Positions 1-44,704 of a stretch of DNA of 44,704 nucleotides are shown here, piece after piece (the first letter of the stretch is position 1; the number at the start of each line of letters is the position of its first letter). The stretch covers positions 1 to 44,704 of the forward strand of contig DATBWD010000247.1 of assembly GCA_036515015.1 (NCBI GenBank). Reading direction: 5' to 3'. The stretch comes from Tepidiformaceae bacterium. Lineage in GTDB: Bacteria; Chloroflexota; Dehalococcoidia; Tepidiformales; Tepidiformaceae. Below the pieces are notes generated by a model. That model was given only the letters and a program-made list of their open reading frames with translations. It did no database searches and had not been told where the DNA came from. A program made the translations under genes and the position numbers.

Positions 1-85
1 CGACCCCCGGCGGGCCGCGCCGCGGGCGGGACTGTAGGCTAGTACCTTAGGGGCCGCCCCCCGCCCGCGCGGGCCGGGGCCGCCG

Positions 86-113
86 CCCCCCCTACCGCCC
101 TACCCTACCCCCC
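86..113 (-). other. G-quadruplex / i-motif-prone tract
   Basis: The + strand reads CCCCCCC-TA-CC-G-CCC-TA-CCC-TA-CCCCCC. This gives four G-runs of 3 or more on the - strand, separated by short loops. Confidence 0.4.
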
Positions 114-146
114 GCCGGGGCCGCCCCGCCGCCCCGGCGGCCCGGC

Positions 147-165
147 GCGCCCCCCGCGGGGGCGC
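147..165. other. all-G:C hairpin
   Basis: GCGCCCCC (147-154) and GGGGGCGC (158-165) are perfect reverse complements around a 3-nt loop. Confidence 0.5.
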
Positions 166-176
166 CTACCCGGCCT

Positions 177-210
177 ATGGTTACGATAACTGATACTTAT
201 CGTAAGCCAT
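177..210. repeat. A/T-rich inverted repeat in an otherwise extremely GC-rich region
   Basis: ATGG-TTACGATAA-ctgatac-TTATCGTAA-gCCAT. The 9-bp arms are perfect (181-189 / 197-205), and the flanking ATGG/CCAT pair extends each arm to 13 bp apart from one extra unpaired G (206). Confidence 0.7.
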
Positions 211-211
211 A

Positions 212-249
212 CCCCTACCCCTACCCCCTCCCTACTACCCCGACCCCCC
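212..249 (-). other. G-quadruplex / i-motif-prone tract
   Basis: The + strand reads CCCC-TA-CCCC-TA-CCCCC-T-CCC-TACTA-CCCC-GA-CCCCCC: six C-runs with 1-5 nt loops. Confidence 0.45.
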
Positions 250-256
250 ACCACTA

Positions 257-290
257 GGGGGTACGCTAGTACCCCCCACGCGTGGGGTAC
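257..290. repeat. three-arm GTAC palindrome (alternative hairpins)
   Basis: GGGGGTAC-gcta-GTACCCCCC-acgcgt-GGGGTAC. The middle arm is complementary to both flanking arms. Confidence 0.6.
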
Positions 291-406
291 GCCCCCCGCC
301 CGCCCGCCCGGCCGCCCGGCGCCCCGCGGGCGCGGGGACCCCCCGCCCCGGCCGGGCGCCCGGACCACACGGGCCACCAGACGCAGGGAGATTTGGAACT
401 TGGGAC

Positions 407-435
407 TTGCAATAGGGGGGTAACCCTAGTATTGT
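407..435 (+). promoter_or_regulatory. sigma70/sigmaA-like promoter candidate for the early gene block
   Basis: TTGCAA (407-412), an exactly 17-nt spacer, then TATTGT (430-435). It sits in a local A/T-rich patch about 170 nt upstream of the first convincing gene (608). Confidence 0.45.
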
Positions 436-607
436 TGTTTACGCCTAGACCAGACCGCGACAGGCTGAGAGCCCAGCGCTCACCCGGAACGGGAAACCGT
501 GCTGCGATGCCAGCGGGCGGGCCAAACGGGGCGATAGACGACTGGTCGGGGCAACCCCTCCCTCCTGCCCGTCCGGCTGCCGGCCCGCAGGGGGCGCCGG
601 AGGCGAG

Positions 608-853
608 ATGAGCACCGTATCGAGCAGGAGAACCGAGATTGTCGTAGATGCGAACGACGGCACGTTCCAGGTGCATGTCGTCGGCCAAAATGTGGGGGCA
701 GGCCAGTCATTCGTGTCGGATGTCAGGGTCAGGATGGCTGACCCGAACGGGGGCGGCATGACCCTACCCCACGCGAACACTCTTGGCACGCTCGAGCAGT
801 TGCGAGACCTGATCGGCGAGGTGCTGGCGCTGGCGAAGCAGGAGGGTCTCTGA
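608..853 (+). CDS. hypothetical protein
   Basis: ORF-track ORF. The ATG is preceded by GGAGG (599-603). The stop overlaps the next start (TGATG, 851-855). Confidence 0.6.
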   Translation: MSTVSSRRTEIVVDANDGTFQVHVVGQNVGAGQSFVSDVRVRMADPNGGGMTLPHANTLGTLEQLRDLIGEVLALAKQEGL

Positions 854-1257
854 TGCAGTTCCGACCCGCGCTAGCGAGGGCGATCATAGAGGGACGCAAG
901 AGCGTGACGCGGCGGCCGGCCGATGTTTACGATCGCAGGCTCGGCCCAGCCGGCGACTATGAGCGCGTGTACCGGGCGGCGACGGACCGGCTGATCTACC
1001 AGAAGCACGGGTCATACGCCGTGCAGCCAGGCCGGGGGGCGAAGAGCGTGGCCCGCATCCAGATTGATCGGATCGACTTGGGCTACCTGCACGAGATGAA
1101 TCTGAGCGACGCCCGGCTCGAGGGGTTTGCGGATCTAGACGGGTTCCGCCGGGTGTGGCGGGAGATGTACAGCCAGTGGGACCCCGACACGCTGGTGTAT
1201 GTGCTGACCTTCCGGCTCCTGGCCCCCCCGCCCAGTGGCCCGCAGGGGGCGTCGTGA
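853..1257 (+). CDS. hypothetical protein (possible ASCH/PUA-like fold)
   Basis: ORF-track ORF. The N-terminus MQFRPALARAIIEGRKSVTRRP resembles the opening strand motif of ASCH-type domains. This is a weak, memory-based call. Confidence 0.6.
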   Translation: MQFRPALARAIIEGRKSVTRRPADVYDRRLGPAGDYERVYRAATDRLIYQKHGSYAVQPGRGAKSVARIQIDRIDLGYLHEMNLSDARLEGFADLDGFRRVWREMYSQWDPDTLVYVLTFRLLAPPPSGPQGAS

Positions 1258-1484
1258 AGCGGCCAGACGTCCTGAGAGCCAGCAAGGAGCAGTGGTTGGG
1301 CAAGGCGATCCGTTGGTGGGAGTTCATCTGCGCCGGCTGCGGCGAGAGCGGCCTGTGGCCCGGAACGCTCGCCCAGGCCACGCGGCAGGCCAGGGAGCAG
1401 GGCTGGCGGCGGCAGACCTCGCCAGCCGGTCGATTGTGGTCGTGCGGTGGCTGCATGGCCGAGCAGAACCGGAGGCAGGCCTGA
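1254..1484 (+). CDS. small CxxC...CxxC zinc-ribbon-like protein
   Basis: The GTG start sits in a GTGA overlap with the upstream stop and is in frame with track ORF 1155..1484. Cys pairs are CAGC and CGGC. Confidence 0.55.
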   Translation: MKRPDVLRASKEQWLGKAIRWWEFICAGCGESGLWPGTLAQATRQAREQGWRRQTSPAGRLWSCGGCMAEQNRRQA

Positions 1485-1507
1485 GCATCAGACAGGATCT
1501 CAGATAC

Positions 1508-1858
1508 GTGGTACGTCGCTGGACCCGACCGGAGTACCGCCCCTACCTGCTACGGGGCATCGTGACGTGGTGGGGCTTCGTGATCATCTGTTACGGTGTC
1601 TGGCTAGTAGCGACGCGTGCTCTCTTCCAGAGCAATCTATCGCCTGCGTGGCTACTGATCTTCTCCGCGCTCGCCTTCCTCTTCGGTCTCGTAGCAGCCG
1701 TCGTCTGGGGCATATTCTGGACGTGGGACACGATGCAGGATGGATGGGTGGACCCACTGACCCTCCTGGCCGACCGCCCGACCGAGCCGTTGCCCGAGCA
1801 TCTGAAGCCGTACTTTTATACGCCTGGGGGCACGCGCTCCGAGCCGCCTTATGACTGA
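1508..1858 (+). CDS. small membrane protein, start uncertain
   Basis: This is the C-terminal part of track ORF 1235..1858. It has two hydrophobic helices (WWGFVIICYGVWLVA; WLLIFSALAFLFGLVAAVVWGIFW). GTG 1508 is the first start after the upstream stop at 1484. Confidence 0.55.
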   Translation: MVRRWTRPEYRPYLLRGIVTWWGFVIICYGVWLVATRALFQSNLSPAWLLIFSALAFLFGLVAAVVWGIFWTWDTMQDGWVDPLTLLADRPTEPLPEHLKPYFYTPGGTRSEPPYD

Positions 1859-2075
1859 CCCTCCCGCTGGGCAGGCATCCGGCCCGTCCGTCCCACCCCC
1901 CGCTGGCCCGAAGGGCGGCGCCGGGTTGGTGATCCGGCCGAACGGCGCTAGACGCCTATGCGAATTCGAGGGCTGCACGAAGCCGAGGACGTGCTTGTGG
2001 TACTGCCTCGAGCACCACGAGATTGTGTGCATGCGCACACGCCGCGGGGTCTGGATTGGAGATGGGAATGGATGA
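1851..2075 (+). CDS. small Cys/His-rich protein
   Basis: The ATG overlaps the upstream gene by 8 nt. CEFEGCTKPRTCLWYCLEHH suggests metal binding. Confidence 0.55.
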   Translation: MTDPPAGQASGPSVPPPAGPKGGAGLVIRPNGARRLCEFEGCTKPRTCLWYCLEHHEIVCMRTRRGVWIGDGNG

Positions 2076-2670
2076 GAGCAGGATTCAGCGGATAGCAGCC
2101 GAGATCCACCACCGGCTTGAGCGGGCCATCTGGAACCCGGCGCGCGTGAGCCTGGACGACATCGCCGCCACCAGCGCCGATTCGCCGCGGTCGGAGGAGG
2201 TAATCACTCCGGCCGAGGCCGTCAGGGCCATGCAGGCCGTGCTCGAGGCCATCGACGCCATGAAGTATGCGTTGCTTGGGATGGTCGGTGCCGCTACAGC
2301 GCTCGAGTGCGACATGGACCTGCTGGCTAAGGAATTGCGCGAGACCCAGCGGAAAGCGGACGACGACATGCGGAGCACGGCCGGCCAATGGCTGGCCCGC
2401 CGCCTTGGCCCGTGGGCCGTACCCGCCCGCCGCTGGCTCCCCATGTGGGCTGCCCGCCGCATGGCACTGAGCGAGTGGCAGCGCATCCAGCCACCGACCC
2501 TAGGCCAGTGTCGGCACTGCGGTGCCTTCCAGCCGCTGGTGGGGATGGGCCACATGCAGATCCTGCAATCGCACCGCGACAGACGCTATCCCATTCTCAG
2601 CGGCATTGTATGCCCCAACGTCTACGAGTGGGACACCGTCGAGGGAGAGTTCAAAGATGCCGCCGACTGA
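2062..2670 (+). CDS. hypothetical protein
   Basis: In frame with track ORF 2023..2670. ATG 2062 or 2068 follows GGAG. The sequence has non-low-complexity, helical-looking composition. Confidence 0.6.
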   Translation: MGMDESRIQRIAAEIHHRLERAIWNPARVSLDDIAATSADSPRSEEVITPAEAVRAMQAVLEAIDAMKYALLGMVGAATALECDMDLLAKELRETQRKADDDMRSTAGQWLARRLGPWAVPARRWLPMWAARRMALSEWQRIQPPTLGQCRHCGAFQPLVGMGHMQILQSHRDRRYPILSGIVCPNVYEWDTVEGEFKDAAD

Positions 2671-3217
2671 GACACCGAAGACCCCCGAGATGCTGCGGGC
2701 GCTGGCGAATGAGGTAGAACGCAAGCATTCGCCTATCGCCAGTGACCAGTATCCGTGCATTGAGCCAGAAGATGTGCGTGCCCACGCCGACGCCTGGCAG
2801 GCCATCGAAGGCGCTCTGCTCGCGTTGACGCCGGGAGGCTCCGAGTTCGTGGGCAGCCCCCATCGATGCCTGGAGTTCATCAAGGACCGCATGGCTACGG
2901 TGATGAAGGTCGCCGTGGCCAATAAGACCCTCGGGGTCGAGTTGGAAGCGGTGAAGGCGCGGGAGGAGGCGGCACGGCCAACACCGTGTATCTGGCGACC
3001 GCAGCCGCACGGGGATGAGACGGAGTATTGGGAGACGACCTGCGACAACGCTTACTGCTTCGAGATCGATGGTCCAACCGAAAACGACTACTCCTTCTGC
3101 CCCGGATGCGGCCATCCGATCCTTGTCGCCCCGCTTGTCATGACCGGAATGGAAGAGGGCGATGTCCTATTCGACTTGGTGGCCGCCTCGGAGCCGCCGG
3201 GGGAGGAGGGGACGTGA
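2657..3217 (+). CDS. hypothetical protein with FCPGCGHP zinc-ribbon motif
   Basis: ATG 2657 follows GAGGGAGAG and is in frame with track ORF 2522..3217. The protein ends ...ASEPPGEEGT inside junction cassette copy 1. Confidence 0.65.
   Translation: MPPTETPKTPEMLRALANEVERKHSPIASDQYPCIEPEDVRAHADAWQAIEGALLALTPGGSEFVGSPHRCLEFIKDRMATVMKVAVANKTLGVELEAVKAREEAARPTPCIWRPQPHGDETEYWETTCDNAYCFEIDGPTENDYSFCPGCGHPILVAPLVMTGMEEGDVLFDLVAASEPPGEEGT
3182..3217 (+). repeat. junction cassette copy 1 (full, 36 nt)
   Basis: GCCGCCTCGGAGCCGCCGGGGGAGGAGGGGACGTGA, identical to copy 5. It contains the GGAGGAGG SD, then a GTG start overlapping a TGA stop. Confidence 0.9.
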
Positions 3218-3387
3218 GAGGCCAGTGCTATCTTCGGGGATGGAGCCTCCTTGGTCTACTCAACACACTGCTCGGATGTGTATTCGCCGTCGTGCTAATA
3301 CGCCACAGAGACTCGACGTCGCACAGGACCGTTCGGTGGTCGTGGGGAAAAGCCTCCGACTGGCCGCCGGGGGAGGAGGGGACGTGA
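3214..3387 (+). CDS. 57-aa membrane peptide
   Basis: The GTG start lies in cassette copy 1. The hydrophobic core is WSLLGLLNTLLGCVFAVVLI. The protein ends ...PPGEEGT in cassette copy 2. It is below the 60-aa track threshold when counted from this start. Confidence 0.5.
   Translation: MRGQCYLRGWSLLGLLNTLLGCVFAVVLIRHRDSTSHRTVRWSWGKASDWPPGEEGT
3363..3387 (+). repeat. junction cassette copy 2 (25 nt)
   Basis: GCCGCCGGGGGAGGAGGGGACGTGA. Confidence 0.85.
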
Positions 3388-3485
3388 AACACACTGACCT
3401 CTGGTGGGAGATTGCCCAAGCCGTAGTAGTTCTACTGGCCATGATTGCGCTTGCTGTCGCCGTGCCAATCTGGTTCCCGTCATGA
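3384..3485 (+). CDS. 33-aa membrane peptide
   Basis: The GTG start lies in cassette copy 2. The TM-like segment is IAQAVVVLLAMIALAVAVPIWF. Confidence 0.45.
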   Translation: MKHTDLWWEIAQAVVVLLAMIALAVAVPIWFPS

Positions 3486-3490
3486 TGGGC

Positions 3491-3508
3491 GGGGGAGGAG
3501 GGGACGTG
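3491..3508 (+). repeat. junction cassette copy 3 (core, 18 nt)
   Basis: GGGGGAGGAGGGGACGTG, with no overlapping stop in this copy. Confidence 0.8.
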
Positions 3509-3853
3509 CGCGAGCATCGTCACAAATGGCACTTCAACCCGAACATGGACAACGAGAGAAGCGGGCCAACCCGCGTCGGCTTCATCTGCGACGACTGCCA
3601 AGAGCAGATGACGCTCACGAAGGCCGAGGCCATTCTTGACGGACGGGAAGCGGCGAAGGCGCGGGAGGAGGCGGGCAATCTGATGGCCGAGTGCCTTCGG
3701 AGCATGGACGGGGTAGACACGCAAGGACCTATCTTGGCGGCCACTATTCACTTCCTCCTCCGCGACGACGTGCGTGCCGCGGTTGACAAATGGCAGGCCG
3801 CCTCGGAGCCGCCTGGCACAGCCCGACAAAGCCTGGGGGAGGAGGGGACGTGA
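3506..3853 (+). CDS. hypothetical protein (CDDC motif)
   Basis: The GTG start lies in cassette copy 3; the alternative starts ATG 3482/3485 lie upstream of the SD. In frame with track ORF 3404..3853. The protein ends ...ASEPPGTARQSLGEEGT. Confidence 0.6.
   Translation: MREHRHKWHFNPNMDNERSGPTRVGFICDDCQEQMTLTKAEAILDGREAAKAREEAGNLMAECLRSMDGVDTQGPILAATIHFLLRDDVRAAVDKWQAASEPPGTARQSLGEEGT
3797..3853 (+). repeat. junction cassette copy 4 (split by an 18-nt insertion)
   Basis: GCCGCCTCGGAGCCGCCTGG, then cacagcccgacaaagcct, then GGGGGAGGAGGGGACGTGA. Confidence 0.8.
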
Positions 3854-4083
3854 GCGAAAGCAGAGGGCAAATGCTCGCCGAGGCCAACGCCGAACTCCAT
3901 GTCGCGAAGGAAGGACTGGAACAATCGCGGACATGGAAGCGCGAGGCTGAAAGAGCCTACGATGATGCGATGGGAAGGTGGGTCAAGGCTCGCCTAAGAA
4001 GGGATGCCATCTTGACGGGGCTCCACCGTGCCCCATCGACACATCGTGCCGCCTCGGAGCCGCCGGGGGAGGAGGGGACGTGA
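3850..4083 (+). CDS. hypothetical coiled-coil-like protein
   Basis: The GTG start lies in cassette copy 4, in frame with track ORF 3790..4083. The protein ends ...AASEPPGEEGT. Confidence 0.6.
   Translation: MSESRGQMLAEANAELHVAKEGLEQSRTWKREAERAYDDAMGRWVKARLRRDAILTGLHRAPSTHRAASEPPGEEGT
4048..4083 (+). repeat. junction cassette copy 5 (full, 36 nt)
   Basis: Identical to copy 1. Confidence 0.9.
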
Positions 4084-4322
4084 GCGACTGGACCCCGTTC
4101 CTCTCTGCGCTGTATCGGGGAGAGCCGCTGGCTTGCACCGCAGAACAATGGCATGGCGGGTTGCGGACGGCCGTCCAGAAGCACGCCGCCAAGATGGTCG
4201 ATGGCGGTCAGGACATCTACGCGGTGATTGCTCTAGAGGAGGTACGACGAAACGACGCCGCGCATGGGAGCGGGATGTCTGGATTCTCGGAGCCGCCGGG
4301 GGAGGAGGCAGCCCATAACTGA
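4080..4322 (+). CDS. hypothetical protein
   Basis: The GTG start lies in cassette copy 5, in frame with track ORF 3978..4322. The protein ends ...FSEPPGEEAAHN. Confidence 0.6.
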   Translation: MSDWTPFLSALYRGEPLACTAEQWHGGLRTAVQKHAAKMVDGGQDIYAVIALEEVRRNDAAHGSGMSGFSEPPGEEAAHN

Positions 4323-4563
4323 TCCCGTCCCGCCTATTGGCCTTTGCTCCTCCTGCCAAGCCGAGATCCGCTGGATCAAGACGCCGCTGGGGAAGTCCAT
4401 GCCTCTCAACGCCAAGCCCGTGAAGCGTTGGATCGTCAGAGAGACGCCGGATGGTGCGGGCGACTATGAGTGGAGTGGCCAGATGGCCGACACCTACGAG
4501 AGCCACTATGGCACATGCCCCCAGGCGGCGCAGTGGCGGGGCAGAACGAGATCCGGCGGATGA
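4264..4563 (+). CDS. small Cys-containing protein, start uncertain
   Basis: Track ORF. The convincing part is CSSCQAEIRWIKTPLGKSMPLNAKPV...YESHYGTCPQAAQW. ATG 4264 has no SD and overlaps the upstream gene by 59 nt. There is no canonical start between cassette copy 6 and this domain. Confidence 0.5.
   Translation: MGAGCLDSRSRRGRRQPITDPVPPIGLCSSCQAEIRWIKTPLGKSMPLNAKPVKRWIVRETPDGAGDYEWSGQMADTYESHYGTCPQAAQWRGRTRSGG
4286..4308 (+). repeat. junction cassette copy 6 (degenerate 3' end)
   Basis: CTCGGAGCCGCCGGGGGAGGAGG is followed by cagcccataactga instead of GGACGTGA. Confidence 0.75.
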
Positions 4564-5348
4564 TTCCCCCGACCCCCGCCCAGGCCCGCCTGCTCCGGGC
4601 TGTTTCCCAGCACCCCGACCACTACCTGCGGGTGTGGTTTGGGAGCGTGGACTTCGTAGAAAGGGCGAAGATCGACGTCCCAGAAGGGCGCTGGTGGCCT
4701 GGTGGCGACAAGAGTGGAGCGAGCAAAGAGACGGCCATGGTCTGTGTCCGGCTCGGGTGGCTTCAGAGGACTCCGAGCGTTCTCGGCTCGTGGCGGATGG
4801 GCGGCGAGGCGTCGTTGTACCTGATCACGGATCTCGGCCAACAGGCCATCGACGGCCTTCCCGATGATGCCTACCGGAGCATCCCCCGCATTGTGCCGTC
4901 CGTCGACGGCCATGCCGCCGAAGTGCTACGGGCGCTGTTGGCTCGCCACGACCCAGCCAAGGGCTGGGTATTCCTGATCGAGGCCCCGATGGATATCGGC
5001 GGCGGCCACCACGCCGTCGACGCGTGGGCCATCAACTGCTTCGCCTCCCAGAACCACCGGAGGGTCGGCTATGAGGTCAAGGTGAGCCGATCGGACTTCG
5101 TCGGCGAGTTGAAGAAGCCCGACAAGACCGCCCGCAGCGCCCGATTCTGCACGTCGTTCTACTTCGCCTGCCCCGTTGGGGTACTGAAGCCGGCCGACGT
5201 CCCAGATCCCTATGGCCTCGTCCATGTGTTCGAGAAGGGCACCACTCGCGTCGTCAAGAAGTCGACCCTGCCGCCCTCTGATCCGACCTGGGGGCTGGTT
5301 GGCCGCCTGCTCCGGCGCCTAGCCCAGATGGAGGAAGAGAGTGCCTAA
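4560..5348 (+). CDS. PD-(D/E)XK-type nuclease family protein (MmcB-like)
   Basis: ATG sits in an ATGA overlap, in frame with track ORF 4470..5348. The C-terminal half DAWAI...GYEVKVSRSDFVGELKKPDK...FYFACP fits a D...E-x-K nuclease core as seen in MmcB-like proteins (memory-based). Confidence 0.6.
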   Translation: MIPPTPAQARLLRAVSQHPDHYLRVWFGSVDFVERAKIDVPEGRWWPGGDKSGASKETAMVCVRLGWLQRTPSVLGSWRMGGEASLYLITDLGQQAIDGLPDDAYRSIPRIVPSVDGHAAEVLRALLARHDPAKGWVFLIEAPMDIGGGHHAVDAWAINCFASQNHRRVGYEVKVSRSDFVGELKKPDKTARSARFCTSFYFACPVGVLKPADVPDPYGLVHVFEKGTTRVVKKSTLPPSDPTWGLVGRLLRRLAQMEEESA

Positions 5349-5562
5349 CACGCTTCGATTCATGGCGAACGGCACGACCATGGCCTTCGACGAGATGGGC
5401 CAGCAGATCGCCGAGATCCAGAAGTTCCCTTGGCTGGCTATCGCCCTGGCTAGGCTCGAGAGCCTAGGCTATGACCCCAAAGCCTTCGAGATCCTGATGC
5501 CGAGCCGCCTGAAGGTGCGTCCCGAGAAGGTAGACGGCCGCTGGACGTGGTCATTCGAGTGA
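5341..5562 (+). CDS. hypothetical protein
   Basis: The GTG start follows GGAGGAAGAGA and overlaps the upstream gene by 8 nt. Confidence 0.55.
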   Translation: MPNTLRFMANGTTMAFDEMGQQIAEIQKFPWLAIALARLESLGYDPKAFEILMPSRLKVRPEKVDGRWTWSFE

Positions 5563-5801
5563 AGCCATCCACCGAACTGCTGCGCCTGCTGGCTGGCGGC
5601 ATGAATATGACCGATGGGCCATGGGCCTTGAAGTGCGCCAGGGAGTGGGACTCGCTCATCCGGGCGGCCTCGCGGTATCTCCGCTACGTCGATCGCTACC
5701 GCCAGGTGGCGGCCTGGGGCGGGGAGATGCAGCGCGTAACCTTCCGCCGCATGATCAAGGCCGAAAGCATGTTACGATGCCGCCTGGAACGGTTGCGCTA
5801 G
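5559..5801 (+). CDS. hypothetical protein
   Basis: GTG sits in a GTGA overlap (alternative GTG 5547), same frame as track ORF 5547..5801. Confidence 0.5.
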   Translation: MKPSTELLRLLAGGMNMTDGPWALKCAREWDSLIRAASRYLRYVDRYRQVAAWGGEMQRVTFRRMIKAESMLRCRLERLR

Positions 5802-5803
5802 TA

Positions 5804-6157
5804 ATGGGCCGCACGATCTACACCGGCATCACCACCCGCTACCGGGGAACCCGCTTCCTCGGATTCAACGTGTACGTCTCGTGGCGGGGCAAGAGCCGGG
5901 CTACCAGCATCGGCTGCCTAGATGAGGACTGCGTCGACCGGGCGCTGGTGATCCGCGAGCGCTTCTGGCGAGAACTCGGCAAGCCGGCCACGGAGCGGAA
6001 TATCCGGGCCGGCTACGGCCGACCCTACGTGCGCGACGGCATCGTGGTGGTCTCGATCGGCGACCACTACCGGAAGTTCAGCATCCGCAAGCACGGCCGG
6101 CGCGAGGCTATGCGTCTGGCCAAGGAGGCGAAGGCAAGATGGCTCAGCGGGGAATGA
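5804..6157 (+). CDS. hypothetical protein (possible AP2-like DNA-binding repeats)
   Basis: ATG 5804 lies 3 nt after the upstream TAG, in frame with track ORF 5621..6157. YRGTRFLGFNVYVSWRGKSRATSIG and VSIGDHYRKFSIRKHGRREA resemble AP2-type strands. Weak call. Confidence 0.55.
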   Translation: MGRTIYTGITTRYRGTRFLGFNVYVSWRGKSRATSIGCLDEDCVDRALVIRERFWRELGKPATERNIRAGYGRPYVRDGIVVVSIGDHYRKFSIRKHGRREAMRLAKEAKARWLSGE

Positions 6158-6360
6158 GGCGTTTCGTGGTCCTACGGAACGAAGATCCCGGCGGCGTCTC
6201 AGGCACGGGGCAAGTAGCCGAGGGCGTCGAATTCAGCGATGGCACCTGCGTGCTGCGGTGGACCACCGTTCAGAAGTCGACCGCCTTCTACGACAGCGCC
6301 GAGGCCTGCGAGGCCATCCACGGCCACAGCGGAATGACGAGGTTCGAATGGATCGACTAG
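6139..6360 (+). CDS. conserved small phage protein of unknown function
   Basis: Track ORF, with AGGAGG about 10 nt upstream; an alternative start is ATG 6154 in an ATGA overlap. The motif GVSGTGxVAEGVxFSDGTCVLRW...AIHGH resembles small proteins I recall from actinobacteriophages (memory-based). Confidence 0.6.
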   Translation: MAQRGMRRFVVLRNEDPGGVSGTGQVAEGVEFSDGTCVLRWTTVQKSTAFYDSAEACEAIHGHSGMTRFEWID

Positions 6361-6920
6361 ACGCCCCCGAAGGGCATCCTGACCGGAACGTCCGGCTTCC
6401 CGTCGGCGGCGTCTTGCCGGCCGCGGGGGCTGGGGGAATGCCGGGAGCACCCCCAGCCCCCATCACGCTCGAGGAACTCGAGCAACTGCACCGGGCCGCC
6501 TCCCCGGCCCCCTGGCACGCCTGCCGGGACGGCGAGTGCAAGTGCAAGCAATTGTGGACGGCCGACCATCCCGTCGCCGTCATCGAGGCTGGCGAGTGGG
6601 GCGACGAGTACCCGGCTCTGCGGATGTTGGACGTCGAGGGCACCCTGCATGGCACACAGACGGTCGTGGAGGCCTACACCGAGCGTATCCCCTATGGCGA
6701 GATCAGCGAGGATCTGGCCAAGGCGAATATCCTGCTGATGGAGCGGCTCCGCAACGCGACCGAGGCGCTTCTGACGCTGGCCCGGACCGCCCAGAAGGTC
6801 GCCTACATCATCCGGCCGGGCCGGCATAGCCTATCGATGAGGATCGACGAGAACACCACCGACGAGGAGAAGGACCAGATCCTGCAGTTCCTCGCCGCAG
6901 CGGAGGCGGCCCCGAAATGA
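6348..6920 (+). CDS. hypothetical protein
   Basis: In frame with track ORF 6258..6920. The start is ATG 6348 or ATG 6438. Contains PWHACRDGECKCKQLW. Confidence 0.55.
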   Translation: MDRLDAPEGHPDRNVRLPVGGVLPAAGAGGMPGAPPAPITLEELEQLHRAASPAPWHACRDGECKCKQLWTADHPVAVIEAGEWGDEYPALRMLDVEGTLHGTQTVVEAYTERIPYGEISEDLAKANILLMERLRNATEALLTLARTAQKVAYIIRPGRHSLSMRIDENTTDEEKDQILQFLAAAEAAPK

Positions 6921-7309
6921 AGCCAATTACTATCGCACTTCTCGTAACGGTAGAGATAGTCCTCGTCGCCGTCGCTGGATACCTAGTCGGCGTCGAGAAT
7001 GGCATAAACGTCACGATCGCCGCCTACAATGACCAGTGCGATGCCCGCGTGCAGACGGCCATCGACGAGACGGCCCGTCAGGGAGTGGAAGTCGGCGCAC
7101 AGATGGGGATGGAGGAGGCCGGGAAGTACTGGTTGCCTCAACTGCAGGCTTGCCTTCTCGAGACGAATAGTGTCCACGCGGCCATTGCGCGGTTAATCTA
7201 CGAGGAGGAGTGGGACGACGCGGTTGCCTATGATCTCCTGTGGTGCATCATGGGTGACGCCCATCCACTGGAGGACTGTCGGGCGATGCTCGCCGAGGCC
7301 CGCCAGTGA
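6917..7309 (+). CDS. N-terminally membrane-anchored hypothetical protein
   Basis: ATGA overlap. The N-terminal TM is ITIALLVTVEIVLVAVAGYLVGV. Confidence 0.6.
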   Translation: MKPITIALLVTVEIVLVAVAGYLVGVENGINVTIAAYNDQCDARVQTAIDETARQGVEVGAQMGMEEAGKYWLPQLQACLLETNSVHAAIARLIYEEEWDDAVAYDLLWCIMGDAHPLEDCRAMLAEARQ

Positions 7310-8625
7310 CCGACCAGCAGGGGATCTGGATCGAGTACATGGACATCCGGGCACTCGTGCCCGATCCCGACAACCCGAAGGACCATGACGTCGGCGCCAT
7401 CGACGAGTCCGTCAACGTGTTCGGCTTCGTCAACCCCATGGGGATCAACGAGGAGTCGGGCCTGGTCATCTTCGGGCATGGCCGGCTGAAGGACTTGCTG
7501 GGCAAGCAGGACCGAGGCGAACGCCCACCCGGCAATGTGCGGCTGGAGGATGGCCGATGGCTGGCGCCGGTGGTGCGCGGCGTCCACCTCGACGCCGAGA
7601 AGGCGAAAGCCTACGTCATCGCCGACAACCAACTGACATTCCTCGGCGGCTGGAATGAGCCGAAACTGCTGGCGAACCTGATCGAGTTGGCTGGGCCGGC
7701 CAAGATCGGCATCGGCCTGCGGGGCACGGGCTTCGCCCCAGACGACATCGACCGGCTTGAGCGCCTGCTCAACCCAAGCGATCACGACGACCCGATCCCC
7801 CACGTGGACCTAGCGGCCAAGTTGCAGAGCAAGTGGGGTACGGTGGTCGGGCAACTCTGGCGGGTTCCCTCCAAGGCCGTGGCCGGCGTCGAGCACCGCA
7901 TCTTCTGCGGCGACTGCACCGTGCCCGAGCACATCGACGCTCTGATGGGCGACCGGACCGCCGCGCTGGTCGTCACCGACCCGCCCTATGGGATCGACCA
8001 CATTAGGCACCGCAGCGGCAAGCGGACCCGGCCGCAGGAAGGCGATGAGGACTCGGAGCGGGAGCATTACCCGGCGATCGGTGGCGACGCCCTGACCGGG
8101 AAGGAGTTCGAAGAATTCATGACCGGCGCCTTCCGCAACGTGGTGCGGCATGTGGCCGACGATGCGGCCTGGTACGTCTGGCACGCCGCCGACAACCGCG
8201 AAGCCGTCGCCCGGGCGATGGCTACCGTCGGCGTCCAGGTCCATCAGGAGATCGTGTGGAAGAAGGACAACTTCTACATGGGCCGCCAGGATTACCACTG
8301 GCAGCACGAGACCGCCCTGTACGGCTGGCGGGGCAAGCACAACTTCTACGGCGCCCGCAATCAGTCGACCGTCTGGGAGATCCGCCGGGATAAGAAGATG
8401 ATGCACCCCACCATCAAGCCGGTGGCTCTCTATATGATCCCGATGCGGAACAACACCCACCACGGCGAGATCGTGCTCGACCCCTTCGGCGGCTCGGGGC
8501 CGGTGGTGCTGGGCGCTGAGCGGACTGGCCGGCTCGGCTACGCGCTCGAACTCTCGCCGGGCTACGTGGCGGTGATCCTCCAGCGGTGCCGGGACATGGG
8601 GCTGGAGCCTCTGCTAGATGGCTGA
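7306..8625 (+). CDS. ParB-like N-terminal domain fused to a beta-class N6-A/N4-C DNA methyltransferase
   Basis: GTGA overlap. The N-terminus is ParB/Srx-like (IRALVPDPDNPKDH...GHGR). Catalytic motif IV is VVTDPPYGI. The SAM motif I LDPFGGSGP lies near the C-terminus, so the order IV then I indicates the beta class. Confidence 0.85.
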   Translation: MTDQQGIWIEYMDIRALVPDPDNPKDHDVGAIDESVNVFGFVNPMGINEESGLVIFGHGRLKDLLGKQDRGERPPGNVRLEDGRWLAPVVRGVHLDAEKAKAYVIADNQLTFLGGWNEPKLLANLIELAGPAKIGIGLRGTGFAPDDIDRLERLLNPSDHDDPIPHVDLAAKLQSKWGTVVGQLWRVPSKAVAGVEHRIFCGDCTVPEHIDALMGDRTAALVVTDPPYGIDHIRHRSGKRTRPQEGDEDSEREHYPAIGGDALTGKEFEEFMTGAFRNVVRHVADDAAWYVWHAADNREAVARAMATVGVQVHQEIVWKKDNFYMGRQDYHWQHETALYGWRGKHNFYGARNQSTVWEIRRDKKMMHPTIKPVALYMIPMRNNTHHGEIVLDPFGGSGPVVLGAERTGRLGYALELSPGYVAVILQRCRDMGLEPLLDG

Positions 8626-8785
8626 CGCTCGGATCGATATCGACATGAGCAAGCCCTGCCCCCGGTGTGGCAAGATGGGGGCGGCCAACGGCGGTCCGTG
8701 CCTGAAGTGCATCCTGAAGGCACTCGACTCTGGCGAGATCCGTCCCGGCGGCCGCCGCCGCAAGAGATCCCGTAATGCCCAATGA
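8618..8785 (+). CDS. 55-aa zinc-ribbon-like basic protein
   Basis: Below the track threshold. The ATG overlaps the methyltransferase end by 8 nt. The protein reads MADARIDIDMSKPCPRCGKMGAANGGPCLKCILK...RRRKRSRNAQ. Confidence 0.45.
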   Translation: MADARIDIDMSKPCPRCGKMGAANGGPCLKCILKALDSGEIRPGGRRRKRSRNAQ

Positions 8786-8873
8786 CATCGAGAGTCAGGG
8801 GTGCAACTGCTGTGGCTGCCTGACTGTGCTGGCGGTCATCGCAGTCTGTGTCCTTATGCTCGTGATAATCTAG
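8775..8873 (+). CDS. 32-aa Cys-rich hydrophobic peptide
   Basis: MPNDIESQGCNCCGCLTVLAVIAVCVLMLVII. It overlaps the previous small ORF by 11 nt and ends 8 nt before the SIS gene start. I see no clear SD. Confidence 0.3.
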   Translation: MPNDIESQGCNCCGCLTVLAVIAVCVLMLVII

Positions 8874-8881
8874 GAGGCCCA

Positions 8882-9436
8882 ATGGAGAATTGGACCCACG
8901 CCCGGGCTGTTGCTTTTCAATCCTACGCCCAGCGGACCATCACCGCACTCGGGACCGTCGATGCCGGAGCGGTGGCCGAGGCCGCATGGCACATGCACCG
9001 GGAGCAGCGCATGGGCGCGCACGTGTTCGTCATCGGCAATGGCGGCTCCTTCTCGACGGCCGAGCACATCGCCGCGGATCTCTCGAGATCGGGCGGGGTG
9101 AAGGGCGTCCGGGGGCCGGGCTACCTCGACTGGATCACCGGCCAGGCCAACGACTTCGGCTACGAGAGCATCTTCCAGGCGTACCTCATGATGTGCGCCA
9201 CGCCAGGCGACGTGTTGATCGCATTGTCCGTCAGCAAGCAGAGTCCCAACATCATCTTGGCCTGCCAGTATTGGCAGGAGCGCGGCGACGTCATCGGGTT
9301 GTGGGGGAGGCGATGGCCACAGGGGGCCGACAAGTTTGCCGACGTCAGTATATTTGTCGACGACGACGACCCCAAGGTGGTAGAGACATGCCATCTGGCC
9401 ATCGGCCAGGCTTGGGCCGACATGGTGAGCGCGTGA
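8882..9436 (+). CDS. SIS-domain sugar-phosphate isomerase (phosphoheptose isomerase GmhA-like)
   Basis: The ATG follows TAGGAGG, in frame with track ORF 8801..9436. Motifs VFVIGNGGSFSTAEHIAADL and GDVLIALSVSKQSPNIILA match the SIS fold of GmhA-type isomerases. Confidence 0.75.
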   Translation: MENWTHARAVAFQSYAQRTITALGTVDAGAVAEAAWHMHREQRMGAHVFVIGNGGSFSTAEHIAADLSRSGGVKGVRGPGYLDWITGQANDFGYESIFQAYLMMCATPGDVLIALSVSKQSPNIILACQYWQERGDVIGLWGRRWPQGADKFADVSIFVDDDDPKVVETCHLAIGQAWADMVSA

Positions 9437-10320
9437 GCGACCGCCCCGACGAAGTCCTTGCCCGGCACCCCAACGCCCTGCAGCGCGTGACCATCGCGCA
9501 GGGCTTCTACGCTGAGCGGCTCCGGCCCACAGCCGACCGCACAGTGAAGTTCGTCTGGTATCGGGAGGACTCCGGCGTCCCAGTCTGCTCGGCGAAGTCC
9601 CGGCGCTGCCGCAAGTGCGACCACTACTATCCCCTCGAGGAGAAGAAACTCACCGAGTGCCCGGAGTGCGGCGATCCGCGCTTCTGCCGGACGGGCGTAA
9701 TCAAGCCCGGCGACCGCTGTCGGATGCACGGGGGCGGGGCAAACAAACTCGTCGGCTCGGCCAACCCGTCATTCAAGCACGGCAAGTACTCCCGCTACAT
9801 GCCGGCCCGGCTGGCCGCCAAGTATCTCGAGTCCGCACGGGACCCCGAACTCCTCGCCAATCGCCAGGAGATAGCGGTGCTCGATGCCCGGCTGGCCGAA
9901 CTGCTGGGGCGGGTCGACACCGGGGAATCTAGCCGGCTGTTCTCGCAGGCCAGGGAAGCATTCACGGGGTTTCGCAACGCGTTGGATCGCTCCGACAAGG
10001 AGACCATGCAGATCCACCTGCAGACGCTCGATGCGACGTTGGGGCGTGCGGTGGGTGACTATGCGGCCTGGGACGATATCCGCCAGAGCCTTGAGACCCG
10101 CCGCAAACTCGTCGAGACCGAGATGCGTCGGCTGGAGAAGATGCAGCACTTCCACACGGCCGAGGAATTGCAGAGCCTGCTGACTGCCATCGCCCACATC
10201 GCCAAGCGCGTCATCTCAGACCCAAAGGTGCTGAATGAGTTCACCCTCGCCATTCTGGAACTCGGTCAGCGAGACCCTAGCCGATCTCCTGCGGCCGACG
10301 TACTACCGCGAGGCGCGTGA
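9433..10320 (+). CDS. putative terminase small subunit (zinc-ribbon plus RCxxHGG motif)
   Basis: GTGA overlap, in frame with track ORF 8890..10320. Contains CRKCDHYY...CPECGDPRFC and GDRCRMHGGGANKLVGSANPSFKHGKYS, followed by a long helical region. It lies immediately upstream of the large terminase. The functional call rests on position and memory. Confidence 0.5.
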   Translation: MSDRPDEVLARHPNALQRVTIAQGFYAERLRPTADRTVKFVWYREDSGVPVCSAKSRRCRKCDHYYPLEEKKLTECPECGDPRFCRTGVIKPGDRCRMHGGGANKLVGSANPSFKHGKYSRYMPARLAAKYLESARDPELLANRQEIAVLDARLAELLGRVDTGESSRLFSQAREAFTGFRNALDRSDKETMQIHLQTLDATLGRAVGDYAAWDDIRQSLETRRKLVETEMRRLEKMQHFHTAEELQSLLTAIAHIAKRVISDPKVLNEFTLAILELGQRDPSRSPAADVLPRGA

Positions 10321-11680
10321 CTGGCCAGACGTCAGTCACTACTACAACGCTGAGCGCCATCGATTCTACAAGCCCCACAACCGGGACGAGGCCATAGCGC
10401 TTGTCGACATCATCCACAGGTACATCCTAGCCAAGGGCGGCGAGGGCGGCGGCAAGTCCGTGTTCGGCATCATCAAGGACCTAGAGCGGTTCCGCCGGGG
10501 CTGTCACGGGATCGTCGTCAGTCCAGACTTCGAACACTTCAAGCGGTCCCTATGGCCGGAATTCCGCCGCTGGTGCCCGTGGGACATGGTCCATCCGAAG
10601 CACCGCTACCGCCAGGCACCGGAGTGGGAGCCGACCAAGCCCTTCATGTTGCTCTTTGTCACGGGGGCCGTCGGCTACTTCGGCGGCATCGATAAGGAGA
10701 TGGGCTGGGAAGGCCCGAACGTGAACTTCGCTCACTTCGACGAAGCCCGCCGCAAGGATACCCCGCTGGCCCTGAAAGTGTTGGATGGCCGCGTCCGCAT
10801 CCCCGGCCCGTTGGGCGACCCGCCGCAGATGTGGCTCACCACCACGCCCCGCAAGCATTGGCTCTTTGACTACTTCGGGCCACGCGCCCCAGGTGGCCAG
10901 ACCGACACCTATGCTGCGTTCAAGAGGGACTCGCTCGTTTTTACCCTCATCACCAAAGAGAACGAGGACAACTTGGAGCAGGACTACGCTGCCAAGCGGC
11001 GCCAGTCGCTGACGGAACAGGAGGCCCGGGTGCTCCTCGAGGCGCTATGGGAGGATCTCGAGGACACCTCGCACTTCCTGCCTTCGATGCTTCTCTGGGA
11101 CCTTTGCCAGACGACCATCCCCCCACTCGACGCCTACACGCCGATCGTGGTGAGCCTAGACGGGGCCGTTACCTACGACAACTTCGGCATCACGGCCGTG
11201 AGCCGCCATTGGGAAGAGGCCAGGCACGCGACCGACGTCGCCTTTCGCTTCGTCGAGGCCTGGACGGCTGACCAAGGCCCGATCAACTTCATGGGCACGG
11301 AGGACTATCCTGGCCCTGAGCGCCGCCTGCGCTGGCTCATCAACAACTTCAATGTCGTGCAGGTCTGCTTCGATCCAGCCCAACTGCACGACATGGCGCA
11401 GCGGCTCGGCGTGCCGGGCGACGGGCTGGCGTGGTTTTCCGAGTTCAGCCAGGCGGCGGAGCGGCTGGTGGCCGACAAGCGCCTGCTGGATCTGATCATC
11501 CAGCGCCGGGCGCAGCACGACGGGAATCCGAGCCTGCGGCAGCACATCGAGAATGCCGACAAGAAAGAGGACCCCGAGACCCGGCGGCTACGGATCGTCA
11601 AGCGGCACGAGGCATTGAAGATCGACTTGGCCGTGTCGGGCTCGATGGCTGCCCATCGCTGTCTGGAATTGAATCTGTAG
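10235..11680 (+). CDS. terL: terminase large subunit
   Basis: Walker A-like LAKGGEGGGKS, Walker B-like VNFAHFDEA, and a C-terminal RNaseH-like nuclease region (VVSLDGA...VCFDPAQ). About 480 aa, upstream of the portal. It overlaps the upstream gene by 86 nt, with no later in-frame start seen. Confidence 0.85.
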   Translation: MSSPSPFWNSVSETLADLLRPTYYREARDWPDVSHYYNAERHRFYKPHNRDEAIALVDIIHRYILAKGGEGGGKSVFGIIKDLERFRRGCHGIVVSPDFEHFKRSLWPEFRRWCPWDMVHPKHRYRQAPEWEPTKPFMLLFVTGAVGYFGGIDKEMGWEGPNVNFAHFDEARRKDTPLALKVLDGRVRIPGPLGDPPQMWLTTTPRKHWLFDYFGPRAPGGQTDTYAAFKRDSLVFTLITKENEDNLEQDYAAKRRQSLTEQEARVLLEALWEDLEDTSHFLPSMLLWDLCQTTIPPLDAYTPIVVSLDGAVTYDNFGITAVSRHWEEARHATDVAFRFVEAWTADQGPINFMGTEDYPGPERRLRWLINNFNVVQVCFDPAQLHDMAQRLGVPGDGLAWFSEFSQAAERLVADKRLLDLIIQRRAQHDGNPSLRQHIENADKKEDPETRRLRIVKRHEALKIDLAVSGSMAAHRCLELNL

Positions 11681-11697
11681 CCCACAGGGGCTATACT
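11669..11697 (+). promoter_or_regulatory. sigma70/sigmaA-like promoter candidate
   Basis: TTGAAT (11669-11674), an exactly 17-nt spacer, then TATACT (11692-11697). It straddles the terL stop. The next gene starts at 11712, giving a leader of only about 8 nt. Confidence 0.4.
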
Positions 11698-11711
11698 CAC
11701 CGGGAGAATCG

Positions 11712-12167
11712 ATGAAGCGACACAACCGCATGCCCCTCGCGCCCACCGCCGGCGGGCGCCGGCGCGAGGCCCAAGCCCTGATCGTCGAACGTCCGGGGCC
11801 GTCGGCCGAGATCGTCTGCCCCTTCTGTTTCCCCCGGCACCCCTTGGTGGTGGGCCAGCCGGCGAAGTGCGGCACGGTCCTCGAACTGAAGGCGGTGCAG
11901 CGGCTCTATACTGGAGTGGCGTGCGGAAAGTGCGGAAAGACCAACGGGACGCTGGTCAAGCGCGGCGACAACTACCAGCACGCGCAGGACTGCATGCCCG
12001 GCAAACTCCTACTCGCCGAAGATCCGGTGCCGAGCCGATGGGCGGCGATCGTCTATCGCATGCCTCCGCGCCTGAAGGTATGGATCGAGAACAGGCGGGG
12101 TAGCCAGGTGGCGACCCGGCTGCAGGGCCAGGATGGCAAGGTGGTGTACTCGTGGCTCCAAGCCTAG
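11712..12167 (+). CDS. hypothetical Cys-rich protein
   Basis: Track ORF. Contains CPFC...C and CGKCGK. It lies between the terminase and portal genes. Confidence 0.6.
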   Translation: MKRHNRMPLAPTAGGRRREAQALIVERPGPSAEIVCPFCFPRHPLVVGQPAKCGTVLELKAVQRLYTGVACGKCGKTNGTLVKRGDNYQHAQDCMPGKLLLAEDPVPSRWAAIVYRMPPRLKVWIENRRGSQVATRLQGQDGKVVYSWLQA

Positions 12168-12176
12168 GAGGGTCGC

Positions 12177-13862
12177 ATGCCAGATAATCCGCCCGCAGCC
12201 ATCACGCCCGAGACTATGCTCGAGTCGGTGCGGGCCACTGTCCAGACCATCCCCGAGGCCTCGCAGGCGACGCAGCCCACCGATAGCATCATCATGTACA
12301 TCGCCTCCGTGGCCGATTCCCTCCCGCCGTGGGGGACTCAGACCCAGCGCCGGGACAAGATGCTCCGGGAGTTCTTCATCCGGGAGCCGTTCCTCGCCGG
12401 TGCCGTCGGTTCCGTCTGTGCTTCGCACGCCTCCTATCGATGGGAAATCGAGAGCGAGGACGACGAACTGAAGAAGGTCGTCACGGCCATGCTCGAGACG
12501 GCCCACTTTGGCGAAGGTTGGACGTCGTTCGCCAGCATGGTGACCATAGACTACTTGACGCAGGACCGCGGGGCCTACGTCGAGATCATCCGAGATGGCG
12601 CATCGCCGTCCGCACCTGTGCTCGGCATTGCGGTGCTCGAGGCGTTGCGATGCACCCCCACCGGCAACCCCAGGACGCCGGTCGTGTACGAGGATGAGCA
12701 CGGCGGCCGCCACCTCCTGAACTACTACGACGTCGCCCGCCTAATAGAGATGCCGTCCAGCATCTCTACCATGCGCGGCATGCAGTACTCCGCCGTCAGC
12801 CGGGTTCTCGCCGCCTCCCAGATCATGCGGGACATCATCATCTACCGGGGCGAGAAGGTCGGCGGCCGGTTCCAGCGCGTGCTACACATCGTGGGCGGGC
12901 CGGCCAAGCAGGACATCAGGCGGGCGCTACAGATGGGCGACGAGGATGCCGACAACCAAGGGCTGGTCCGCTTCCAACTGCCGACCATCCTAGCCTCGCT
13001 CGATCCTTCGAAGCCCGTGAGCCACGTCGAGATCCCGCTGGCCAGCCTGCCCGACAACTTCGACCTCGAAGATGAGATGAAGTGGTACATCACCACCATC
13101 GCCGCCTGCTTCGGGCGGGACTACCAGGACTTCGCCCCTCTGCCCGGCGGCAACCTCGGATCCTCGGGGCAGTCCGAAGTGATGGCGGCCAAGACGAAGG
13201 GGAAAGGCCCCCGGCTGTTCATGTCTAGCGTGGAATATGCTATGAACTTCCGGGGCATCGTGCCGACGCCCCTAGCGAAGTTCAACTTTCGGGAGATGGA
13301 CCTCGAGGATGAGGGGAACCACGAAAAGATCCGGCGCCTGCGGGCTGAAACTCGAGCATCCATGATCAAGTCGGGCGAGATCACGCCCGAGGTGGCCCGG
13401 CTGATGGCCATCAAGGACGGGGACTATGACAAGGATTTGCTCCCCGTGATCGAGAAGAGCGAGGAGGAGGCCCGGGTGCGAGCAGAGGAGAACCTGCGGC
13501 TAAACGCCGAGGTGAACGCCGAGACACGGCAGACGCCCGGTGGCCGGACGTCCCAGGCCAACGTCCCCAAGCCGACCCGGAGCATCGGGGCGGCCAAGAA
13601 GGACATGTTGGCCCCGGACTTCCGGGCCGACCTGCAGGCTATGCTGCCACTGGCGGCCATCGTCCACTCGCTCAGGACGAACCAGCGCTCGGAGGCCCTA
13701 GCGCCAGTGCTCGAGAAGATGCTGGCTGGGCAGGTTGGCACGTCACAGGCCGTGACTGGCCTGCTGGTGGAGGTCGGAGCGCTCATCAAGACGCTCAAGG
13801 AGGCTCCGCCCCCGCAGGTGATCATCCAGCCGTCTATAATCCCGCCAGCCAAGGAGAAGTGA
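12177..13862 (+). CDS. portal protein
   Basis: The ATG follows AGGAGG. 561 aa, directly after terL, with an acidic/helical C-terminal tail typical of portals. The call rests mainly on position and size. Confidence 0.7.
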   Translation: MPDNPPAAITPETMLESVRATVQTIPEASQATQPTDSIIMYIASVADSLPPWGTQTQRRDKMLREFFIREPFLAGAVGSVCASHASYRWEIESEDDELKKVVTAMLETAHFGEGWTSFASMVTIDYLTQDRGAYVEIIRDGASPSAPVLGIAVLEALRCTPTGNPRTPVVYEDEHGGRHLLNYYDVARLIEMPSSISTMRGMQYSAVSRVLAASQIMRDIIIYRGEKVGGRFQRVLHIVGGPAKQDIRRALQMGDEDADNQGLVRFQLPTILASLDPSKPVSHVEIPLASLPDNFDLEDEMKWYITTIAACFGRDYQDFAPLPGGNLGSSGQSEVMAAKTKGKGPRLFMSSVEYAMNFRGIVPTPLAKFNFREMDLEDEGNHEKIRRLRAETRASMIKSGEITPEVARLMAIKDGDYDKDLLPVIEKSEEEARVRAEENLRLNAEVNAETRQTPGGRTSQANVPKPTRSIGAAKKDMLAPDFRADLQAMLPLAAIVHSLRTNQRSEALAPVLEKMLAGQVGTSQAVTGLLVEVGALIKTLKEAPPPQVIIQPSIIPPAKEK

Positions 13863-13924
13863 CCGTGCCCGTGCAGACAGTGAACCTAGAAATCGCCCGT
13901 TGAAAGGCAAGGAGGAATAGCCCC

Positions 13925-14359
13925 ATGAACATGCATCGTGTCTACGAACGCCCGGAAGGCCGGCGGGAAGGCAAGGTCCTGCTCGGTGTAGAGGTCCTCG
14001 ATACGGGGACGCGCGCGGAGCAGCAGTTCAGCCCGGATCTCGTCGCCAAGGCCATCGAGCAGGGATGGATGACGCTGGAGGCCGACGTGCTGACCCTGAA
14101 GGCATATCAGCAGGAGGACCTGCACTACAAGGTCCTGCGCCTTCCTGGCCGCTACTGCCTGCACTGCAAGGCAGCCCTGCCCGGCGTCCGAGAGGACTAC
14201 TCGGGCGTGGCGGCCCGAGAGCATGTGGCCCTCGAGCACCCCGGCAAGCCATCCCCCAGCAAGGAATGGCACACCGGCTACGAGGTTGTGAACGCGTTCG
14301 AGTGCGTGCTCGACGCCAAGCAGCACGCGAAGTTCAAGGCGGGAGGTCGCCGTGGCTAA
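13925..14359 (+). CDS. hypothetical protein
   Basis: The ATG follows AAGGAGG. Track ORF. Confidence 0.6.
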   Translation: MNMHRVYERPEGRREGKVLLGVEVLDTGTRAEQQFSPDLVAKAIEQGWMTLEADVLTLKAYQQEDLHYKVLRLPGRYCLHCKAALPGVREDYSGVAAREHVALEHPGKPSPSKEWHTGYEVVNAFECVLDAKQHAKFKAGGRRG

Positions 14360-14828
14360 CTTCGTTTTCAACACCAGCAAGGGCCGTGCGGCGGAGTTCT
14401 ACAACCGCGTCGACACCAACGACCCGGCGGCCGCCGAATTGGTCGTCATGCTCTTGGCTTCCACCGGCATCGAGACGGATGCTGTCCTACGGGACAAGGA
14501 TACATTTGCCGACGTTGTGTCGGGCACGACCAACGAAGCCACGAACACGGGCTACGCCAAGAAGGTCCTAACCGATGTTGAACTGGCCGCCTTCGCGCCG
14601 GACGATGGGGCCGACGTCGTCAACCTCGACATCCCAGATCAGACATGGGTCGCCGTGGCCAACGATGGCACCGGCGCCATCGGTGATCTGGACATCGGCT
14701 ATGACCCGGTCGGCTCCCAGACCATGGCCGACATCATCCCGATGACCCAGCACGATTTCGTGGTGACCCCGGATGGCTCGGACATCACGGCGCAGATCGC
14801 CGCGGCGGGCTTCTTCCAGGCGGCATAG
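14352..14828 (+). CDS. hypothetical head-module protein
   Basis: The GTG follows GGGAGG and overlaps the upstream gene by 8 nt. The composition is acidic and Thr/Asp/Ala-rich. It resembles structural-region proteins of other phages, but I cannot name a family. Confidence 0.6.
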   Translation: MANFVFNTSKGRAAEFYNRVDTNDPAAAELVVMLLASTGIETDAVLRDKDTFADVVSGTTNEATNTGYAKKVLTDVELAAFAPDDGADVVNLDIPDQTWVAVANDGTGAIGDLDIGYDPVGSQTMADIIPMTQHDFVVTPDGSDITAQIAAAGFFQAA

Positions 14829-14888
14829 CCGACGGCCGGGGCGCGGCAACGGAGGCGAAGTCCGACAGTTTCAGGCCAGGAGAACTAA

Positions 14889-15446
14889 ATGAATCTGGCG
14901 ATCTGCCTTATCCACAACCGGACGGCGCTACAGAATCGCGGCCAGATCACGGCCATTGCCAATCTGGTCGTTTCCAATTACCTGCCGCTAGGTTCGACCT
15001 CTGAGGAATATGAGGAGAGGTACTACACCATCGCGGGGCTGGCGGTCCCGCACGTCGCCAAGTTCTATCAGGTCCTGCCCTTCGGCGTGAACCGGCCGAA
15101 CAACATGGAGACGCTCGACTCGCACAATGTCATCTACGGTGCGAGGGACGAGAACAAGACGGGTACACATCCCCGCTTTCGTAATTGGTCGATCAAGCGC
15201 GCCTGTGACCACGGCGCGGATGTTGTCGCCCTCGTGACTGACCACGCGCAGTTCACCGTTGCTGGGCTAACCCTCCAAATCGCCCGGCTGGTGGACCGGC
15301 GCTTGCTAGTCCTGCCACTGTGGGGCCTAGCCGTGTCCTGCCGCCTGTTCCCGCTGATCGGCCAGTTCCGGGAGGACCTAAACGCCGTCGACGCCTTGGC
15401 TGATCTTCGGGCGCGCATCCTCGCCGCCGGGTGGGAGGCAGACTGA
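14889..15446 (+). CDS. hypothetical protein (weak GT-A-like motif)
   Basis: The ATG follows AGGAGAA. The gene is visibly more A/T-rich than its neighbours. RFRNWSIKRACDHGADVVALVTDH loosely resembles the RN-x-G...DxD region of GT2 enzymes. Very tentative. Confidence 0.55.
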   Translation: MNLAICLIHNRTALQNRGQITAIANLVVSNYLPLGSTSEEYEERYYTIAGLAVPHVAKFYQVLPFGVNRPNNMETLDSHNVIYGARDENKTGTHPRFRNWSIKRACDHGADVVALVTDHAQFTVAGLTLQIARLVDRRLLVLPLWGLAVSCRLFPLIGQFREDLNAVDALADLRARILAAGWEAD

Positions 15447-18400
15447 TGGCCCGGCTGATGTCCTTCCCGTTCGAACTGAACACCATCGCCGCTTCTATGG
15501 ATTGGCAAACATCGACGACTGGTACGCCAGTCATTGAGACCACAGACTTCCGCTCCGGCGCAGCGGCGCTCAGGATCAACAGCGCTGCTGGCGCGGAGAA
15601 CATCCAGCACATCTTCCGCACGACGCAAGGACCGTGTTGGACTCGGTTCTACTTCAAGGTGGTGGCTGGCGCTACCGGCAACGACGTTACGATCATTGCA
15701 ACTCTGAATGGTGCTACGGCCCGGGTAGGGGTTCTTATCAATGCTGACGAGACACTGGAGTTCTGGAACCTGGAGGACTCCGCCCAGGTTGGAGCCAGTT
15801 CGTCAGCGATCAGTTTAGACACTTGGTATCGTCTTGAATACCTCATTGACTCGACCACATTGGCCTCCACCGCTATCGAGGCTAGGCTGTACGCGGCCTC
15901 GGACGAAAGCACCCTGCTGTGGAATCCATCGGGGACGATTAACTTGGCCCTCAACCCCGACCGCTTTCGTCTGGGCATCCCTTCGGCCGATGCCACGTTG
16001 GACATCATCTACGAAGATGGAGCGATCAACGACAACAGCGGTAGTTTCGAGAACTCCTGGCCGGGCGAAGGCGAGCAGATCATGCTCCGGCCGAGCGCCG
16101 CGGGCGACAACGCGGATTGGACGCGGGGCGGAACGGACAGCGGGGCCAACTGGTCGCAGGAAGAGGAGGCCCCACCCGATGACGTGACGACCTACGTTCA
16201 GAGCAATACCTCCGGTCAGATCGACGACTACAACCTGGACGCGACGCCCGCGGCGATGGCCTCCGATGATGTCATCAACTGCGTTCAGGTGGGCGTGCGG
16301 TTTGCGATCAGCGGCGCGGGTGGCGCGGACCCGGACTTCGTGCTGCGCATCAAGGCCTCGTCCGGGGGCACGGTCGAGGAAAGCGCCGCCCTTTCTGGTG
16401 CTGGCGACACCTCCTACCAGTCTTACAAAATAGCCACGCCTAGGCAATATGCGCTGACGCTGTATGACTTGCCCGGCGGGTCCGCGACGGCGTGGACAAA
16501 AGCCGACTTAGACGCGGCGCAGGTCGGCATACGCGAGACGATCACGGATACCCACTTCGTCCGGGTATCGGCGCTGTGGGTGGTGGTAGACCACAAGCCA
16601 GCGGCCGCTGGCGGCCAGACCATCCCGGTCGGCCAGGCGACCGAGGCCGACACCGCCCAGGCCATCACGCTGCTTCGCACCTACCTGATCGCCCAGGTAA
16701 CCGAGACCGATCTCGCCCAGGCCATCAGTGCGGTGCGGGCCTATGCGGTGGGCCAGGCCAGCGAGACAGATCTCGCCCAAGCCGTCGTGGTCCTTCGCAC
16801 GTACCTGATCGGGCAGGCGTTCGAGACCGATCTCGCTCAGGACATCGGCCAGCCCGCAAAGGTCAATCAGGTCCTCGAGACGGATCTCGCTCAGGCGATT
16901 ACGGTTGTCAAGGCGCTGTTGCTGGGCCAGGCTACCGAGGCTGATCTCGCGCAGGCCATCGCCGTTCTCAAGTCCCTGACTGTAGGACAGATCCAGGAGA
17001 CGGACCTCGCCCAGGCCATCGCCGTTCTCAAGTCCCTGACTGTAGGACAGGTCCAAGAGGCTGATCTGGCCCAGGCCATCACAGTCGTCAGGAGCCGTCT
17101 GCTCGGGCAAGCCAGCGAGACCGACGTTGCCCAGGCCATCACGGTGCTCAAGGCGGCGCTGATCGGCCAGGCGAGCGAGACAGACCTCGCCCGCGCCATC
17201 ACGATATTGCGGACGGTACTAGTTGCTCAGGTCCAGGAGACGGACCTCGCCCAGGCCATCACTGCCCTGCTGGGGCGTGTGGTTCAGCAGGTGCAGGAAA
17301 CGGACTTGGCGCAGGCCATCACAGTCGTGGCTGGGGCTGCTCCCATCCCGCCGCCCGCGCCGCCCGCGCCTCCGATGGTGGTGGTGGGCCGCGTCCGTCG
17401 GCGCCGGGAAGAGCCGTCGGCTCCAATACGGCGGCTGATCGACGAACTGTTCGAGCCAGCCCGGCAGGCCGAGTTACGGCGGATCGAGGAATTGCTTCGA
17501 GAGGACGATGAGGAGATCCCGCCGCCGGCCTCCCGGCCATCCCCGAAGGGGCTGGGTGAAGTCGGTCTCGAGGACCTGATCCGGGCGTCCAAGGGATACG
17601 AGAATCTGGTGGCCGACATCGCCGTGGCGGTGACCAAGGCCATCAACCTTCCGGGCCTGAAGGAGTATTTGAAGGTTCAGGATGCCCGAGTAGCGGCCAT
17701 TGAGAAAGGACCTACGGCCCCGGACCGGGGTCCTTCGGTTGATGCTCTAGCCCCGGACCGGGGTCCTTCGGTGGATGCTCTAGCCCCGGCCGAGGCAGCA
17801 CGCCTCTACCAGGAGATGGTCGGCGAGATGATGGGCCTGATCGACCTTGACGTCCCACCGCCGACGATGACAGCAGAGCGGCGGAAGGAGATCCTCTCGA
17901 AGCCGGGCATTCACGCGACCCAGGTCGCCATCCTCAAGCAGACCCGTGCCCGGCCGCTCCGAACCAAGTACGAGAAGCGCCTCGCCGCCCTGATCCGGCA
18001 GTTGGCGACCGGCGAATTGAACGCGGCCGAGTTCATGGACTCGGCTTTCCAGGCGACCGTTGATGCCTATTGGGATGCCTTCGGCGATGGACGGGACGCT
18101 GGCGGGGTGGAGGAGGCGGTCGAGGTCTACTTCCACGAAGGCGGGATCGTGGCGGCCCAGGTCGTGTGGGCCGGCCAGAGCCTGCAGAAGATCATCGCCC
18201 TGCTGCCGGCTGGCCACAGCGATGGGGACCTGCAGGAGGCGCTCCGTCGGGTGCCGACCATGGCATCGGCCATCGAGGTACTCTGGTACGAGGGTCTGGG
18301 GACGGCTGCCGATGACCCTCTGTACGAGTGGATCATCGGGAGCACGAAGGAGCACTGCACAGACTGCCTCGGGTATCATGGGCAGCGGCACCGGCTGAAG

Positions 18401-18529
18401 GCATGGATCGCCGCCGGGGCGATCCCACAGTCTTATCCGCTGGAATGTCACGGCTTCGAATGCAAATGCGAGTTGCGGAAGAGCCGTGGCCATGAGGTTG
18501 GAACGCTACGATCGCCGGGGTTGAACTGA
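15446..18529 (+). CDS. multidomain minor head protein with C-terminal MuF/SPP1-gp7-like domain
   Basis: ATG 15446 (TGATG overlap) lies 7 nt after GGGAGG. The first 380 aa or so are beta-rich and possibly lectin/jelly-roll-like. Then come about 12 x 20-aa repeats, a Pro-rich linker, a 41-aa module shared with 19141..21171, and a C-terminal WIIGSTKEHCTDCLGYHG...PLECHGFECKCEL resembling the MuF H-x-N-C-R-C end. Confidence 0.7.
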   Translation: MARLMSFPFELNTIAASMDWQTSTTGTPVIETTDFRSGAAALRINSAAGAENIQHIFRTTQGPCWTRFYFKVVAGATGNDVTIIATLNGATARVGVLINADETLEFWNLEDSAQVGASSSAISLDTWYRLEYLIDSTTLASTAIEARLYAASDESTLLWNPSGTINLALNPDRFRLGIPSADATLDIIYEDGAINDNSGSFENSWPGEGEQIMLRPSAAGDNADWTRGGTDSGANWSQEEEAPPDDVTTYVQSNTSGQIDDYNLDATPAAMASDDVINCVQVGVRFAISGAGGADPDFVLRIKASSGGTVEESAALSGAGDTSYQSYKIATPRQYALTLYDLPGGSATAWTKADLDAAQVGIRETITDTHFVRVSALWVVVDHKPAAAGGQTIPVGQATEADTAQAITLLRTYLIAQVTETDLAQAISAVRAYAVGQASETDLAQAVVVLRTYLIGQAFETDLAQDIGQPAKVNQVLETDLAQAITVVKALLLGQATEADLAQAIAVLKSLTVGQIQETDLAQAIAVLKSLTVGQVQEADLAQAITVVRSRLLGQASETDVAQAITVLKAALIGQASETDLARAITILRTVLVAQVQETDLAQAITALLGRVVQQVQETDLAQAITVVAGAAPIPPPAPPAPPMVVVGRVRRRREEPSAPIRRLIDELFEPARQAELRRIEELLREDDEEIPPPASRPSPKGLGEVGLEDLIRASKGYENLVADIAVAVTKAINLPGLKEYLKVQDARVAAIEKGPTAPDRGPSVDALAPDRGPSVDALAPAEAARLYQEMVGEMMGLIDLDVPPPTMTAERRKEILSKPGIHATQVAILKQTRARPLRTKYEKRLAALIRQLATGELNAAEFMDSAFQATVDAYWDAFGDGRDAGGVEEAVEVYFHEGGIVAAQVVWAGQSLQKIIALLPAGHSDGDLQEALRRVPTMASAIEVLWYEGLGTAADDPLYEWIIGSTKEHCTDCLGYHGQRHRLKAWIAAGAIPQSYPLECHGFECKCELRKSRGHEVGTLRSPGLN
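16631..17340 (+). repeat. in-frame tandem repeat, 60-nt period, about 12 units
   Basis: The consensus peptide is x-E-T-D-L-A-Q-A-I-x-V-L-(K/R)-x-x-L-(I/V)-G-Q-(A/V). One unit is 54 nt. There is a 39-nt perfect repeat at 16952-16990 and 17012-17050. Confidence 0.95.
17591..17713 (+). repeat. dispersed repeat copy A (41-codon shared module)
   Basis: My hand alignment gives 106 of 123 nt and 36 of 41 aa identical to 20857..20979 (KGYENLVADIAVAVTKAINLPGLKEYLKVQDARVAAIEKGP). Confidence 0.9.
17717..17791 (+). repeat. 33-nt tandem duplication (2 units plus a partial third)
   Basis: GCCCCGGACCGGGGTCCTTCGGT(T/G)GATGCTCTA occurs twice, then GCCCCGGCC. It encodes APDRGPSVDAL twice. Confidence 0.9.
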
Positions 18530-19104
18530 TGGCCATCATCCGCTTCAAGCCGATCACCCGCAACCTGCGGGCCTACGACCCCAAGAAGGTGGTCCGGGCG
18601 ATGGAGGATGGTCTTGCCGACGTCGGCAAAATGATCAAGGCCGACTTCGCAAAGACCACGTCTACCTGGAATGCGGGTGGCACGGACGGCAAACCGATCC
18701 CCGGCGGGCTACCCAAGTTCCGCACGTTCGGCCCCCGGATGGTTGGCGAGGCCATGATGCTCGAGGTCTCGACCCAGCACAGCGTCTACTACTACCTGAA
18801 CTTCGGCACCCGGGCGCACCTGATCAAAGCGAGGCGTTCGAAGGTGCTCCGTTTCCGCACGGCCGGCCGTGGCTCCTATCGGGCCAAGACCCGGCAGGGC
18901 TGGCTGGGCAGCCAGGGCGGCGGCCCGCGTGGCCCGTGGACGATGCGGCCGCGCGTGGATCATCCCGGCAACTTCGCCCGCGGCTGGGACATCACGATCA
19001 CTGAGCGGCAGCGGGGCCGGGCCGAACTTTCCAAGGCGATGAACCGTCGAATCAGGGATGCGCTCGGCTCGATGGGGGCTGGCGTTCGGAGTAGCCGCGC
19101 TTGA
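18529..19104 (+). CDS. hypothetical head-module protein
   Basis: TGATG overlap. Track ORF. The protein is basic and I recognised no motif. Confidence 0.6.
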   Translation: MAIIRFKPITRNLRAYDPKKVVRAMEDGLADVGKMIKADFAKTTSTWNAGGTDGKPIPGGLPKFRTFGPRMVGEAMMLEVSTQHSVYYYLNFGTRAHLIKARRSKVLRFRTAGRGSYRAKTRQGWLGSQGGGPRGPWTMRPRVDHPGNFARGWDITITERQRGRAELSKAMNRRIRDALGSMGAGVRSSRA

Positions 19105-19129
19105 CCGGCACGCGTATGCGTTCTACAAT
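19101..19129 (+). promoter_or_regulatory. near-consensus sigma70/sigmaA-like promoter, probably giving a leaderless or near-leaderless mRNA
   Basis: TTGACC (19101-19106), an exactly 17-nt spacer, then TACAAT (19124-19129). The next ATG is at 19141, only 11 nt after the -10 element, and there is no SD. Confidence 0.45.
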
Positions 19130-19140
19130 GCGCCACAGGT

Positions 19141-21171
19141 ATGCCCTACAGCAATGTTCCGCGCCATCTATGGGGGAAGATGGACTCGTGTGTCCAACAA
19201 GTCATGGCTCGCGAAGGGGTCGACAAGAAGCGAGCCATCGCAATGTGCCATGCAAGCCTAGTGAAGGAGGCCGAGGTGGCGAGTTCCAAAGACCGTAGGC
19301 GACAGCGTCGGGCCGTCGAACGTCGAGAGGAAGAGAAGGGCTCGAACAGCGACCCCGAGGTGCTTGCCGCGCTGGCCTTGGCAGACCCGAACGTCATCGC
19401 CGACTATATGGGCACCGTGCCTGTGGGGAAGGACGACGGGGACGAGACTGGAGCCGAAGGCGATGATGGCTCGCCTGGCAAGATAGACGACATCTCGCGC
19501 GTCATCGTCGGGGCTAGGACGCCCGAGCCGGGCACCGCGGCTCCCTCGGTGCCGGAGGCGGACGACGCAGATCCGGCCGCCGACGAAGAGAAGGACAAGA
19601 GCCTCTACGCCGTCGCCTCGGGCGACATGTACGAAATCTACCGCCCGTTCGATGGGGCCGCGTCCTGGGGGGACTACGACGCCTACATCAAGGCCAGGGA
19701 TCAGGCCCGCGCCATCAACGACGTCACCTATGTGTTCCAGACGCTGGTCGAGAACGTGATGCGGTCGGACGAGATCTCGCCCGACGAGAAGGCAAGCGCC
19801 ATTGCCACGCTGGCGACCGGCTACAAGACCCGCCTGCAGAAGTCCAAGAGCGTGTTCGAAAGCCTGAAGCGCGCGCTGACCGGCGCCGGCAAGAATGACC
19901 TGCCGGACTCGGCTTTCGCATACATCGAACCGGGCGGCAAGAAGGACGAGAGTGGCCGGACCGAGCCCCGCTCCCTCCGGCACTATCCCATCCACGACGC
20001 CTCCCATATCCGCAACGCTCTGTCCCGGGCGGCGTCGGCGGTGAGTAGCGGGGGGACCACAGCCAAGATTGCGCGCGCGGCCCTGCCGAAGATCCGGGCT
20101 GCCGCCAAGCGCGAGGGCATTGGGGCGGCGGGAAAGAAGGCCGAGAAGAATGGATCGGGCTTCTCGGTGATCAAGGCCGCCGACGGATCGTGGCGATGGG
20201 TCGGCTGGGTCACCAACAAGTTCCGTGACCGAGACGCCCATGCCCTGAACGCCGTGAAGGGCGGCGAGATCGTCACCAGCGAGGCCCACCGGGAATTCAT
20301 CGAATGGGTCTACGCCGATCCGAAGAACCGCATGCCCGAACTGTGGATCTGGCACACGCCGGGAACGCAGCGGGAGAAGCGTGCCGACTGGATCGACTTC
20401 GCCGATGGCTTCGTGGTGGCGAGCGGTCCGCTGTCGGAAAAGGAGGCGGGTGAACTGCTCGCGCTCGAGGCCGTGATGCCCGACCTCGGGATGTCGCATG
20501 GCATGTTCGTCCTTTCCGTCGACGAGAAGAACGGGTATATTACGAAGTACCGCAGTTTCGAGGACACCGTCCTGCCCGCGAAGTGGGCAGCCAACCCGTG
20601 GACTGCGTTCTCCACCATCCTCAAGGAGGTGAGTGAAATGACATTCAGCGAGGACAAGCGCGCCACTCTCGTCGCCGCGTTGGGCGAGGAAAGGGTGGCA
20701 GATTTGGAAGTGACCACTGCAGGGATGGCGAAGACGCTCGTGGACCTTGGCATCGAGCACAAGGCCATCACGAGCGAGGCACCGGCCCCGGTGCCCGGAG
20801 ATCCGGCCCCCGCGCCGCCCCCGGCACCCGTCCCGGCTCCGGGACCCTCGGCGGCCAAGGGCTACGAGGATCTGGTGGCCGACATCGCCACGGCGGTGAC
20901 CAAGGCCATCAACCTTCCTGGCCTGAACGAGTACTTGAAGTCCCAGGATGCCCGCGTCTCGGCCATCGAGAAGGGGCCGGCCAAGATCGTGGCCGCGGCC
21001 ATGCAGCCGAAGGCAGGCGCCAACCTGTGGGACAACCGACCGTCCCAGAGCGAGAGCACCAAGGTTACCGATGGCGCGCCCCAGCCGGCCGTCAAGGAAG
21101 TTGGCGAGGCGTGGATCGATGGGGCCTTCGGTGCCTCTGCAGTTCCGGCCGTGCCCGCCGCCCTAGCCTAG
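19141..21171 (+). CDS. putative capsid scaffolding / prohead-protease-like protein
   Basis: Directly upstream of the major capsid gene. The N-terminal KMDSCVQQVMAREGVDKKRAIAMCHASL and LPDSAFAYIEPGG...LRHYPIHDASHIRNALSRA motifs recur in phage head-assembly proteins (memory-based). It has an acidic low-complexity region, a Pro-rich linker and the shared 41-aa module near the C-terminus. Confidence 0.55.
   Translation: MPYSNVPRHLWGKMDSCVQQVMAREGVDKKRAIAMCHASLVKEAEVASSKDRRRQRRAVERREEEKGSNSDPEVLAALALADPNVIADYMGTVPVGKDDGDETGAEGDDGSPGKIDDISRVIVGARTPEPGTAAPSVPEADDADPAADEEKDKSLYAVASGDMYEIYRPFDGAASWGDYDAYIKARDQARAINDVTYVFQTLVENVMRSDEISPDEKASAIATLATGYKTRLQKSKSVFESLKRALTGAGKNDLPDSAFAYIEPGGKKDESGRTEPRSLRHYPIHDASHIRNALSRAASAVSSGGTTAKIARAALPKIRAAAKREGIGAAGKKAEKNGSGFSVIKAADGSWRWVGWVTNKFRDRDAHALNAVKGGEIVTSEAHREFIEWVYADPKNRMPELWIWHTPGTQREKRADWIDFADGFVVASGPLSEKEAGELLALEAVMPDLGMSHGMFVLSVDEKNGYITKYRSFEDTVLPAKWAANPWTAFSTILKEVSEMTFSEDKRATLVAALGEERVADLEVTTAGMAKTLVDLGIEHKAITSEAPAPVPGDPAPAPPPAPVPAPGPSAAKGYEDLVADIATAVTKAINLPGLNEYLKSQDARVSAIEKGPAKIVAAAMQPKAGANLWDNRPSQSESTKVTDGAPQPAVKEVGEAWIDGAFGASAVPAVPAALA
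20857..20979 (+). repeat. dispersed repeat copy B (41-codon shared module)
   Basis: KGYEDLVADIATAVTKAINLPGLNEYLKSQDARVSAIEKGP; see copy A. Confidence 0.9.
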
Positions 21172-21211
21172 CCCGAGTCGATCCTGATCTTCGATCGAGG
21201 GAGTTGACATC

Positions 21212-22654
21212 ATGGACCAGAACGCAATCCTGGAAGCCCTGGCGAAGGCGCTTCTGCCTGTCGTGCAGAAGCACACCACGCCCACGGGCACGCCCTCGAA
21301 CCCATACGTCCACGGCCCGGGTGGGCTGTTCGGCGTCATGGGTCTCGAGCGGGAAGTCATCCACACCCGCCTGCAGCCCGTCGGTTTGGCCGGTATCCTC
21401 CCGGTGCGGCCAAGCGTCGACATGTGGCCCCTGTTTCCCTACATCAGCGGCTTCCGGGATGTGACGGGGGATGTGGCCAACGGAGTCTGCGACGATCCGC
21501 AGACAGCGGGGCCGATGAAGACCTGCCTGCAGACGGCGCCGTTCGGCCGCTACTCGTTCATGACCCGCGAGATGGAAATCAACCGGGTCGGCCAGGTGAT
21601 CAACCGGGGCGAGTTCCTCGACCTGACGCTGATCAACAGCCCGTTGGCGGCGCAGTTGGGGTCCTCGATCTTCCCGACGATCCCAAGCGAGCAGCAGGCC
21701 CTGAAGGGCGCTGAGGTGCTGCAGCGCTTCATCGAGGTCGGCGTGGCGTTCCAGAACCAGTTGGGACGCCAGTTGTATGCCGCCAACCCGGTGAACGACT
21801 CGGCGGGCGGCGGGTACGAGGAATTCAACGGCCTCGATCTGCTGATCGGCACTGGCAAGGTGGACGCCAAGACGGCGATCGCCTGCCCCAGCCTCGACTC
21901 CATCGTCTGGGACTATAACCTGACGAACATCGCCAGCCCCACCGCCAACCCGAACATCGTCACCCTGCTGACCAACATCCTGCGCCGGCTGAACCACATC
22001 GCCACTCGGACGGGGCTACAGCCTCTGGTGCTCACGTTGGCCATGCGGCAGGACCTGTTCTGGGTGATCACGGATCTGTGGGCGTGCGCGTACTACAGCG
22101 ACCGCTGCCAGACCTTGAACAACGCGCAGGTCATGCTCGACGGAACCGAGATGACGACCATCCGGGATGCCATGCGGAATGGCGAGTACCTGCTGGTGGA
22201 CGGCAAGAAGGTCCCGGTGGTCATCGACGACATGATCCCCGAGCAGTCGAGCAACGAGGACGCCGCCATCCCGGTGGGCTGCTTCGCCAGCGACATCTAC
22301 ATCGTCCCGCTGACGGCCCGCGGCATGCCGGTGACCTACTTCGAGCACTTCGACTACCGCGGCGGATCGATGCAGGCGGTGGTCGATGGCCGCATGACGC
22401 AGTACTTCTGGACGGACGGAGGGATCTTCCTCTGGCACGCCAAGCCGCCGCTGAACTGGTGCGTCCAGTGGCTCGGAAAGATCGAGCCGCGGCTGGTGCT
22501 GCGGACGCCGCACCTGTCGGCGCGGATCCTCGACGTGCTGTACTGCCCGCTGGCCCACAGCCGCGACACGCACCCCGATGATCATTACTGGATCGACGGT
22601 GGTGTGACGGAGCGGAGCGTGGATTACTTCTACCACGAGGGTCGGCTGCCGTAA
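21212..22654 (+). CDS. major capsid protein
   Basis: The ATG follows GAGGGAG. 480 aa, downstream of the scaffold-like gene and followed by a strong hairpin. The composition is non-repetitive. The call rests on position plus general resemblance to HK97-fold capsid proteins. Confidence 0.65.
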   Translation: MDQNAILEALAKALLPVVQKHTTPTGTPSNPYVHGPGGLFGVMGLEREVIHTRLQPVGLAGILPVRPSVDMWPLFPYISGFRDVTGDVANGVCDDPQTAGPMKTCLQTAPFGRYSFMTREMEINRVGQVINRGEFLDLTLINSPLAAQLGSSIFPTIPSEQQALKGAEVLQRFIEVGVAFQNQLGRQLYAANPVNDSAGGGYEEFNGLDLLIGTGKVDAKTAIACPSLDSIVWDYNLTNIASPTANPNIVTLLTNILRRLNHIATRTGLQPLVLTLAMRQDLFWVITDLWACAYYSDRCQTLNNAQVMLDGTEMTTIRDAMRNGEYLLVDGKKVPVVIDDMIPEQSSNEDAAIPVGCFASDIYIVPLTARGMPVTYFEHFDYRGGSMQAVVDGRMTQYFWTDGGIFLWHAKPPLNWCVQWLGKIEPRLVLRTPHLSARILDVLYCPLAHSRDTHPDDHYWIDGGVTERSVDYFYHEGRLP

Positions 22655-22663
22655 CCTGACCAC

Positions 22664-22704
22664 GGAGTGAAGGGAGGGGCGGGCAACCGCCCCTCCGTCA
22701 CTCC
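22664..22704 (+). terminator. strong GC hairpin after the capsid gene (terminator or mRNA-stabilising stem)
   Basis: A 10-bp stem (22673-22682 / 22687-22696) around the loop GCAA, extended by a 7-bp stem (22664-22670 / 22698-22704) across a small internal loop. No U-tract follows. Confidence 0.45.
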
Positions 22705-22771
22705 CCGGAGCGCCTAGGGCAGTCGCGCACCTGCCCGAATGCGGTTGCTCCCGGCCGCTGGCGCTCCGGGG
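22703..22771 (+). repeat. 12-bp inverted repeat bracketing about 45 nt
   Basis: CCCCGGAGCGCC (22703-22714) and GGCGCTCCGGGG (22760-22771). Confidence 0.6.
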
Positions 22772-22803
22772 GTTTACGGGAGAGAAAGGCCTCGGGAGGG
22801 CCT

Positions 22804-23373
22804 ATGAACAGTCCCCTCGAGGGCCAGGACTATCTGGCCCACCTCGCACAATTTGACGACTGGAACGCTCGAGCATTCCTCGCCATCATCGTGGCGTTCG
22901 GCGCGCCCATGACTTATCTGGACGTCGGATGCGGCACAGGTGCCATGATCCGTATGGCTCGGCGGCTAGGTATCGACGCCGTCGGCCTGGACATCCTAGC
23001 CCCGCCGAACGCGGATCTCCACGGCATCATGAAGGTGGACGTTTCCCGCGAGTTCAATATCCTTCGGAAGTTCGCCCTGCTCACCTGCATCGAGGTGGCC
23101 GAGCACATCCCGGAGGATCAGGGAGGCATGCTGATCCGCAATATCGCCGAGCACGCCGCCGAAACATGTCTGCTCATCTGGACGTCCGCCGGCCCCGGCC
23201 AGGGGGGGGAGAACCATCAGACGCTCGTTCCCGGCTACGTCTGGCGGTCGATGCTCCATGACCACGGGCTACACTACAACGAGGCCTGGACCCACCGGCT
23301 ACGGCTCATCTGGCAGGCCATCGGCATGCCCATGATGTGGCTGCCGGATAACCTACAGGTGTTCGACCGATGA
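22804..23373 (+). CDS. class I SAM-dependent methyltransferase
   Basis: Motif I is YLDVGCGTGAMIRMARRLG, with an acidic post-I residue (GLDI). 189 aa. Confidence 0.8.
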   Translation: MNSPLEGQDYLAHLAQFDDWNARAFLAIIVAFGAPMTYLDVGCGTGAMIRMARRLGIDAVGLDILAPPNADLHGIMKVDVSREFNILRKFALLTCIEVAEHIPEDQGGMLIRNIAEHAAETCLLIWTSAGPGQGGENHQTLVPGYVWRSMLHDHGLHYNEAWTHRLRLIWQAIGMPMMWLPDNLQVFDR

Positions 23374-24362
23374 TCATCACCCGGACGCCGCTACGCGTGT
23401 CCTTCATCGGTGGCGGGACGGACCTGCCAGCCTGGTACGAGAACCATGGCGAGGGGCAGGTGTTCGGCGCCACCATCGGATTGTACGTCTACGTGATCGT
23501 CAGCCCCCACTGGAATCCGCACCGCTACCGGGTGGCCTACAGCCGCACCGAGGACGTCGACAACCTCGACTATGTGAGCCACGGGATCATCCGTAATGCT
23601 CTGCGCCGGGCTGGCCTGACCCTTGGGGGCGTGGAGATCCACACGATCGCCGACATCCCTGGCCAGGGATCTGGGCTTGGATCGAGTGCCGCCGTCGCCG
23701 TCGGGACGCTGAAGGCGCTATTCGACTATCAGAAGCGCTACCTGCACTTTCAGGACCTGGCGGCCATGGCGGCCGCCATCGAGATCGAGGACCTTCGAAC
23801 GGGTGCCGGCAAGCAGGACCACTACATCGCCGCCTACGGTGGGGTGAACCACTTCCGGTTCAGTAATGCCGATCCGCTCGTCAGCGGGGGGGGCGGCTAT
23901 GTCGACGAGAAGATCCGTGATCATTGGTCGAAATGGATGCCGCTGTTTTCCACGGGCATCCATCGCCACGCCGAGCCAATCCTCAAGGAGACCGGGAAGC
24001 GCATCAAGGCAGGTATGGCGACGGGCGCCCTGCAGCGCACGCTGGCCATGGTCGAGCCGATGAAGTTGGCGCTGCTCTCCGGCGAGATGGAGGCGGTTGG
24101 CGAGATGCTCGACAAGGCGTGGAAGCACAAGCAGGCAGCCAACCCTGATGCCATGCCGGCCGGTGCCGTCCAGATGTACCGGAGGGCACTCGAGGCCGGG
24201 GCGCTGGGTGGCAAGTTGTGCGGCGCCGGCGGCGGAGGCTACTTGCTGCTGGTGGTACCGCCCCGGAAGTGGCAGGCCGTGGCCGACGTTGTGGGCCAGC
24301 AGCCCGTGCGGGTGCCCTACGGGGTTGGCGGAAGCACCACCATCTTCGTGGAGCAGCGATGA
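23370..24362 (+). CDS. GHMP-family sugar kinase (heptose-7-phosphate / sugar-1-kinase-like, HddA-like)
   Basis: ATGA overlap. The N-terminus is RTPLRVSFIGGGTDLPAWY. GHMP motif II is PGQGSGLGSSAAVAVG. Also present are GKQDHY and the C-terminal GGKLCGAGGGGYLLLV. Confidence 0.8.
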   Translation: MIITRTPLRVSFIGGGTDLPAWYENHGEGQVFGATIGLYVYVIVSPHWNPHRYRVAYSRTEDVDNLDYVSHGIIRNALRRAGLTLGGVEIHTIADIPGQGSGLGSSAAVAVGTLKALFDYQKRYLHFQDLAAMAAAIEIEDLRTGAGKQDHYIAAYGGVNHFRFSNADPLVSGGGGYVDEKIRDHWSKWMPLFSTGIHRHAEPILKETGKRIKAGMATGALQRTLAMVEPMKLALLSGEMEAVGEMLDKAWKHKQAANPDAMPAGAVQMYRRALEAGALGGKLCGAGGGGYLLLVVPPRKWQAVADVVGQQPVRVPYGVGGSTTIFVEQR

Positions 24363-25012
24363 CCGCCTGGCCGACCATCGGGGTCGCCCTGCTGACTTAC
24401 CGTCGCACCGACCTCGCTCTGCGGACTGTGCGGGCCATGATCGGCAACCTCGTCTATCAGGGGCCGCTGGTCTGGTATATCGCCGACGACGGATCGGAAG
24501 ATCAGCACATGAGGGCATTGCTCGAGGTGCTGGGCGGGCATCTGATCGGCTTCCACAGCGAGCGTGTGGGACCGGGGCCGTCCTGGAATCGGGCGGTGGA
24601 GGCAGTCATGAATGCGACGCCCTTCGTCCTATGGCTCGAGGACGATTGGGAGTTGCGGCGCCCGCTGAATATCGAGCCATACGTTGACCTGCTGATGAAC
24701 AACGGCCAGGTGGGGATGGTGCGGACGGGAGGCCTGCCCATCGGCCTGCTGGCGGAGAGCGTGGGCTACGGCGGCGTCCACTACCTGAACATCCTGAAGG
24801 ACCGCCAGTACTGCTACTCGGGCAATCCAAGCCTGCGGCACTCTCGTCACTTTGCCGCCTATGGGGGCTACCCGACCGACCAGCGCCCGGCCGGCGAGTG
24901 CGAGGTGTTCCACGACCACTTCGTCCGCACCCGGCCTGGACCAGAGGTCTGGTGGCCTGTCGACATCGGGGGCTGGGGGATCTTCGGCCACATCGGGACC
25001 GAGAAGGCATAG
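24359..25012 (+). CDS. GT-A fold (family 2-like) glycosyltransferase
   Basis: ATGA overlap, in frame with track ORF 24218..25012. Contains IGVALLTYRRTDL...YIADDGSED and LEDDWEL (DxD-like). Confidence 0.65.
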   Translation: MTAWPTIGVALLTYRRTDLALRTVRAMIGNLVYQGPLVWYIADDGSEDQHMRALLEVLGGHLIGFHSERVGPGPSWNRAVEAVMNATPFVLWLEDDWELRRPLNIEPYVDLLMNNGQVGMVRTGGLPIGLLAESVGYGGVHYLNILKDRQYCYSGNPSLRHSRHFAAYGGYPTDQRPAGECEVFHDHFVRTRPGPEVWWPVDIGGWGIFGHIGTEKA

Positions 25013-25020
25013 GAGGCATC

Positions 25021-25185
25021 ATGTCGAACGAACTCGCCGCGCTGATCATGGGACTGCTGATCGCCGGGCTGGGCTACGTTCTGGGCCGGCAGGTAGGCTG
25101 GGCAGCCCATCGGCGGGCTGAGCAAGACGAGCGAGACCAAGCCAGCGCCAACATTGACCGGGCCATCCGTGAGTGGTTCGGATGA
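25021..25185 (+). CDS. 54-aa membrane protein
   Basis: The ATG follows TAGGAGG. The TM segment is LAALIMGLLIAGLGYVLG, followed by a charged helix. Below the track threshold when counted from this start. Confidence 0.55.
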   Translation: MSNELAALIMGLLIAGLGYVLGRQVGWAAHRRAEQDERDQASANIDRAIREWFG

Positions 25186-26084
25186 ACATCCTGCTGACGG
25201 GAGCGAGGGGATTCATCGGCCGGCATACCATGGCGGACCTGCTGGCCGCCGGCCACACGGTCCGGCCGCTGGACCGGAAGCCAGATCCCGACATGCCCGG
25301 CGGCGGCATCTGGTACGACCTACGGGATGCGGACCGGCTCGGGCTGGCCTTCGAAGGCCGACGTTACGATGCGGTGATCCACCTAGCCGCCAGCGCCAGC
25401 CTGCAGCACAGCATCGACGATCCGGCCGACGATGCCGAGCACAACATCCTCGGGACGATCAACTTGCTGGAGGCCTGCAAGCGACACGGCATGGGGCGCT
25501 TCGTGTTCGCCTCGACATCGGCCGTCTATTCCCCCTATGGGGATCTCCCCTACCAGGAGGACGACCCGAAAGGGCCGCAGAGCGCCTACGGGGTCAGCAA
25601 ACTGGCTGGCGAGGACTACGTCCGGCTGGCTGCCGTATCGGGCCGAGGCATGAGCATAGCCATCCTGCGGTACGGGAACGTCTACGGGCCAGGGCAGAAG
25701 GCTGTCGGGGAGAATGCGTTGGTGGCCCGGGCGCTGGATCACATCTACTTCGGGACGCCCTTCGTCATCAACGGCGACGGCGATCAGACGCGGGACTGGA
25801 TTCACGTGCGGGACGTGGCTCGAGCAAACCGACTGGCGGCTGAGCGGCAGGTTCCGATCGTGGCCAACATCGCCACCGGCGAAGGCAAGTCGGTGAATTG
25901 GGCCCTTGGCGTGCTGGCGGCCGCCGCCGGCTGGCAGGACATTTTCAAGACGCACGGGCCGGCGAAGCCAGGCGAACTCCGGGACGTGCGATTACACTGC
26001 GCGCAGGCGAGCATCGGACTTGGCTTCGTGGCAGAGATCCCGGCGGCAGAGGGCTTGACGGATACGGCTGTCGCATGGGCCTGA
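25182..26084 (+). CDS. NAD-dependent sugar epimerase/dehydratase (extended SDR)
   Basis: ATGA overlap. Contains the Rossmann motif LLTGARGFIGRH and the catalytic YGVSK (YxxxK). Confidence 0.85.
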   Translation: MNILLTGARGFIGRHTMADLLAAGHTVRPLDRKPDPDMPGGGIWYDLRDADRLGLAFEGRRYDAVIHLAASASLQHSIDDPADDAEHNILGTINLLEACKRHGMGRFVFASTSAVYSPYGDLPYQEDDPKGPQSAYGVSKLAGEDYVRLAAVSGRGMSIAILRYGNVYGPGQKAVGENALVARALDHIYFGTPFVINGDGDQTRDWIHVRDVARANRLAAERQVPIVANIATGEGKSVNWALGVLAAAAGWQDIFKTHGPAKPGELRDVRLHCAQASIGLGFVAEIPAAEGLTDTAVAWA

Positions 26085-29062
26085 AACTAGCCATCGTCCC
26101 GTGGTTCAACCACCCGGACCGGGGGGACGGCGGCATCCGGCGCGTGGTCGAGGCGCAGGTTCGGTACCTGCGGGACTACGACGTCGAGCCGATCGAGAAC
26201 GCCGACGAGGCCGATGTGCTCATGTGCCACGGCACGTCGCTGGTTACCCGCCCAGGAAAGCCCGTGGTCAATTGCAACCACGGGCTGTACTGGAGCCGTT
26301 ACGATTGGCCCCTGTGGGGCGAGGAAACCAACGCCCTGGTCATCGATGCCATGGCGAACGCCCAGGCACATACGGTGCCCAGCCGATGGGTTGGGGACGC
26401 CGTGCGTCGGGGCATGCTCGTGTACCCCGAGGTGATCTATCACGGGGTCGAGTACGACGAATGGCAGGGTGAGCCGGGCAAGCACGGCGGCTACGTTCTG
26501 TGGAACAAGGCCCGGACGGATGCGGTGTCGGACCCGGCCGATATGAATCAGGTGGCGGCGATGCTACCGAAGCGGTGGTTCGTGTCCACCTTCGGCAACC
26601 CGGCGCGCAACGTCCGGCTGGTCGGCAAGCAGGCCCACAGCGTGATCAAGCCGCTGGTGGTGGAGGCGGGGGTCTATCTGGCGACCACCCGCGAGACCTT
26701 CGGGATCGGGACGCTCGAGGCGATGGCTGCCGGCGTTCCAATCGCCGGATGGGCCTGGGGCGGGCAACTCGAGATTGTCCGTCAGGGCCAGACGGGATAC
26801 CTAGCCCCGCCCGGCGATCACCGGGCGCTCGCAGACGCCATCGAGGCGTGCATCGCAGAGCGGACGCGCCTGTCGGCGAATTGCAAGGATGACGTTCAGG
26901 AGCGATGGCTCTGGCCAGACAAGATCCGCCAGTACGCCATGCTGATCCACCGGGTCCACGAGGCCTATCACCGGCCCGGCCCCCGGGTGTCGGTGATCAT
27001 CACCTGCCACAACCTGGCCCGGTTTGTGGGCGAGGCCATCCGCTCAGTCCAGTCTCAGTCCTTCGAGGATTGGGAGTGCATCGTCGTCGACGACGCCAGC
27101 ACGGACCCGACCAAGGAAGTGGTGGAGATCCACTGCGCGGACCCCCGCGTCCACTATTTGCCGACGCCGGCAAACTTGGGCCTGTCGGCTGCCCGCAACT
27201 TCGGCTACCGGGCCAGCCGGGGGCGGTATGTGGTGTTCCTCGATGCCGACGACATGATGGCGGACAACGCCTTGGCCATCCAGGTGGAGGCGCTTGACAC
27301 TCGTCCCGGCATGCACATCGTGACGGGTGGGCTGGAGATCGTCGATGATGGGGGCAAGAACCGGCACCGGAACGACTGGCCATCCGGCGCCTACAACTGG
27401 TTCGGTCAGATGGCCCACATGAACCAGATTCACTACTCGAGCATGATGCGCCGGGAAGTGATGGAGCGCTCCGGCGGCTACCGGGTGCGGGACTGGCGGG
27501 CCGAGGACGCAGCCCTGTGGTGCCGGGTGACGTCGCTGGGCTTCCGGGCCGTCCGGGTGACCGATGCGCCCACCCTGATCTACCGGGACCGAAGCGACTC
27601 CAAGTCTAAGGGCGAGCCGGGGGACGGGCCTTGGACCGAGGCGTTCGGCTGGGCGCTGGCCTACAAGTTCGACCGCACCCTGTCGGTCGCTGCGGCCCGC
27701 GGGCACCATCCTAACCCGGATGTTGTTCCGTTCGGGGCGCAGGGGTCGCCCGCCCCCCACAAGGCGTGGCCGGTGCATGATTACGCCAACCCATTCGTGT
27801 CGGTGATCATCCCGGTGGGACCGGGCCATGAGCGGTACGTCATCGACGCTCTGGACTCGCTACTGGCCCAGCGCTTCGTGAATTGGGAGGCCATCGTCGT
27901 CAACGACACGGGCCGGCTTTGGGCGCAGGGCTTCGACAGCCCGCTGGCCGGCGCGCCGTTTGCCCGGATCATTACAGCCAGCCAGCACCTAGGACCGTCC
28001 GGTGCCCGAAACTTGGGGGGGAAGTACGCCCGGGGGGAGGCGCTGCTCTGGCTGGACGCCGACGACTATCTGATGCCGTTGGCCCTCGACAAGATGGTGG
28101 CGGCCTACGTCGAGAGTGGCCGGGTGATCTACACCGACGTCTACCAGCGGTTCGCTGACGACAGGAAGCCCATGGAGCCTTACGTCACCGAGGACTTCGT
28201 GTGCGGGGCGGTACTCAAGCGCATGCAGCACACCTCGCAGGTGTTGGTGCCTCGGGCGGTCCATGAAAAGATAGGAGGCTTTGACACCACGGCACCGGGG
28301 TGGGAAGATTGGGACTACCTCATCGCCCTACAGCATCAGGGGCTATGCTCTCTCCGCATCCCTGAGCCGCTGTTCGTCTACCGCAAGGAGAGCGGGCAGG
28401 TCCGGGAGAAGGCGTGGGCCAGCCGGGAGCAGAACGTCAAGTGGATTCGCAACAAATGGTTGCCCTACTACGAAGGGAGGATGGAGATGCCTTGTAGCAA
28501 GTGTCCTCAGCCGGCCGACGGAGCGCGGAAGCCCCAACAGGTGTTGTCCGCGGCTTCGGGCGGCGGATCATCGGGCGCGTCGACAGACGCGGTGCTCATG
28601 GCCTATCAAGGGCCGGGGCCGAAACGTATGGCTATGCGAGGGAAAGTCACCGGGACGGTCTACCCCTTCAAGCAGGGCGAGTTCCGGTACGTCGATGCCC
28701 GCGACGCTACTGACTTCCTAGGGCGCGTGCGGGGGGACGGATCGCATGATTTCCTGCTGAAGCCGAAGCCCGTCCTGCCCAGCGTGCCGCCGCCAGCCGA
28801 AATGACAGTGGCTGGCCCGCCGCTTCCTCTGCCCGTGATGGGCGTCGACATGGCGGTCGGTGAGGACCATGGAGGAATAGCGGAGATCCACGTGAGGATC
28901 TCAGACCTCGACGAGGCTGGAGCGAAGGCGCTTGCCCGGACGGCCAACCCGGAGGACTACGAGGCGCTGATCGCCGAAGAGGAATCGGGCAAGCATCGGC
29001 CGAAGGTCCTCAATTCGCTCAAGTACTGGCAGAGGATGCGGGGCGAGAGGGCGACGGCTTGA
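26075..29062 (+). CDS. three-module glycosyltransferase (GT4-like GT-B + GT2 + GT2) with unassigned C-terminal region
   Basis: ATG 26075 overlaps the epimerase end by 10 nt, in frame with track ORF 25898..29062. The GT-B E-x7-E region is ETFGIGTLEAMAAGVPIAG...QGQTGYL. GT2 module 1 is VSVIITCHN...VVDDASTD...LDADD. GT2 module 2 is VSVIIPVGPG...VVNDTG...LDADD. The last 200 aa or so have no motif I recognise. Confidence 0.8.
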   Translation: MGLKLAIVPWFNHPDRGDGGIRRVVEAQVRYLRDYDVEPIENADEADVLMCHGTSLVTRPGKPVVNCNHGLYWSRYDWPLWGEETNALVIDAMANAQAHTVPSRWVGDAVRRGMLVYPEVIYHGVEYDEWQGEPGKHGGYVLWNKARTDAVSDPADMNQVAAMLPKRWFVSTFGNPARNVRLVGKQAHSVIKPLVVEAGVYLATTRETFGIGTLEAMAAGVPIAGWAWGGQLEIVRQGQTGYLAPPGDHRALADAIEACIAERTRLSANCKDDVQERWLWPDKIRQYAMLIHRVHEAYHRPGPRVSVIITCHNLARFVGEAIRSVQSQSFEDWECIVVDDASTDPTKEVVEIHCADPRVHYLPTPANLGLSAARNFGYRASRGRYVVFLDADDMMADNALAIQVEALDTRPGMHIVTGGLEIVDDGGKNRHRNDWPSGAYNWFGQMAHMNQIHYSSMMRREVMERSGGYRVRDWRAEDAALWCRVTSLGFRAVRVTDAPTLIYRDRSDSKSKGEPGDGPWTEAFGWALAYKFDRTLSVAAARGHHPNPDVVPFGAQGSPAPHKAWPVHDYANPFVSVIIPVGPGHERYVIDALDSLLAQRFVNWEAIVVNDTGRLWAQGFDSPLAGAPFARIITASQHLGPSGARNLGGKYARGEALLWLDADDYLMPLALDKMVAAYVESGRVIYTDVYQRFADDRKPMEPYVTEDFVCGAVLKRMQHTSQVLVPRAVHEKIGGFDTTAPGWEDWDYLIALQHQGLCSLRIPEPLFVYRKESGQVREKAWASREQNVKWIRNKWLPYYEGRMEMPCSKCPQPADGARKPQQVLSAASGGGSSGASTDAVLMAYQGPGPKRMAMRGKVTGTVYPFKQGEFRYVDARDATDFLGRVRGDGSHDFLLKPKPVLPSVPPPAEMTVAGPPLPLPVMGVDMAVGEDHGGIAEIHVRISDLDEAGAKALARTANPEDYEALIAEEESGKHRPKVLNSLKYWQRMRGERATA

Positions 29063-29391
29063 TGCTTGCGCTAACCCCCATCTCTCTGCTACTGTTGGTG
29101 TTGGCGACATGGCGCCTCTCGGCGATGATTGCTTACGAGGTTGGACCGTGGCGCTTGTTCGTTCGACTGCGGCGACTCGTGGGTATTGAACCCGATGACG
29201 CAGGCCGGCCCGCCGCATGGAATCCAGACGCTTTCCTGGCCGGCCTGTTCGTGTGTCTCTGGTGCGTGTCGGTGTGGGTCGGGCCTGCGCTAATGGTGAT
29301 GGTGGTAGTGTGGCCGCCAGCGCAGTGGTTGCTGACGCCACTGGCATTGAGTGCGGGAGCGATCCTAGTTGAGCGGCTCGCGCGGGGCTGA
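29062..29391 (+). CDS. DUF1360-like integral membrane protein
   Basis: TGATG overlap (alternative start TTG 29059). It has three hydrophobic segments, and ATWRLSAMI...LFVCLWCVSVW resembles the DUF1360 signature (memory-based). Confidence 0.6.
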   Translation: MLALTPISLLLLVLATWRLSAMIAYEVGPWRLFVRLRRLVGIEPDDAGRPAAWNPDAFLAGLFVCLWCVSVWVGPALMVMVVVWPPAQWLLTPLALSAGAILVERLARG

Positions 29392-29403
29392 TAGGAGAGC
29401 AGG

Positions 29404-30612
29404 ATGAGCAGGGCGATCATCCGCACGTGGCTTCCTCTCGACCGATGGCGTGAATACTTTGGGATCAACCCATTGCACTTCGCCCAAGCGTTCTCGGCCA
29501 AGTTCCCCGGCCAGGACTGCGGCGACGTGTGGTTCCAATACGCGTGGCAGCACAGCAATCAGGTGGGGCGCCACGAGTTGGCATCGGCGATCCACTCCGC
29601 CGAAAAGGCCATCGCTGACCAGGTCAAATACAACCTGATCCCCGACTGGACGGCGGCGGAGAAGGTGAAACTCCCTCGGCCAGCCCGTCGAGAGGTGTAC
29701 TTTGCCGACGTCGGCAACATTCGCGGGCAGGCCCGCAGTCTCGAGGTGCAGCGGGGCCACCTGATCGCCCCCGGATACCGAGTGAAACAGACGATCACCA
29801 CCGGGCTGGCATTCGCCCGGGCCGACAATGACGGCGACAGTTACGATGAGGACTGTCTCGCCACATTCGCCACCGCCGTCACCGACCCGTGCGAGATCCG
29901 CATCTACTATCCGGGGCACGAGGGCGAGGACGAGTGGGAGATCCGGCCAGCCACGGTCGAGATCGCCGCCGGGATAGCCAGCGTGTCATTCAAGGCATGG
30001 CTGGCCATCGACCCGGATCTGCAGGAGGGGCTGGCGCCTGGGCCGATCGACGGCGACGTCAGCACCAACTACATCACGACGGTCGACGTCTACCGGGTCT
30101 ACACCGACCCCTCGACGGAAGGCCAGATGGTGTGGGAAGGATCGCCCGGCTCTTGCGGCGCATGCGTCGCCTGCAGTGTCGGGCTACAGGATGCCTGCGT
30201 CGGCTTTCGGGACGAGGAGATGGGCTACGTTACGCTGACGCCGGCCACATACGCCGACGGCGAATGGACGCCAACGGCGCTGGCGACATGCCGCGCGCCG
30301 GACCGAGCGCGGCTATACTACCTGTCGGGCTGGCAGGCCCAGGACGTGGCCTGCTCGATGAAGGACATGGACCGCTACTGGCTCGAGGCGGTGGCTCGGT
30401 ATGCGGCGGCGCTACTTGATAGGCCGGTGTGTTCGTGCAATAATACCGAGAACTTCATCAAGGAGCAGCAGAGGGACATCGCTGCCGTGAGGACGGGGAT
30501 CATCTTCCAGGTGTCGAACGACTCGCAGGTGGCAAATCCGTTCGGGACTTGGGTCGGCGCGCTCTTCGCGTGGATGCGTGTGAACGGCAAGGGAAGGGCG
30601 CTACCGAAGTGA
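29404..30612 (+). CDS. hypothetical virion protein (head-tail joining region by position)
   Basis: The ATG follows AGGAGAGCAGG. 402 aa, with no recognised motif. Confidence 0.6.
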   Translation: MSRAIIRTWLPLDRWREYFGINPLHFAQAFSAKFPGQDCGDVWFQYAWQHSNQVGRHELASAIHSAEKAIADQVKYNLIPDWTAAEKVKLPRPARREVYFADVGNIRGQARSLEVQRGHLIAPGYRVKQTITTGLAFARADNDGDSYDEDCLATFATAVTDPCEIRIYYPGHEGEDEWEIRPATVEIAAGIASVSFKAWLAIDPDLQEGLAPGPIDGDVSTNYITTVDVYRVYTDPSTEGQMVWEGSPGSCGACVACSVGLQDACVGFRDEEMGYVTLTPATYADGEWTPTALATCRAPDRARLYYLSGWQAQDVACSMKDMDRYWLEAVARYAAALLDRPVCSCNNTENFIKEQQRDIAAVRTGIIFQVSNDSQVANPFGTWVGALFAWMRVNGKGRALPK

Positions 30613-30914
30613 GAGAGGTGGACTATCAGGATGAGAGGGGACGCAAATACCGTGTGCGCCTGCCTGACGAAGCCAGCGATGATGAGGCTGCCGACGGAGT
30701 GCCCGTCGGCCCGGTCGAGGTAGCCGATGCGCTCGGCCTACCGGAGCCGGTGGCGACCCGCCTCCACAACGAACTCCACAGACGGGGCCTGTGGAATCTG
30801 CGTGAGGTGAAGCGGAGGCCCGACGCGCTCCTCGGGGCGCTACAGGCCACATTGAACGTGGACGTGCAAGTGCTTCTGAAAGCATTCTCCGACTACGAGA
30901 GCCAAGCCGTTTAG
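30609..30914 (+). CDS. hypothetical protein
   Basis: GTGA overlap, in frame with track ORF 30549..30914. Confidence 0.55.
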   Translation: MREVDYQDERGRKYRVRLPDEASDDEAADGVPVGPVEVADALGLPEPVATRLHNELHRRGLWNLREVKRRPDALLGALQATLNVDVQVLLKAFSDYESQAV

Positions 30915-30923
30915 GAGGCCCCA

Positions 30924-32423
30924 ATGGGAAACGAGATCACCGTCGCTGGCGAGAGCCGAGTGTGGCTGGCCGAATTCGGTGCCGGACCTGGGCACGCATT
31001 CGTGTATCAGGGGTGCATGAAGATCGGCGACACTTCCTGGCCGCAGGGCGACATCACCCGGATCGAATGTCCCTCGCCGGACCGGCGCAACGAGTTCGTC
31101 GAGGTAGCGGCCGTGCAGGGGGCGCAGGAACGTGTGAGCACGGAGTTGATGGGGCGCTACCCGCGCGACATCAGCACCCTGCTCGAACTGACCCGGCGCC
31201 GATGCCGCTTCGACATTCAGGTCCACGTCGGCCGCTGCAAGAGCCCGCAGGACTACCTCGGCGGCTGGGACAAGATCAAGGTCTACCGCGAGGCAACGGT
31301 CACGGAGTGGTCCGACGAGAACGCCGGTGCGATCGAGTCGGGTGAGCAGAACCCGACGAACGAGACCGGGGCCATCAGCGCCAAGGACCTCTACGAGATC
31401 GTCCCGATCGCCTTCGCCGAGAAGGCCAAGACGGAGGTCGTGCGGGAGGTCGTGGCCGCTGTGATCTGCGACTCGGCGTCCTGTGGCGACTGCGAGAACC
31501 CGTCGAAGGGCTGCGAGAAGGCGTTCTTCCTGATGGGCGGCACGGGGGCGACTCCGGGCACCAAGCCGGCCGTGGTGTTCACGGGCGACGGCGGGGTGAC
31601 GTGGGGCGTGTCCTACGTCGACAGCATGTTCTCGGACGAGACCCCGACTGGCCTTGCCTGTGTGGGCGGCTACCTCGTGGCGATCTCTGAGACGACCACC
31701 GGCCTGCACTACGCCTCCATCGACGAGATCTTGGCCGGCACCGAGACCTGGGTCGAGATGACCACAGGCTTCGTCGGGGCGATCGAGCCGTTCGCCATCG
31801 CCAGCGCCGGCGCTCGGGCGACGTGGATCGTCGGTGAGGACGGCTACATCTTCTTCGTCCTCGACCCGACCGTGTCGGCCGAGGTGCAGGACGAGGGCGT
31901 GGCGACCAGCCAGGACCTCGCCGACATCGCCGCTCTGGACGGCCGCAACGTGGTGGCCGTGGGCGCCAGCAATGCCGTGGTGTTCACGGACAACGGCGGA
32001 GTGACATGGCAGTCGGTGACTGGCCCGTCAGTGGGCGTGAATCTGACTGCAGTTGTCATGCTCGGGGCCTCGCTCTGGCTGGTGGGCAACGCCAATGGGG
32101 CGCTGTACTTCACCGAGAACGCCGGCGTGTCCTGGACCCAGATCAGCCTGCCCGGCACGCCTACGGTCATCCGCGACATCAAGTTCGTCGACGACGTCGT
32201 CGGCTACCTAGCCTTCGACGCGGCTGGCCCGGCCGGGCGCATTGCCCGGACCGTCGACGGGGGAGCGACCTGGTACATCCTCCCCGAGAAAGCAGTCTCG
32301 GGTGTCATCCCGGCCAACGACCGGATCAACGAGATCGCCGTGTGCCGGGACAACGTCAATCTGATCTTCGCTGGCGGCCTGTCCGACCTGTCGACAGACG
32401 GGATCATCATCAAGGCCGCGTAG
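30924..32423 (+). CDS. putative major tail (tube) protein fused to an Asp-box (BNR) propeller-like domain
   Basis: The ATG follows TAGGAGG. It lies immediately upstream of the chaperone/tape-measure pair. The C-terminal two-thirds carry four Asp-box-like motifs: TGDGGVTW, TDNGGVTW, TENAGVSW, TVDGGATW. Confidence 0.55.
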   Translation: MGNEITVAGESRVWLAEFGAGPGHAFVYQGCMKIGDTSWPQGDITRIECPSPDRRNEFVEVAAVQGAQERVSTELMGRYPRDISTLLELTRRRCRFDIQVHVGRCKSPQDYLGGWDKIKVYREATVTEWSDENAGAIESGEQNPTNETGAISAKDLYEIVPIAFAEKAKTEVVREVVAAVICDSASCGDCENPSKGCEKAFFLMGGTGATPGTKPAVVFTGDGGVTWGVSYVDSMFSDETPTGLACVGGYLVAISETTTGLHYASIDEILAGTETWVEMTTGFVGAIEPFAIASAGARATWIVGEDGYIFFVLDPTVSAEVQDEGVATSQDLADIAALDGRNVVAVGASNAVVFTDNGGVTWQSVTGPSVGVNLTAVVMLGASLWLVGNANGALYFTENAGVSWTQISLPGTPTVIRDIKFVDDVVGYLAFDAAGPAGRIARTVDGGATWYILPEKAVSGVIPANDRINEIAVCRDNVNLIFAGGLSDLSTDGIIIKAA

Positions 32424-32436
32424 ACGGGAGCCAACC

Positions 32437-32985
32437 ATGGTTGATGTAGCGACGGGCGATCGGGAGTCGCTCGAGCGCATTGCGGCCGCCGTGAACAAGG
32501 AGGGTGAGGGTCCGAGGACCCTCACCCTCTCGACCGGGGTCGTTCTGCTGATCAAGCGAGTGCCGGTGATGTTGCCCACGGACATTGCGGCCGAGGCGCT
32601 ACGGGTCCAGCCGAAGGTCCCGCGGGTGTTCGTCGAGGCCCTTGATCGGGTCGAAGAGAACCCGGACGACCCGGACTACAAGTCGGCGTTGCAGCAGTGG
32701 CAGGCTGGCATGCTGCTGGACATGAACAACGCCTTCATCCTGCTCGGGACCGAGCCGACGACCATTCCCGAGGGCGTGCCCGCAGCCGATGCCGCCGAGT
32801 TCCTCGAGCAGATGAAGATCCTGCGGCGCGACGTCGAAGGCCCACGTGCCCGCTACCTGGCGTGGGTGAAGTACTGTGCGGCGCCGGACCAGAATGACAT
32901 CGCATCCATCGTAAGGGAGGTGGGACGGCTCTCCGGCGTCAGCGAGGCTGACGTATCGGAGGCCGTCCAGGGCTTTCAACGTTAG
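32437..32985 (+). CDS. tail assembly chaperone (G-like)
   Basis: 182 aa and acidic, located between the tube gene and the tape measure gene. Confidence 0.6.
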   Translation: MVDVATGDRESLERIAAAVNKEGEGPRTLTLSTGVVLLIKRVPVMLPTDIAAEALRVQPKVPRVFVEALDRVEENPDDPDYKSALQQWQAGMLLDMNNAFILLGTEPTTIPEGVPAADAAEFLEQMKILRRDVEGPRARYLAWVKYCAAPDQNDIASIVREVGRLSGVSEADVSEAVQGFQR

Positions 32986-33253
32986 GTACGACGGCGACCC
33001 TGTCCTGCTGATCAAGCCCAGATACGCGCTGGGAACCCGGGTCACCTACGGAATCCGACACCCCGAGTTGGTGTCCCCGTTCGAGGAGCACGACGCCCGC
33101 ATCGGGGCTGGCTACAGCGTGGAGGAGTGGTACGCCATGCCGCCCCGCGGCCGAGCAATGGAAGTCGCTCTCAATAGGCTCCGCAACCAGATCCGGCTCT
33201 TGCAGAACGCCGAGATGCAGGACCATCTGCGCCATAAGCGGGGGCGCCGTTAG
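32915..33253 (+). CDS. +1-frame extension of the chaperone (T-like part of a G-T fusion), expressed by frameshift
   Basis: The +1 frame is open from 32915 and overlaps the last 71 nt of the chaperone. It ends 1 nt before the tape-measure ATG. There is no SD before the first in-frame start (TTG 33068). The candidate slip site is GGC-TTT-CAA at 32971-32979. Confidence 0.45.
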   Translation, partial: GRWDGSPASARLTYRRPSRAFNVRYDGDPVLLIKPRYALGTRVTYGIRHPELVSPFEEHDARIGAGYSVEEWYAMPPRGRAMEVALNRLRNQIRLLQNAEMQDHLRHKRGRR

Positions 33254-35755
33254 ATGGCCTTCCCAACCGTAGGCGTGCTGGCCATCGTCGAAGGCATGAA
33301 CTCCTTCCGCCGCGACATGGACGAAGTCAAGCGGCGGATGGAGCAGTTGGGCCAGACGAGCCAGAGCGTAGCCAGGCAGACCGGAACCCTCTCGACCGCC
33401 ATGGGCGGCGTGGGCGGCGCTCTATCCGCCATCGGGACCATCGCCGCAGGCATCCTAGCCGCCGGAGCCATTCGTGCGATCGCCAACGAGATCAAGCAGA
33501 TGGCGTCGGAGGCCTTTGACGCCGCCGCCCAACTGCAGAAACTCGAGATCCAGTTCAACACGCTGGTGGCCCGCGAGTTGGCAGCCTCCAACAGTACCGA
33601 GGGCTTCGCTGACTACCTGCGGGAAGCCGGGGCGGCCTCCGACTACCAGGTCCAGCGCTTCATCAACCTGCGGAACTCGCACGACAACTTCATCAAGAAG
33701 ATGGCGGAGGTCGACCAGCACACGGCGGCCGGGCGATACGCCTTCGAGCAGTACGGGAATCGACTCAAGTGGGTCGACAGCCAGATCCGCGAACTCATTC
33801 CAGGCTTCGACGGGCTGGACAACCGCCTGCAGCAGTCCGCCTTCGGGACCTACGACTTCTCCGAGGCCCTGAAGGAGGCCGCCGCGCCAGCCCGGGAACT
33901 CCTGAACTGGTCGCTCCAGATGTCCGTGACCACCCCCTTCCGGCCGCAGACCATCAGTAGCGCCATCAGCCTGTCCATGGCCATGGGTTTCCAGACCAAG
34001 GAGATCCGACGGCTGATCACGGCGACGGGCGACTACACCGCCGGCATGGGGCTGAGCGACGAGGTCATGCAGCGCATCCTGTACAACTTCGGCCAGATGA
34101 AGGCGGCCGGCAAGGTGATGGGAACCGAACTGCGAGACCTCGCCCGCGGCGCCATGATGCCTGTGGCGACCGTGCTCGAGATCATGCAGCGCAACATGGG
34201 GCTGACCAACATCTCCCTCGACCAGTTCCGCAAGAACGCCGCCGCAGGCCAATACGACGTCGACCAATTCGTGGAAGCCTTCGTGCAGATGGCCGAGAGC
34301 GACTTCGCCGGGGCCATGAAGCGCATGTCGGGCACGTGGGCTGGGGTGACTCAGGACGTGCAGGACTTCATCAACGTGATCCTCGGCGCCAGCGTGCTTC
34401 GGCCGATCCTCGACAGTCTATCCAAGGGGCTCCGGGGCTTGATCGACAGCATGACGGATGAAGAGACGGCCGCCAAACTGGAGACCACCCGCGGTCTGAT
34501 GAGCAGTATCGTCACCAGCGTCGGAGGCATCCTCACAGCCCTGTCGGGGATGGCTGGATTGAAGATCGAGCCGGGGGGGTTCCTTCAGTCGTTCAATGAT
34601 TTCCTCCGGGGCATCGCCATTCCGATGGCCCAACTGCGAGCGCTTCTGCGAGGCGATTTCAGTTTCGACGAGTGGCTACAGCGCGTTGGGTTCACGGAGG
34701 CGCAGAGCGAGAGCATCAAGGGATTTCTGCACCTGTTTGACCCCGTGATTCAGGGCCTACAGATGCTGTACGATGCGGCCGTCGGACTTGGCCCCACGAT
34801 CAAGCAGACTATCGACGACCTGGTCGCGGCAGTTTCGCCGGTCGTTGCGATCGCATTACCGGGTGTCCTCGAGAACCTCGGCGAGATCTTTGGCGGGCTG
34901 GGGAAGTCGCTGGCGGCCACCGGACCAGGCATCTTGGACATTCTCGGCAAGGTAGTGGCCTTGCTCGCCACGGCGGCCATCGGCACGCTGGATCTCTTCG
35001 TGACTAGTCTTGCTACCCTGCTCGACATCGCCAACGGCGATTGGGCTGGTGCCGCAGAAAACGTCGGGGGGTTCTGGGACAGGTTCCTCGAATCTGCCCT
35101 GTCGCTCGCTGGCGAGACGCCCGAGTCGTTCGCCGAGAGTTGGTCGTGGGTGTGGGAAGCGGCGGGCATCATCTCTGACAGGTTCTGGTCGAATCTGCAG
35201 GAGACGTGGGCGGCGAATGACGACATGCTCCTGCTCATAGTCCAGACCATGATCGCCAACTACTCGGAGCGGCTCAAGACGGATTGGGCAACCTTCCTTG
35301 AGGACATGCTGGGAGGCATCGATGCCTGGGCCGGCGTCTGGGCCAATCTCGAGACCATCAGGCTCGAACTGGTCAAGAGGGGTGGGGCCTTGATCCAGGG
35401 GTTCTGGGACGGTGCGAAGGCCAAGGTCGCCGCGTTCATGACCTGGCTCAGCGGAAAGATCAGCGATATCCTCGCTCTGTGGGACAAACTGCTTGATATC
35501 GGTTCGCCATCCCGAGTGATGGTGGGCATCGGGAAGAACATGATGGCTGGCCTGCAGAAGGGCGTTGGCGAGGGGATGCGTGGCACCCAGGCGGCCATGA
35601 CCGCGGCGGCTGGCCAGCAGGCAGCGGCCCTGCCCGTGATGGCCGGCGGCGGGGCGTCGACATACAACCGCACGATCAACATGGGCGGCGTCTACAATCA
35701 GGGCATCGGGGGCGGAGTGTTCGACCGGGCCATGCGTGACTGGCTGGGAGCCTAG
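33254..35755 (+). CDS. tape measure protein
   Basis: 833 aa. It has Gly/Ala-rich hydrophobic stretches (GGVGGALSAIGTIAAGILAAGAIRAI) and is long and helical. The position is canonical. Confidence 0.85.
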   Translation: MAFPTVGVLAIVEGMNSFRRDMDEVKRRMEQLGQTSQSVARQTGTLSTAMGGVGGALSAIGTIAAGILAAGAIRAIANEIKQMASEAFDAAAQLQKLEIQFNTLVARELAASNSTEGFADYLREAGAASDYQVQRFINLRNSHDNFIKKMAEVDQHTAAGRYAFEQYGNRLKWVDSQIRELIPGFDGLDNRLQQSAFGTYDFSEALKEAAAPARELLNWSLQMSVTTPFRPQTISSAISLSMAMGFQTKEIRRLITATGDYTAGMGLSDEVMQRILYNFGQMKAAGKVMGTELRDLARGAMMPVATVLEIMQRNMGLTNISLDQFRKNAAAGQYDVDQFVEAFVQMAESDFAGAMKRMSGTWAGVTQDVQDFINVILGASVLRPILDSLSKGLRGLIDSMTDEETAAKLETTRGLMSSIVTSVGGILTALSGMAGLKIEPGGFLQSFNDFLRGIAIPMAQLRALLRGDFSFDEWLQRVGFTEAQSESIKGFLHLFDPVIQGLQMLYDAAVGLGPTIKQTIDDLVAAVSPVVAIALPGVLENLGEIFGGLGKSLAATGPGILDILGKVVALLATAAIGTLDLFVTSLATLLDIANGDWAGAAENVGGFWDRFLESALSLAGETPESFAESWSWVWEAAGIISDRFWSNLQETWAANDDMLLLIVQTMIANYSERLKTDWATFLEDMLGGIDAWAGVWANLETIRLELVKRGGALIQGFWDGAKAKVAAFMTWLSGKISDILALWDKLLDIGSPSRVMVGIGKNMMAGLQKGVGEGMRGTQAAMTAAAGQQAAALPVMAGGGASTYNRTINMGGVYNQGIGGGVFDRAMRDWLGA

Positions 35756-37810
35756 ATGGACTATCCCAAGGGCCTAGCGGTCTGGCGGCTACTCACGGAC
35801 GAGGACGAGATTGACCTCTTTCGGGTGGATGGAGATAGCGTTCTCGCGCCGGACGTTGACGGGCTGGGGAGCGTGGCCGTCAGCCCGGAGGCCTACGACC
35901 GGCTGTCCAGCAGGCTCGAGGATCTTCTGTTCGTTGAGCGGGCCGGCATCAACGTGCGGGAGCACGACATCGATGCCTTAGCCCGCGAGCACGACCGGCT
36001 GACCCAGGCCGCCCGCAAGGCGCTACAGTATCGGGAGAGGGGCAACCGCTACCGGGCGCCGGTGGTGATGCTCCAGAAGGCGATCGGCGAGACCAACCCA
36101 CGCTACGCGGTCGTCCACTCCATCCCGCAGTACGAGAACCCCTCCAGCCTCTGGACGCCGGCGATGGCGCAGCAGGCCGCCATCGAGAACCTCGAAGTCA
36201 GCATCGCCCGCTACATCTGGCGGGATCAGGTGCCGGGCCAGCGCGGTAGCCCCATCCGGCTGACTCCGCTGGACAGCCACCCAGACGACGGGGCACTGGC
36301 CTGGTCCTTCGTTGGCAACCACCGGCAAGAAAACGGTGCGATCAGCCACATCTATCGCTTCGATACCACTGGTGGCACGTTCTCGGCGAACCTAGTGGGG
36401 ACGGAGCACGACCTGTTCGACGCCGACCCCGAAGTAGGCGACATCTATTACATCGGCTTCCCGCCGACCGAGCCAGGATTCCACTTGGCAGGGCGGTTGG
36501 TGACAGCCGGAGTCTACAGTGGCCTCGCCTGGGTTCTCGAGTACTCGGATGGAGCGGCGGGCTGGCCGGACTTCACGCTCGGTAGCCACTACACGCGCTT
36601 TCCCGACGACGAGATGTGGAACCAATTGGGGCCGGTCCTGCTCGGTTGGTCGGGCTACAACGGCGTCAATGCCTGGGCCGCCGAGACGGTCAACGCCGTC
36701 AGCCGATTATGGGTCCGGTTGCGTGTCACGGGTCTCACTTCGATGACGACCTCGCCGCGCATCGCCAGCGACCACATGGCGCTACGTCGTCCTGAACTGG
36801 AAATCCCTGCAACCTCCCTGCGAGGCCGGACCTCCCCCTATATGATGTTGCGGCTCAAGACGCCTTCGGGCGGGGACGGGTCGGCGGGGAAAATCGGGAA
36901 CATCTCGCGCGTCATCGTCGGCGCCAAGACGGAGAACATCGGCGACGGGGGCTTCGTCAGCCGCATCAACCTAGGCAACGCCGGGAACCCGGCCGGCATC
37001 GCCGTGACCTACGGGACAGACACCTCGGCGGTTGCCAACCTCCGTACACCCGGCGGGGCGGCGGCGCAATGCACATTCGCCACCGACACGACGATGACGA
37101 TGCGCTGCCGAGTGACGCTGACGGACCTGCTGGAGGCCTTGAAGGGCGAGTATCGAGTGTTCCTCAAGTGCGGCCAGGTTGGTGGGGTCGCAGGCGACGA
37201 TTATGTGAAACTCCGGGCTATTCTCATCTCGCCTACGACCTACTTCCCCGTTCAGGAGTTCTCCGAAGTCCGCATGGCGAGTCTGGCCGCCGCCGGGAAC
37301 CTCGACGAACTGGTGAACCTGACGCCGGGAGGATACCTGACCGTTCCGTTCGCCGAGGTGGACGAGGCCGACCCGAGTTACGCCACGGCCAACCTTGTGC
37401 TGGAGGTCCACGCGAAGGGCACGGCAGCCTCGGACCTATTCCCGTTCGAACTCATCCTCATCCCGACCAACGAATGGTCCTGCGAGTACGCCGACCCGCT
37501 CTCCAATCCGACCAACGGGTCGAGCGCCTTGCGTGGGGACAGCATCCTTGAGGATGATGGCGGGGTCATTCGGGACCGAACCATCAAGCGGCTGATCAGC
37601 GAGGGCGTGGAGTTAGGCACGGACATCTGGACCCGACGTGGACTACCACCGCGGCTGGAGCCGGGCAAGGTTACACGCCTCTATTTCCTCTTCGGCTTCT
37701 TCCCTTCGACGGGCTTCGGTCAGGTGCCCCTGCTGGCGCAGCCCGGAATTGGCGTGCAGGCCGAGTTATATGCCCATGCCTGCTACCACTTCCTGCGCGG
37801 GGACGACTGA
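35756..37810 (+). CDS. minor tail protein (distal-tail position)
   Basis: The ATG lies immediately after the tape-measure stop. 684 aa. Position-based call. Confidence 0.55.
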   Translation: MDYPKGLAVWRLLTDEDEIDLFRVDGDSVLAPDVDGLGSVAVSPEAYDRLSSRLEDLLFVERAGINVREHDIDALAREHDRLTQAARKALQYRERGNRYRAPVVMLQKAIGETNPRYAVVHSIPQYENPSSLWTPAMAQQAAIENLEVSIARYIWRDQVPGQRGSPIRLTPLDSHPDDGALAWSFVGNHRQENGAISHIYRFDTTGGTFSANLVGTEHDLFDADPEVGDIYYIGFPPTEPGFHLAGRLVTAGVYSGLAWVLEYSDGAAGWPDFTLGSHYTRFPDDEMWNQLGPVLLGWSGYNGVNAWAAETVNAVSRLWVRLRVTGLTSMTTSPRIASDHMALRRPELEIPATSLRGRTSPYMMLRLKTPSGGDGSAGKIGNISRVIVGAKTENIGDGGFVSRINLGNAGNPAGIAVTYGTDTSAVANLRTPGGAAAQCTFATDTTMTMRCRVTLTDLLEALKGEYRVFLKCGQVGGVAGDDYVKLRAILISPTTYFPVQEFSEVRMASLAAAGNLDELVNLTPGGYLTVPFAEVDEADPSYATANLVLEVHAKGTAASDLFPFELILIPTNEWSCEYADPLSNPTNGSSALRGDSILEDDGGVIRDRTIKRLISEGVELGTDIWTRRGLPPRLEPGKVTRLYFLFGFFPSTGFGQVPLLAQPGIGVQAELYAHACYHFLRGDD

Positions 37811-38688
37811 TGAGCCTAGCGAACATCGTCGTCCTGCACAACCCAGCCACGCTTTGGGAGCGGTACCGCCGCAACATCCCTATCGCCCAGATCGCCGATT
37901 GGAAGATGGTTGAGCGGGAAGAGGGTGGCTACTACTCAGCCACCTTCTCTTTCCGCCCGAAGAGCCGGGAGGACGCGCTGGAGTTCCTCAACAACGGTCC
38001 CGGACGCATGACCGAGTTCTACAACCACCGGGGCATAGGCGACTGGGAGGGGATGGTCAAGCGGGTAAGCATCGACACGGGCATCGTCAAGGTGACCAAT
38101 GACCTTGCCGACATGGCCAACGCGGTGCTGGTGCGCTACTCCCCGGTGGGCGGCGGGTCCCCTACCCGTAGTGCAGTCAAGACGCACGCCGCCAGCCAAA
38201 CTCGGTTCGGAAAGAAGTACTTCGTTCTCTCCGGCGGAGAGTTGGCGGCCGCCGTCGCTGACCAGCGCGCGCAACTGTATCTCGACCAGGTATTCTGGGC
38301 TTCGCCACGGCTAGAGAGCGTCGACCAGGGCGGCAAGTTCAAGGCTGAGGGAATTACCGTCGACGTGCAGTGCATTGGCCTGAGCGAGGCGATGGACTTC
38401 GTGCTCTACAACCAGACGGCACTCACTGGTCAGGTAGACGCCTCCGTAGTCGTGACGGCCATATTCACCAACGCCGAGGTGATGCAGTTCATCAAGTCCT
38501 ACGAGGTGGCGACCAACGTCACGCCGGTCAGTCGGGAGTTCGATAACGATCGCCGCCCGATGGAGATCCTCAAGAGCATCGCGTCTCTCGGCGACAGCAA
38601 CCGCAATCCCTACGTGGTCGGGGTTGAGGGTGACCGGCACGCGTACTTCCGGCAGGGCGTGCCATATCGCATTCCGGGGCAGACATGA
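37810..38688 (+). CDS. minor tail protein
   Basis: TGATG overlap. 292 aa. Position-based call. Confidence 0.55.
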   Translation: MSLANIVVLHNPATLWERYRRNIPIAQIADWKMVEREEGGYYSATFSFRPKSREDALEFLNNGPGRMTEFYNHRGIGDWEGMVKRVSIDTGIVKVTNDLADMANAVLVRYSPVGGGSPTRSAVKTHAASQTRFGKKYFVLSGGELAAAVADQRAQLYLDQVFWASPRLESVDQGGKFKAEGITVDVQCIGLSEAMDFVLYNQTALTGQVDASVVVTAIFTNAEVMQFIKSYEVATNVTPVSREFDNDRRPMEILKSIASLGDSNRNPYVVGVEGDRHAYFRQGVPYRIPGQT

Positions 38689-40172
38689 GGGGCGGACGGA
38701 CTGCGCGCGTTACCGAGGAGCATGGCCGGGTGACGACGGAGATATCGCTACGGCCGGTGGACTACGTGCGCGACGGCGTGCTACGGGAGATCCCTAGCGA
38801 CCTGCTGGATGGGGTGATGGAGGAGCGGCACCCACACGGCTTCGACGCCTTCATGACTGGTGGATTCTGCCGGGAGTTGGACCCGGAAGTGCCCGTGATG
38901 TGGATGCTCGACCGCTTCGATGAGCGGCTCGAGGTCTACGCTCTCAACACCATCCCAACGGTGCTGGGGCAGCGCCGACGGCAGGGCGTGCGGTACCCGA
39001 ATGCCTGGCCGGCAGCGGACTTGGAGTTTGAATACGCCGGTCATCTAGTGCGAAAATTGATCCGTCTGCAGGCCGGCCACCCGCTAGATTTCTCGTTCCG
39101 CTTCAACCGGCAGCCAACGCCGGGGCGCTTTCCGGGCGGCATGGCGTTCAGGGGGATCGAGGTCCCTTCGCCCTACCTCATGGGGCCGGAGGGCCAGAGC
39201 GTGGCGCTACGCTGGAAGCGCACGGGCCTGAGCGAGGTCATGGTCGAACTACCTGTGCGGGATTGGGCTGGTTGGGTGCTCGACCCGACGCTCACCCTAC
39301 AGCCGGACGCTACGGCCGGCAAGGACACGGATATCTGGGAGCAGTTCTCAGATGGACTATCGGGTAGCAATCCAACCCGCGCCTACCTAGAGTTTGGGAA
39401 CCTTCTTGTCTCAGACCGCTTCTCCAAGCCTTTGATTCAGTTCGACCTCTCCACCATCCTGCCCGGAAGCACCATCACCTCCGCTATTTTGAGCGTCTGG
39501 AAAGACAACACGCCATCATCCTTCAGCGGCACCACGACCGCCAGCATTCTCCGCCTGCTCAGGGCGTGGGTCGAGGCGACGACAACCTGGGTCGTATACG
39601 ATACCGGGCTGCCTTGGACTATAGCGGGAGCCGGAGGGTCCGGCACGGATTTCGACCCCACCTCCCTTGGAACCCTCGCCATTCCTGATGACGCGCCCAA
39701 CGGCACCCGCTTCGATGTCGCGCTGACAAACTCCCTCATTCAAGAGATAATTCCCGGCGGAACGATGGCCAACAATGGATTGCTTTTCAACCAGAGCAGC
39801 GCCGGCGACCTCGCGGAAGCCATACGGTCCAGCGACCATGCCACAGCCGCAGAGCGCCCGAAACTGGTAGTGGTATACGACCTGCCAGTGGTCAACCGGC
39901 TGGCAGCCTACTCGGTGAATCTGTGGGACCCGAAGGGCATCATCCGCGACCGGAACGGCAACCCGGTCGATGTGAACGAACTGCACGCCGGGCCATTCAT
40001 CGAACTGCTGGGGGCCGACCTGCCCGGCACAGAGGTGTACCCGAACTTCTTCCAGGACCCCAGCAAGACCAAGATCTCCGAGGTCAGCAAGGGACCGGAG
40101 GGAGCGCGGATCAAGGCGTCGTCCAGCCAATTCGCCGATGCCATCGTGCGCCGAGCAGCGCAGGGGCTATGA
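38685..40172 (+). CDS. minor tail protein with DNRLRE-like (carbohydrate-binding-type) domain
   Basis: ATGA overlap. The central region DTDIWEQ...RFSKPLIQFDLSTILPGSTITSAILSVW...WVEATTTW...NNGLLF...ERPKLVVVY resembles the DNRLRE domain signature (memory-based). This domain is visibly more A/T-rich. Confidence 0.55.
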   Translation: MRGGRTARVTEEHGRVTTEISLRPVDYVRDGVLREIPSDLLDGVMEERHPHGFDAFMTGGFCRELDPEVPVMWMLDRFDERLEVYALNTIPTVLGQRRRQGVRYPNAWPAADLEFEYAGHLVRKLIRLQAGHPLDFSFRFNRQPTPGRFPGGMAFRGIEVPSPYLMGPEGQSVALRWKRTGLSEVMVELPVRDWAGWVLDPTLTLQPDATAGKDTDIWEQFSDGLSGSNPTRAYLEFGNLLVSDRFSKPLIQFDLSTILPGSTITSAILSVWKDNTPSSFSGTTTASILRLLRAWVEATTTWVVYDTGLPWTIAGAGGSGTDFDPTSLGTLAIPDDAPNGTRFDVALTNSLIQEIIPGGTMANNGLLFNQSSAGDLAEAIRSSDHATAAERPKLVVVYDLPVVNRLAAYSVNLWDPKGIIRDRNGNPVDVNELHAGPFIELLGADLPGTEVYPNFFQDPSKTKISEVSKGPEGARIKASSSQFADAIVRRAAQGL

Positions 40173-40173
40173 G

Positions 40174-40413
40174 ATGCCAGTCGCAGAGGGACCCGGCGGC
40201 GATGTTGGTGGTGGATGGGACTTCAATGACGTCTCGGATATCCTCGCCATGAAAACCGCCATGCGCACGACGCAGGTGGGCACGCTAGGCGGCAGCCACT
40301 CGGGCAGTGCTTCATCCCGAGCAAACACGGGGCTGACGGCGACGAAGGTCGGCGTGCTGAACGTGCCCTACGACCCGGAACTATGGGCCATCCTGGCGTT
40401 AGGCGGAGTGTGA
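40174..40413 (+). CDS. hypothetical protein
   Basis: The ATG lies 2 nt after the upstream stop, in frame with track ORF 40138..40413. Confidence 0.5.
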   Translation: MPVAEGPGGDVGGGWDFNDVSDILAMKTAMRTTQVGTLGGSHSGSASSRANTGLTATKVGVLNVPYDPELWAILALGGV

Positions 40414-40414
40414 G

Positions 40415-41140
40415 ATGCGAGCATTCGTCGTGGGTGGAGGCCCGAGCCTGAAGCACACCAACCTCGACCGCTTGGTGGGTGAGGTGTCGTTCGCCATGAA
40501 CCGCATCGACCTGGCGTACCAGCCCGACCCGGCCAACGGCATCCGAGGGACCATCTGGCGGCCAACCTACTACCTGTTCGCCGAGCACGTTGGCATTGGC
40601 GTGAAGGCGAGCGCGGATTGGAAGGACTACTCGCAATATGTGCTGCCCTATCACGTGGACGCCGGAGAGACATGCATCATCCGGTCGGTGTTCAAGCCAT
40701 CGCTGGCCCGTGCTGCTGGCGGACGGCTGGATTGGCCGAACGTCACGTGGTTCGATAACGAGGACTGCGAGCACCACAATTGCAACATCCGTAGCGATAA
40801 CCGGCCCTCCCGATGGCACCTGCCGACGCTGTGCGCCTTCGGGGGCACGGTCGGAATCGCCATTCAGATGGCACTGATGTTCGGCTATGACCCCATCTAC
40901 CTCGTCGGCTGCGACCTGGGCTACAAGCCGGTGCGCGGCGGGCCAGACCCCAACCACTTCCACCCGGATTACCACACCTGGGACACGCACCCGCTGCTCG
41001 AGCGGGACGATACGCTGATCTTGATGCACCAGATCGCCGAACAGGAAGTGATCGCACACGGCCGGAGCATCTACAACGCCACGGTCGGCGGCCTGCTCAA
41101 GGTCTATGACCGCGTCGACTACGAGAGCCTGTTCGAATGA
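40415..41140 (+). CDS. MptE/Maf-like (DUF115) protein, putative glycosyltransferase
   Basis: The N-terminal AFVVGGGPSL and the central FGGTVGIAIQMALMFGYDPIYLVGCDLGY...HFHPDY match my memory of the DUF115 Rossmann-like signature. Confidence 0.55.
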   Translation: MRAFVVGGGPSLKHTNLDRLVGEVSFAMNRIDLAYQPDPANGIRGTIWRPTYYLFAEHVGIGVKASADWKDYSQYVLPYHVDAGETCIIRSVFKPSLARAAGGRLDWPNVTWFDNEDCEHHNCNIRSDNRPSRWHLPTLCAFGGTVGIAIQMALMFGYDPIYLVGCDLGYKPVRGGPDPNHFHPDYHTWDTHPLLERDDTLILMHQIAEQEVIAHGRSIYNATVGGLLKVYDRVDYESLFE

Positions 41141-42516
41141 CCGAGAGGGTTCTGGGGACAGATGTCAGCCTGTTCAACGGGCTTGTCTACTGGCCCGGAG
41201 CCAAAGCCGACGGCGTTGTGCACGCGGGCATCCGATGGGGCCAGCGGGACGGGCGCAACGGCTACGCGGATCCGCGCCGGCTCGAGAACTGGTTGGGCGC
41301 CAAGGCCGTCGCCATCGACCGCTACGGCTATTGGGTGTGGGATGAGCGGGCTGGCCACGGCGCTGCAGCCCACATGGCGGGGGTAGTCACGTGCTCGCTG
41401 ACCTACGATGGCGAACTCCCTTTCGTCGTCGACGTCGAACTGCTGCCGCTCCGCTGGGATGAACTACACTCCTTCCTGATCCGGGTCGAGTCGTGGGCCG
41501 GCCGACGGCCGATCATCTACACCGGCTCGTGGTACTACGACATCGTCGACCCACTTCCGGCATGGCTCGAGCAGTACGAGCACTGGCTGACGGGATATAA
41601 TGACGACGGCCCCAGCGTGTGGGGGCCACTTGCAGATCTCGACATCGCCGTCGTAAACTGGCAGCAGTCCAACGCATGGCAGGTGGGCTGGTGTGAGCGC
41701 GGGGCGGCCGACCGTGACTACTGGATCGACGACTATGCGGGCCACATAGGAGGCGAGATGGGCGACAAGGTTGTTCGGACAGAGGACTTGCGGGCATGGC
41801 TGGCGGGCAATGAGTTCGAGGTCGATCCGCCCGCCCCGCCGCCGGTGCCATCCGACGCGCTCTGGCTGGCTTGGCCGTGCGATCCGCCCAAGACGCTGAC
41901 CCAACGGTACGGCATCAACAGGCAGCACTACGCGCAATTCGGGCTACCGGGCCATGAAGGCATCGACTTCCGGGCGCTGACTGGATCGCCGATCTTCGCT
42001 GCGGCGCCTGGCGTGGTGAGCCGGGTGGAGCCGGCCGCCGGGAGTGGGGCCTACGGTGTGCATGTGCGGGTGAAGCACACCCTTGGCCTCGAGGTCTACG
42101 AGACCGTCTACGGCCACTGCCAGGTCGCCAGCCTCCGCGTGGCTCTGGGCGAAGCCGTCGAGCGGGGACAGGTGGTCGGGCTGGCTGACAACACGGGCAA
42201 CTCGAGCGGGCCGCACCTGCACATGACCCTGAAGCACTATGGCAAGGGTAGCCCGTGGATGAACAAGAGCGACATCGTCAACCCGACGGCCTACATGCCA
42301 GACCTCTTCCCGGGCAACGGATGGATCGTGGACATCGCTGGCAACCTGCGCGAGCAGCCCAACGACCAGGCACCCATCATCCGTCTGCTGGCCGCCAACA
42401 CTCTTCTGCAGGCGCTTGCCTTCGGAGGCGAGGGCGGCGACTGGTGGAAGGTTAAGTTCGGGACGCAGGAGGGATGGTTCTGGGAGCCGGGCTACAAACT
42501 GCGGGCGGTGGCTTGA
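41137..42516 (+). CDS. endolysin: GH25-like muramidase + M23 peptidase + SH3-like domain
   Basis: ATGA overlap. The N-terminus GTDVSLFNGLVYWPGAKADGVVHAGIRWG...VVDVE is GH25-like. A PPAPPPVP linker follows. M23 motifs are HEGIDF and GNSSGPHLHMTLKH. The C-terminal WWKVKFGTQEGWFW is SH3b-like. Confidence 0.85.
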   Translation: MTERVLGTDVSLFNGLVYWPGAKADGVVHAGIRWGQRDGRNGYADPRRLENWLGAKAVAIDRYGYWVWDERAGHGAAAHMAGVVTCSLTYDGELPFVVDVELLPLRWDELHSFLIRVESWAGRRPIIYTGSWYYDIVDPLPAWLEQYEHWLTGYNDDGPSVWGPLADLDIAVVNWQQSNAWQVGWCERGAADRDYWIDDYAGHIGGEMGDKVVRTEDLRAWLAGNEFEVDPPAPPPVPSDALWLAWPCDPPKTLTQRYGINRQHYAQFGLPGHEGIDFRALTGSPIFAAAPGVVSRVEPAAGSGAYGVHVRVKHTLGLEVYETVYGHCQVASLRVALGEAVERGQVVGLADNTGNSSGPHLHMTLKHYGKGSPWMNKSDIVNPTAYMPDLFPGNGWIVDIAGNLREQPNDQAPIIRLLAANTLLQALAFGGEGGDWWKVKFGTQEGWFWEPGYKLRAVA

Positions 42517-42824
42517 TGGAACTCCCGCCTCAGTTGCAGTGGGCGCTCGGACCATTCGGCGCGCTGATGATCCTAGGCGTCGTCGCATGGCTTGGATTTA
42601 GGGGACACATCTGGAGCAAGCGCCAGGTGGATCAGGCGACCAATGCCCAGCGCGAAGCCTTCAAGATCGCCGCTAGGGAGATCGGCGAGGCGATGGCGAA
42701 GGGCTTGGAGGACGCTATGACGAGTGCCATCGCAAACGGCGTCCCAGCCATGTACAAGAAGATCCGCAAGTTCGAGAATGGCAAGATCAACGCGGCAGCG
42801 GCCAAGCCAAGGCGCAGGGCGTAG
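42516..42824 (+). CDS. holin-like membrane protein
   Basis: TGATG overlap with the endolysin, in frame with track ORF 42474..42824. It has one TM (WALGPFGALMILGVVAWLGF) and a charged C-terminal tail. Confidence 0.5.
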   Translation: MELPPQLQWALGPFGALMILGVVAWLGFRGHIWSKRQVDQATNAQREAFKIAAREIGEAMAKGLEDAMTSAIANGVPAMYKKIRKFENGKINAAAAKPRRRA

Positions 42825-42840
42825 TTGCCGACGTCGGCAA
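42825..42840. repeat. perfect 16-bp palindrome
   Basis: TTGCCGACGTCGGCAA lies directly after the stop at 42824. Confidence 0.7.
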
Positions 42841-42842
42841 AC

Positions 42843-42956
42843 ATGGGACAGCCCACCGACCCACCCCTGATCTGGGCGCTACTGGCAGGCATCCTCTCCT
42901 ATCTCGTCCTAGCCATGCTGGTGTGGGCGGTGCGGAAGGTGCCACCGACCAAGTAG
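42843..42956 (+). CDS. 37-aa membrane peptide (second lysis-cassette component?)
   Basis: MGQPTDPPLIWALLAGILSYLVLAMLVWAVRKVPPTK. Below the track threshold and with no clear SD. Confidence 0.35.
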   Translation: MGQPTDPPLIWALLAGILSYLVLAMLVWAVRKVPPTK

Positions 42957-42961
42957 GCGGC

Positions 42962-42990
42962 TTGCCCGGCCGGCTGGCCTGTGGTAGCCT
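42962..42990 (+). promoter_or_regulatory. weak promoter candidate
   Basis: TTGCCC, a 17-nt spacer, then TAGCCT (TAnnnT), in the 79-nt gap upstream of the LCP gene. Confidence 0.25.
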
Positions 42991-43035
42991 GACAGCCGTG
43001 CCGGACCGGGCCTTCCCCCCACGATAGGAGAGCCG

Positions 43036-44145
43036 ATGAAACTACGGGAGTTCGTTCTCGTCCTCTTTGCCTTCCTGCTGGCCGGCTGCGCCCCGGCCAC
43101 GGGCGGGCCGCTGGCGACGGAGGTGGCTGTCCAGGCCACGATCTTCGCCCCCAGCCCCACTCCGCTACAGCCAGTGCCGCCTACGGCTACGCCTGTGCCC
43201 GGCCCCGAGGCGACGTCCTTCGTCCTGCTCGGTCTGGACTCCGACCCGGCCCACCCGGAGCGGAACGCCTACGGCATCCGCACCGACGTGTTCGTGATCG
43301 GCGTTCTAGTCACCTACCCGCAGTGGGACGCGCCGCCCCGACTTGTCCTGTTCAGCCTGCCGCGGGATCTCTACCTGCCCATCGCCTGCGCCGGGGACAC
43401 CCAGACGGGCTCGTGGATCGACCTGCCGGGCCAGTATGCCATCGACCAATCGTTGGCCGACGTGCCTCGAGAAGCCTTCGACCGCATCAACGCCGCCTAC
43501 TACCGGGGCGGGCCAGAGTGTGTGCGAGAGACTATTCGCTGGAACTTCGGGATCACTGTGGACGGGCCAGTGGTGGCGGTCGAGATGGGCAAGTTCGTGG
43601 AAGCCGTTGACGCGCTAGGCGGACTTGACATCACGCCCGGCGAGGACTACGTCGACTTCTGCGGTTACTACCTCGGCACCGACGGCAACGGCGGTGACTG
43701 GCGGCACTGGCGGCCTGGAGTCACCCGCCACCTGACGGGCAATGAGGTTCTCTGCTATGTGCGCGGCCGACGCACGCCAGATGGCGACCTTGACAGGAAC
43801 CGCCGAACCCTCGAGGTACTGCAGGCTGCTCGGCAGCAGTGGACGCCCGAGCACCTGATGAACACCGCTGGGGCCGACGGCGTCGCCACGCTGATGTCCT
43901 GGGCGTGGAACTACGTCACGGTCGACAACTGGATCACGACGATCACATGGAGCGTGGATAACTTCGAGCCACTGCGGCTGGCCGAGATCAATACGGCCCG
44001 CATGCGGCTAGGTGAGACGGTGGAGTTCTACACCACGCCGGGTGGAGCGAGCGTCGTGGTGCCGGCCTTCAATCTGGTCGAGCCGGGCATGGATCAGGCG
44101 GACTACCTCATGCACTGGTTCGGCTGCGGCATCTGGGCCTGCTGA
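43036..44145 (+). CDS. LCP (LytR-CpsA-Psr) family protein with lipoprotein signal peptide
   Basis: The ATG follows TAGGAGAG. The lipobox is FLLAGC. LCP core motifs are FVLLGLDSD...IRTDVFVIGVL...LFSLPRDLYLP...INAAYYRGGPE...VDALGGLDI...LTGNEVLCYVRGRR...DLDRNRR. Confidence 0.75.
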   Translation: MKLREFVLVLFAFLLAGCAPATGGPLATEVAVQATIFAPSPTPLQPVPPTATPVPGPEATSFVLLGLDSDPAHPERNAYGIRTDVFVIGVLVTYPQWDAPPRLVLFSLPRDLYLPIACAGDTQTGSWIDLPGQYAIDQSLADVPREAFDRINAAYYRGGPECVRETIRWNFGITVDGPVVAVEMGKFVEAVDALGGLDITPGEDYVDFCGYYLGTDGNGGDWRHWRPGVTRHLTGNEVLCYVRGRRTPDGDLDRNRRTLEVLQAARQQWTPEHLMNTAGADGVATLMSWAWNYVTVDNWITTITWSVDNFEPLRLAEINTARMRLGETVEFYTTPGGASVVVPAFNLVEPGMDQADYLMHWFGCGIWAC

Positions 44146-44704
44146 TGCGCTGGAGTATCCTACTCGCTCTCCTGCTGACCGCCTGCGCGTCTGCCGTGCC
44201 GCCTACGGCGGAGCCTGTGGTGGCGACGGCCACGATCCGGCCTACCGCCCGCCCTACTCCCACGCGGACGCCCACGGCCACACCCAGCCCGACGCCTGAC
44301 CCGGCGTGGCCGTTCACCGTGCCGTGGACGGTGAACTGCACGGACGACGTGCAGGAGAATGGCTACGAGAACCAAGGCTACTGCGTGCCCGGACTTGTGA
44401 CCTGGGACGCGTCCCGCTTCCAGAACCCCGGCTCATTCTCCGGCGCCATCTCGAGTTACGGAGAGGGCATCGCCGAGGGAGTGTGCGGCTACCGGGCGAC
44501 CTACCTGGACATCACCTGCTCCAAGTACAAGGGCTTCGTGGCCGTGATGGGCTGCGGCGACATCGGAAAGCGGGCGATGATCCGCCGGCCGGGCCACGAT
44601 TGGGATGGCCCGTTCCTGATCGTGGACTGCTCGGGCCGCAACGACGTGGCCGTGAACGTGATCCAGAAGCGTCTGGCGGCGGAGGTGGATTACGCTACGG
44701 CCCA
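44145..44704 (+). CDS. secreted lipoprotein, 3'-truncated by the window end
   Basis: TGATG overlap with the LCP gene. It is not in the ORF track because it is open at the window edge. The lipobox in MRWSILLALLLTAC is LLTAC, followed by a Pro/Thr-rich linker and a Cys-rich globular part (...GKRAMIRRPGHDWDGPFLIVDCSGRNDV...). Confidence 0.6.
   Translation, partial: MRWSILLALLLTACASAVPPTAEPVVATATIRPTARPTPTRTPTATPSPTPDPAWPFTVPWTVNCTDDVQENGYENQGYCVPGLVTWDASRFQNPGSFSGAISSYGEGIAEGVCGYRATYLDITCSKYKGFVAVMGCGDIGKRAMIRRPGHDWDGPFLIVDCSGRNDVAVNVIQKRLAAEVDYATA

What the first reader, a model, noticed from the sequence alone, without database searches (positions are those of the whole stretch)
3182..4308. 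Six copies of a gene-junction cassette (stop + GGAGGAGG + GTG start) linking a run of small genes
The sequence GCCGCCTCGGAGCCGCCGGGGGAGGAGGGGACGTGA recurs six times within 1.1 kb. Two copies are identical 36-mers, one is a 25-mer, one an 18-mer core, one is split by an 18-nt insertion, and one is degenerate. In five copies the GTG lies 4 nt after GGAGGAGG. In four of those it overlaps the upstream TGA (GTGA). As a result, most of the unrelated upstream proteins end in the same peptide, (A)SEPPGEEGT or a close variant. This looks like a modular translational-coupling element and a ready-made homology patch for shuffling, duplicating or deleting small genes. It is conceptually similar to the start-associated sequences described in Cluster K mycobacteriophages and to lambdoid boundary sequences. 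The shared C-terminal tail could alternatively be a functional tag.
Basis: partly seen in the sequence, partly recalled or inferred. Interest (0 to 1): 0.7.

Follow-up and report, generated by a model that had tools for sequence, protein, structure and literature searches.

The report
Portable gene-junction cassette in phages
A 36-base module (end of one gene, strong ribosome-binding site, GTG start overlapping the stop) sits between small early genes of an uncultivated phage, recurs base-for-base between unrelated genes in about 30 other viral contigs, and marks exactly where single genes have been swapped, inserted or deleted.

Summary
The 18-mer GGGGGAGGAGGGGACGTG occurs five times exactly, the 36-mer twice, and a degenerate sixth copy follows, all within 3182-4322. 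None is expected by chance. Each copy joins two small + strand ORFs: the upstream gene ends ...(A)SEPPGEEGT-TGA and the next gene starts at the GTG of GTGA.

The cassette is not private to this genome. I found 54 distinct contexts on 29 viral or metagenome contigs, flanked by at least 31 unrelated downstream gene families. Conservation begins about 17 nt before the core and ends at the A of TGA.

Homology between contigs breaks at the cassette. One contig equals another minus exactly one core-to-core unit. Thirty of 84 homology-block end-points lie within 12 nt of a cassette, against 3.5 expected.

Conservation is at nucleotide level, not peptide level: third codon positions are as conserved as the others, variants are mostly non-synonymous, and copy 3 lies outside the upstream ORF. 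Variant cassettes change the spacer and use ATG but keep the SD and the stop/start overlap.

Best reading: a standardised translational-coupling junction that also serves as a frame-preserving homologous-recombination patch for single-gene modules. It is a new variant of a known kind (PeSLs, start-associated sequences, boundary sequences). Coupling itself remains inferred.

The parts
3182..3217 (+). Cassette copy 1 (full 36-mer): gene A tail AASEPPGEEGT, SD GGAGGAGG at 3202-3209, GTG start of gene B at 3214-3216 overlapping TGA at 3215-3217
3352..3387 (+). Cassette copy 2 (exact 25-mer at 3363-3387, upstream half diverged): gene B tail ...DWPPGEEGT, GTG start of gene C at 3384 overlapping TGA
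3491..3508 (+). Cassette copy 3 (core only, GTGC). Gene C already stops at 3483-3485, so the core is not translated as GEEGT here. GTG 3506 is the start of gene D; an alternative ATG at 3482 forms an ATGA overlap with the gene C stop
   Evidence: gene calls of 115 vs 123 aa
3797..3853 (+). Cassette copy 4, long form: upstream half 3797-3813, 21-nt in-frame insert 3814-3834 (GTARQSL), core 3835-3852, GTGA. Gene D tail, start of gene E at 3850
   Evidence: the same long form in L050, L053, L056, L070
4048..4083 (+). Cassette copy 5 (full 36-mer): gene E tail AASEPPGEEGT, GTG start of gene F at 4080 overlapping TGA
   Evidence: E and F called independently as 77 and 80 aa
4287..4322 (+). Cassette copy 6 (degenerate): TCGGAGCCGCCGGGGGAGGAGG kept at 4287-4308, 3' part replaced (CAGCCCATAACTGA). 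Gene F ends ...SEPPGEEAAHN at TGA 4320-4322, and no canonical start codon follows the SD
   Evidence: resembles variant cassettes GGAGGAGGCACAATGA in L005/L067
2657..3217 (+). Gene A (186 aa, Cys-rich C-terminal half; weak phrog_10312 match)
3214..3387 (+). Gene B (57 aa, one hydrophobic helix), runs from cassette GTG to the next cassette TGA
3384..3485 (+). Gene C (33 aa, one hydrophobic helix)
3506..3853 (+). Gene D (115 aa; 123 aa if started at ATG 3482)
3850..4083 (+). Gene E (77 aa)
4080..4322 (+). Gene F (80 aa)
4264..4563 (+). Gene G (phrog_5984; family alignment starts at residue 25 of the ATG-4264 ORF, which puts the N-terminus near 4315, just after the copy-6 SD; start codon uncertain)
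2944..2972 (+). Internal patch (EAVKAREEA) shared at 97% with 3646-3674 in gene D. It also occurs upstream of the cassette in L001 and in L049
3646..3674 (+). Second copy of the KAREEA patch (gene D)

Best explanation
The repeat is a standardised, portable gene junction used by a group of uncultivated high-GC phages in a rightward operon of small early genes. It works at two levels.

(1) On the mRNA (inferred). The last 5-11 codons of the upstream gene contain a double Shine-Dalgarno sequence (GGAGGAGG), and the upstream stop overlaps the downstream start as GTGA. A ribosome finishing gene n is therefore held by SD/anti-SD pairing and re-initiates one base back on gene n+1. It also keeps the site unfolded for new 30S subunits. 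Any ORF placed after the cassette gets the same context-independent initiation signal.

(2) On the DNA (shown comparatively). The 18-36 (to 57) nt of identical sequence is a patch for homologous recombination within a genome and between co-infecting relatives. Because the patch contains both the stop of one gene and the start of the next, in a fixed phase, every crossover yields intact, correctly phased and translatable genes. Single genes can therefore be deleted, inserted or replaced cleanly.

The shared ...SEPPGEEGT tail is a passenger 'scar' of the module, not a selected tag. Whether the near-perfect identity is kept by purifying selection or by continual recombinational homogenisation is unresolved.
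For: Shown:
- Six copies in the window, far above chance.
- 54 distinct contexts on 29 contigs from many metagenomes. The 39 hits in cellular genomes are chance hits that lack the upstream half.
- Conservation has sharp edges at about -17 and at the A of TGA, with background-level flanks.
- Flanking genes are diverse: 31 downstream and 22 upstream clusters. Window genes B, C, E, F and G have no homolog in any other carrier.
- Exact breakpoints: L056 1-511 = L057 529-1039 and L056 759-1063 = L057 1021-1325, both at 100%, so the difference is one 266-nt core-to-core unit. L070 271-1219 = L053 3651-4599 at 100% but is unrelated upstream. L056 and L070 diverge 6 nt after the core.
- 30 of 84 homology end-points lie within 12 nt of a cassette, against 3.5 +/- 1.8 expected.
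- L001 carries the full 36-mer joined to a homolog of window gene 8618-8785, which has no cassette in the window.
- One gene per unit: spacing is 2 mod 3 in 18 of 27 cases (P = 4e-4), and 17 of 27 units are single ORFs running from a GTG to the next TGA.

Support for the translation role:
- GTG frame open for >=30 codons in 51 of 54 contexts, against 2 and 18 for the other frames; GTGA overlap in 52 of 54.
- N-termini of window MADARIDIDMSKPC and L001 (V)TGARIEIDMSKPC align from residue 1.
- Variant cassettes change the spacer and use ATG but keep the SD and the ATGA overlap.
- The cassette RNA is less structured than its shuffles.
- No + strand promoter or terminator inside the array.
- NTGA (-4) spacing with an SD is the best-documented coupling architecture (PMC12548453).

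Nucleotide-level rather than peptide-level conservation.
Against: - No expression data exist, so neither coupling nor use of the GTG starts is shown experimentally.
- An SD plus start codon needs only about 9 of the 18 invariant core bases. The remaining invariance needs another cause: homogenisation, a bound factor, or a G-rich structure.
- No phage recombinase was recognised in the window or in carrier contigs. The enzyme that uses such short homology is therefore unknown.
- 54 of 84 homology end-points are not at cassettes.
- Near-identical copies of the window phage from many samples show no array variation, so turnover is not rapid on that scale.
- The test comparing substitution rates in cassette and flanks was underpowered.
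- All comparative data come from metagenome assemblies. Mis-joins at a 36-nt repeat are unlikely with k = 127-141, and several arrays are reproduced across samples, but they cannot be formally excluded for single short contigs.
Confidence: 0.72

Rival explanations
1. Translational operator. The invariant 18-mer spanning SD and start codon is the binding site of a phage- or host-encoded RNA-binding protein or small RNA that switches the whole set of early genes on or off together, as T4 RegA does or as was proposed for start-associated sequences. The recombination breakpoints are then a by-product of repeated sequence.
For: Core bases that are not needed for SD or start codon are invariant: 0-2 changes per position in 56 contexts. 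GTG is never replaced by ATG within the canonical form, although ACG to ACA would be synonymous upstream. The authors of the SAS paper reached the same suspicion for similar reasons (PMC3203893).
Against: Variant cassettes with different spacers and ATG starts coexist in the same arrays, so the 3' half is dispensable. The core invariance is partly imposed by how copies were found (<=2 mismatches). There is no antisense copy or complementary sequence in the window (searched both strands), no dyad symmetry, and no candidate regulator.
Confidence: 0.12
2. Structure-enforced coupling. The (GGN)4 tract GGGGGAGGAGGGG folds into a two-layer RNA G-quadruplex that hides the SD, so that only a ribosome arriving from the upstream gene can open it. 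That would explain why the G's flanking the SD are invariant. This refines the main explanation rather than excluding it.
For: G-quadruplex-aware folding places a GG.GG.GG.GG quadruplex on the SD in all five copies and lowers the predicted energy by 10-17 kcal/mol. Ordinary hairpin folding gives nothing. Most variant cassettes still have four GG tracts (by inspection).
Against: The ViennaRNA energy for two-layer quadruplexes is generous. Any doubled SD is G-rich by construction. Five of 56 copies carry GAGGGAGG..., and L074:1245 carries AGCGGAGGAGGGAAC; both lose a four-tract arrangement with loops of at least 1 nt. There is no experimental support.
Confidence: 0.12
3. Functional C-terminal peptide. 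...SEPPGEEGT is a selected tag, such as a degron, a localisation signal, or a PPG ribosome-pause motif, and the DNA repeat merely encodes it.
For: Most upstream proteins end in the peptide. PPG/PPE is retained in the long form and in copy 6. PP-G is a known EF-P-dependent pause motif (my own knowledge, not tested here).
Against: Third codon positions are as conserved as first and second (0.70 vs 0.60 and 0.69). Variation in the tail is mostly non-synonymous: SE, PE, SS, SG, PL, G to E or R. The fully conserved core of copy 3 is outside the upstream ORF. L002 has PEPG without PP. Conservation extends through the stop codon into the next gene's start.
Confidence: 0.04
4. Relic of tandem duplication. 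The small genes are diverged paralogs of one ancestral gene, and only the ends stayed similar.
For: Genes A and D share two further short patches. In other contigs many cassette-linked genes share an ALAASQERVRELE patch, and some upstream genes form a family with a similar C-terminus.
Against: With tails trimmed, the window genes show no significant similarity to each other; the best E is 0.026, and that is the A/D patch. The A/D patches are in permuted order. Flanks are at background similarity with sharp edges. The same cassette joins unrelated genes in other phages.
Confidence: 0.03
5. Site-specific recombination site (integron attC-like), cut and rejoined by a dedicated recombinase.
For: The array consists of promoterless single-gene units, each bounded by the same sequence. 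Indels are precise single units.
Against: There is no inverted-repeat or hairpin architecture. No integrase or recombinase was recognised near the arrays. Breakpoints fall at different places in or next to the cassette (core start, or 6 nt after the core), as expected for homologous rather than site-specific exchange.
Confidence: 0.04

Closest known systems
PeSL cassettes (promoter-early stem-loops) of T4-type phages (Arbiol et al. 2010, PMC2839356; Comeau et al. 2014, PMC4122927)
   Same: Short conserved regulatory cassettes lie between small, mostly ORFan genes in plastic regions. Insertions, deletions and replacements between related phages are bounded by the cassettes. Recombination between cassettes shuffles single-gene modules.
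   Different: PeSLs are intergenic transcription signals: a sigma-70 promoter plus a terminator stem-loop. This cassette has no promoter, terminator or stem-loop. It is a translation signal that overlaps both coding sequences, and it fixes the reading phase and the C-terminal peptide of the upstream gene. The phage lineage is different. Mini-circles have not been shown here. The second repeat family in the leftward array of the same phage looks more like a PeSL.
Start-associated sequences (SAS/ESAS) of Cluster K mycobacteriophages (Pope et al. 2011, PMC3203893)
   Same: An asymmetric repeat that contains the SD, lies a few bases upstream of start codons of non-structural genes in one orientation, is conserved across related phages in front of unrelated gene families, is absent from host genomes, and is conserved beyond what rRNA pairing needs.
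   Different: The sequence is different (GGGATAGGAGCCC, 13 bp). SAS sites are mostly followed by ATG, are scattered over the right arm, and are defined relative to the start only. Here the element is 18-57 nt, includes the start codon and the upstream stop, imposes a shared C-terminal peptide, forms a contiguous array, and is demonstrably a recombination breakpoint, which was not reported for SAS. There is no ESAS-type inverted repeat.
Conserved boundary (linker) sequences proposed for lambdoid phage mosaicism (as summarised in PMC3029335; modular-evolution idea, my own knowledge)
   Same: Short conserved sequences at gene boundaries serve as sites of homologous recombination between otherwise unrelated modules.
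   Different: In lambdoid phages and mycobacteriophages such sequences cannot be found at most mosaic joints (PMC3029335). Here one explicit, near-invariant sequence is present at dozens of joints and has a plausible function of its own.
Natural -4 NTGA translational coupling, and the engineered bicistronic design (review PMC12548453; BCD from my own knowledge)
   Same: The SD is embedded in the 3' end of an upstream ORF whose stop overlaps the downstream start. This is expected to give initiation that depends little on the downstream sequence.
   Different: Ordinary coupled junctions are idiosyncratic. The window's other junctions use varied SDs and mostly ATG. Here a single junction sequence is reused verbatim across genes and genomes.

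Membership tests
PeSL (T4-type promoter-early stem-loop cassette) | Strong sigma-70-like early promoter inside the repeat | tested here: not met
   No + strand promoter-like site in 1-9000; the cassette has no -10/-35-like hexamers.
PeSL (T4-type promoter-early stem-loop cassette) | Stem-loop that acts as a terminator | tested here: not met
   The cassette folds less well than its shuffles, z +1.4 to +1.7; no + strand terminator-like site in the array.
PeSL (T4-type promoter-early stem-loop cassette) | Indels and replacements between related phages bounded by the repeats | tested here: met
PeSL (T4-type promoter-early stem-loop cassette) | Excised mini-circles carrying one gene plus one cassette | not testable with these tools
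   Needs reads or PCR from viromes.
Start-associated sequence (Cluster K mycobacteriophages) | 13-bp consensus GGGATAGGAGCCC | tested here: not met
   The cassette sequence is unrelated apart from GGAG.
Start-associated sequence (Cluster K mycobacteriophages) | Located 3-7 bp upstream of start codons of non-structural genes, in one orientation | tested here: met
   GGAGGAGG lies 4 nt before the GTG; all copies are on the gene strand.
Start-associated sequence (Cluster K mycobacteriophages) | Conserved across related phages in front of different gene families; absent from cellular genomes | tested here: met
   31 downstream clusters; genome hits are chance only.
Start-associated sequence (Cluster K mycobacteriophages) | Subset with extended 17-bp inverted repeats (ESAS) | tested here: not met
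   No local inverted repeats at the cassettes.
Translationally coupled -4 (NTGA) junction | Start codon overlaps the upstream stop as NTGA | tested here: met
   4 of 5 in the window; 52 of 54 overall; ATGA in variant cassettes.
Translationally coupled -4 (NTGA) junction | SD inside the upstream ORF at working distance from the start | tested here: met
   Two overlapping GGAGG, 4 and 7 nt before the GTG.
Translationally coupled -4 (NTGA) junction | Downstream translation depends on upstream translation | not testable with these tools
   Needs reporter or ribosome-profiling experiments.
Integron gene cassette / attC | Imperfect inverted repeats that fold into the attC hairpin | tested here: not met
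Integron gene cassette / attC | Adjacent IntI tyrosine recombinase | tested here: not met
   None recognised in the window or in carrier contigs, although many ORFs there have no annotation at all.
Stoperator (Cluster A mycobacteriophages) | Asymmetric repressor-binding sites near stop codons, spread over the whole genome | tested here: not met
   Copies are confined to 3182-4322 of 44.7 kb. Repressor binding is not testable.
CRISPR array | Uniform repeats with uniform 25-50 nt non-coding spacers | tested here: not met
   Inter-repeat segments are 104-326 nt, are ORFs in fixed phase, and the repeats themselves are partly coding.

The most novel reading that the evidence does not exclude
The cassette is not just a by-product repeat. 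It is a selected, integrase-free 'gene-cassette platform': a plug-and-play junction that lets a community of co-infecting phages trade single early genes (host-takeover or anti-defence genes), perhaps through excised one-gene circles as with PeSL mini-circles. Every exchange is automatically in frame and translationally coupled. The same phage runs a second, different cassette system in its divergent leftward operon. This would be the clearest natural instance of the 'linker sequence' mechanism long proposed for modular phage evolution.
Probability: 0.3. Interest if true: 0.8.

Novelty: new variant of a known kind. Interest (0 to 1): 0.66.

Why it matters
It has been debated for decades whether phage mosaicism arises by homologous exchange at short conserved boundary sequences or by illegitimate recombination followed by selection. 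The main obstacle is that such boundary sequences are rarely visible (PMC3029335). Here one explicit sequence sits at dozens of joints. Exact single-gene indels and swaps are bounded by it, and the element has a plausible function of its own that explains why it persists. That makes the question testable in this system through read-level population analysis, co-infection crosses and reporter assays. The cassette is also a natural counterpart of engineered standard junctions (bicistronic designs). It could serve as a compact, context-independent coupling part for high-GC hosts, and as a search handle for finding fast-evolving accessory genes in viromes.

Tried and rejected
- Structured RNA or riboswitch: cassette contexts fold no better than shuffles, and there are no Rfam hits at E <= 1 in 2000-6000.
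- tRNA-linked or integration site: no tRNAs in the window.
- Promoter or terminator cassette: none on the + strand in the array.
- Prophage or host origin of the motif: all 39 hits in 185,579 species genomes lack the upstream half and are single copies, so they are chance. L048 and L068 are a bacterial DUF481 outer-membrane gene and were removed.
- Isolated-phage relatives: none found for the region, the cassette, or a tail protein.
- Relatives found through neighbouring gene H (L045, L046; 57-59% aa identity) lack the cassette, so it is not universal in the wider clade.
- Dedicated recombinase: a 485-aa protein shared by five carrier contigs looked RecT-like by eye but matched nothing in Pfam or PHROGs. 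Nothing was recognisable in the window.
- Tandem-duplication origin: rejected.
- Frameshift site of the prfB type: rejected by inspection. ACG-UGA and AAC-UGA are not slippery, and the SD spacing is wrong.
- Substitution rate in cassette versus flanks: only four usable pairs, so inconclusive.
- Array variation among near-identical copies of the window phage: none.
- 'Acb5' label on window 6139-6360, taken from a precomputed table: not reproduced by my own Pfam scan.
- Two coordinate slips of mine were corrected: the gene X start is 8618, not 8619, and a faulty fuzzy-regex scan was replaced by a Hamming scan.
Full report

Yes. The 36-mer GCCGCCTCGGAGCCGCCGGGGGAGGAGGGGACGTGA occurs exactly at 3182-3217 and 4048-4083, with 0 expected in shuffles. 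The 18-mer core GGGGGAGGAGGGGACGTG occurs exactly five times, at 3199, 3369, 3491, 3835 and 4065. All are on the + strand, against 0.2 expected, and no shuffle reached 5. A repeat finder returns the same six-member family, including the degenerate copy at 4281-4317.

The junction anatomy is as described:
- GTG lies 4 nt after GGAGGAGG in five copies.
- GTG overlaps the upstream TGA (GTGA) in four copies.
- The upstream ORFs end in ...SEPPGEEGT or close variants.

Two corrections are needed. The insert that splits copy 4 is 21 nt, or seven codons (3814-3834), not 18. It is also a recurrent long form of the element, not a private insertion.

**2. Gene model**

All genes are on the + strand:

| Gene | Coordinates | Size / note |
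|---|---|---|
| A | 2657-3217 | 186 aa |
| B | 3214-3387 | 57 aa |
| C | 3384-3485 | 33 aa |
| D | 3506-3853 | 115 aa; 123 aa from ATG 3482 |
| E | 3850-4083 | 77 aa |
| F | 4080-4322 | 80 aa |
| G | ends 4563 | start uncertain |
| H | 4560-5348 | 262 aa |

- GC3 exceeds GC2 in every gene, although less strongly than in the large structural genes.
- Independent gene calls on near-identical public contigs give the same A, D, E and F.
- All five inter-core distances are 2 mod 3, as required if each gene runs from one cassette's GTG to the next cassette's TGA.
- The window is a tailed-phage genome, with a ParB-methyltransferase, large terminase, tape measure and endolysin. It has no relative among isolated phages.
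- The array lies in the early small-gene region. No + strand promoter- or terminator-like site, tRNA or Rfam family falls inside it.

**3. The element is shared by a phage group**

- Scanning IMG/VR with the core gave five contigs. Four carry the upstream half as well, and L005 carries three or more copies.
- The same core in 185,579 species genomes gave 39 single hits. None has the upstream half, so these are chance hits.
- A metagenome scan with a 21-mer gave 27 contigs, many with 2-3 copies. Two of them (L048, L068) are a bacterial DUF481 gene and were discarded.
- In total there are 54 distinct contexts on 29 loci.
- Conservation rises at about -17, is near-total across the core, and falls to background immediately after the A of TGA.
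- Flanking genes are diverse, with 31 downstream and 22 upstream clusters. Window genes B, C, E, F and G have no homolog in any other carrier.
- The window phage itself is on record in 38-74 data blocks at 99.7-99.9% identity, including the JGI sample that also holds other carriers.
- Two more distant relatives, found through gene H, lack the cassette.

**4. Cassettes are recombination breakpoints**

Pairwise alignments show the following:
- L056 1-511 = L057 529-1039, and L056 759-1063 = L057 1021-1325, both at 100%. L057 therefore lacks exactly one 266-nt core-to-core unit.
- L070 271-1219 = L053 3651-4599 at 100%, starting at the first base of the core. Upstream of it the two are unrelated.
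- L056 and L070 are 99.7% identical through a gene and its long-form cassette, and diverge 6 nt after the core.
- L005 and L067 are mosaics whose block ends coincide with canonical or variant cassettes.

Across all carriers, 30 of 84 internal homology-block end-points lie within 12 nt of a cassette. Random placement gives 3.5 +/- 1.8, with a maximum of 13 in 2,000 simulations.

In L001 the full 36-mer, preceded by the same KAREEA patch as in window gene A, is joined to a homolog of window gene 8618-8785. In the window that gene follows the methyltransferase without any cassette.

**5. What is conserved, and why**

The selected unit is nucleotide sequence, not peptide:
- In the upstream half, mean conservation at codon positions 1, 2 and 3 is 0.60, 0.69 and 0.70.
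- Tail variants are mostly non-synonymous: SE, PE, SS, SG, and G to E or R.
- The fully conserved core of copy 3 lies downstream of the gene C stop.

A position-weight scan recovers variant cassettes that keep ...TCGGAGCCGCCGGGGGAGGAG but have other spacers and ATG starts that still overlap the stop. Examples are GGAGGAGGCACAATGA and GGAGGAGCAGGGATGA. What persists across variants is the SD, a short spacer, and a start overlapping the stop.

Further points bearing on the translation role:
- The GTG frame is open for >=30 codons in 51 of 54 contexts, against 2 and 18 for the other frames. GTGA occurs in 52 of 54.
- The N-terminus of the L001 protein that starts at the cassette GTG aligns from residue 1 with the ATG-started window homolog.
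- The cassette RNA is less structured than its shuffles.
- This is the -4 NTGA-plus-SD architecture, for which translational coupling is best documented (PMC12548453).
- The window's other junctions use heterogeneous SDs and mostly ATG, so the verbatim reuse is what is special.

**6. Mechanism**

Shown: the element is a conserved junction, and it is a preferred site of exchange that yields clean single-gene indels and swaps.

Inferred:
- Terminating ribosomes, tethered by the embedded double SD, re-initiate at the overlapping GTG, so any ORF placed after the cassette is expressed.
- Exchange is by homologous recombination on 18-57 nt of identity. The enzyme is unknown, because no recombinase was recognised.
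- The shared tail is a tolerated scar.

Unresolved: whether identity is maintained by selection or by homogenisation. The rate test was underpowered. The invariance of non-SD core bases leaves room for a bound regulator, or for a (GGN)4 quadruplex that G-quadruplex-aware folding predicts over the SD in all five copies (the energy model is generous).

**7. Comparison with known systems**

- **PeSL cassettes of T4-type phages** are the closest in behaviour: recombination between conserved regulatory cassettes shuffles small ORFan genes (PMC2839356, PMC4122927). PeSLs, however, are intergenic promoter-terminator units, and those defining features are absent here.
- **Start-associated sequences of Cluster K mycobacteriophages** are the closest in position and conservation pattern (PMC3203893). 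The sequence differs, and SAS do not include the stop and start codons, do not impose a peptide tail, and were not shown to be breakpoints.
- **Boundary sequences.** The element realises the boundary-sequence idea for phage mosaicism, which is usually not visible at mosaic joints (PMC3029335).
- It is not an attC site, a stoperator or a CRISPR repeat (see the membership table).

I therefore rate it a new variant of a known kind.

**8. Caveats**

- All comparative evidence comes from metagenome assemblies. A 36-nt repeat is well below the final k-mer sizes implied by contig names such as k141 and k127. Several arrays are reproduced in independent samples (L053/L073, L052/L058, L005/L055/L071, and the window phage in more than 24 contigs). 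Even so, individual short contigs could be chimeric.
- The copies were ascertained by similarity to the core, which inflates the apparent invariance of the core. The upstream half and the flanks are free of this bias.
- The host is unknown.

Noticed in passing
L081:1-7405 (minus strand), i.e. about 2-9 kb upstream of window position 1 on near-identical contigs; not in the window: A divergent leftward array of about 18 small genes is separated by regular 77-90 nt gaps. The gaps hold a second, different repeat family of about 60-98 nt. Read in gene sense it is: stop, GC-rich hairpin(s) GGCGCGGCTTAACCCCGCGACC, CCCTACCCCTAGGAGGTG, about 6 nt, then ATG. It looks like a PeSL-type composite cassette.
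   Followed up: partly
window 1-600 (especially 90-225) and L081:7400-9400: The divergent control region between the two operons is 69% GC and packed with CCCTAC(C)/GGGTAG repeats; 5 of the window's 11 CCCTACC sites lie in the first 225 nt. The same GGGTAGGG motif is part of the leftward intergenic cassette. It may be a promoter or operator element.
   Followed up: partly
window 2944-2972 and 3646-3674; 2768-2803 and 3764-3799: Genes A and D share two further short patches: EAxKAREEA at 97% nt identity, and DVRA..WQA at 72%. They lie in opposite order in the two genes. The KAREEA patch also precedes the cassette in L001 and occurs in L049 and L050 proteins. So short internal patches are shuffled as well as junctions.
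   Followed up: partly
window 4287-4340 (cassette copy 6, start of gene G): Gene G (phrog_5984) has no canonical start where the family alignment places its N-terminus, at about 4315. After the retained SD come CAGCCC and then ATA. The only in-frame ATG upstream (4264) would overlap gene F by 59 nt, and pipelines call a truncated 54-aa product from an internal ATG. This could be a non-canonical start, a decayed junction, or a long overlap.
   Followed up: partly
window 3482-3508 (cassette copy 3): Gene C stops 21 nt before the position of the usual cassette stop (which copy 3 lacks), at a TCATGA that creates an ATGA overlap with an alternative ATG start for gene D. From that ATG the core would be translated as MMGGGGGDV. 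Public gene calls disagree (115 vs 123 aa).
   Followed up: no
L003 (reverse-complement orientation: core 5036, PWM window 5019), L053:3992, L062:542, L070:612, L073:2159: A second junction type has a longer conserved tail ...ALRGPSTAGAE(G/R)E..EERT and a variant core GAGGGAGGAGCGGACGTGA or ACTGGAGGAGCGGACGTGA. A third conserved 3' module...ALRGPSTVGHPEAKPVGEGGVH.LGKGMGDDRDPSGLQRGA, occurs in L001, L069 and L074.
   Followed up: partly
many carrier contigs (L002, L003, L053, L054, L060, L062, L063, L064, L067, L070, L072, L074): An internal patch ALAASQERVRELE recurs in at least 12 otherwise different small proteins. Its DNA begins GGCCGCCTCG, like the cassette's upstream half.
   Followed up: no
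window 3199-3211 and the other four cores: The core is a (GGN)4 tract. G-quadruplex-aware folding predicts a two-layer quadruplex over the SD in all five copies. Separately, the tail encodes PPG five codons before the stop; PP-G is a known EF-P-dependent pause motif (my own knowledge), so a paused ribosome there would cover the SD and the start.
   Followed up: partly
window 8618-8785: A small Cys-rich (CPRC...CLKC) gene overlaps the methyltransferase stop by 8 nt (ATGGCTGA). Its L001 homolog (80% identity over 41 aa) is instead driven by the cassette.
   Followed up: yes
window 6139-6360: A precomputed table labels this 73-aa product Pfam PF26761 Acb5, an anti-CBASS family. My own Pfam scan found nothing, and PHROGs gives only phrog_7499 of unknown function. 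If real, it would support an anti-defence role for the neighbourhood.
   Followed up: partly
L052 (reverse-complement orientation, core at 2271) and L058:5065 (+ strand): The cassette-started 140-aa protein contains internal tandem peptide repeats (AEYEKAIGPAW / VEYERAIGPAW, about 6 copies).
   Followed up: no
window 41137-44145: The lysis region encodes a GH25 + M23 peptidase + SH3 endolysin and a LytR_cpsA_psr-domain protein. Together with 65% GC, this hints at a Gram-positive, high-GC host. The host is otherwise unknown.
   Followed up: no

What the first reader, a model, noticed from the sequence alone, without database searches (positions are those of the whole stretch)
8882..44145. System-level hypothesis: a distributed phage glycopolymer toolkit from precursor activation to wall ligation
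Taken together, the window encodes several functional groups. Precursor enzymes are the SIS isomerase at 8882, the GHMP kinase at 23370 and the epimerase at 25182. Tailoring is provided by the SAM methyltransferase at 22804. At least five transferase domains are present: the GT2 at 24359, GT4+GT2+GT2 at 26075, and DUF115 at 40415, with a possible weak GT-A at 14889. Membrane components are at 25021 and 29062. A terminal LCP ligase is at 43036. There are also several glycan-recognising virion domains (Asp-box tube, DNRLRE-like tail protein). That resembles the parts list of a secondary cell-wall polymer or teichoic-acid-like pathway, minus the priming transferase, the flippase or ABC exporter, and the nucleotidyltransferase, which would have to come from the host. 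I am not aware of a phage described as carrying synthesis genes together with an LCP ligase. This is inference from co-occurrence, not demonstrated linkage.
Basis: inference. Interest (0 to 1): 0.75.

Follow-up and report, generated by a model that had tools for sequence, protein, structure and literature searches.

The report
Capsid-linked phage sugar island; separate LCP
An uncultured phage carries a cluster of sugar-making and sugar-transferring genes next to its capsid gene, most likely to coat its own particle with sugars, while its unusual cell-wall "LCP ligase" gene belongs to a separate lysis and envelope module and is not the last step of the same pathway.

Summary
Only the "weak GT-A" at 14889 has no support. 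The LCP gene is phage DNA, not host flank.

The single "precursor to wall ligation" pathway is not supported.
- The gene block 22804-29062 lies directly after the HK97-fold capsid gene. A glycosyltransferase island occupies this slot in 53 of 56 related phage loci.
- None of 632 island ORFs has 4 or more membrane helices, so no flippase, polymerase or priming transferase is encoded.
- The distant SIS gene does co-occur with the kinase (6/6 against 0/14 loci). Both best match the GDP-heptose pathway.
- LCP and DUF115 are inherited with the distal-tail and lysis module. One relative shares that module at 73-92% identity but has a 37% capsid and a 35% glycosyltransferase with different sugar genes. 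Other relatives have the island and no LCP.

Best reading: a virion-glycosylation island of the Corndog/Che8 kind that also makes part of its own heptose precursor. Separately, the phage carries a rare LCP lipoprotein in its lysis cassette, with unknown function. The glycan acceptor is inferred, not shown.

The parts
8882..9436 (+). SIS-domain isomerase, GmhA-like (sedoheptulose-7-P isomerase candidate). It sits just upstream of the terminase genes and is functionally tied to the kinase at 23370.
   Evidence: Pfam SIS_2 at 36 bits. Best NCBIfam match is GmhA at 60 bits, below cut-off. It co-occurs with the GHMP kinase in 6/6 loci against 0/14. 31% identical to Cr30 gp006, annotated 'phosphoheptose isomerase'.
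21212..22654 (+). Major capsid protein (HK97 fold).
   Evidence: AF2 pLDDT 72. Foldseek top hits are the SPO1, SU10 and HK97 capsids, E about 1e-9. More than 700 homologue clusters.
22655..22803 (+). Structured GC-rich spacer (two long hairpins) between the capsid gene and the island. Probably an mRNA stabiliser or partial terminator that sets a lower island expression level.
   Evidence: MFE -95.2 kcal/mol, z = -5.35 against shuffles. No canonical terminator on the + strand. The function is inferred.
22804..23373 (+). SAM-dependent methyltransferase (candidate sugar O-methyltransferase).
   Evidence: Pfam Methyltransf_23, E 4e-10. Homologues in 14 of 56 islands. Other islands carry FkbM or O-methyltransferase types instead.
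23370..24362 (+). GHMP kinase, HddA-like (D-glycero-D-manno-heptose-7-P kinase candidate).
   Evidence: GHMP_kinases_N and C. Best NCBIfam match is HddA, 128 bits over the full length, below cut-off. 35% identical to Cr30 gp008, annotated 'D,D-heptose 7-phosphate kinase'.
24359..25012 (+). Single-domain GT2-type (GT-A fold) glycosyltransferase.
   Evidence: 15 of 19 family members hit Pfam GT2. TY..R, DDGS and EDD motifs are invariant. Homologues in 45 of 56 islands.
25021..25185 (+). 54-aa ORF with one membrane helix. Coupled to its neighbours but lineage-specific, so its link to the island is doubtful.
   Evidence: One predicted helix. No homologue in 92 related loci.
25182..26084 (+). SDR nucleotide-sugar epimerase or dehydratase.
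   Evidence: Pfam Epimerase at 200 bits. Best NCBIfam match is GalE, below cut-off. PHROG 540, nucleotide-sugar epimerase.
26075..29062 (+). 995-aa soluble trifunctional glycosyltransferase (GT4 + GT2 + GT2) with a roughly 200-aa C-terminal region of unknown role. This is the conserved core of the island.
   Evidence: Pfam. PDB sequence hits to chondroitin and heparosan synthases, PglI and SpsA. No membrane helix. Homologue in 49 of 56 loci, and always between the capsid gene and the 402-aa gene (24 of 24).
29059..29391 (+). DUF1360 small membrane protein. Part of the structural backbone, not of the glycan island.
   Evidence: Pfam DUF1360. Retained in L040, which has capsid gene, DUF1360, 402-aa gene and tube gene but no island.
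29404..30612 (+). Conserved 402-aa protein of unknown function that follows the island. Virion or connector protein by position.
   Evidence: Syntenic in 25 loci. No family or PDB match.
30924..32423 (+). Major tail (tube) protein by position, with a C-terminal BNR/Ycf48-like beta-propeller. Candidate glycan acceptor or binder.
   Evidence: PSII_BNR at 38.8 bits. PDB Ycf48 hits. Sits before a chaperone-sized gene and the tape measure gene.
38685..40172 (+). Tail fibre-like protein with a DNRLRE domain.
   Evidence: NCBIfam DNRLRE_dom at 58.5 bits against a cut-off of 34.
40415..41140 (+). DUF115/MptE-like protein with a Maf/CstII sialyltransferase-like fold. It sits among the tail-fibre genes and is inherited with the tail and lysis module.
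   Evidence: AF2 pLDDT 92. Foldseek hits 5MU5 (E 2e-5) and CstII. Present in L104 and L105, absent in L103 and L106.
41137..42516 (+). Endolysin (GH25 muramidase + M23 peptidase + SH3_3).
   Evidence: Pfam. PHROG endolysin families.
42516..42824 (+). 102-aa membrane protein with one helix and a helical tail (holin-like or Rz-like).
   Evidence: One helix. Weak PHROG hit to Rz-like spanin, E 0.008. A gene of similar size is called between the lysin and the LCP gene in L103 (127 aa) and L104 (131 aa).
43036..44145 (+). LCP-family lipoprotein of a phage-specific clade. All hallmark Asp and Arg residues are kept. It is extracytoplasmic and part of the lysis and envelope module.
   Evidence: Pfam 62.8 bits; NCBIfam LCP domain. 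D68, D84, R110, D111, R243, R245, D251 and R254 are invariant, and the lipobox is conserved. It always follows the lysin and a small gene called just after it.
44145..44704 (+). 5' part of a 267-aa Cys-rich lipoprotein gene that runs off the window. It partners the LCP gene, and in a relative it is fused to a polysaccharide deacetylase.
14889..15446 (+).
   Evidence: No hit in Pfam, NCBIfam, PHROGs or PDB, and no homologue in relatives.

Best explanation
The window holds two independent glycan-related modules, not one pathway.

Module 1 is the gene block 22804-29062 plus the remote SIS gene at 8882. It is a cytoplasmic glycosylation island that belongs to the head-assembly gene block.
- The GmhA-like isomerase and the HddA-like kinase divert sedoheptulose-7-P toward an activated heptose. 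The host must supply the phosphatase and the nucleotidyltransferase.
- The SDR enzyme and the methyltransferase tailor the sugar.
- The GT2 and the trifunctional GT4+GT2+GT2 enzyme build a short, probably methylated, heptose-containing glycan.
- The acceptor is most likely a virion protein (capsid and/or tail tube) modified in the cytoplasm before or during assembly. This is what mycobacteriophages Corndog and Che8 do.

Module 2 is the lysis and envelope block at 40415-44704 and beyond. It comprises the Maf-like transferase, the endolysin, a small membrane protein, the LCP lipoprotein, a Cys-rich lipoprotein and a multi-helix membrane protein. The LCP is exported and acts on the host wall glycopolymer-peptidoglycan linkage, independently of the island.

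Shown: the domain identities, the synteny, the co-occurrence pattern and the modular inheritance.
Inferred: the acceptor of the island glycan, the heptose chemistry and what the LCP does.
For: - The capsid identity is confirmed by fold.
- Genes from 22804 to 29391 overlap or nearly abut, and they follow the capsid gene after a structured spacer with no + strand terminator.
- A glycosyltransferase island fills the same slot in 53 of 56 related loci. The order capsid gene, multi-glycosyltransferase, 402-aa gene holds in 24 of 24.
- Island contents vary like a surface-glycan locus: PseB-like dehydratase, DegT aminotransferase, RmlD-like, FkbM and O-methyltransferases, radical SAM, and HddA- or HldE-like enzymes.
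- No ORF among 632 has 4 or more membrane helices, so the chemistry is cytoplasmic.
- SIS and GHMP co-occur (Fisher p = 1.3e-4).
- Relative L013 has a fuller enzyme set: a GmhB-like HAD (110 bits) next to its SIS gene, and an NTP_transf_3 gene (a weak Pfam hit) in its island.
- Cr30 carries the same partial set of isomerase, kinase, epimerase and glycosyltransferase.
- Precedent: Corndog has an O-methyltransferase and three glycosyltransferase genes inside its head gene block (PMC4351075). [quoted passage not shown]
- Modular inheritance: against contig IMGVR_UViG_3300031949_000055, LCP is 73%, DUF115 83%, p267 87% and the tail genes 80-92% identical, but the capsid is 37%, the multi-glycosyltransferase 35% and the tube 40%.
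- The LCP gene always sits after the lysin and a small gene called just after it.
Against: - No glycosylated residue or acceptor motif could be identified.
- Capsid proteins of the two island-less relatives (L040, L058) do not differ visibly from the rest.
- The glycosyltransferases have no detectable sequence homology to mycobacteriophage ones.
- GT2 and GT4 enzymes equally fit lipid-linked acceptors, and the closest solved GT2 relatives are polysaccharide synthases.
- The GmhA and HddA assignments are best hits below the curated cut-offs.
- GmhB and HddC are missing from this phage.
- The co-occurrence statistics ignore phylogenetic non-independence.
- At least part of the genome (beyond 63 kb) was not seen.
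Confidence: 0.5

Rival explanations
1. One distributed pathway builds a teichoic-acid-like or secondary wall polymer on host lipid carrier. The host primes and exports it, and the phage LCP ligates it to peptidoglycan.
For: All the parts coexist in this genome and in its 76%-capsid relative. The LCP keeps its catalytic motifs and is exported. The missing steps could come from the host.
Against: LCP and the island are inherited separately. LCP-bearing relatives carry chemically different islands, with a DegT aminotransferase in place of the heptose genes. Most island-bearing relatives lack the LCP. No island in 92 loci encodes a flippase, polymerase or priming transferase. The island sits in the late structural operon, and no integrase or lysogeny module was seen.
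Confidence: 0.08
2. The island modifies a host envelope glycan by adding sugars to host lipid-linked intermediates on the cytoplasmic face. This could mask receptors, exclude superinfecting phage or protect progeny from cell debris. The LCP is not needed.
For: The GT2 and GT4 domains resemble polysaccharide-building enzymes. PHROG matches are to 'moron/host takeover' glycosyltransferases. Variable island content resembles O-antigen loci.
Against: The island holds a fixed position between the capsid and connector/tail genes across a family with capsid identity down to 37%. It is inherited with the head module and not with the host-interaction module. Known serotype-converting phages carry membrane Gtr-type or polymerase genes, and none is present here. 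Expression from a late operon is poorly timed for exclusion.
Confidence: 0.2
3. The island hypermodifies phage DNA with sugars (for example heptosyl-5hmC) as an anti-restriction measure.
For: Phage glycosyltransferase clusters, including one heptose-installing set, glycosylate 5hmC, and some lie near structural genes (bioRxiv 10.1101/2023.12.21.572611). This phage encodes a C5-cytosine methylase and other DNA methylases.
Against: No TET/JBP-type (5mYOX) or thymidylate-synthase-like hydroxymethylase was found in 63 kb or in any island family scanned. The C5 methylase lies about 20 kb downstream of the island, on the other strand. Sugar O-methyltransferases and three- to four-enzyme glycan assembly fit a protein or glycan product better.
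Confidence: 0.1
4. On the LCP alone: it is a lysis accessory, analogous in role to mycobacteriophage LysB or to spanins. It would sever or short-circuit the glycopolymer-peptidoglycan linkage that tethers an outer layer.
For: Its position is invariant: after the endolysin and a small gene called just after it, and before a Cys-rich lipoprotein that is fused to a polysaccharide deacetylase in a relative. The preceding gene gives a weak Rz-like hit. The LCP is inherited with the lysis and tail module.
Against: No LCP is known to run in a hydrolytic direction in vivo. The host and its envelope type are unknown, because the MAG labels conflict. Many relatives lyse without it.
Confidence: 0.3

Closest known systems
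Mycobacteriophage virion glycosylation (Corndog gp35-38, Che8, Myrna; Freeman et al. 2023, Cell Host Microbe, known here through PMC11600133, PMC12363180 and PMC4351075)
   Same: Methyltransferase and glycosyltransferase genes are embedded in the head-assembly gene block of a siphovirus. All enzymes are soluble, and there are no export genes.
   Different: This island is larger. It encodes sugar-precursor enzymes (isomerase, kinase, epimerase) and a 995-aa trifunctional glycosyltransferase. [quoted passage not shown] No sequence homology to those phages was found. Glycosylation is not demonstrated here.
Autonomous capsid glycosylation of giant viruses (PBCV-1 A064R-type multidomain glycosyltransferase/methyltransferase; Mimivirus sugar-nucleotide genes). 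From my own knowledge, not tested.
   Same: Virus-encoded multidomain glycosyltransferases, methylation and nucleotide-sugar tailoring, used to decorate the virion.
   Different: Those are eukaryotic viruses with unrelated capsids. Here the pathway is only partial and depends on the host.
GDP-D-glycero-alpha-D-manno-heptose pathway (GmhA, HddA, GmhB, HddC), as in the Aneurinibacillus S-layer glycan and Campylobacter capsule (own knowledge for the biology)
   Same: The SIS and GHMP proteins best match GmhA and HddA. They co-occur. Relative L013 adds a GmhB-like HAD and a nucleotidyltransferase.
   Different: Scores are far below the equivalog cut-offs. This phage lacks GmhB and HddC. Another relative uses an HldE-like enzyme instead.
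Caulobacter phage Cr30 gp006-gp010 (annotated phosphoheptose isomerase, heptose-7-P kinase, glycosyltransferase, nucleotide-sugar epimerase)
   Same: The same partial enzyme set in an isolated phage. It is 31%, 35% and 28% identical to the window's SIS, kinase and epimerase proteins.
   Different: Cr30 is a T4-like myovirus. Its genes are contiguous in a non-structural region, and their function is uncharacterised as far as I could find.
LCP (LytR-CpsA-Psr) glycopolymer-peptidoglycan ligases (TagT/U/V, LcpA/MsrR, Cps2A)
   Same: The domain scores above the Pfam cut-off. The Asp and Arg motifs are conserved. The location is extracytoplasmic.
   Different: It is lipoprotein-anchored and not anchored by a membrane helix. 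It has clade-specific Cys residues and an insertion. It forms a small phage-only clade, at most 36% identical over part of its length to cellular LCPs. It is encoded in a lysis cassette. No LCP was found in PHROGs or in genuine isolated phages.
Phage DNA sugar-hypermodification gene clusters (Pyle et al., bioRxiv 10.1101/2023.12.21.572611)
   Same: Phage glycosyltransferase and epimerase clusters, with heptose among the sugars installed.
   Different: Those clusters neighbour C5-methyltransferase/5mYOX or ThyS genes. None is near this island.
Maf flagellin glycosyltransferases and CstII (GT42) sialyltransferases
   Same: The predicted fold of the 40415 protein matches them best.
   Different: About 14-17% identity and TM-score about 0.5. 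This phage has no CMP-sugar synthesis genes. The acceptor is unknown.

Membership tests
LCP (LytR_cpsA_psr) family | LCP domain scoring above the curated threshold | tested here: met
   Pfam PF03816 at 62.8 bits against 24.6. The NCBIfam TIGR00350 domain model scores 53.7 against 62.3, slightly below.
LCP (LytR_cpsA_psr) family | Conserved Asp and Arg residues that bind pyrophosphate and Mg (GxD...R(S/T)D, PRD, RxR...GD..R..R motifs) | tested here: met
   D68, D84, R110, D111, R243, R245, D251 and R254 are invariant across phage and cellular sequences. The functional role of these residues is from my own knowledge.
LCP (LytR_cpsA_psr) family | Extracytoplasmic catalytic domain tethered to the membrane | tested here: met
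   N-terminal signal with a conserved lipobox Cys and a Pro/Thr linker. Prediction only.
LCP (LytR_cpsA_psr) family | Transfers a lipid-PP-linked glycopolymer to peptidoglycan | not testable with these tools
   Needs biochemistry.
   No polytopic membrane protein in the window, its flanks, or 632 island ORFs.
   Same as above.
   Modular mosaic and independent presence and absence.
GDP-heptose pathway (GmhA/HddA/GmhB/HddC) | GmhA isomerase | tested here: inconclusive
   GmhA models are the best hits, but at 60 bits against cut-offs of 209 and above.
GDP-heptose pathway (GmhA/HddA/GmhB/HddC) | HddA kinase | tested here: inconclusive
   Best hit is HddA over the full length, 128 bits against a cut-off of 600. 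The next best is fucokinase at 76 bits.
GDP-heptose pathway (GmhA/HddA/GmhB/HddC) | GmhB phosphatase and HddC nucleotidyltransferase | tested here: not met
   Absent from the window and 19 kb of flanks. Present in relative L013.
GDP-heptose pathway (GmhA/HddA/GmhB/HddC) | Isomerase and kinase occur together | tested here: met
   6/6 against 0/14 loci; p = 1.3e-4 in the conservative count. Not corrected for phylogeny.
Phage virion-glycosylation system (Corndog/Che8 type) | Glycosyltransferase and methyltransferase genes inside the virion structural operon | tested here: met
   Directly after the HK97-fold capsid gene and before the tail genes. Conserved in 53 of 56 loci.
Phage virion-glycosylation system (Corndog/Che8 type) | Glycans attached to capsid or tail-tube subunits | not testable with these tools
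   Needs virion mass spectrometry or glycan staining.
Phage virion-glycosylation system (Corndog/Che8 type) | Sequence relationship to the characterised mycobacteriophage glycosyltransferases | tested here: not met
   tblastn of the 995-aa glycosyltransferase against 50,697 phage records gave no mycobacteriophage hit at E <= 1e-8. Analogy, not homology.
Phage DNA sugar-hypermodification cluster | 5mYOX/TET or ThyS-type hydroxymethylase near the glycosyltransferase | tested here: not met
   None in the precomputed or run Pfam scans of 63 kb or of the island families.
GT2 glycosyltransferase (24359-25012) | GT-A signature (DDGS nucleotide-binding motif, DxD) and family membership | tested here: met
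   15 of 19 homologues hit PF00535 and the motifs are invariant. The window protein itself has no direct Pfam hit.
PF01973 / Maf-like transferase (40415-41140) | Fold of Maf/GT42 sialyltransferase-like enzymes | tested here: met
   Foldseek 5MU5 at E 2e-5 and CstII at about 2e-4 on a model with pLDDT 92. Pfam is below cut-off for the window protein, but many homologues carry PF01973.

The most novel reading that the evidence does not exclude
Two unreported things may be true at once.

(i) A large uncultured siphovirus family routinely coats its virions with diverse, self-tailored glycans (heptose, amino sugars, O-methyl sugars), using a hypervariable island fixed next to the capsid gene. Some members encode part or all of a nucleotide-heptose pathway.

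(ii) A sublineage has recruited an LCP phosphotransferase as an exported phage effector in its lysis cassette. It would either release or re-route the wall glycopolymer that tethers an outer layer, or mask receptors on lysed-cell debris. This would be the first phage-encoded LCP with a role in infection.
Probability: 0.3. Interest if true: 0.8.

Novelty: new variant of a known kind. Interest (0 to 1): 0.6.

Why it matters
Virion glycosylation has been demonstrated in only a few mycobacteriophages among bacterial viruses. There it changes antibody recognition. This finding suggests it is the default state of a large environmental phage family, with capsid homologues in more than 700 protein clusters. 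It also suggests O-antigen-like diversification of the glycan, with the phage making part of its own activated heptose. That would change how phage surfaces are viewed in defence evasion, particle stability and adsorption. It would also provide a set of soluble multidomain glycosyltransferases. Separately, an LCP enzyme conserved inside a phage lysis cassette has no described precedent. It could reveal a new step in lysing bacteria whose outer layers are anchored through wall glycopolymers. The result also shows that co-occurrence in one genome was misleading: the parts belong to two modules that recombine freely.

Tried and rejected
- Megablast of the whole window against INPHARED found no match.
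- tblastn of the LCP against isolated phages gave only weak hits in records that look like host-DNA contamination.
- Host assignment from MAG labels of relatives failed. The labels conflict (Methanothrix, Paceibacterota, Anaerolineae, Gemmatimonadota and others), so they were rejected as binning noise.
- I could not close the genome as a circle. The flanks do not overlap, so the genome is at least 63 kb.
- I compared capsid proteins from island-less relatives (L040, L058) for a missing acceptor segment and found none.
- The 14889 ORF as a GT-A or nucleotidyltransferase has no support.
- The tail-protein-anchored IMG/VR scan and the p267-anchored metagenome scan returned only 6 and 7 loci. The LCP-absence sample is therefore small.
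- Promoter and terminator consensus scans around the island were uninformative.
- PDB sequence searches of the 402-aa protein and of p217 found nothing.
- I could not read Freeman et al. 2023 directly and used papers that cite it.
- Literature searches for phage-encoded LCP and for Cr30 heptose genes found nothing relevant.
- My first label for the common post-capsid SDR, "HldD-like", was wrong. NCBIfam shows it is PseB/FnlA-like.

Full report
**What the window is.** The 44.7-kb window has about 65% G+C, all genes on the + strand and no tRNA. It has no nucleotide match among 50,697 deposited phage genomes. It reads as a siphovirus late region:
- large terminase (10235-11680) and a portal-sized gene;
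- a 1032-aa repeat-containing head protein and a scaffold/protease-sized gene;
- a 480-aa protein at 21212-22654;
- the sugar gene block, then a 402-aa protein and a 499-aa protein with a BNR propeller;
- a tape measure protein (PF20155) and distal tail genes;
- an endolysin, a small membrane protein and the LCP gene.

I confirmed that the 480-aa protein is the major capsid protein. An AlphaFold model built from 34 homologues (pLDDT 72) matches HK97-fold capsids of SPO1, SU10, HK97 and many others at E about 1e-9.

**Is the LCP gene host DNA?** No. The identical LCP protein lies on at least 20 metagenome contigs. Six loci (99.9% identical to the window) continue past it into a 267-aa gene, a 129-aa gene and then minus-strand RecU, C5-DNA methylase and MT-A70 genes. 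Upstream of the window there are about 9 kb of small ORFs. No integrase was seen in the 63 kb covered. The two flanks do not overlap, so the genome is at least 63 kb.

**Checking the observation.** The domain calls are essentially right. Details are in the observation check. Three needed extra work.
- The "GT2 at 24359" has no direct Pfam hit. It belongs to a family found in 45 of 56 related islands. Of 19 members scanned, 15 hit Pfam GT2, and the TY..R, DDGS and EDD motifs are invariant.
- The "DUF115" scores below the Pfam cut-off. It has 171 homologues, many carrying PF01973. Its model (pLDDT 92) best matches the Maf flagellin glycosyltransferase and CstII sialyltransferases.
- The "weak GT-A at 14889" has no support of any kind.

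**The island belongs to the head module and is nearly universal in the family.** The capsid protein has more than 700 homologue clusters at 49% identity or above. I fetched 92 capsid-anchored loci from IMG/VR, MAGs and assemblies.
- Of the 56 loci with at least 6 kb downstream, 53 carry at least one glycosyltransferase homologue after the capsid gene. Forty-nine have a homologue of the 995-aa trifunctional enzyme, 45 a p217-type GT2 and 41 an SDR enzyme.
- In all 24 loci that also show the 402-aa gene, the order is capsid gene, multi-glycosyltransferase, 402-aa gene.
- In the window, the genes from 22804 to 29391 overlap or nearly abut. They follow the capsid gene after a 149-nt spacer that folds into strong hairpins (z = -5.35), with no + strand terminator.
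- DUF1360 is retained in L040, which has no island, so it is backbone and not a glycan component.

**Island content varies like a surface-glycan locus, and it is entirely cytoplasmic.** Clustering the 632 ORFs between the capsid gene and the 402-aa gene (or the locus end), then scanning representatives, gave:
- PseB/FnlA-like 4,6-dehydratases (the commonest);
- DegT aminotransferases and RmlD-like reductases;
- FkbM-type and other O-methyltransferases, and a radical-SAM enzyme;
- HddA-like GHMP kinases in 20 loci;
- an HldE-like bifunctional enzyme in one locus.

No ORF has 4 or more predicted membrane helices. The only recurrent membrane protein is DUF1360. Cell-surface polysaccharide loci normally encode a priming transferase, a flippase or polymerase, or an exporter. 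Their absence from about 50 diversified islands argues for a cytoplasmic acceptor.

**The "distributed" part that is real: a heptose branch.** The SIS protein best matches GmhA, and the GHMP kinase best matches HddA over its full length. Both score below the curated cut-offs.
- Relative L013 (58% capsid identity) has a GmhB-like HAD phosphatase (110 bits) next to its SIS gene, and an NTP_transf_3 gene (a weak Pfam hit) in its island. That would give all four steps of the pathway, the nucleotidyltransferase step only tentatively.
- Relative L014 has an HldE-like enzyme instead.
- Where the region upstream of the terminase is covered, SIS is present in 6 of 6 genomes with the kinase and in 0 of 14 without it. 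One further locus has SIS, but too little downstream sequence to see a kinase. Fisher p = 1.3e-4 counting that locus as discordant. This is not corrected for phylogeny.
- This phage has no GmhB, HddC or HldE homologue in 63 kb.
- The same partial set (isomerase, kinase, epimerase, glycosyltransferase) is annotated in Caulobacter phage Cr30 gp006-gp010, at 28-35% identity. A two-step phage contribution is therefore recurrent, not an artefact.

**LCP and DUF115 belong to a different module.** The LCP protein has only about 17 close clusters (33-96% identity). After that, similarity drops to cellular LCPs with weak partial matches.
- The phage clade keeps every hallmark Asp and Arg residue and a lipobox, and it adds conserved cysteines.
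- In three diverged relatives the LCP gene sits immediately after the endolysin and a small gene called just after it. Wherever sequence continues, it is followed by a Cys-rich lipoprotein (p267) and a multi-helix membrane protein.
- In L112/L119, p267 is fused to a polysaccharide deacetylase, and there is no LCP.
- Only 2 IMG/VR contigs carry this LCP, against 152 with the capsid.
- L116 and L117 also have no detectable LCP in the 1.6-2.5 kb of flank available upstream of p267.
- DUF115 is present in L104 and L105 but absent in the LCP-bearing L103 and L106.

The decisive case is contig IMGVR_UViG_3300031949_000055. Its identities to the window are:

| Protein | Identity to window |
|---|---|
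| p684 (tail) | 80-87% |
| p292 (tail) | 92% |
| p495 (tail) | 85% |
| DUF115 | 83% |
| LCP | 73% |
| p267 | 87% |
| Capsid | 37% |
| Multi-glycosyltransferase | 35% |
| DUF1360 | 40% |
| 402-aa protein | 36% |
| Tube | 40% |

Its island holds a DegT aminotransferase and has no heptose genes. So the island travels with the head and tube genes, while LCP and DUF115 travel with the receptor-binding and lysis genes.

**Most likely mechanism.** By position, operon structure, soluble enzymes, recurrent sugar methylation and inheritance with the capsid, the island most resembles phage virion glycosylation. Corndog carries an O-methyltransferase and three glycosyltransferase genes inside its head gene block (PMC4351075). 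[quoted passage not shown] 2023, as reported in PMC11600133 and PMC12363180). I propose the following steps:
1. The GmhA-like and HddA-like enzymes push sedoheptulose-7-P toward an activated heptose. Host enzymes finish the activation.
2. The SDR enzyme and the methyltransferase tailor the sugar.
3. The GT2 and the trifunctional enzyme assemble a short glycan on capsid and/or tube subunits in the cytoplasm.

All of this is inference. I found no acceptor motif, and the capsids of the two island-less relatives look the same as the rest.

The LCP is best seen as an exported envelope effector of the lysis module. Its actual reaction (ligation, pyrophosphatase, release of polymer, or receptor masking) cannot be decided here.

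**Rivals.**
- Modification of host lipid-linked glycans remains possible. The GT2 domains resemble polysaccharide synthases. But this fits the head-module linkage and the lack of membrane enzymes poorly.
- DNA glycosylation is a real alternative, because phage clusters can put heptose on 5hmC. No hydroxymethylase was found near the island or elsewhere in the 63 kb.

**Novelty.** No phage LCP appears in PHROGs, in genuine isolated phages or in the searchable literature. Virion glycosylation itself is known. The new elements are its scale, its fixed hypervariable slot, and the phage-encoded heptose and other sugar pathways in an uncultured family. I rate it a new variant of a known kind, with a separate unexplained LCP element.

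Noticed in passing
window 3182-4317: Six copies of a 21-37-nt motif (CCGGGGGAGGAGGGGACGTGA) lie at the junctions of small early genes. It is a strong ribosome-binding site plus a GTG start. It gives neighbouring ORFs '...EPPGEEGT' C-termini and 'GGGGDV' N-termini. It is reminiscent of start-associated sequences in some actinobacteriophages.
   Followed up: partly
window 16629-17202 and 17717-17789 (inside ORF 15431-18529): 60-nt (20-aa) tandem repeats, 'ETDLAQAI..VL(K/R)..', and a 33-nt repeat lie inside the 1032-aa head protein. Its N-terminus matches PHROG 14065 and weakly matches a lectin/lyase-like domain.
   Followed up: partly
window ~17700-17850 and ~20900-21050: A roughly 45-aa segment, GYE(N/D)LVADIA.AVTKAINLPGL.EYLK.QDARV.AIEKGP, is shared by the 1032-aa head protein and the 676-aa scaffold/protease-sized protein. 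It may be a common capsid-targeting or docking peptide.
   Followed up: no
window 22655-22803: Very stable GC-rich hairpins sit right after the capsid stop codon (-95 kcal/mol, z = -5.35). They are a likely mRNA stabiliser or attenuator separating capsid expression from island expression.
   Followed up: partly
window 44145-44704 (continues in L001 11110-11913); L112 17032-18273: The gene after the LCP gene encodes a Cys-rich lipoprotein with no family match. In a relative the same domain is fused to a polysaccharide deacetylase (PF01522). This points to a set of secreted wall-acting proteins behind the lysis genes.
   Followed up: partly
window 42516-42824: The small membrane protein between the lysin and the LCP gene gives a weak Rz-like spanin hit (E 0.008). 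It is followed by lipoprotein genes, which hints at a host with an outer layer. The host is unknown, and the MAG labels of relatives conflict.
   Followed up: no
window 853-1257, ~6139-6360, 7306-8625; L001 15012-16804: Other genes noted: an ASCH-domain protein, a small ORF with a Pfam Acb5 hit, a 439-aa N6/N4 DNA methylase, and (downstream of the window) a C5-cytosine methylase and an MT-A70 methylase. Together they suggest a heavy investment in DNA methylation and possibly anti-defence.
   Followed up: no
L122 (Caulobacter phage Cr30, NC_025422.1 2793-6532): Cr30 gp006-gp010 encode a phosphoheptose isomerase, a heptose-7-P kinase, a glycosyltransferase and an epimerase. They are homologous to the window's set and also have no adjacent GmhB or HddC. 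I found no functional study of them.
   Followed up: partly
L014 12605-14065; L013 2256-3300 and 15701-16351: Relatives use alternative heptose routes. One has an HldE-like enzyme with its adenylyltransferase and kinase domains in swapped order. Another has a fuller GmhA, GmhB, HddA and nucleotidyltransferase (weak Pfam hit) set.
   Followed up: partly
L020 (JBAZJI010000002.1, 85.5-kb contig) and IMG/VR contigs of 70-102 kb: Some capsid relatives lie on much longer contigs (up to 102 kb). They could be larger phages or integrated prophages. This was not examined and could help name hosts.
   Followed up: no

What the first reader, a model, noticed from the sequence alone, without database searches (positions are those of the whole stretch)
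22804..29391. 6.6-kb carbohydrate-modification island inserted inside the structural module
Seven translationally coupled genes sit between the capsid gene and the head-tail/tail genes. They are a SAM methyltransferase, an HddA-like GHMP kinase, a GT2, a 54-aa membrane protein, an SDR epimerase, a GT4+GT2+GT2 giant enzyme and a DUF1360-like membrane protein. The motifs are clear: GCGTG, PGQGSGLGSSAA, DDGS and EDD, GxxGxxG with YxxxK, E-x7-E, and two DAS/DxD sets. Metabolic islands are rarely found at this position in tailed phages. One reading is glycosylation of virion proteins, which has been reported for some mycobacteriophages that encode glycosyltransferases. The two membrane proteins in the island point instead, or additionally, to synthesis of a membrane-associated (lipid-linked) glycan that alters the host envelope.
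Basis: partly seen in the sequence, partly recalled or inferred. Interest (0 to 1): 0.8.

Follow-up and report, generated by a model that had tools for sequence, protein, structure and literature searches.

The report
Capsid-linked glycosylation gene cassette in phage
Right after its capsid gene, this uncultured phage carries a set of sugar-making and sugar-attaching enzymes that all of its relatives examined also have in the same place, most likely to coat the virus particle with its own glycan, although nobody has tested this.

Summary
The seven ORFs, their boundaries, their coupling and every quoted motif are real. The region is not an inserted island. It has the same base composition as the rest of the phage. 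A sugar cassette follows the capsid gene in every relative I could read far enough (about 30 loci, capsid identity 26-100%, GC 40-70%).

The cassette has a conserved core: a GT4+GT2+GT2 fusion enzyme of about 900-1050 aa, usually a small divergent GT-A enzyme, and a DUF1360 membrane protein. Between the capsid gene and this core lies a hypervariable stretch of 0.07-9.5 kb holding sugar-precursor genes. In this window those are a methyltransferase, an HddA-like kinase and an epimerase. A GmhA-like isomerase lies 13 kb upstream.

The upstream gene is an HK97-fold capsid protein, shown by structure prediction. All enzymes are soluble. I found no flippase, polymerase, initiating transferase or integrase.

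Best reading (about 0.55): phage-encoded, late-expressed glycosylation of virion proteins. This resembles Cluster O/F mycobacteriophages and chlorovirus capsid glycosylation, without sequence homology to the mycobacteriophage enzymes.

The host-envelope reading (about 0.2) keeps some support from the conserved DUF1360 protein and an LCP transferase gene found only in this subclade. The acceptor is unknown.

The parts
21212..22654 (+). Major capsid protein (HK97 fold). It forms the left border of the cassette and is a candidate glycan acceptor.
   Evidence: AF2 model pLDDT 72, pTM 0.72. The Foldseek PDB matches listed are nearly all phage or satellite capsids, plus a few HK97-fold encapsulin shells. 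It has the highest GC3 in the window, 0.91. The family holds 712 clusters at 50% identity. No Pfam or PHROG hit.
22655..22803 (+). Structured intergenic region: a 17-bp GC hairpin directly after the capsid stop codon, then a sequence-conserved block of about 55 nt, then the RBS of the methyltransferase gene.
   Evidence: MFE -95.2 kcal/mol, z = -5.35. Relatives have a hairpin at the same place, some followed by a U-tract. The block at 22714-22768 is nearly invariant in L004, L005 and L006 and unique in the window.
22804..23373 (+). Class I SAM methyltransferase (I1), inferred to be a glycan O-methyltransferase.
   Evidence: Methyltransf_23 4e-10. GCGTG motif. A Methyltransf_23 domain is fused to the triple GT in L062.
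23370..24362 (+). GHMP sugar kinase, HddA/WcbL-like (I2).
   Evidence: GHMP_kinases_N/C. HddA model 128 bits, below its cut-off of 600. The best PDB sequence hits are heptose kinases 3k85, 4n3o and 4usk. 35% identity to the Cr30 'D,D-heptose 7-phosphate kinase'.
24359..25012 (+). Divergent GT-A (GT2-like) glycosyltransferase (I3).
   Evidence: A family profile hits chondroitin synthase (1e-5) and SpsA. The L016 orthologue hits PF00535 at 3e-8. In the DDGS and EDD motifs, E94 and D96 are invariant and D43, D44 and D95 nearly invariant.
25021..25185 (+). 54-aa protein with a single transmembrane segment (I4). It is lineage-specific and probably not part of the conserved system.
   Evidence: GGAGG RBS and one predicted TM segment. 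Found only in 100%-identical contigs and absent from L004 and all other relatives. The holin_2_4 hit is below its cut-off.
25182..26084 (+). Extended-SDR NDP-sugar epimerase/dehydratase, GalE-like (I5).
   Evidence: Epimerase 6e-59. GalE model 141 bits, below its cut-off of 262. GARGFIG and YGVSK motifs.
26075..29062 (+). Triple glycosyltransferase: GT4 (aa 1-290), GT2 (aa 300-500), GT2 (aa 570-800), plus a conserved C-terminal module (CxxC, small beta domain, three-helix bundle). This is the conserved core of the cassette.
   Evidence: Pfam. EX7E, DDAS/DAD and NDTG/DAD motifs; E205 and E213, D388 and D390, and D659-D662 are invariant in 26 homologues, D337/D338 nearly so. At least 2257 homologues; the top 120 are all on contigs of 62 kb or less. 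C-terminal AF2 model pLDDT 80, with no structural match in PDB or BFVD.
29062..29391 (+). DUF1360 membrane protein (I7), conserved next to the triple GT.
   Evidence: PF07098 26.6 bits against a cut-off of 21. Two hydrophobic stretches, enough for 2-3 TM helices. tblastn finds it between the giant GT and the 402-aa gene in all but one of the relatives that extend that far; it was not detected in L065.
8882..9436 (+). GmhA-like SIS-domain sugar-phosphate isomerase.
   Evidence: SIS_2 1e-8. The four best NCBIfam models are all GmhA, below cut-off. 31% identity to the Cr30 phosphoheptose isomerase, which is clustered with a kinase, a GT and an epimerase. Also present in kinase-bearing relatives.
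29404..30612 (+). 402-aa conserved structural-module protein, the right border of the cassette. Function unknown; presumed head-tail joining by position.
   Evidence: Syntenic in all relatives. No Pfam, PHROG or PDB hit.
30924..32423 (+). 499-aa presumed major tail protein with a C-terminal Ycf48/BNR-like beta-propeller. It is a candidate glycan acceptor.
   Evidence: PSII_BNR 9e-10. PDB Ycf48 hits. GC3 0.89. It lies immediately upstream of the chaperone pair and the TMP.
43036..44145 (+). LCP-family (LytR-CpsA-Psr) glycopolymer transferase with an N-terminal TM segment, located after the endolysin. It is restricted to this subclade, and any link to the cassette is uncertain.
   Evidence: PF03816 62.8 bits against a cut-off of 24.6. 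TIGR00350 53.7 bits, below its cut-off of 62.3. Only 18 homologues, all found in close relatives or short contigs.

Best explanation
The region is the clade-defining glycosylation module of a large uncultured lineage of tailed phages. Its most likely job is to glycosylate the phage's own virion proteins in the cytoplasm late in infection.

Shown here:
- The genes are co-oriented with, and coupled to, the head and tail genes.
- They lie directly after an HK97-fold capsid gene, behind a terminator-like hairpin that should lower their expression relative to the capsid protein.
- The catalytic motifs of four GT domains are conserved.
- The triple GT has co-diverged with the capsid protein.

Inferred:
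- The GmhA-like isomerase (8882-9436) and the HddA-like kinase make a heptose bisphosphate. Host enzymes convert it to an NDP-heptose; in some relatives a cassette-encoded NTP-transferase could do this.
- The GalE-like SDR supplies an epimerised NDP-sugar.
- The GT4 domain starts a glycan on a virion protein. Candidates are the capsid protein and the propeller-bearing tail protein.
- The two GT2 domains and the small GT-A enzyme extend the glycan, giving at least four transfers.
- The methyltransferase O-methylates it.
- The conserved C-terminal module of the triple GT may dock the enzyme to its substrate.
- The variable precursor genes give different relatives different glycans, in effect phage 'serotypes'.
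For: 1. Fixed position. Every relative with enough sequence downstream of the capsid gene has sugar genes there, and every locus that reaches far enough has the triple GT, then the DUF1360 gene (detected in all but L065), the 402-aa gene and the 499-aa tail gene. This holds down to 26-29% capsid identity and across GC 40-70%. In L063 the triple GT starts 72 bp after the capsid gene.

2. Vertical co-inheritance. Capsid versus GT identity gives r = 0.94, n = 25, some loci redundant. There is no compositional anomaly.

3. Late, coupled expression. Start/stop overlaps run through the cassette and a 12-nt RBS spacer leads into the next structural gene. No + strand promoter or terminator consensus lies inside the cassette. 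A conserved hairpin follows the capsid gene.

4. No export machinery. All enzymes lack TM segments. No Wzx/Wzy/ABC transporter, initiating phosphoglycosyltransferase or GtrA/GtrC appears in the window or the rest of the genome.

5. No sign of lysogeny. No integrase domain is annotated. The capsid protein gave no match in 185,579 species-representative genomes. The only giant-GT matches there are phage-like contigs binned into MAGs of seven discordant lineages.

6. Hypervariable precursor set beside a conserved transferase core. Variants carry a PseB/CapD-like dehydratase, ATP-grasp, PIG-L, formyltransferase, RmlD-like, NTP-transferase and extra MTs and GTs. This is the pattern expected for an exposed glycan.

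7. A methyltransferase domain is fused to the triple GT in L062.

8. Precedents. [quoted passage not shown] Chlorovirus PBCV-1 has a three-GT-domain protein for capsid glycans (PMC7826918). GT2 domain 2 matches GalT1 of a cytoplasmic protein O-glycosylation pathway (5hea, 2e-11).
Against: - There is no direct evidence for any acceptor.
- The capsid and tail proteins lack the Ser/Thr-rich C-terminal tails that carry glycans in Che8-type phages (sequence; that feature is recalled from Freeman 2023, which I could not read).
- A membrane protein (DUF1360) is a conserved neighbour of the triple GT, which a purely cytoplasmic pathway does not need.
- This subclade also encodes an LCP glycopolymer transferase.
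- The closest named GT2 models act on lipid-linked glycans: TuaG, EpsE, PglI, WcaA.
- The heptose route is incomplete. No GmhB phosphatase or nucleotidyltransferase appears in the phage genome.
- There is no sequence homology to the mycobacteriophage GTs.
Confidence: 0.55

Rival explanations
1. Host-envelope remodelling. The soluble GTs build a glycan on a host polyprenol-phosphate carrier at the inner face of the membrane. Host transporters, or the DUF1360 protein, move it outward. In this subclade the phage LCP enzyme attaches it to peptidoglycan. The altered cell surface would block superinfection or stop progeny from re-adsorbing to debris.
For: - A DUF1360 membrane protein is conserved next to the triple GT.
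- An LCP-family transferase with an N-terminal TM segment lies at 43036-44145.
- The best NCBIfam GT2 models are enzymes that act on lipid-linked glycans.
- Combinations of GT4 and GT2 are typical of wall-polymer and O-antigen loci (established knowledge).
Against: - LCP has only 18 homologues, against at least 717 for the capsid protein and at least 2257 for the GT. It is a subclade accessory, not a partner of the cassette.
- There is no initiating transferase, flippase, polymerase or transporter.
- No lysogeny genes or prophage copies were found.
- The genes are expressed with late structural genes, which is poor timing for exclusion.
- Strict linkage to the capsid gene across deep divergence is not expected of a conversion gene.
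- A weak DUF1360-like match lies next to a portal gene in Gordonia phage Zipp, with no GT annotated nearby.
Confidence: 0.2
2. The glycan goes onto another target: a non-virion phage or host protein, or a small molecule or storage product. In this reading the linkage to the capsid gene reflects only shared late expression.
For: No acceptor is identified. The C-terminal module of the triple GT has no known fold, so its binding partner is open. Caulobacter phage Cr30 has an epimerase, GT, heptose kinase and GmhA cluster that is not next to structural genes.
Against: The triple GT has been kept adjacent to the capsid gene and co-diverging with it for as long as the clade can be traced. The hypervariable precursor set suggests an exposed product that is under selection.
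Confidence: 0.15
3. DNA hypermodification. The GTs would glycosylate modified bases in phage DNA to evade restriction.
For: Phage GTs are known to glycosylate DNA (reviewed in PMC12619734). The genome carries several DNA methyltransferases.
Against: - No hydroxymethylase, TET/JBP-like or base-modifying enzyme was detected.
- The cassette sits in the late structural operon, not with replication genes.
- Four GT domains plus sugar-precursor enzymes and an O-methyltransferase fit oligosaccharide assembly.
- There is no similarity to T4-type alpha/beta-GTs.
Confidence: 0.03

Closest known systems
Virion glycosylation cassettes of actinobacteriophages: Cluster O Corndog gp35-38, an O-methyltransferase plus three GTs; Cluster F Che8 (PMC4351075; Freeman et al. 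2023 as cited in PMC11600133 and PMC13313380).
   Same: Phage-encoded MT and GTs lie inside or beside the structural operon. The enzymes are soluble and made late, and in Corndog they were not found in virions. The proposed product is a methylated glycan on capsid and tail subunits.
   Different: - No detectable sequence homology: tblastn of the triple GT finds no actinobacteriophage.
- The position is capsid-to-connector rather than portal-to-protease.
- Three GT domains are fused into one protein of about 1000 aa with a novel C-terminal module.
- Precursor genes (kinase, epimerase, GmhA-like) and a conserved membrane protein are present.
- The module is present in every member examined across a very large clade, with a hypervariable precursor part.
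- The acceptors lack obvious Ser/Thr-rich C-terminal tails.
Chlorovirus PBCV-1 capsid glycosylation machinery: the three-domain GT A111/114R (PMC7826918), and A064R, which from my own knowledge combines two GT domains with a methyltransferase domain. The virus also encodes sugar-nucleotide enzymes.
   Same: A virus-encoded, organelle-independent pathway. It uses a multidomain GT fusion with about 300 aa per domain. A methyltransferase works on the same glycan; compare the MT-GT4-GT2-GT2 fusion in L062. The virus supplies some of its own precursor enzymes.
   Different: That is a eukaryotic giant virus with a double-jelly-roll capsid and N-linked glycans. No homology was tested or claimed. The present case is a tailed phage of about 50-60 kb with an HK97-fold capsid.
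Cytoplasmic O-glycosylation of serine-rich repeat adhesins: GtfA/B (GT4), then Gtf3, GalT1 and other GT2/GT8 enzymes.
   Same: A GT4 initiator is followed by GT-A extenders, all acting in the cytoplasm on a protein. GT2 domain 2 matches GalT1 (5hea, 2e-11).
   Different: That is a bacterial adhesin pathway with a dedicated export system. The similarity is only at family level. No serine-rich acceptor is evident here.
Phage seroconversion modules: GtrABC and O-antigen acetyl- or glucosyltransferases of temperate phages.
   Same: Phage-encoded GT2 enzymes together with a small membrane protein.
   Different: Gtr modules sit near the attachment or lysogeny region of temperate phages. They need GtrA (PF04138), a membrane-anchored GtrB and a GT-C GtrC. 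None of these was detected, and no integrase was found.
Caulobacter phage Cr30 cluster: nucleotide-sugar epimerase, glycosyltransferase, D,D-heptose 7-phosphate kinase and phosphoheptose isomerase (NC_025422).
   Same: The same four enzyme types are present. Pairwise identities to the window proteins are 35% (kinase), 31% (isomerase) and 27% (epimerase). It likewise lacks an annotated phosphatase or nucleotidyltransferase nearby.
   Different: Cr30 is a 156-kb phage whose cluster is annotated among non-structural genes at the genome end. Its function is unknown to me. In the window the isomerase is separated from the kinase by 13 kb.

Membership tests
Phage virion-glycosylation systems (Che8/Corndog type) | Phage-encoded GTs, with or without an O-methyltransferase, expressed with the structural genes. 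| tested here: met
   MT plus four GT domains, coupled to head and tail genes.
Phage virion-glycosylation systems (Che8/Corndog type) | Glycans demonstrated on capsid or tail tube subunits. | not testable with these tools
   Needs glycoproteomics of virions.
Phage virion-glycosylation systems (Che8/Corndog type) | Sequence homology to the mycobacteriophage GTs. | tested here: not met
   tblastn of the triple GT against 50,697 phage records gives only weak GT2-domain hits and no actinobacteriophage. The capsid protein has no hit.
Phage virion-glycosylation systems (Che8/Corndog type) | Acceptor subunits with C-terminal glycosylated extensions (recalled from Freeman 2023, not read here). | tested here: inconclusive
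   The C-termini of the 480-aa capsid protein and the 499-aa tail protein are not Ser/Thr-rich. Other sites remain possible.
GT4 (GT-B) glycosyltransferases | Glycos_transf_1 domain with an EX7E motif. | tested here: met
   PF00534 6e-14. E205-x7-E213 is invariant in 26 homologues.
GT2 (GT-A) glycosyltransferases | PF00535 domain with nucleotide-binding D/DD and DxD motifs. | tested here: met
   Two domains in the giant GT (1e-50 overall) with DDAS/DAD and NDTG/DAD. For I3 this is met only at profile level.
HddA (D-glycero-D-manno-heptose 7-phosphate kinase) equivalog | Score above the NCBIfam NF049969 cut-off, plus pathway partners GmhA, GmhB and HddC. | tested here: not met
   128.5 bits against a cut-off of 600. 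A GmhA-like gene is present, but no GmhB or HddC in the genome. GHMP superfamily membership is met.
GmhA (sedoheptulose 7-phosphate isomerase) equivalog | Score above the TIGR00441 cut-off. | tested here: not met
   59.8 bits against a cut-off of 209. SIS_2 Pfam membership is met (35.5 against 27).
Extended SDR NDP-sugar epimerases/dehydratases | PF01370 domain with GxxGxxG and YxxxK motifs. | tested here: met
   199.8 bits; GARGFIG and YGVSK. The GalE equivalog cut-off is not met (141 against 262).
Gtr-type or lysogenic-conversion glycan modification module | GtrA flippase, membrane-anchored GtrB, GT-C GtrC; a temperate phage with an integrase. | tested here: not met
   No such Pfam hits. The GTs lack TM segments. 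No integrase in the roughly 52-kb genome. The capsid scan found no copy in the GTDB species-representative genomes, and the giant-GT scan found only phage-like MAG-binned contigs.
Moron or recently acquired genomic island | Atypical composition, sporadic distribution among relatives, own promoter and terminator. | tested here: not met
   GC equals the genome average. Present in all relatives. No terminator between the cassette and the downstream structural genes. The upstream hairpin and conserved block leave the promoter question open.
LCP (LytR-CpsA-Psr) glycopolymer transferases (ORF 43036-44145) | PF03816 domain above cut-off, with an N-terminal membrane anchor. | tested here: met
   62.8 bits against a cut-off of 24.6; TM at aa 1-27. 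The NCBIfam domain model is slightly below its cut-off (53.7 against 62.3).

The most novel reading that the evidence does not exclude
A self-contained glycosylation machine may be an ancestral, obligatory component of virion construction in a very large uncultured phage lineage. That lineage holds about 700 capsid clusters at 50% identity, with relatives spanning GC 40-70%. The machine is a triple-GT fusion with a new substrate-docking module and a DUF1360 membrane partner. A swappable precursor cassette would generate glycan 'serotypes' of the particle. That would make glycan coats a general, evolvable layer of phage surfaces well beyond actinobacteriophages. DUF1360 could also mark a previously unrecognised membrane-associated step in head maturation.
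Probability: 0.3. Interest if true: 0.8.

Novelty: new variant of a known kind. Interest (0 to 1): 0.62.

Why it matters
Virion glycosylation in tailed phages was shown only recently, and only for a few actinobacteriophages. There it alters antibody recognition.

Here the same kind of module appears as a fixed, deeply conserved feature of a whole environmental phage lineage. It sits next to the capsid gene and has the conserved-core-plus-variable-cassette layout of bacterial surface-glycan loci.

If the product decorates the particle, three things follow:
- Glycan coats are far more widespread in phages than is currently appreciated.
- They are under diversifying selection in sediments and soils, where antibodies are irrelevant, which poses the question of what selects them.
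- The lineage offers a compact, soluble, three-in-one glycosyltransferase with a new docking domain, of use for glycoengineering.

It also gives a functional context to DUF1360 and to phage HddA/GmhA pairs.

Tried and rejected
- Megablast of the island and tblastn of the capsid protein against GenBank phages found nothing, so no annotated relative exists.
- A capsid profile against PDB sequences found nothing. The capsid fold had to be shown by structure prediction.
- The C-terminal module of the triple GT was modelled and searched against PDB and BFVD. No significant match was found, only about 50-residue similarities to uncharacterised small phage proteins at E > 0.01. Its role stays open.
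- Rfam found nothing at gathering thresholds. The intergenic element gave only a sub-threshold int-alpA hit.
- The recent-insertion or moron idea was rejected on composition and conservation.
- I considered whether LCP is a general partner of the cassette. This was rejected because it has only 18 homologues.
- I considered whether I3 could be the missing nucleotidyltransferase. This was rejected because relatives carry both an NTP_transf_3 gene and an I3 orthologue, and the I3 profile hits glycosyltransferases.
- Host assignment from MAG bins was rejected. The bins are mutually inconsistent: Zixibacteria, Nitrosotalea, Proteobacteria, Gemmatimonadetes, Methanothrix and Chloroflexota. Only a weak excess of Chloroflexota labels remains.
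- No tRNAs were found.
- The Freeman 2023 paper is not in the library. Its content is cited second-hand or from memory.


Full report
**What is in the sequence.** The window is a 65% GC tailed-phage genome segment in which all the genes I assign lie on the + strand. In order it contains:
- TerL (10235-11680) and a probable portal gene;
- a 1032-aa protein whose counterpart in a relative is MuF-like;
- a 676-aa protein, presumed scaffold or protease by its position just before the capsid gene;
- a 480-aa protein at 21212-22654;
- the seven ORFs of the finding (22804-29391);
- a 402-aa gene, a gene of about 100 aa, and a 499-aa gene with a Ycf48/BNR-like propeller;
- a chaperone pair and a tape-measure gene (33254-35755);
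- tail and fibre genes, a GH25+M23+SH3 endolysin, and an LCP-family gene.

The 480-aa protein has no Pfam, PHROG or PDB-sequence hit. An AlphaFold model built on 42 homologues (pLDDT 72) matches phage capsids almost exclusively, the few exceptions being HK97-fold encapsulin shells, with E down to 2e-10. It is therefore the HK97-fold major capsid protein.

The ORF boundaries match. Five of the six internal junctions are start/stop overlaps, and the sixth is an 8-nt spacer with GGAGG. A 12-nt RBS spacer leads straight into the 402-aa structural gene.

Pfam, PHROG and NCBIfam confirm the following:
- a class I methyltransferase;
- a GHMP kinase whose best model and best solved relatives are heptose kinases, though far below the HddA equivalog cut-off;
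- a GalE-like extended SDR;
- a GT4+GT2+GT2 fusion;
- a DUF1360 protein.

The 217-aa 'GT2' is too divergent for Pfam. A profile of 11 orthologues nevertheless hits GT-A structures, and an orthologue hits PF00535. Only the 54-aa ORF and DUF1360 are hydrophobic; all the enzymes are soluble.

**It is not an inserted island.** Composition is flat across the region. GenBank phages hold no relative, but metagenomes do. The capsid family has at least 717 clusters at 90% identity and 712 at 50% identity. All of those listed are unannotated and sit on contigs of 62 kb or less.

I read about 30 loci from IMG/VR, JGI, ENA, Logan and MAG collections. Their capsid identity to the window ranges from 26% to 100% and their GC from 40% to 70%. 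In every locus with enough downstream sequence, sugar genes follow the capsid gene. Wherever the sequence reaches far enough, the order is capsid, variable stretch, triple GT, DUF1360, 402-aa gene, 499-aa tail gene; DUF1360 was detected in all of these but L065.

The distance from the capsid gene to the triple GT varies from 72 bp (L063) to 9.5 kb (L059). Capsid and GT identities to the window co-vary with r = 0.94. The triple GT and DUF1360 are therefore an ancestral, vertically inherited core of the structural module. The triple GT is at least as conserved as the capsid protein: 33-35% against 26-29% in the two most distant loci.

**The stretch between capsid and core is hypervariable.** The window type (MT, GHMP kinase, small GT-A, SDR) recurs with insertions in L002, L004, L006, L008 and L011-L013. 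Other relatives replace it with different sets:
- PseB/CapD-like dehydratase, ATP-grasp, PIG-L deacetylase, formyltransferase, two MTs and GT2 (L016, L019, L035);
- dehydratase, cytidylyltransferase-like protein, several GT2s and an APH-like kinase (L028);
- dehydratase, NTP-transferase, MT, GHMP kinase, further MTs and an SDR (L033);
- a dehydratase plus an RmlD-like reductase (L015);
- nothing at all (L063).

In L062 a Methyltransf_23 domain is fused to the N-terminus of the triple GT. This ties methylation to the same product, although that domain is only weakly similar to I1. A conserved transferase core beside a swappable precursor cassette is the layout of bacterial surface-glycan and flagellin-glycosylation loci (established knowledge).

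A GmhA-like SIS protein lies at 8882-9436. Its four best NCBIfam models are all GmhA, though below cut-off. It is 31% identical to the annotated phosphoheptose isomerase of Caulobacter phage Cr30. In Cr30 that gene sits in a cluster with a heptose kinase (35% identical to I2), a GT and an epimerase (27% identical to I5). GmhA-like genes also occur, near the DNA methylase and TerL, in kinase-bearing relatives of the L002 type.

This supports the heptose idea, but the pathway is incomplete. No GmhB-type phosphatase or nucleotidyltransferase is encoded in the window or in the rest of the roughly 52-kb genome. Some relatives do carry an NTP-transferase next to the MT and kinase.

An LCP-family glycopolymer transferase with an N-terminal anchor lies after the endolysin (43036-44145). 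It has only 18 detectable homologues, confined to the closest subclade. It cannot be a general partner of the cassette.

**Expression context.** The 149-nt spacer after the capsid stop codon folds far better than shuffled controls (z = -5.35). It begins with a 17-bp GC hairpin. Relatives have a hairpin at the same place with different sequence, and in the L002 group it is followed by a U-tract, making a canonical intrinsic terminator. This arrangement would give high capsid expression and lower read-through expression of the enzymes and the downstream connector and tail genes (inference). No promoter or terminator consensus lies inside the cassette on the + strand.

**Mechanism proposed.** Shown here: four catalytically intact GT domains, an MT, a sugar kinase and an epimerase are made together with virion proteins. 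All are soluble, and the triple GT co-evolves with the capsid protein.

Inferred: the enzymes build a methylated oligosaccharide of at least four residues, possibly heptose-containing, from NDP-sugars in the cytoplasm and attach it to a virion protein. The GT4 domain would act as initiator and the GT-A domains as extenders, as in GtfA-to-GalT1 adhesin glycosylation (domain 2 hits GalT1). The multidomain capsid-glycosylating GTs of chloroviruses are a further parallel (PMC7826918).

The C-terminal 200 residues of the triple GT comprise an invariant CxxC, a confident small beta domain and a helical bundle. They have no structural relative. My candidate role for them is substrate docking, which is speculation.

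Precedent in tailed phages comes from Cluster O, which has an MT plus three GTs inside the structural operon. [quoted passage not shown]

**Why not the alternatives.** The envelope reading keeps real support. DUF1360 is a conserved neighbour of the GT, this subclade has an LCP gene, and the nearest named GT2 models act on lipid-linked glycans. Against it:
- there is no initiating transferase, flippase, polymerase or transporter;
- no lysogeny genes and no prophage copies were found;
- late expression is poor timing for exclusion;
- LCP is restricted to one subclade;
- the linkage to the capsid gene is deep and strict.

A weak DUF1360-like match next to the portal gene of Gordonia phage Zipp, with no GT annotated nearby, suggests that this family can occur in head modules independently of glycosylation.

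DNA glycosylation is unlikely. No base-hydroxymethylating or TET-like enzyme was detected, and the gene set fits oligosaccharide assembly.

A third possibility, an unidentified non-virion acceptor, cannot be excluded.

**Verdict.** The 'island' framing is wrong. The virion-glycosylation reading is the best supported, at about 0.55. The kind of system is known, but this is a distinct variant: it is non-homologous to the mycobacteriophage enzymes, fuses three GT domains into one protein with a novel C-terminal module, has a conserved membrane partner, and defines a very large uncultured lineage with a hypervariable precursor cassette. Everything beyond domain identity and conservation is inference until a glycan is found on a particle.

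Noticed in passing
window 22714-22768 (within the capsid-to-MT spacer 22655-22803): A block of about 55 nt, CTAGGGCAG.CGCGCACCTG.CC.G.AA.GCGG..GCTCCCG.CCG, is almost invariant in the window, L004, L005 and L006. The flanking proteins are only 47-76% identical. The block is unique in the window and gives a sub-threshold Rfam hit to int-alpA RNA (27.4 bits against 35.8). It could be a promoter, an antitermination site or a regulatory RNA.
   Followed up: partly
window 43036-44145: A phage-encoded LCP (LytR-CpsA-Psr) glycopolymer transferase with an N-terminal TM segment lies just after the endolysin and a 102-aa ORF. I found no LCP gene in well-characterised phage genomes: the few tblastn hits are unannotated records that look like host-contaminated assemblies, which is my interpretation. 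Only 18 homologues were found, all in close relatives or short contigs.
   Followed up: partly
window 8882-9436: A GmhA-like SIS isomerase sits between a DNA methylase gene and the terminase genes, 13 kb from its presumed kinase partner. The same arrangement occurs in L002-type relatives.
   Followed up: yes
L062 9239-12811: A 1190-aa four-domain fusion: Methyltransf_23, GT4, GT2, GT2. It occurs in a relative with only 29% capsid identity, binned as Anaerolineae.
   Followed up: partly
L059 7218-9278; L035 2223-5315: Inteins in relatives. A LAGLIDADG intein interrupts the Polysacc_synt_2 sugar dehydratase in the cassette of L059. An Intein_splicing domain lies in a 1030-aa head-region protein of L035.
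   Followed up: no
window 40415-41140: A 241-aa protein between the fibre gene and the endolysin has a faint, sub-threshold hit to MptE-like/Maf (PF01973), the family that includes flagellin glycosyltransferases. The hit covers only 30 residues (25 bits against 34.6).
   Followed up: no
window 30924-32423: The presumed major tail protein is unusually large (499 aa). It carries a C-terminal Ycf48/BNR-type beta-propeller that is conserved across the clade.
   Followed up: partly
window 38685-40172 and 15431-18529: A 495-aa tail protein has a DNRLRE domain (58.5 bits against a cut-off of 34) and a Disaggregatase-repeat-like region. A 1032-aa head-module protein matches phrog_14065 and has a MuF-like counterpart in L028.
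   Followed up: no
L058-L065 (GTDB genome contigs): Contigs of this phage clade are binned into MAGs of seven unrelated lineages, including two archaea (Nitrosotalea and Methanothrix). This is almost certainly mis-binning. Three of the nine labelled bins are Chloroflexota, a weak hint to the host.
   Followed up: partly
window 853-1257, 7306-8625; L037 12821-16804: An ASCH-domain protein and an N6/N4 DNA methylase lie in the window. Beyond the window end, the same phage has minus-strand early genes including RecU, a C5 DNA methylase and an MT-A70 methylase. No integrase domain is annotated.
   Followed up: no

What the first reader, a model, noticed from the sequence alone, without database searches (positions are those of the whole stretch)
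43036..44704. Lipoprotein LCP (LytR-CpsA-Psr) enzyme and a second coupled lipoprotein downstream of the lysis genes
LCP enzymes transfer undecaprenyl-linked glycopolymers (teichoic acids, capsule, arabinogalactan) onto peptidoglycan, and I know them as host cell-envelope enzymes. Here an LCP protein with a clear lipobox (FLLAGC) and the conserved LCP core follows the lysis cassette on the same strand. It overlaps (TGATG) a second lipoprotein that has a lipobox (LLTAC), a Pro/Thr linker and a Cys-rich domain possibly of the wall-binding or wall-lytic type. This could be phage cargo that rewires wall-glycopolymer attachment for receptor masking or exclusion, or that assists lysis. Alternatively, this may be where bacterial flanking DNA begins if the element is a prophage.
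Basis: partly seen in the sequence, partly recalled or inferred. Interest (0 to 1): 0.7.

Follow-up and report, generated by a model that had tools for sequence, protein, structure and literature searches.

The report
Phage lysis cassette carrying LCP enzyme
An uncultured phage carries, inside its cell-bursting gene set, a membrane-tethered copy of the bacterial enzyme family that fastens sugar polymers onto the cell wall, coupled to a new wall-glycan-cutting-type protein; this pairing has not been described in phages and may be a new accessory step in lysis or wall remodelling.

Summary
ORF 43036-44145 is a 369-aa LCP protein: Pfam PF03816 at 62.8 bits, an LCP fold, and all active-site Arg/Asp motifs intact. 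It has a lipobox (L15-A16-G17-C18) and a Pro/Thr linker. Its stop codon overlaps (TGATG) the start of a second lipoprotein that runs off the window. That protein is 267 aa in overlapping contigs, and its core is a double-psi beta-barrel of the RlpA/expansin/barwin type, from a large family with no Pfam model.

This is not bacterial flank. Overlapping contigs continue into phage early genes (RecU, Erf, methylases). No integrase appears in about 63 kb. No relative above 29% identity exists in 185,579 species genomes.

The LCP clade is metagenome-only. It sits directly after an endolysin in 11 of 11 informative loci and directly before the barrel gene in 10 of 11. A small polytopic, holin-like membrane protein follows the barrel gene in 11 of 11. 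In one related phage the LCP is replaced by a polysaccharide deacetylase fused to the barrel domain.

Best reading: an exported wall-remodelling pair built into the lysis cassette. Whether it helps lysis or masks receptors is not resolved.

The parts
41137..42516 (+). Endolysin with GH25 muramidase, M23 endopeptidase and SH3_3 wall-binding domains. It is the first gene of the cassette.
   Evidence: Pfam PF01183, PF01551 and PF08239. PHROG endolysin families. A homologue lies directly upstream of the LCP in 11 of 11 clade loci that have upstream sequence.
42516..42824 (+). 102-aa protein with one N-terminal TM helix and a charged helical tail. It is a holin, antiholin or lysis-regulator candidate. 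The longest ORF starts at 42474.
   Evidence: The public gene call equals L001:9481-9789. TM at residues 10-28. A 1-TM protein of 115-133 aa occupies this position in L008, L010, L013, L014 and L078. No family match.
42825..42956 (+). 43-aa ORF with one TM helix. It is a possible small lysis membrane protein and is uncertain as a gene.
   Evidence: GC3 0.81. TM at residues 15-33. It is not called in the public contigs.
42957..43035 (+). 79-nt intergenic spacer with a GC-rich hairpin and a Shine-Dalgarno sequence (AGGAG) 6 nt before the LCP start codon.
   Evidence: Sequence. The fold is -41 kcal/mol but z is only -1.5 against shuffles. It is only partly conserved, and only with L008. No sigma-70-like promoter or intrinsic terminator was found here. 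No Rfam match.
43036..44145 (+). LCP (LytR-CpsA-Psr) lipoprotein of 369 aa. Signal peptide and lipobox are residues 1-18 (Cys18 at 43087-43089). The Pro/Thr linker is about residues 19-57. The LCP catalytic domain is about residues 58-369, with the Pfam stretch at 102-268 (nt 43339-43839).
   Evidence: Invariant D68, R82, D84, R110, D111, R150, N152, R243, R245, D251, D253, R254 and R256 across 14 clade members. dN/dS about 0.19 against L008.
44143..44147 (+). TGATG stop/start overlap that couples the LCP gene to the next gene.
   Evidence: Sequence. The same abutting or overlapping arrangement occurs in L008, L010 and L014.
44145..44704 (+). Second lipoprotein, cut by the window end and 267 aa in full. 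The lipobox is L11-T12-A13-C14 (44175-44186). The Pro/Thr linker runs to about residue 57. A double-psi beta-barrel domain covers about residues 58-222 and carries an invariant Asp161.
   Evidence: Full length from L001:11110-11913. The AF2 core has pLDDT of 84-94. Foldseek matches PA4485, barwin-like protein, kiwellin, expansin EXLX1 and GH45 at E 3e-3 to 4e-2, prob up to 1.00, TMt 0.62. A phage 'Rare lipoprotein A-like' protein also matches. The family has 988 cluster representatives, and some are fused to SH3b or YkuD. dN/dS about 0.14.

Best explanation
Shown. The window is part of an uncultured siphovirus genome of at least 63 kb. Its lysis cassette reads: endolysin, 1-TM protein, (43-aa TM ORF), LCP, double-psi beta-barrel (DPBB) protein, small polytopic holin-like membrane protein. 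The last gene lies just beyond the window. The LCP is a full-length, catalytically intact-looking member of the LCP phosphotransferase family. Both it and the DPBB protein carry an N-terminal export and anchor signal, which is a lipobox here and a signal-anchor helix in some relatives. Each also has a Pro/Thr linker of about 40 residues. Both are under purifying selection and are almost always adjacent.

Inferred. Both proteins are made late with the lysis genes and exported by Sec. They are tethered on the outer face of the cytoplasmic membrane, with linkers long enough to reach the peptidoglycan. There they act as a pair on the glycan strand and on the MurNAc-C6 position, which is where LCP enzymes attach wall glycopolymers. 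The DPBB protein cleaves or loosens glycan strands in the manner of RlpA, MltA or expansin. The LCP handles the undecaprenyl-pyrophosphate-linked or wall-linked polymer at the same site. The net effect is an accessory wall-remodelling step that completes or conditions lysis in a host whose peptidoglycan is heavily decorated with secondary polymers. Functionally this is comparable to LysB of mycobacteriophages or spanins of Gram-negative phages as a 'third function' beyond holin and endolysin.

The identity and phage-cassette membership are about 0.9 likely. The lysis-accessory role is about 0.45 likely.
For: LCP identity. The active-site motifs map onto S. aureus LcpA R99, R122/D123, K135/N137, R218 and D224, and onto TagT R118 and R219, as described in PMC7831098 using the alignment.

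Not a prophage edge. No integrase is present in about 63 kb. No homologue above 29% identity exists in GTDB species genomes.

Conserved synteny: five diverged loci were seen first. Then 16 metagenome loci of the clade were examined. An endolysin is upstream in 11 of 11 with upstream sequence, and a DPBB gene is downstream in 10 of 11 with downstream sequence. By contrast, 0 of 54 generic cellular LCP loci have a DPBB gene nearby.

A small 2-4-TM protein follows the DPBB gene in 11 of 11 loci. L077, a distant relative with neither LCP nor DPBB, also has a small polytopic membrane protein among its end-of-late-operon genes, and by eye (no alignment was run) it resembles the L066 version.

DPBB fold and wall-directed relatives (SH3b and YkuD fusions, invariant Asp).

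The LCP-DPBB linkage survives rearrangement. L074 has DPBB, M23 and LCP together, and L073 has them convergent. In L078 the LCP is replaced by a CE4 polysaccharide deacetylase fused to the DPBB domain, so the slot holds wall-sugar-modifying enzymes.

Purifying selection. No promoter-like site lies upstream of the LCP.
Against: There is no functional, expression or host data. Known LCP enzymes build wall-polymer linkages rather than break them, so a pro-lysis role is not their known activity. The consensus promoter scan may not apply to this unknown host, and the 79-nt gap before the LCP could hold an independent promoter. The DPBB assignment rests on a modest structural score (best E 2.7e-3) and no sequence-family match. 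The equivalence of Asp161 to the catalytic Asp of RlpA or MltA was not verified on coordinates. In L013 and L090 the gene after the LCP is not a DPBB protein. A CE4 deacetylase at the same slot fits a surface-masking role as well as a lysis role.
Confidence: 0.45

Rival explanations
1. Receptor masking, superinfection exclusion or progeny protection. The phage LCP works in the normal forward direction. It ligates host undecaprenyl-PP-linked glycopolymer onto peptidoglycan at higher density or at new sites, and the DPBB protein makes room in the wall. Infected cells and debris then no longer adsorb or inactivate sibling or competing phages.
For: Forward ligation is the only demonstrated LCP chemistry (PMC7831098), and the catalytic motifs are intact. 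Exclusion proteins that are lipoproteins are known in other phages (own knowledge: T5 Llp, TP-J34 Ltp). The end of the late operon is a classic slot for conversion genes. A CE4 deacetylase at the same slot in L078 is another surface-chemistry modifier. The tail proteins carry polysaccharide-directed modules (BNR and Disaggregatase repeats), which suggests a glycan receptor.
Against: The pair is always wedged between the endolysin and a holin-like gene rather than in an early or lysogeny module. No integrase or prophage copies were found. No PADLOC match. Tight coupling to a glycan-cleaving-type fold is not expected for a pure masking function.
Confidence: 0.28
2. Ligase for a phage-specified glycan. 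The phage's own sugar genes (SIS isomerase, GHMP kinase, dehydratase, methyltransferase, a 1054-aa triple glycosyltransferase and an MptE-like protein) build or extend a lipid-linked polymer, and the phage LCP then fixes it to the host wall.
For: The window has an unusually large sugar-gene set. In L074 the LCP and DPBB genes sit in the middle of a dTDP-sugar/glycosyltransferase cluster.
Against: The window encodes no polytopic membrane protein that could serve as a priming phosphoglycosyl transferase or flippase. The sugar genes sit among the capsid and tail genes, 14 kb from the LCP, which is the arrangement known for cytoplasmic virion glycosylation in mycobacteriophages (own knowledge). 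Within the flanks fetched, LCP-bearing relatives L010 and L066 show no MptE-like gene.
Confidence: 0.1
3. Precursor trap. The exported LCP domain mainly binds or hydrolyses undecaprenyl-PP-linked intermediates, which is the known pyrophosphatase side activity. This depletes the lipid carrier, stalls wall synthesis and weakens the wall before holin triggering, in the way single-gene lysis proteins block MraY, MurA or MurJ.
For: Pyrophosphatase activity on polyprenyl-PP substrates is documented for Cps2A, TagT and the M. tuberculosis CpsA1 and CpsA2 (PMC7831098). The pyrophosphate-binding arginines are conserved.
Against: The phage already has a two-domain endolysin and holin-like genes. This reading does not explain the obligatory DPBB partner. 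It is purely inferential.
Confidence: 0.07
4. The two genes are bacterial flanking DNA next to a prophage end, or assembly chimerism.
For: LCP enzymes are otherwise cellular. PHROGs has no LCP family. GC rises slightly in the last kilobase (0.669).
Against: At least 20 independent contigs from different samples carry the identical protein. All seven shown share the upstream phage genes, and those that extend far enough share the downstream ones. Downstream genes are phage early genes. Synteny is conserved at 34-72% identity. No close homologue exists in 185,579 species genomes.
Confidence: 0.01

Closest known systems
LCP (LytR-CpsA-Psr) glycopolymer-peptidoglycan phosphotransferases: B. subtilis TagT/U/V, S. 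aureus LcpA, S. pneumoniae Cps2A, M. tuberculosis Lcp1/CpsA1
   Same: Same domain (PF03816) and same alpha/beta/alpha fold. The same Arg/Asp active-site motifs are present: LGxD, R-[ST]-D, P-R-D, (K/R)-I-N-x-A-Y, R-x-R and G-D-x-x-R-x-R. The protein is extracytoplasmic and membrane-anchored.
   Different: It is encoded by a phage inside a lysis cassette. It is anchored by a lipobox plus a Pro/Thr linker rather than the usual N-terminal TM helix. It shares at most about 29% identity with any cellular LCP. It has clade-specific insertions (about residues 113-148 and 210-225), six conserved Cys and a conserved C-terminal extension (TTPGGASVVVP...W..C....C). It scores below the NCBIfam TIGR00350 cut-off (53.7 against 62.3 bits). 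It is obligatorily paired with a DPBB protein.
RlpA / MltA 3D-domain lytic transglycosylases and expansin/barwin-type DPBB proteins (PA4485, B. subtilis EXLX1, GH45)
   Same: The second protein has a predicted double-psi beta-barrel core. Like RlpA it is a lipoprotein. It has an invariant Asp after a core strand. Relatives are fused to SH3b wall-binding domains.
   Different: No sequence-family match: neither Pfam DPBB_1 nor the 3D domain hits it. It has no SPOR or LysM domain. The structural score is only modest. Activity and substrate are unknown. It belongs to a large family (988 cluster representatives), and all 20 clusters sampled were metagenome-only and unnamed.
Mycobacteriophage LysB (mycolylarabinogalactan esterase) and Gram-negative phage spanins, which are 'third-function' lysis genes
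   Same: It is an extra envelope-directed function encoded next to the endolysin and holin. It is conserved in a phage lineage and presumably deals with a wall layer that the endolysin does not.
   Different: It is unrelated in fold and chemistry. LysB is a cutinase-like esterase. Spanins are non-enzymatic fusogens with a small outer-membrane lipoprotein. Here the partners are an LCP phosphotransferase and a DPBB protein, both anchored in the inner membrane.
Phage-encoded surface-glycan modification systems (gtrABC, O-antigen acetylases) and exclusion lipoproteins (T5 Llp, TP-J34 Ltp)
   Same: These are phage genes that change host surface polysaccharide or block receptors. A small 4-TM protein is adjacent (GtrA is also a small 4-TM protein). 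Lipoprotein anchoring is shared.
   Different: No sequence match to GtrA, GtrB or exclusion proteins. No sign of lysogeny. The location is inside the lysis cassette.

Membership tests
LCP (LytR-CpsA-Psr) family | Match to the family HMM above the curated threshold | tested here: met
   PF03816 at E=5.3e-17 and 62.8 bits against a cut-off of 24.6. The NCBIfam TIGR00350 domain model scores 53.7 bits, below its 62.3 cut-off, so this is a divergent member.
LCP (LytR-CpsA-Psr) family | LCP alpha/beta/alpha fold | tested here: met
   AF2 model with pLDDT 74 and pTM 0.76. The top 33 Foldseek PDB hits are all LCP structures, E 2e-14 to 3e-7, TMt 0.52-0.68.
LCP (LytR-CpsA-Psr) family | Conserved active-site Arg and Asp residues that bind pyrophosphate and Mg2+ and activate the MurNAc C6-OH (TagT R118 and R219; LcpA R99, R122/D123, R218, D224) | tested here: met
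   R82, R110/D111, R150/N152, R243, R245, D251, R254 and R256 are invariant in 14 clade members. They align with the LcpA motifs. Residue roles are taken from PMC7831098.
LCP (LytR-CpsA-Psr) family | Extracytoplasmic catalytic domain tethered to the membrane | tested here: met
   An N-terminal signal with lipobox LAGC, or a signal-anchor helix in P0004, is followed by a Pro/Thr linker. This is a sequence prediction only.
LCP (LytR-CpsA-Psr) family | Mg2+-dependent transfer of a polyprenyl-PP-linked glycopolymer to peptidoglycan, or pyrophosphatase activity | not testable with these tools
   This needs a biochemical assay.
Bacterial lipoproteins | Lipobox [LVI][ASTVI][GAS]C after a positively charged n-region and a hydrophobic h-region | tested here: met
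   LCP: MKLREFVLVLFAFLLAG-C18. Second protein: MRWSILLALLLTA-C14. The lipobox is conserved in most but not all clade members, and the others have signal-anchor helices. Lipidation itself is not testable here.
DPBB lytic transglycosylase / expansin superfamily (RlpA-like) | Double-psi beta-barrel fold | tested here: met
   The AF2 core at residues 97-221 has pLDDT 84-94. Foldseek matches PA4485 at E 2.7e-3, prob 1.00, TMt 0.62, and also barwin-like protein, kiwellin, EXLX1, designed DPBB proteins and GH45. A phage RlpA-like protein matches at E 7e-3. Support is moderate.
DPBB lytic transglycosylase / expansin superfamily (RlpA-like) | Sequence-family membership (Pfam DPBB_1 or the 3D domain) | tested here: not met
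   No Pfam, NCBIfam or PHROG hit for the domain in the query. None of the 84 relatives hit a Pfam family covering the domain. No PDB sequence hit.
DPBB lytic transglycosylase / expansin superfamily (RlpA-like) | Catalytic Asp in the barrel groove, and glycan-strand cleavage | tested here: inconclusive
   Asp161 (VDCSGR) is invariant across 84 diverse relatives. Its structural equivalence to RlpA or MltA catalytic Asp could not be checked, and activity is not testable.
Phage lysis cassette | Genes contiguous and co-oriented with the endolysin and holin, conserved across related phages | tested here: met
   An endolysin is upstream in 11 of 11 loci, a DPBB gene is downstream in 10 of 11, and a small 2-4-TM protein follows in 11 of 11. 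All lie on one strand with short or overlapping junctions.
Phage lysis cassette | Late co-transcription and a lysis phenotype | not testable with these tools
   The host is unknown and there is no transcript data. The only indirect evidence is the absence of a consensus promoter or terminator.
Two-component spanins (Rz/Rz1) | A type II membrane protein with a coiled-coil periplasmic domain, plus a small (about 60 aa) outer-membrane lipoprotein without enzymatic domains | tested here: not met
   The two lipoproteins are 369 and 267 aa and have enzyme-type folds. The lipobox is replaced by TM anchors in relatives, so outer-membrane targeting is not conserved.
Prophage boundary / host flank | Integrase, att site, tRNA or cellular genes next to the locus | tested here: not met
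   No tRNA. No integrase Pfam hit in the gene calls across about 63 kb. Downstream genes are phage early genes. No prophage copy in GTDB species genomes.

The most novel reading that the evidence does not exclude
The phage LCP works as a 'de-ligase'. Lytic transglycosylases must use the MurNAc C6-OH to form 1,6-anhydroMurNAc, and wall glycopolymers are attached at exactly that hydroxyl by LCP enzymes. The phage LCP would run the phosphotransfer backwards onto undecaprenyl phosphate, or hydrolytically. This would strip the polymer from MurNAc C6 and so license its translationally coupled DPBB partner to cut the glycan strands. That would be a previously unknown third kind of lysis function, for hosts whose peptidoglycan is shielded by covalently attached polymers. 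The CE4-DPBB fusion in the related phage L078 would be a second solution of the same 'unblock, then cut' type.
Probability: 0.15. Interest if true: 0.85.

Novelty: new variant of a known kind. Interest (0 to 1): 0.66.

Why it matters
LCP enzymes are regarded as housekeeping wall-assembly enzymes of bacteria and as drug targets. I found no phage family containing them: PHROGs had no match, INPHARED gave only weak partial hits in unannotated and probably host-contaminated records, and four literature searches found nothing. A phage lineage that keeps an intact LCP under purifying selection, locked between its endolysin and holin and coupled to a new glycan-directed protein family, suggests that phages manipulate the peptidoglycan-glycopolymer junction at the end of infection.

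If the pair aids lysis, it adds a new class to the short list of accessory lysis functions (LysB, spanins). It could also supply the first enzyme known to detach wall polymers from peptidoglycan. That would be useful as a reagent, as an enzybiotic adjunct, and for probing LCP reversibility. If instead it masks receptors, it would be an LCP-based counterpart, in a host with wall-linked polymers, of O-antigen conversion.

The work also defines a large uncharacterised DPBB family (about 1,000 sequence clusters) with wall-hydrolase-like architectures.

Tried and rejected
1. Prophage-edge hypothesis. I extended the locus with seven overlapping contigs and extended the window's left end with four more. 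I found no integrase, tRNA or cellular genes, so this was rejected.

2. Circular closure. The right extension (L001) and the left extension (L067) do not overlap, so the genome is at least 63 kb and still incomplete.

3. Host identification failed.
- The TerL protein matches cultured phages only weakly (24.6% identity to Streptomyces phages), and the endolysin matches only domain-level hits in actinophages.
- The best cellular LCP hits are 29% (Anaerolineales and Chloroflexota MAGs), which is not discriminating.
- My last large protein search, on the epimerase/dehydratase, returned almost only unnamed metagenome proteins.
- Cluster look-ups of 20 DPBB relatives gave only 'hypothetical protein'.

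4. Regulatory RNA or promoter in the 79-nt gap. The hairpin is not significantly stable (z = -1.5), conservation is poor, and there is no Rfam hit or consensus promoter or terminator.

5. Defence or exclusion families. No PADLOC match.

6. GtrA-like flippase or fusion-partner idea for the 4-TM protein. It has no Pfam hit and no similarity to the C-terminal membrane domain of the DPBB proteins P0041-P0043.

7. Spanin reading of the two lipoproteins. Rejected on size, enzyme folds and the non-conserved lipobox.

8. Testing whether the sugar cluster co-occurs with the LCP in relatives. The exact-peptide scan was too insensitive to decide.

9. Sequence-level link of the DPBB domain to PDB or Pfam. 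None was found.
Full report
1. What is in the sequence

The window is high-GC (about 65%), has no tRNA genes, and has all convincing genes on the + strand. It is a tailed-phage genome fragment. Its genes include:
- a large terminase at 10235-11680;
- a tape-measure protein at 33254-35755;
- tail proteins;
- an endolysin with GH25, M23 and SH3_3 domains at 41137-42516;
- two single-TM ORFs at 42516-42824 and 42825-42956.

After a 79-nt spacer ending in an AGGAG Shine-Dalgarno sequence comes ORF 43036-44145 (369 aa). Its TGA stop overlaps the ATG of the next ORF (TGATG at 44143-44147), and that ORF runs off the window end. The finding's coordinates and sequence details are therefore correct.

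2. The first protein is a genuine, divergent LCP enzyme

- It matches PF03816 at 62.8 bits against a cut-off of 24.6. It is below the stricter NCBIfam domain cut-off, at 53.7 against 62.3 bits.
- A profile of its clade matches TagV, TagT, Cps2A and LcpA at E 1e-17 to 1e-12.
- An AlphaFold model (pLDDT 74) retrieves only LCP structures as its 33 best PDB matches.
- Across 14 clade members with 35-97% identity, the LCP motif residues are invariant: D68, R82/D84, R110/D111, R150/N152, R243/R245, D251/D253/R254/R256.
- Using the alignment to S. aureus LcpA and the residue roles reviewed in PMC7831098, these correspond to the pyrophosphate-binding and catalytic Arg/Asp set (LcpA R99, R122/D123, K135/N137, R218, D224; TagT R118, R219).
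- The N-terminus is a textbook lipoprotein signal (MKLREFVLVLFAFLLAG-C18) followed by a Pro/Thr linker of about 40 residues.
- Clade-specific features are six conserved cysteines, two insertions and a conserved C-terminal extension.

3. The second protein

Overlapping contigs give its full length of 267 aa. It has a lipobox (LLTA-C14), a Pro/Thr linker and a domain of about 165 residues with no Pfam, NCBIfam, PHROG or PDB sequence match.

Its AlphaFold core has pLDDT 84-94. That core is a double-psi beta-barrel. The best matches are PA4485, barwin-like protein, kiwellin, expansin EXLX1, designed DPBB proteins and GH45 endoglucanase, at E 3e-3 to 4e-2, probability up to 1.00 and TMt 0.62. A cyanophage 'Rare lipoprotein A-like' protein also matches.

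An exhaustive profile search found 988 cluster representatives at E<=1e-3 and 70 at E<=1e-30. In 84 sampled relatives the domain itself never hits Pfam. Nine are fused to SH3_3, four to SH3_4 and one to a YkuD L,D-transpeptidase domain. Y105, G155 and D161 are invariant. In relatives the lipobox is often replaced by a signal-anchor helix. The conserved feature is therefore membrane tethering plus a linker, not lipidation as such.

4. It is phage DNA, not host flank

The identical LCP protein occurs on at least 20 contigs from different samples. Seven were fetched, and they match the window at 99.9% over 11.7 kb. Beyond the window they continue with:
- the rest of the second gene;
- a 129-aa 4-TM protein;
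- leftward early genes, namely RecU, a PolB-type exonuclease, C5 and MT-A70 methylases, and an Erf-like annealing protein.

To the left of the window lie further small leftward ORFs. The two extensions do not overlap, so the genome is at least 63 kb. No integrase family appears in any gene call.

In 185,579 species-representative genomes the best LCP relative is 29% identical (Anaerolineales and Chloroflexota MAGs), and none sits in a phage-like context. PHROGs has no matching family. INPHARED gives only weak partial hits in unannotated records, some of which are obviously host-contaminated.

5. The module is a conserved part of the lysis cassette

The large protein database holds 17 close clade members, all metagenomic, with E<=1e-40. 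There is then a gap to generic LCPs at E about 1e-11. Contexts at 72%, 54%, 41% and 38% identity show the same order: endolysin, 1-TM protein, LCP, second gene, small membrane protein.

A metagenome scan gave 16 clade loci. An endolysin homologue lies directly upstream in all 11 with upstream sequence. A DPBB gene lies directly downstream in 10 of 11 with downstream sequence. Among 54 generic LCP loci none has a DPBB gene, and only one has an M23-like hit nearby. A small 2-4-TM protein follows the DPBB gene in 11 of 11 loci. A similar-looking small polytopic protein closes the late genes of L077, a distant relative that lacks both LCP and DPBB; that resemblance was judged by eye and not aligned. 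It is therefore best read as the holin-type gene, with LCP and DPBB lying inside the cassette.

The LCP-DPBB linkage also survives rearrangement:
- L074 has DPBB, a 129-aa protein, M23 and an LCP of 34% identity, set in a sugar-nucleotide cluster.
- L073 has the two genes convergent.
- In the related phage L078 the slot holds a DPBB domain fused to a CE4 polysaccharide deacetylase (PF01522, E 8e-15), plus the same 4-TM protein at 63% identity, and no LCP.

Both genes are under purifying selection. dN/dS is about 0.19 for the LCP and 0.14 for the second gene. Both are better conserved between the window phage and L008 than the endolysin is.

6. How it most likely works

Shown: two exported, membrane-tethered, wall-directed proteins encoded between the endolysin and a holin-like gene.

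Inferred: they are made late, cross the membrane by Sec, and act together on the glycan strand at and around MurNAc C6, the attachment point used by LCP enzymes.

I rank the readings as follows:
- A lysis-accessory or wall-conditioning role is first, at about 0.45. This rests on the invariant cassette position, the coupling to a glycan-cleaving-type fold, the absence of lysogeny signs, and the CE4 alternative at the same slot.
- Forward ligation for receptor masking or exclusion is next, at about 0.28.
- Attachment of a phage-made glycan is about 0.10. It is weakened by the absence of any priming transferase or flippase candidate.
- A precursor-trap role is about 0.07.
- Host flank is excluded.

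A more specific and novel mechanism remains open at about 0.15. Lytic transglycosylases need the free MurNAc C6-OH that wall polymers occupy. The LCP may therefore run in reverse or hydrolytically to unblock the strand for its DPBB partner.

7. Comparison with known systems, and novelty

By domain, fold and motifs the first protein is a member of the LCP family, though a divergent, phage-only clade. Catalysis is untested. The second protein has the DPBB fold but fails every sequence-family test, so I do not file it as RlpA or expansin. It works like them only by inference. The pair is functionally comparable to LysB or spanins as an extra envelope function, but it is unrelated to both.

Four literature searches found no description of a phage LCP or of an LCP in a lysis cassette. 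I rate it a new variant of a known kind, with interest 0.66. The main weaknesses are the unknown host and the lack of any functional or expression data.

Noticed in passing
window 22804-29062, 40415-41140 and about 8883-9437: There is a large sugar-metabolism set inside the virion and packaging modules. It comprises a methyltransferase (22804-23373), a GHMP kinase (23370-24362), an NAD-dependent epimerase / GDP-mannose-dehydratase-type enzyme (25173-26084), a 1054-aa protein with one GT1 and two GT2 domains (25898-29062), an MptE-like (Maf-type) protein (40415-41140) and an SIS_2 isomerase-like protein. The combination resembles a nucleotide-heptose or deoxy-sugar pathway and may glycosylate virion proteins. 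All are soluble. The capsid-to-tail sugar block (methyltransferase, GHMP kinase, epimerase and the triple glycosyltransferase) is conserved at 42-50% identity in another viral contig, L071.
   Followed up: partly
L078:17032-18273 (IMGVR_UViG_3300025313_000023): In a related phage the slot after the endolysin holds a single 413-aa protein that fuses the new DPBB domain to a CE4 polysaccharide deacetylase (PF01522, E 8e-15). It is followed by the same 4-TM protein, and there is no LCP. This suggests interchangeable wall-sugar-modifying partners for the DPBB domain.
   Followed up: partly
L074:1-17068 (Ga0395806_0002455): The DPBB protein (here with a C-terminal polytopic membrane domain of the DUF3307 type), an M23 peptidase and a clade LCP sit in the middle of a dTDP-sugar cluster. 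The cluster has RmlD-like, GT2, GT1, NTP-transferase, dehydratase, FdtA isomerase, HAD phosphatase and DegT aminotransferase genes.
   Followed up: no
window 3182-4317: Six copies of a gene-start motif, GGGGGAGGAGGGGACGTGAG (a very strong Shine-Dalgarno sequence plus a GTG start), lie in front of small early ORFs. Two of the copies are 37-nt perfect repeats, at 3182-3218 and 4048-4084.
   Followed up: no
L067:360-7180 (left of the window, outside it): At least ten copies of a 60-98-nt intergenic element precede each small leftward early gene. Read on the gene strand, the element is a GC hairpin around TTAA followed by CTAGGAGG and ATG. A gene-free stretch of about 1.6 kb with further repeats (8228-8370) separates the divergent early arms, and it could be an origin or regulatory region.
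   Followed up: no
window about 6140-6361: A 73-aa ORF carries a precomputed Pfam hit to PF26761 (Acb5) on the identical gene in L067-L070, so it is a possible anti-defence gene.
   Followed up: no
window 30924-32423 and 38685-40172: Tail-region proteins carry BNR/Asp-box (sialidase-like beta-propeller) repeats and Disaggregatase-related repeats. This hints that the phage binds or degrades a surface polysaccharide.
   Followed up: no
window 7306-8625; L001:15012-16804: The phage encodes three DNA methyltransferases. One is an N6/N4 type within the window. A C5 type and an MT-A70 type lie just beyond the window's right end.
   Followed up: no
L073:7187-8272: A more divergent phage-borne LCP lies convergent with a DPBB gene. 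Only its N-terminal half matches PF03816 (E 2e-7), and the R-[ST]-D arginine appears to be replaced by N-T-D. It may be a degenerate or repurposed LCP.
   Followed up: no
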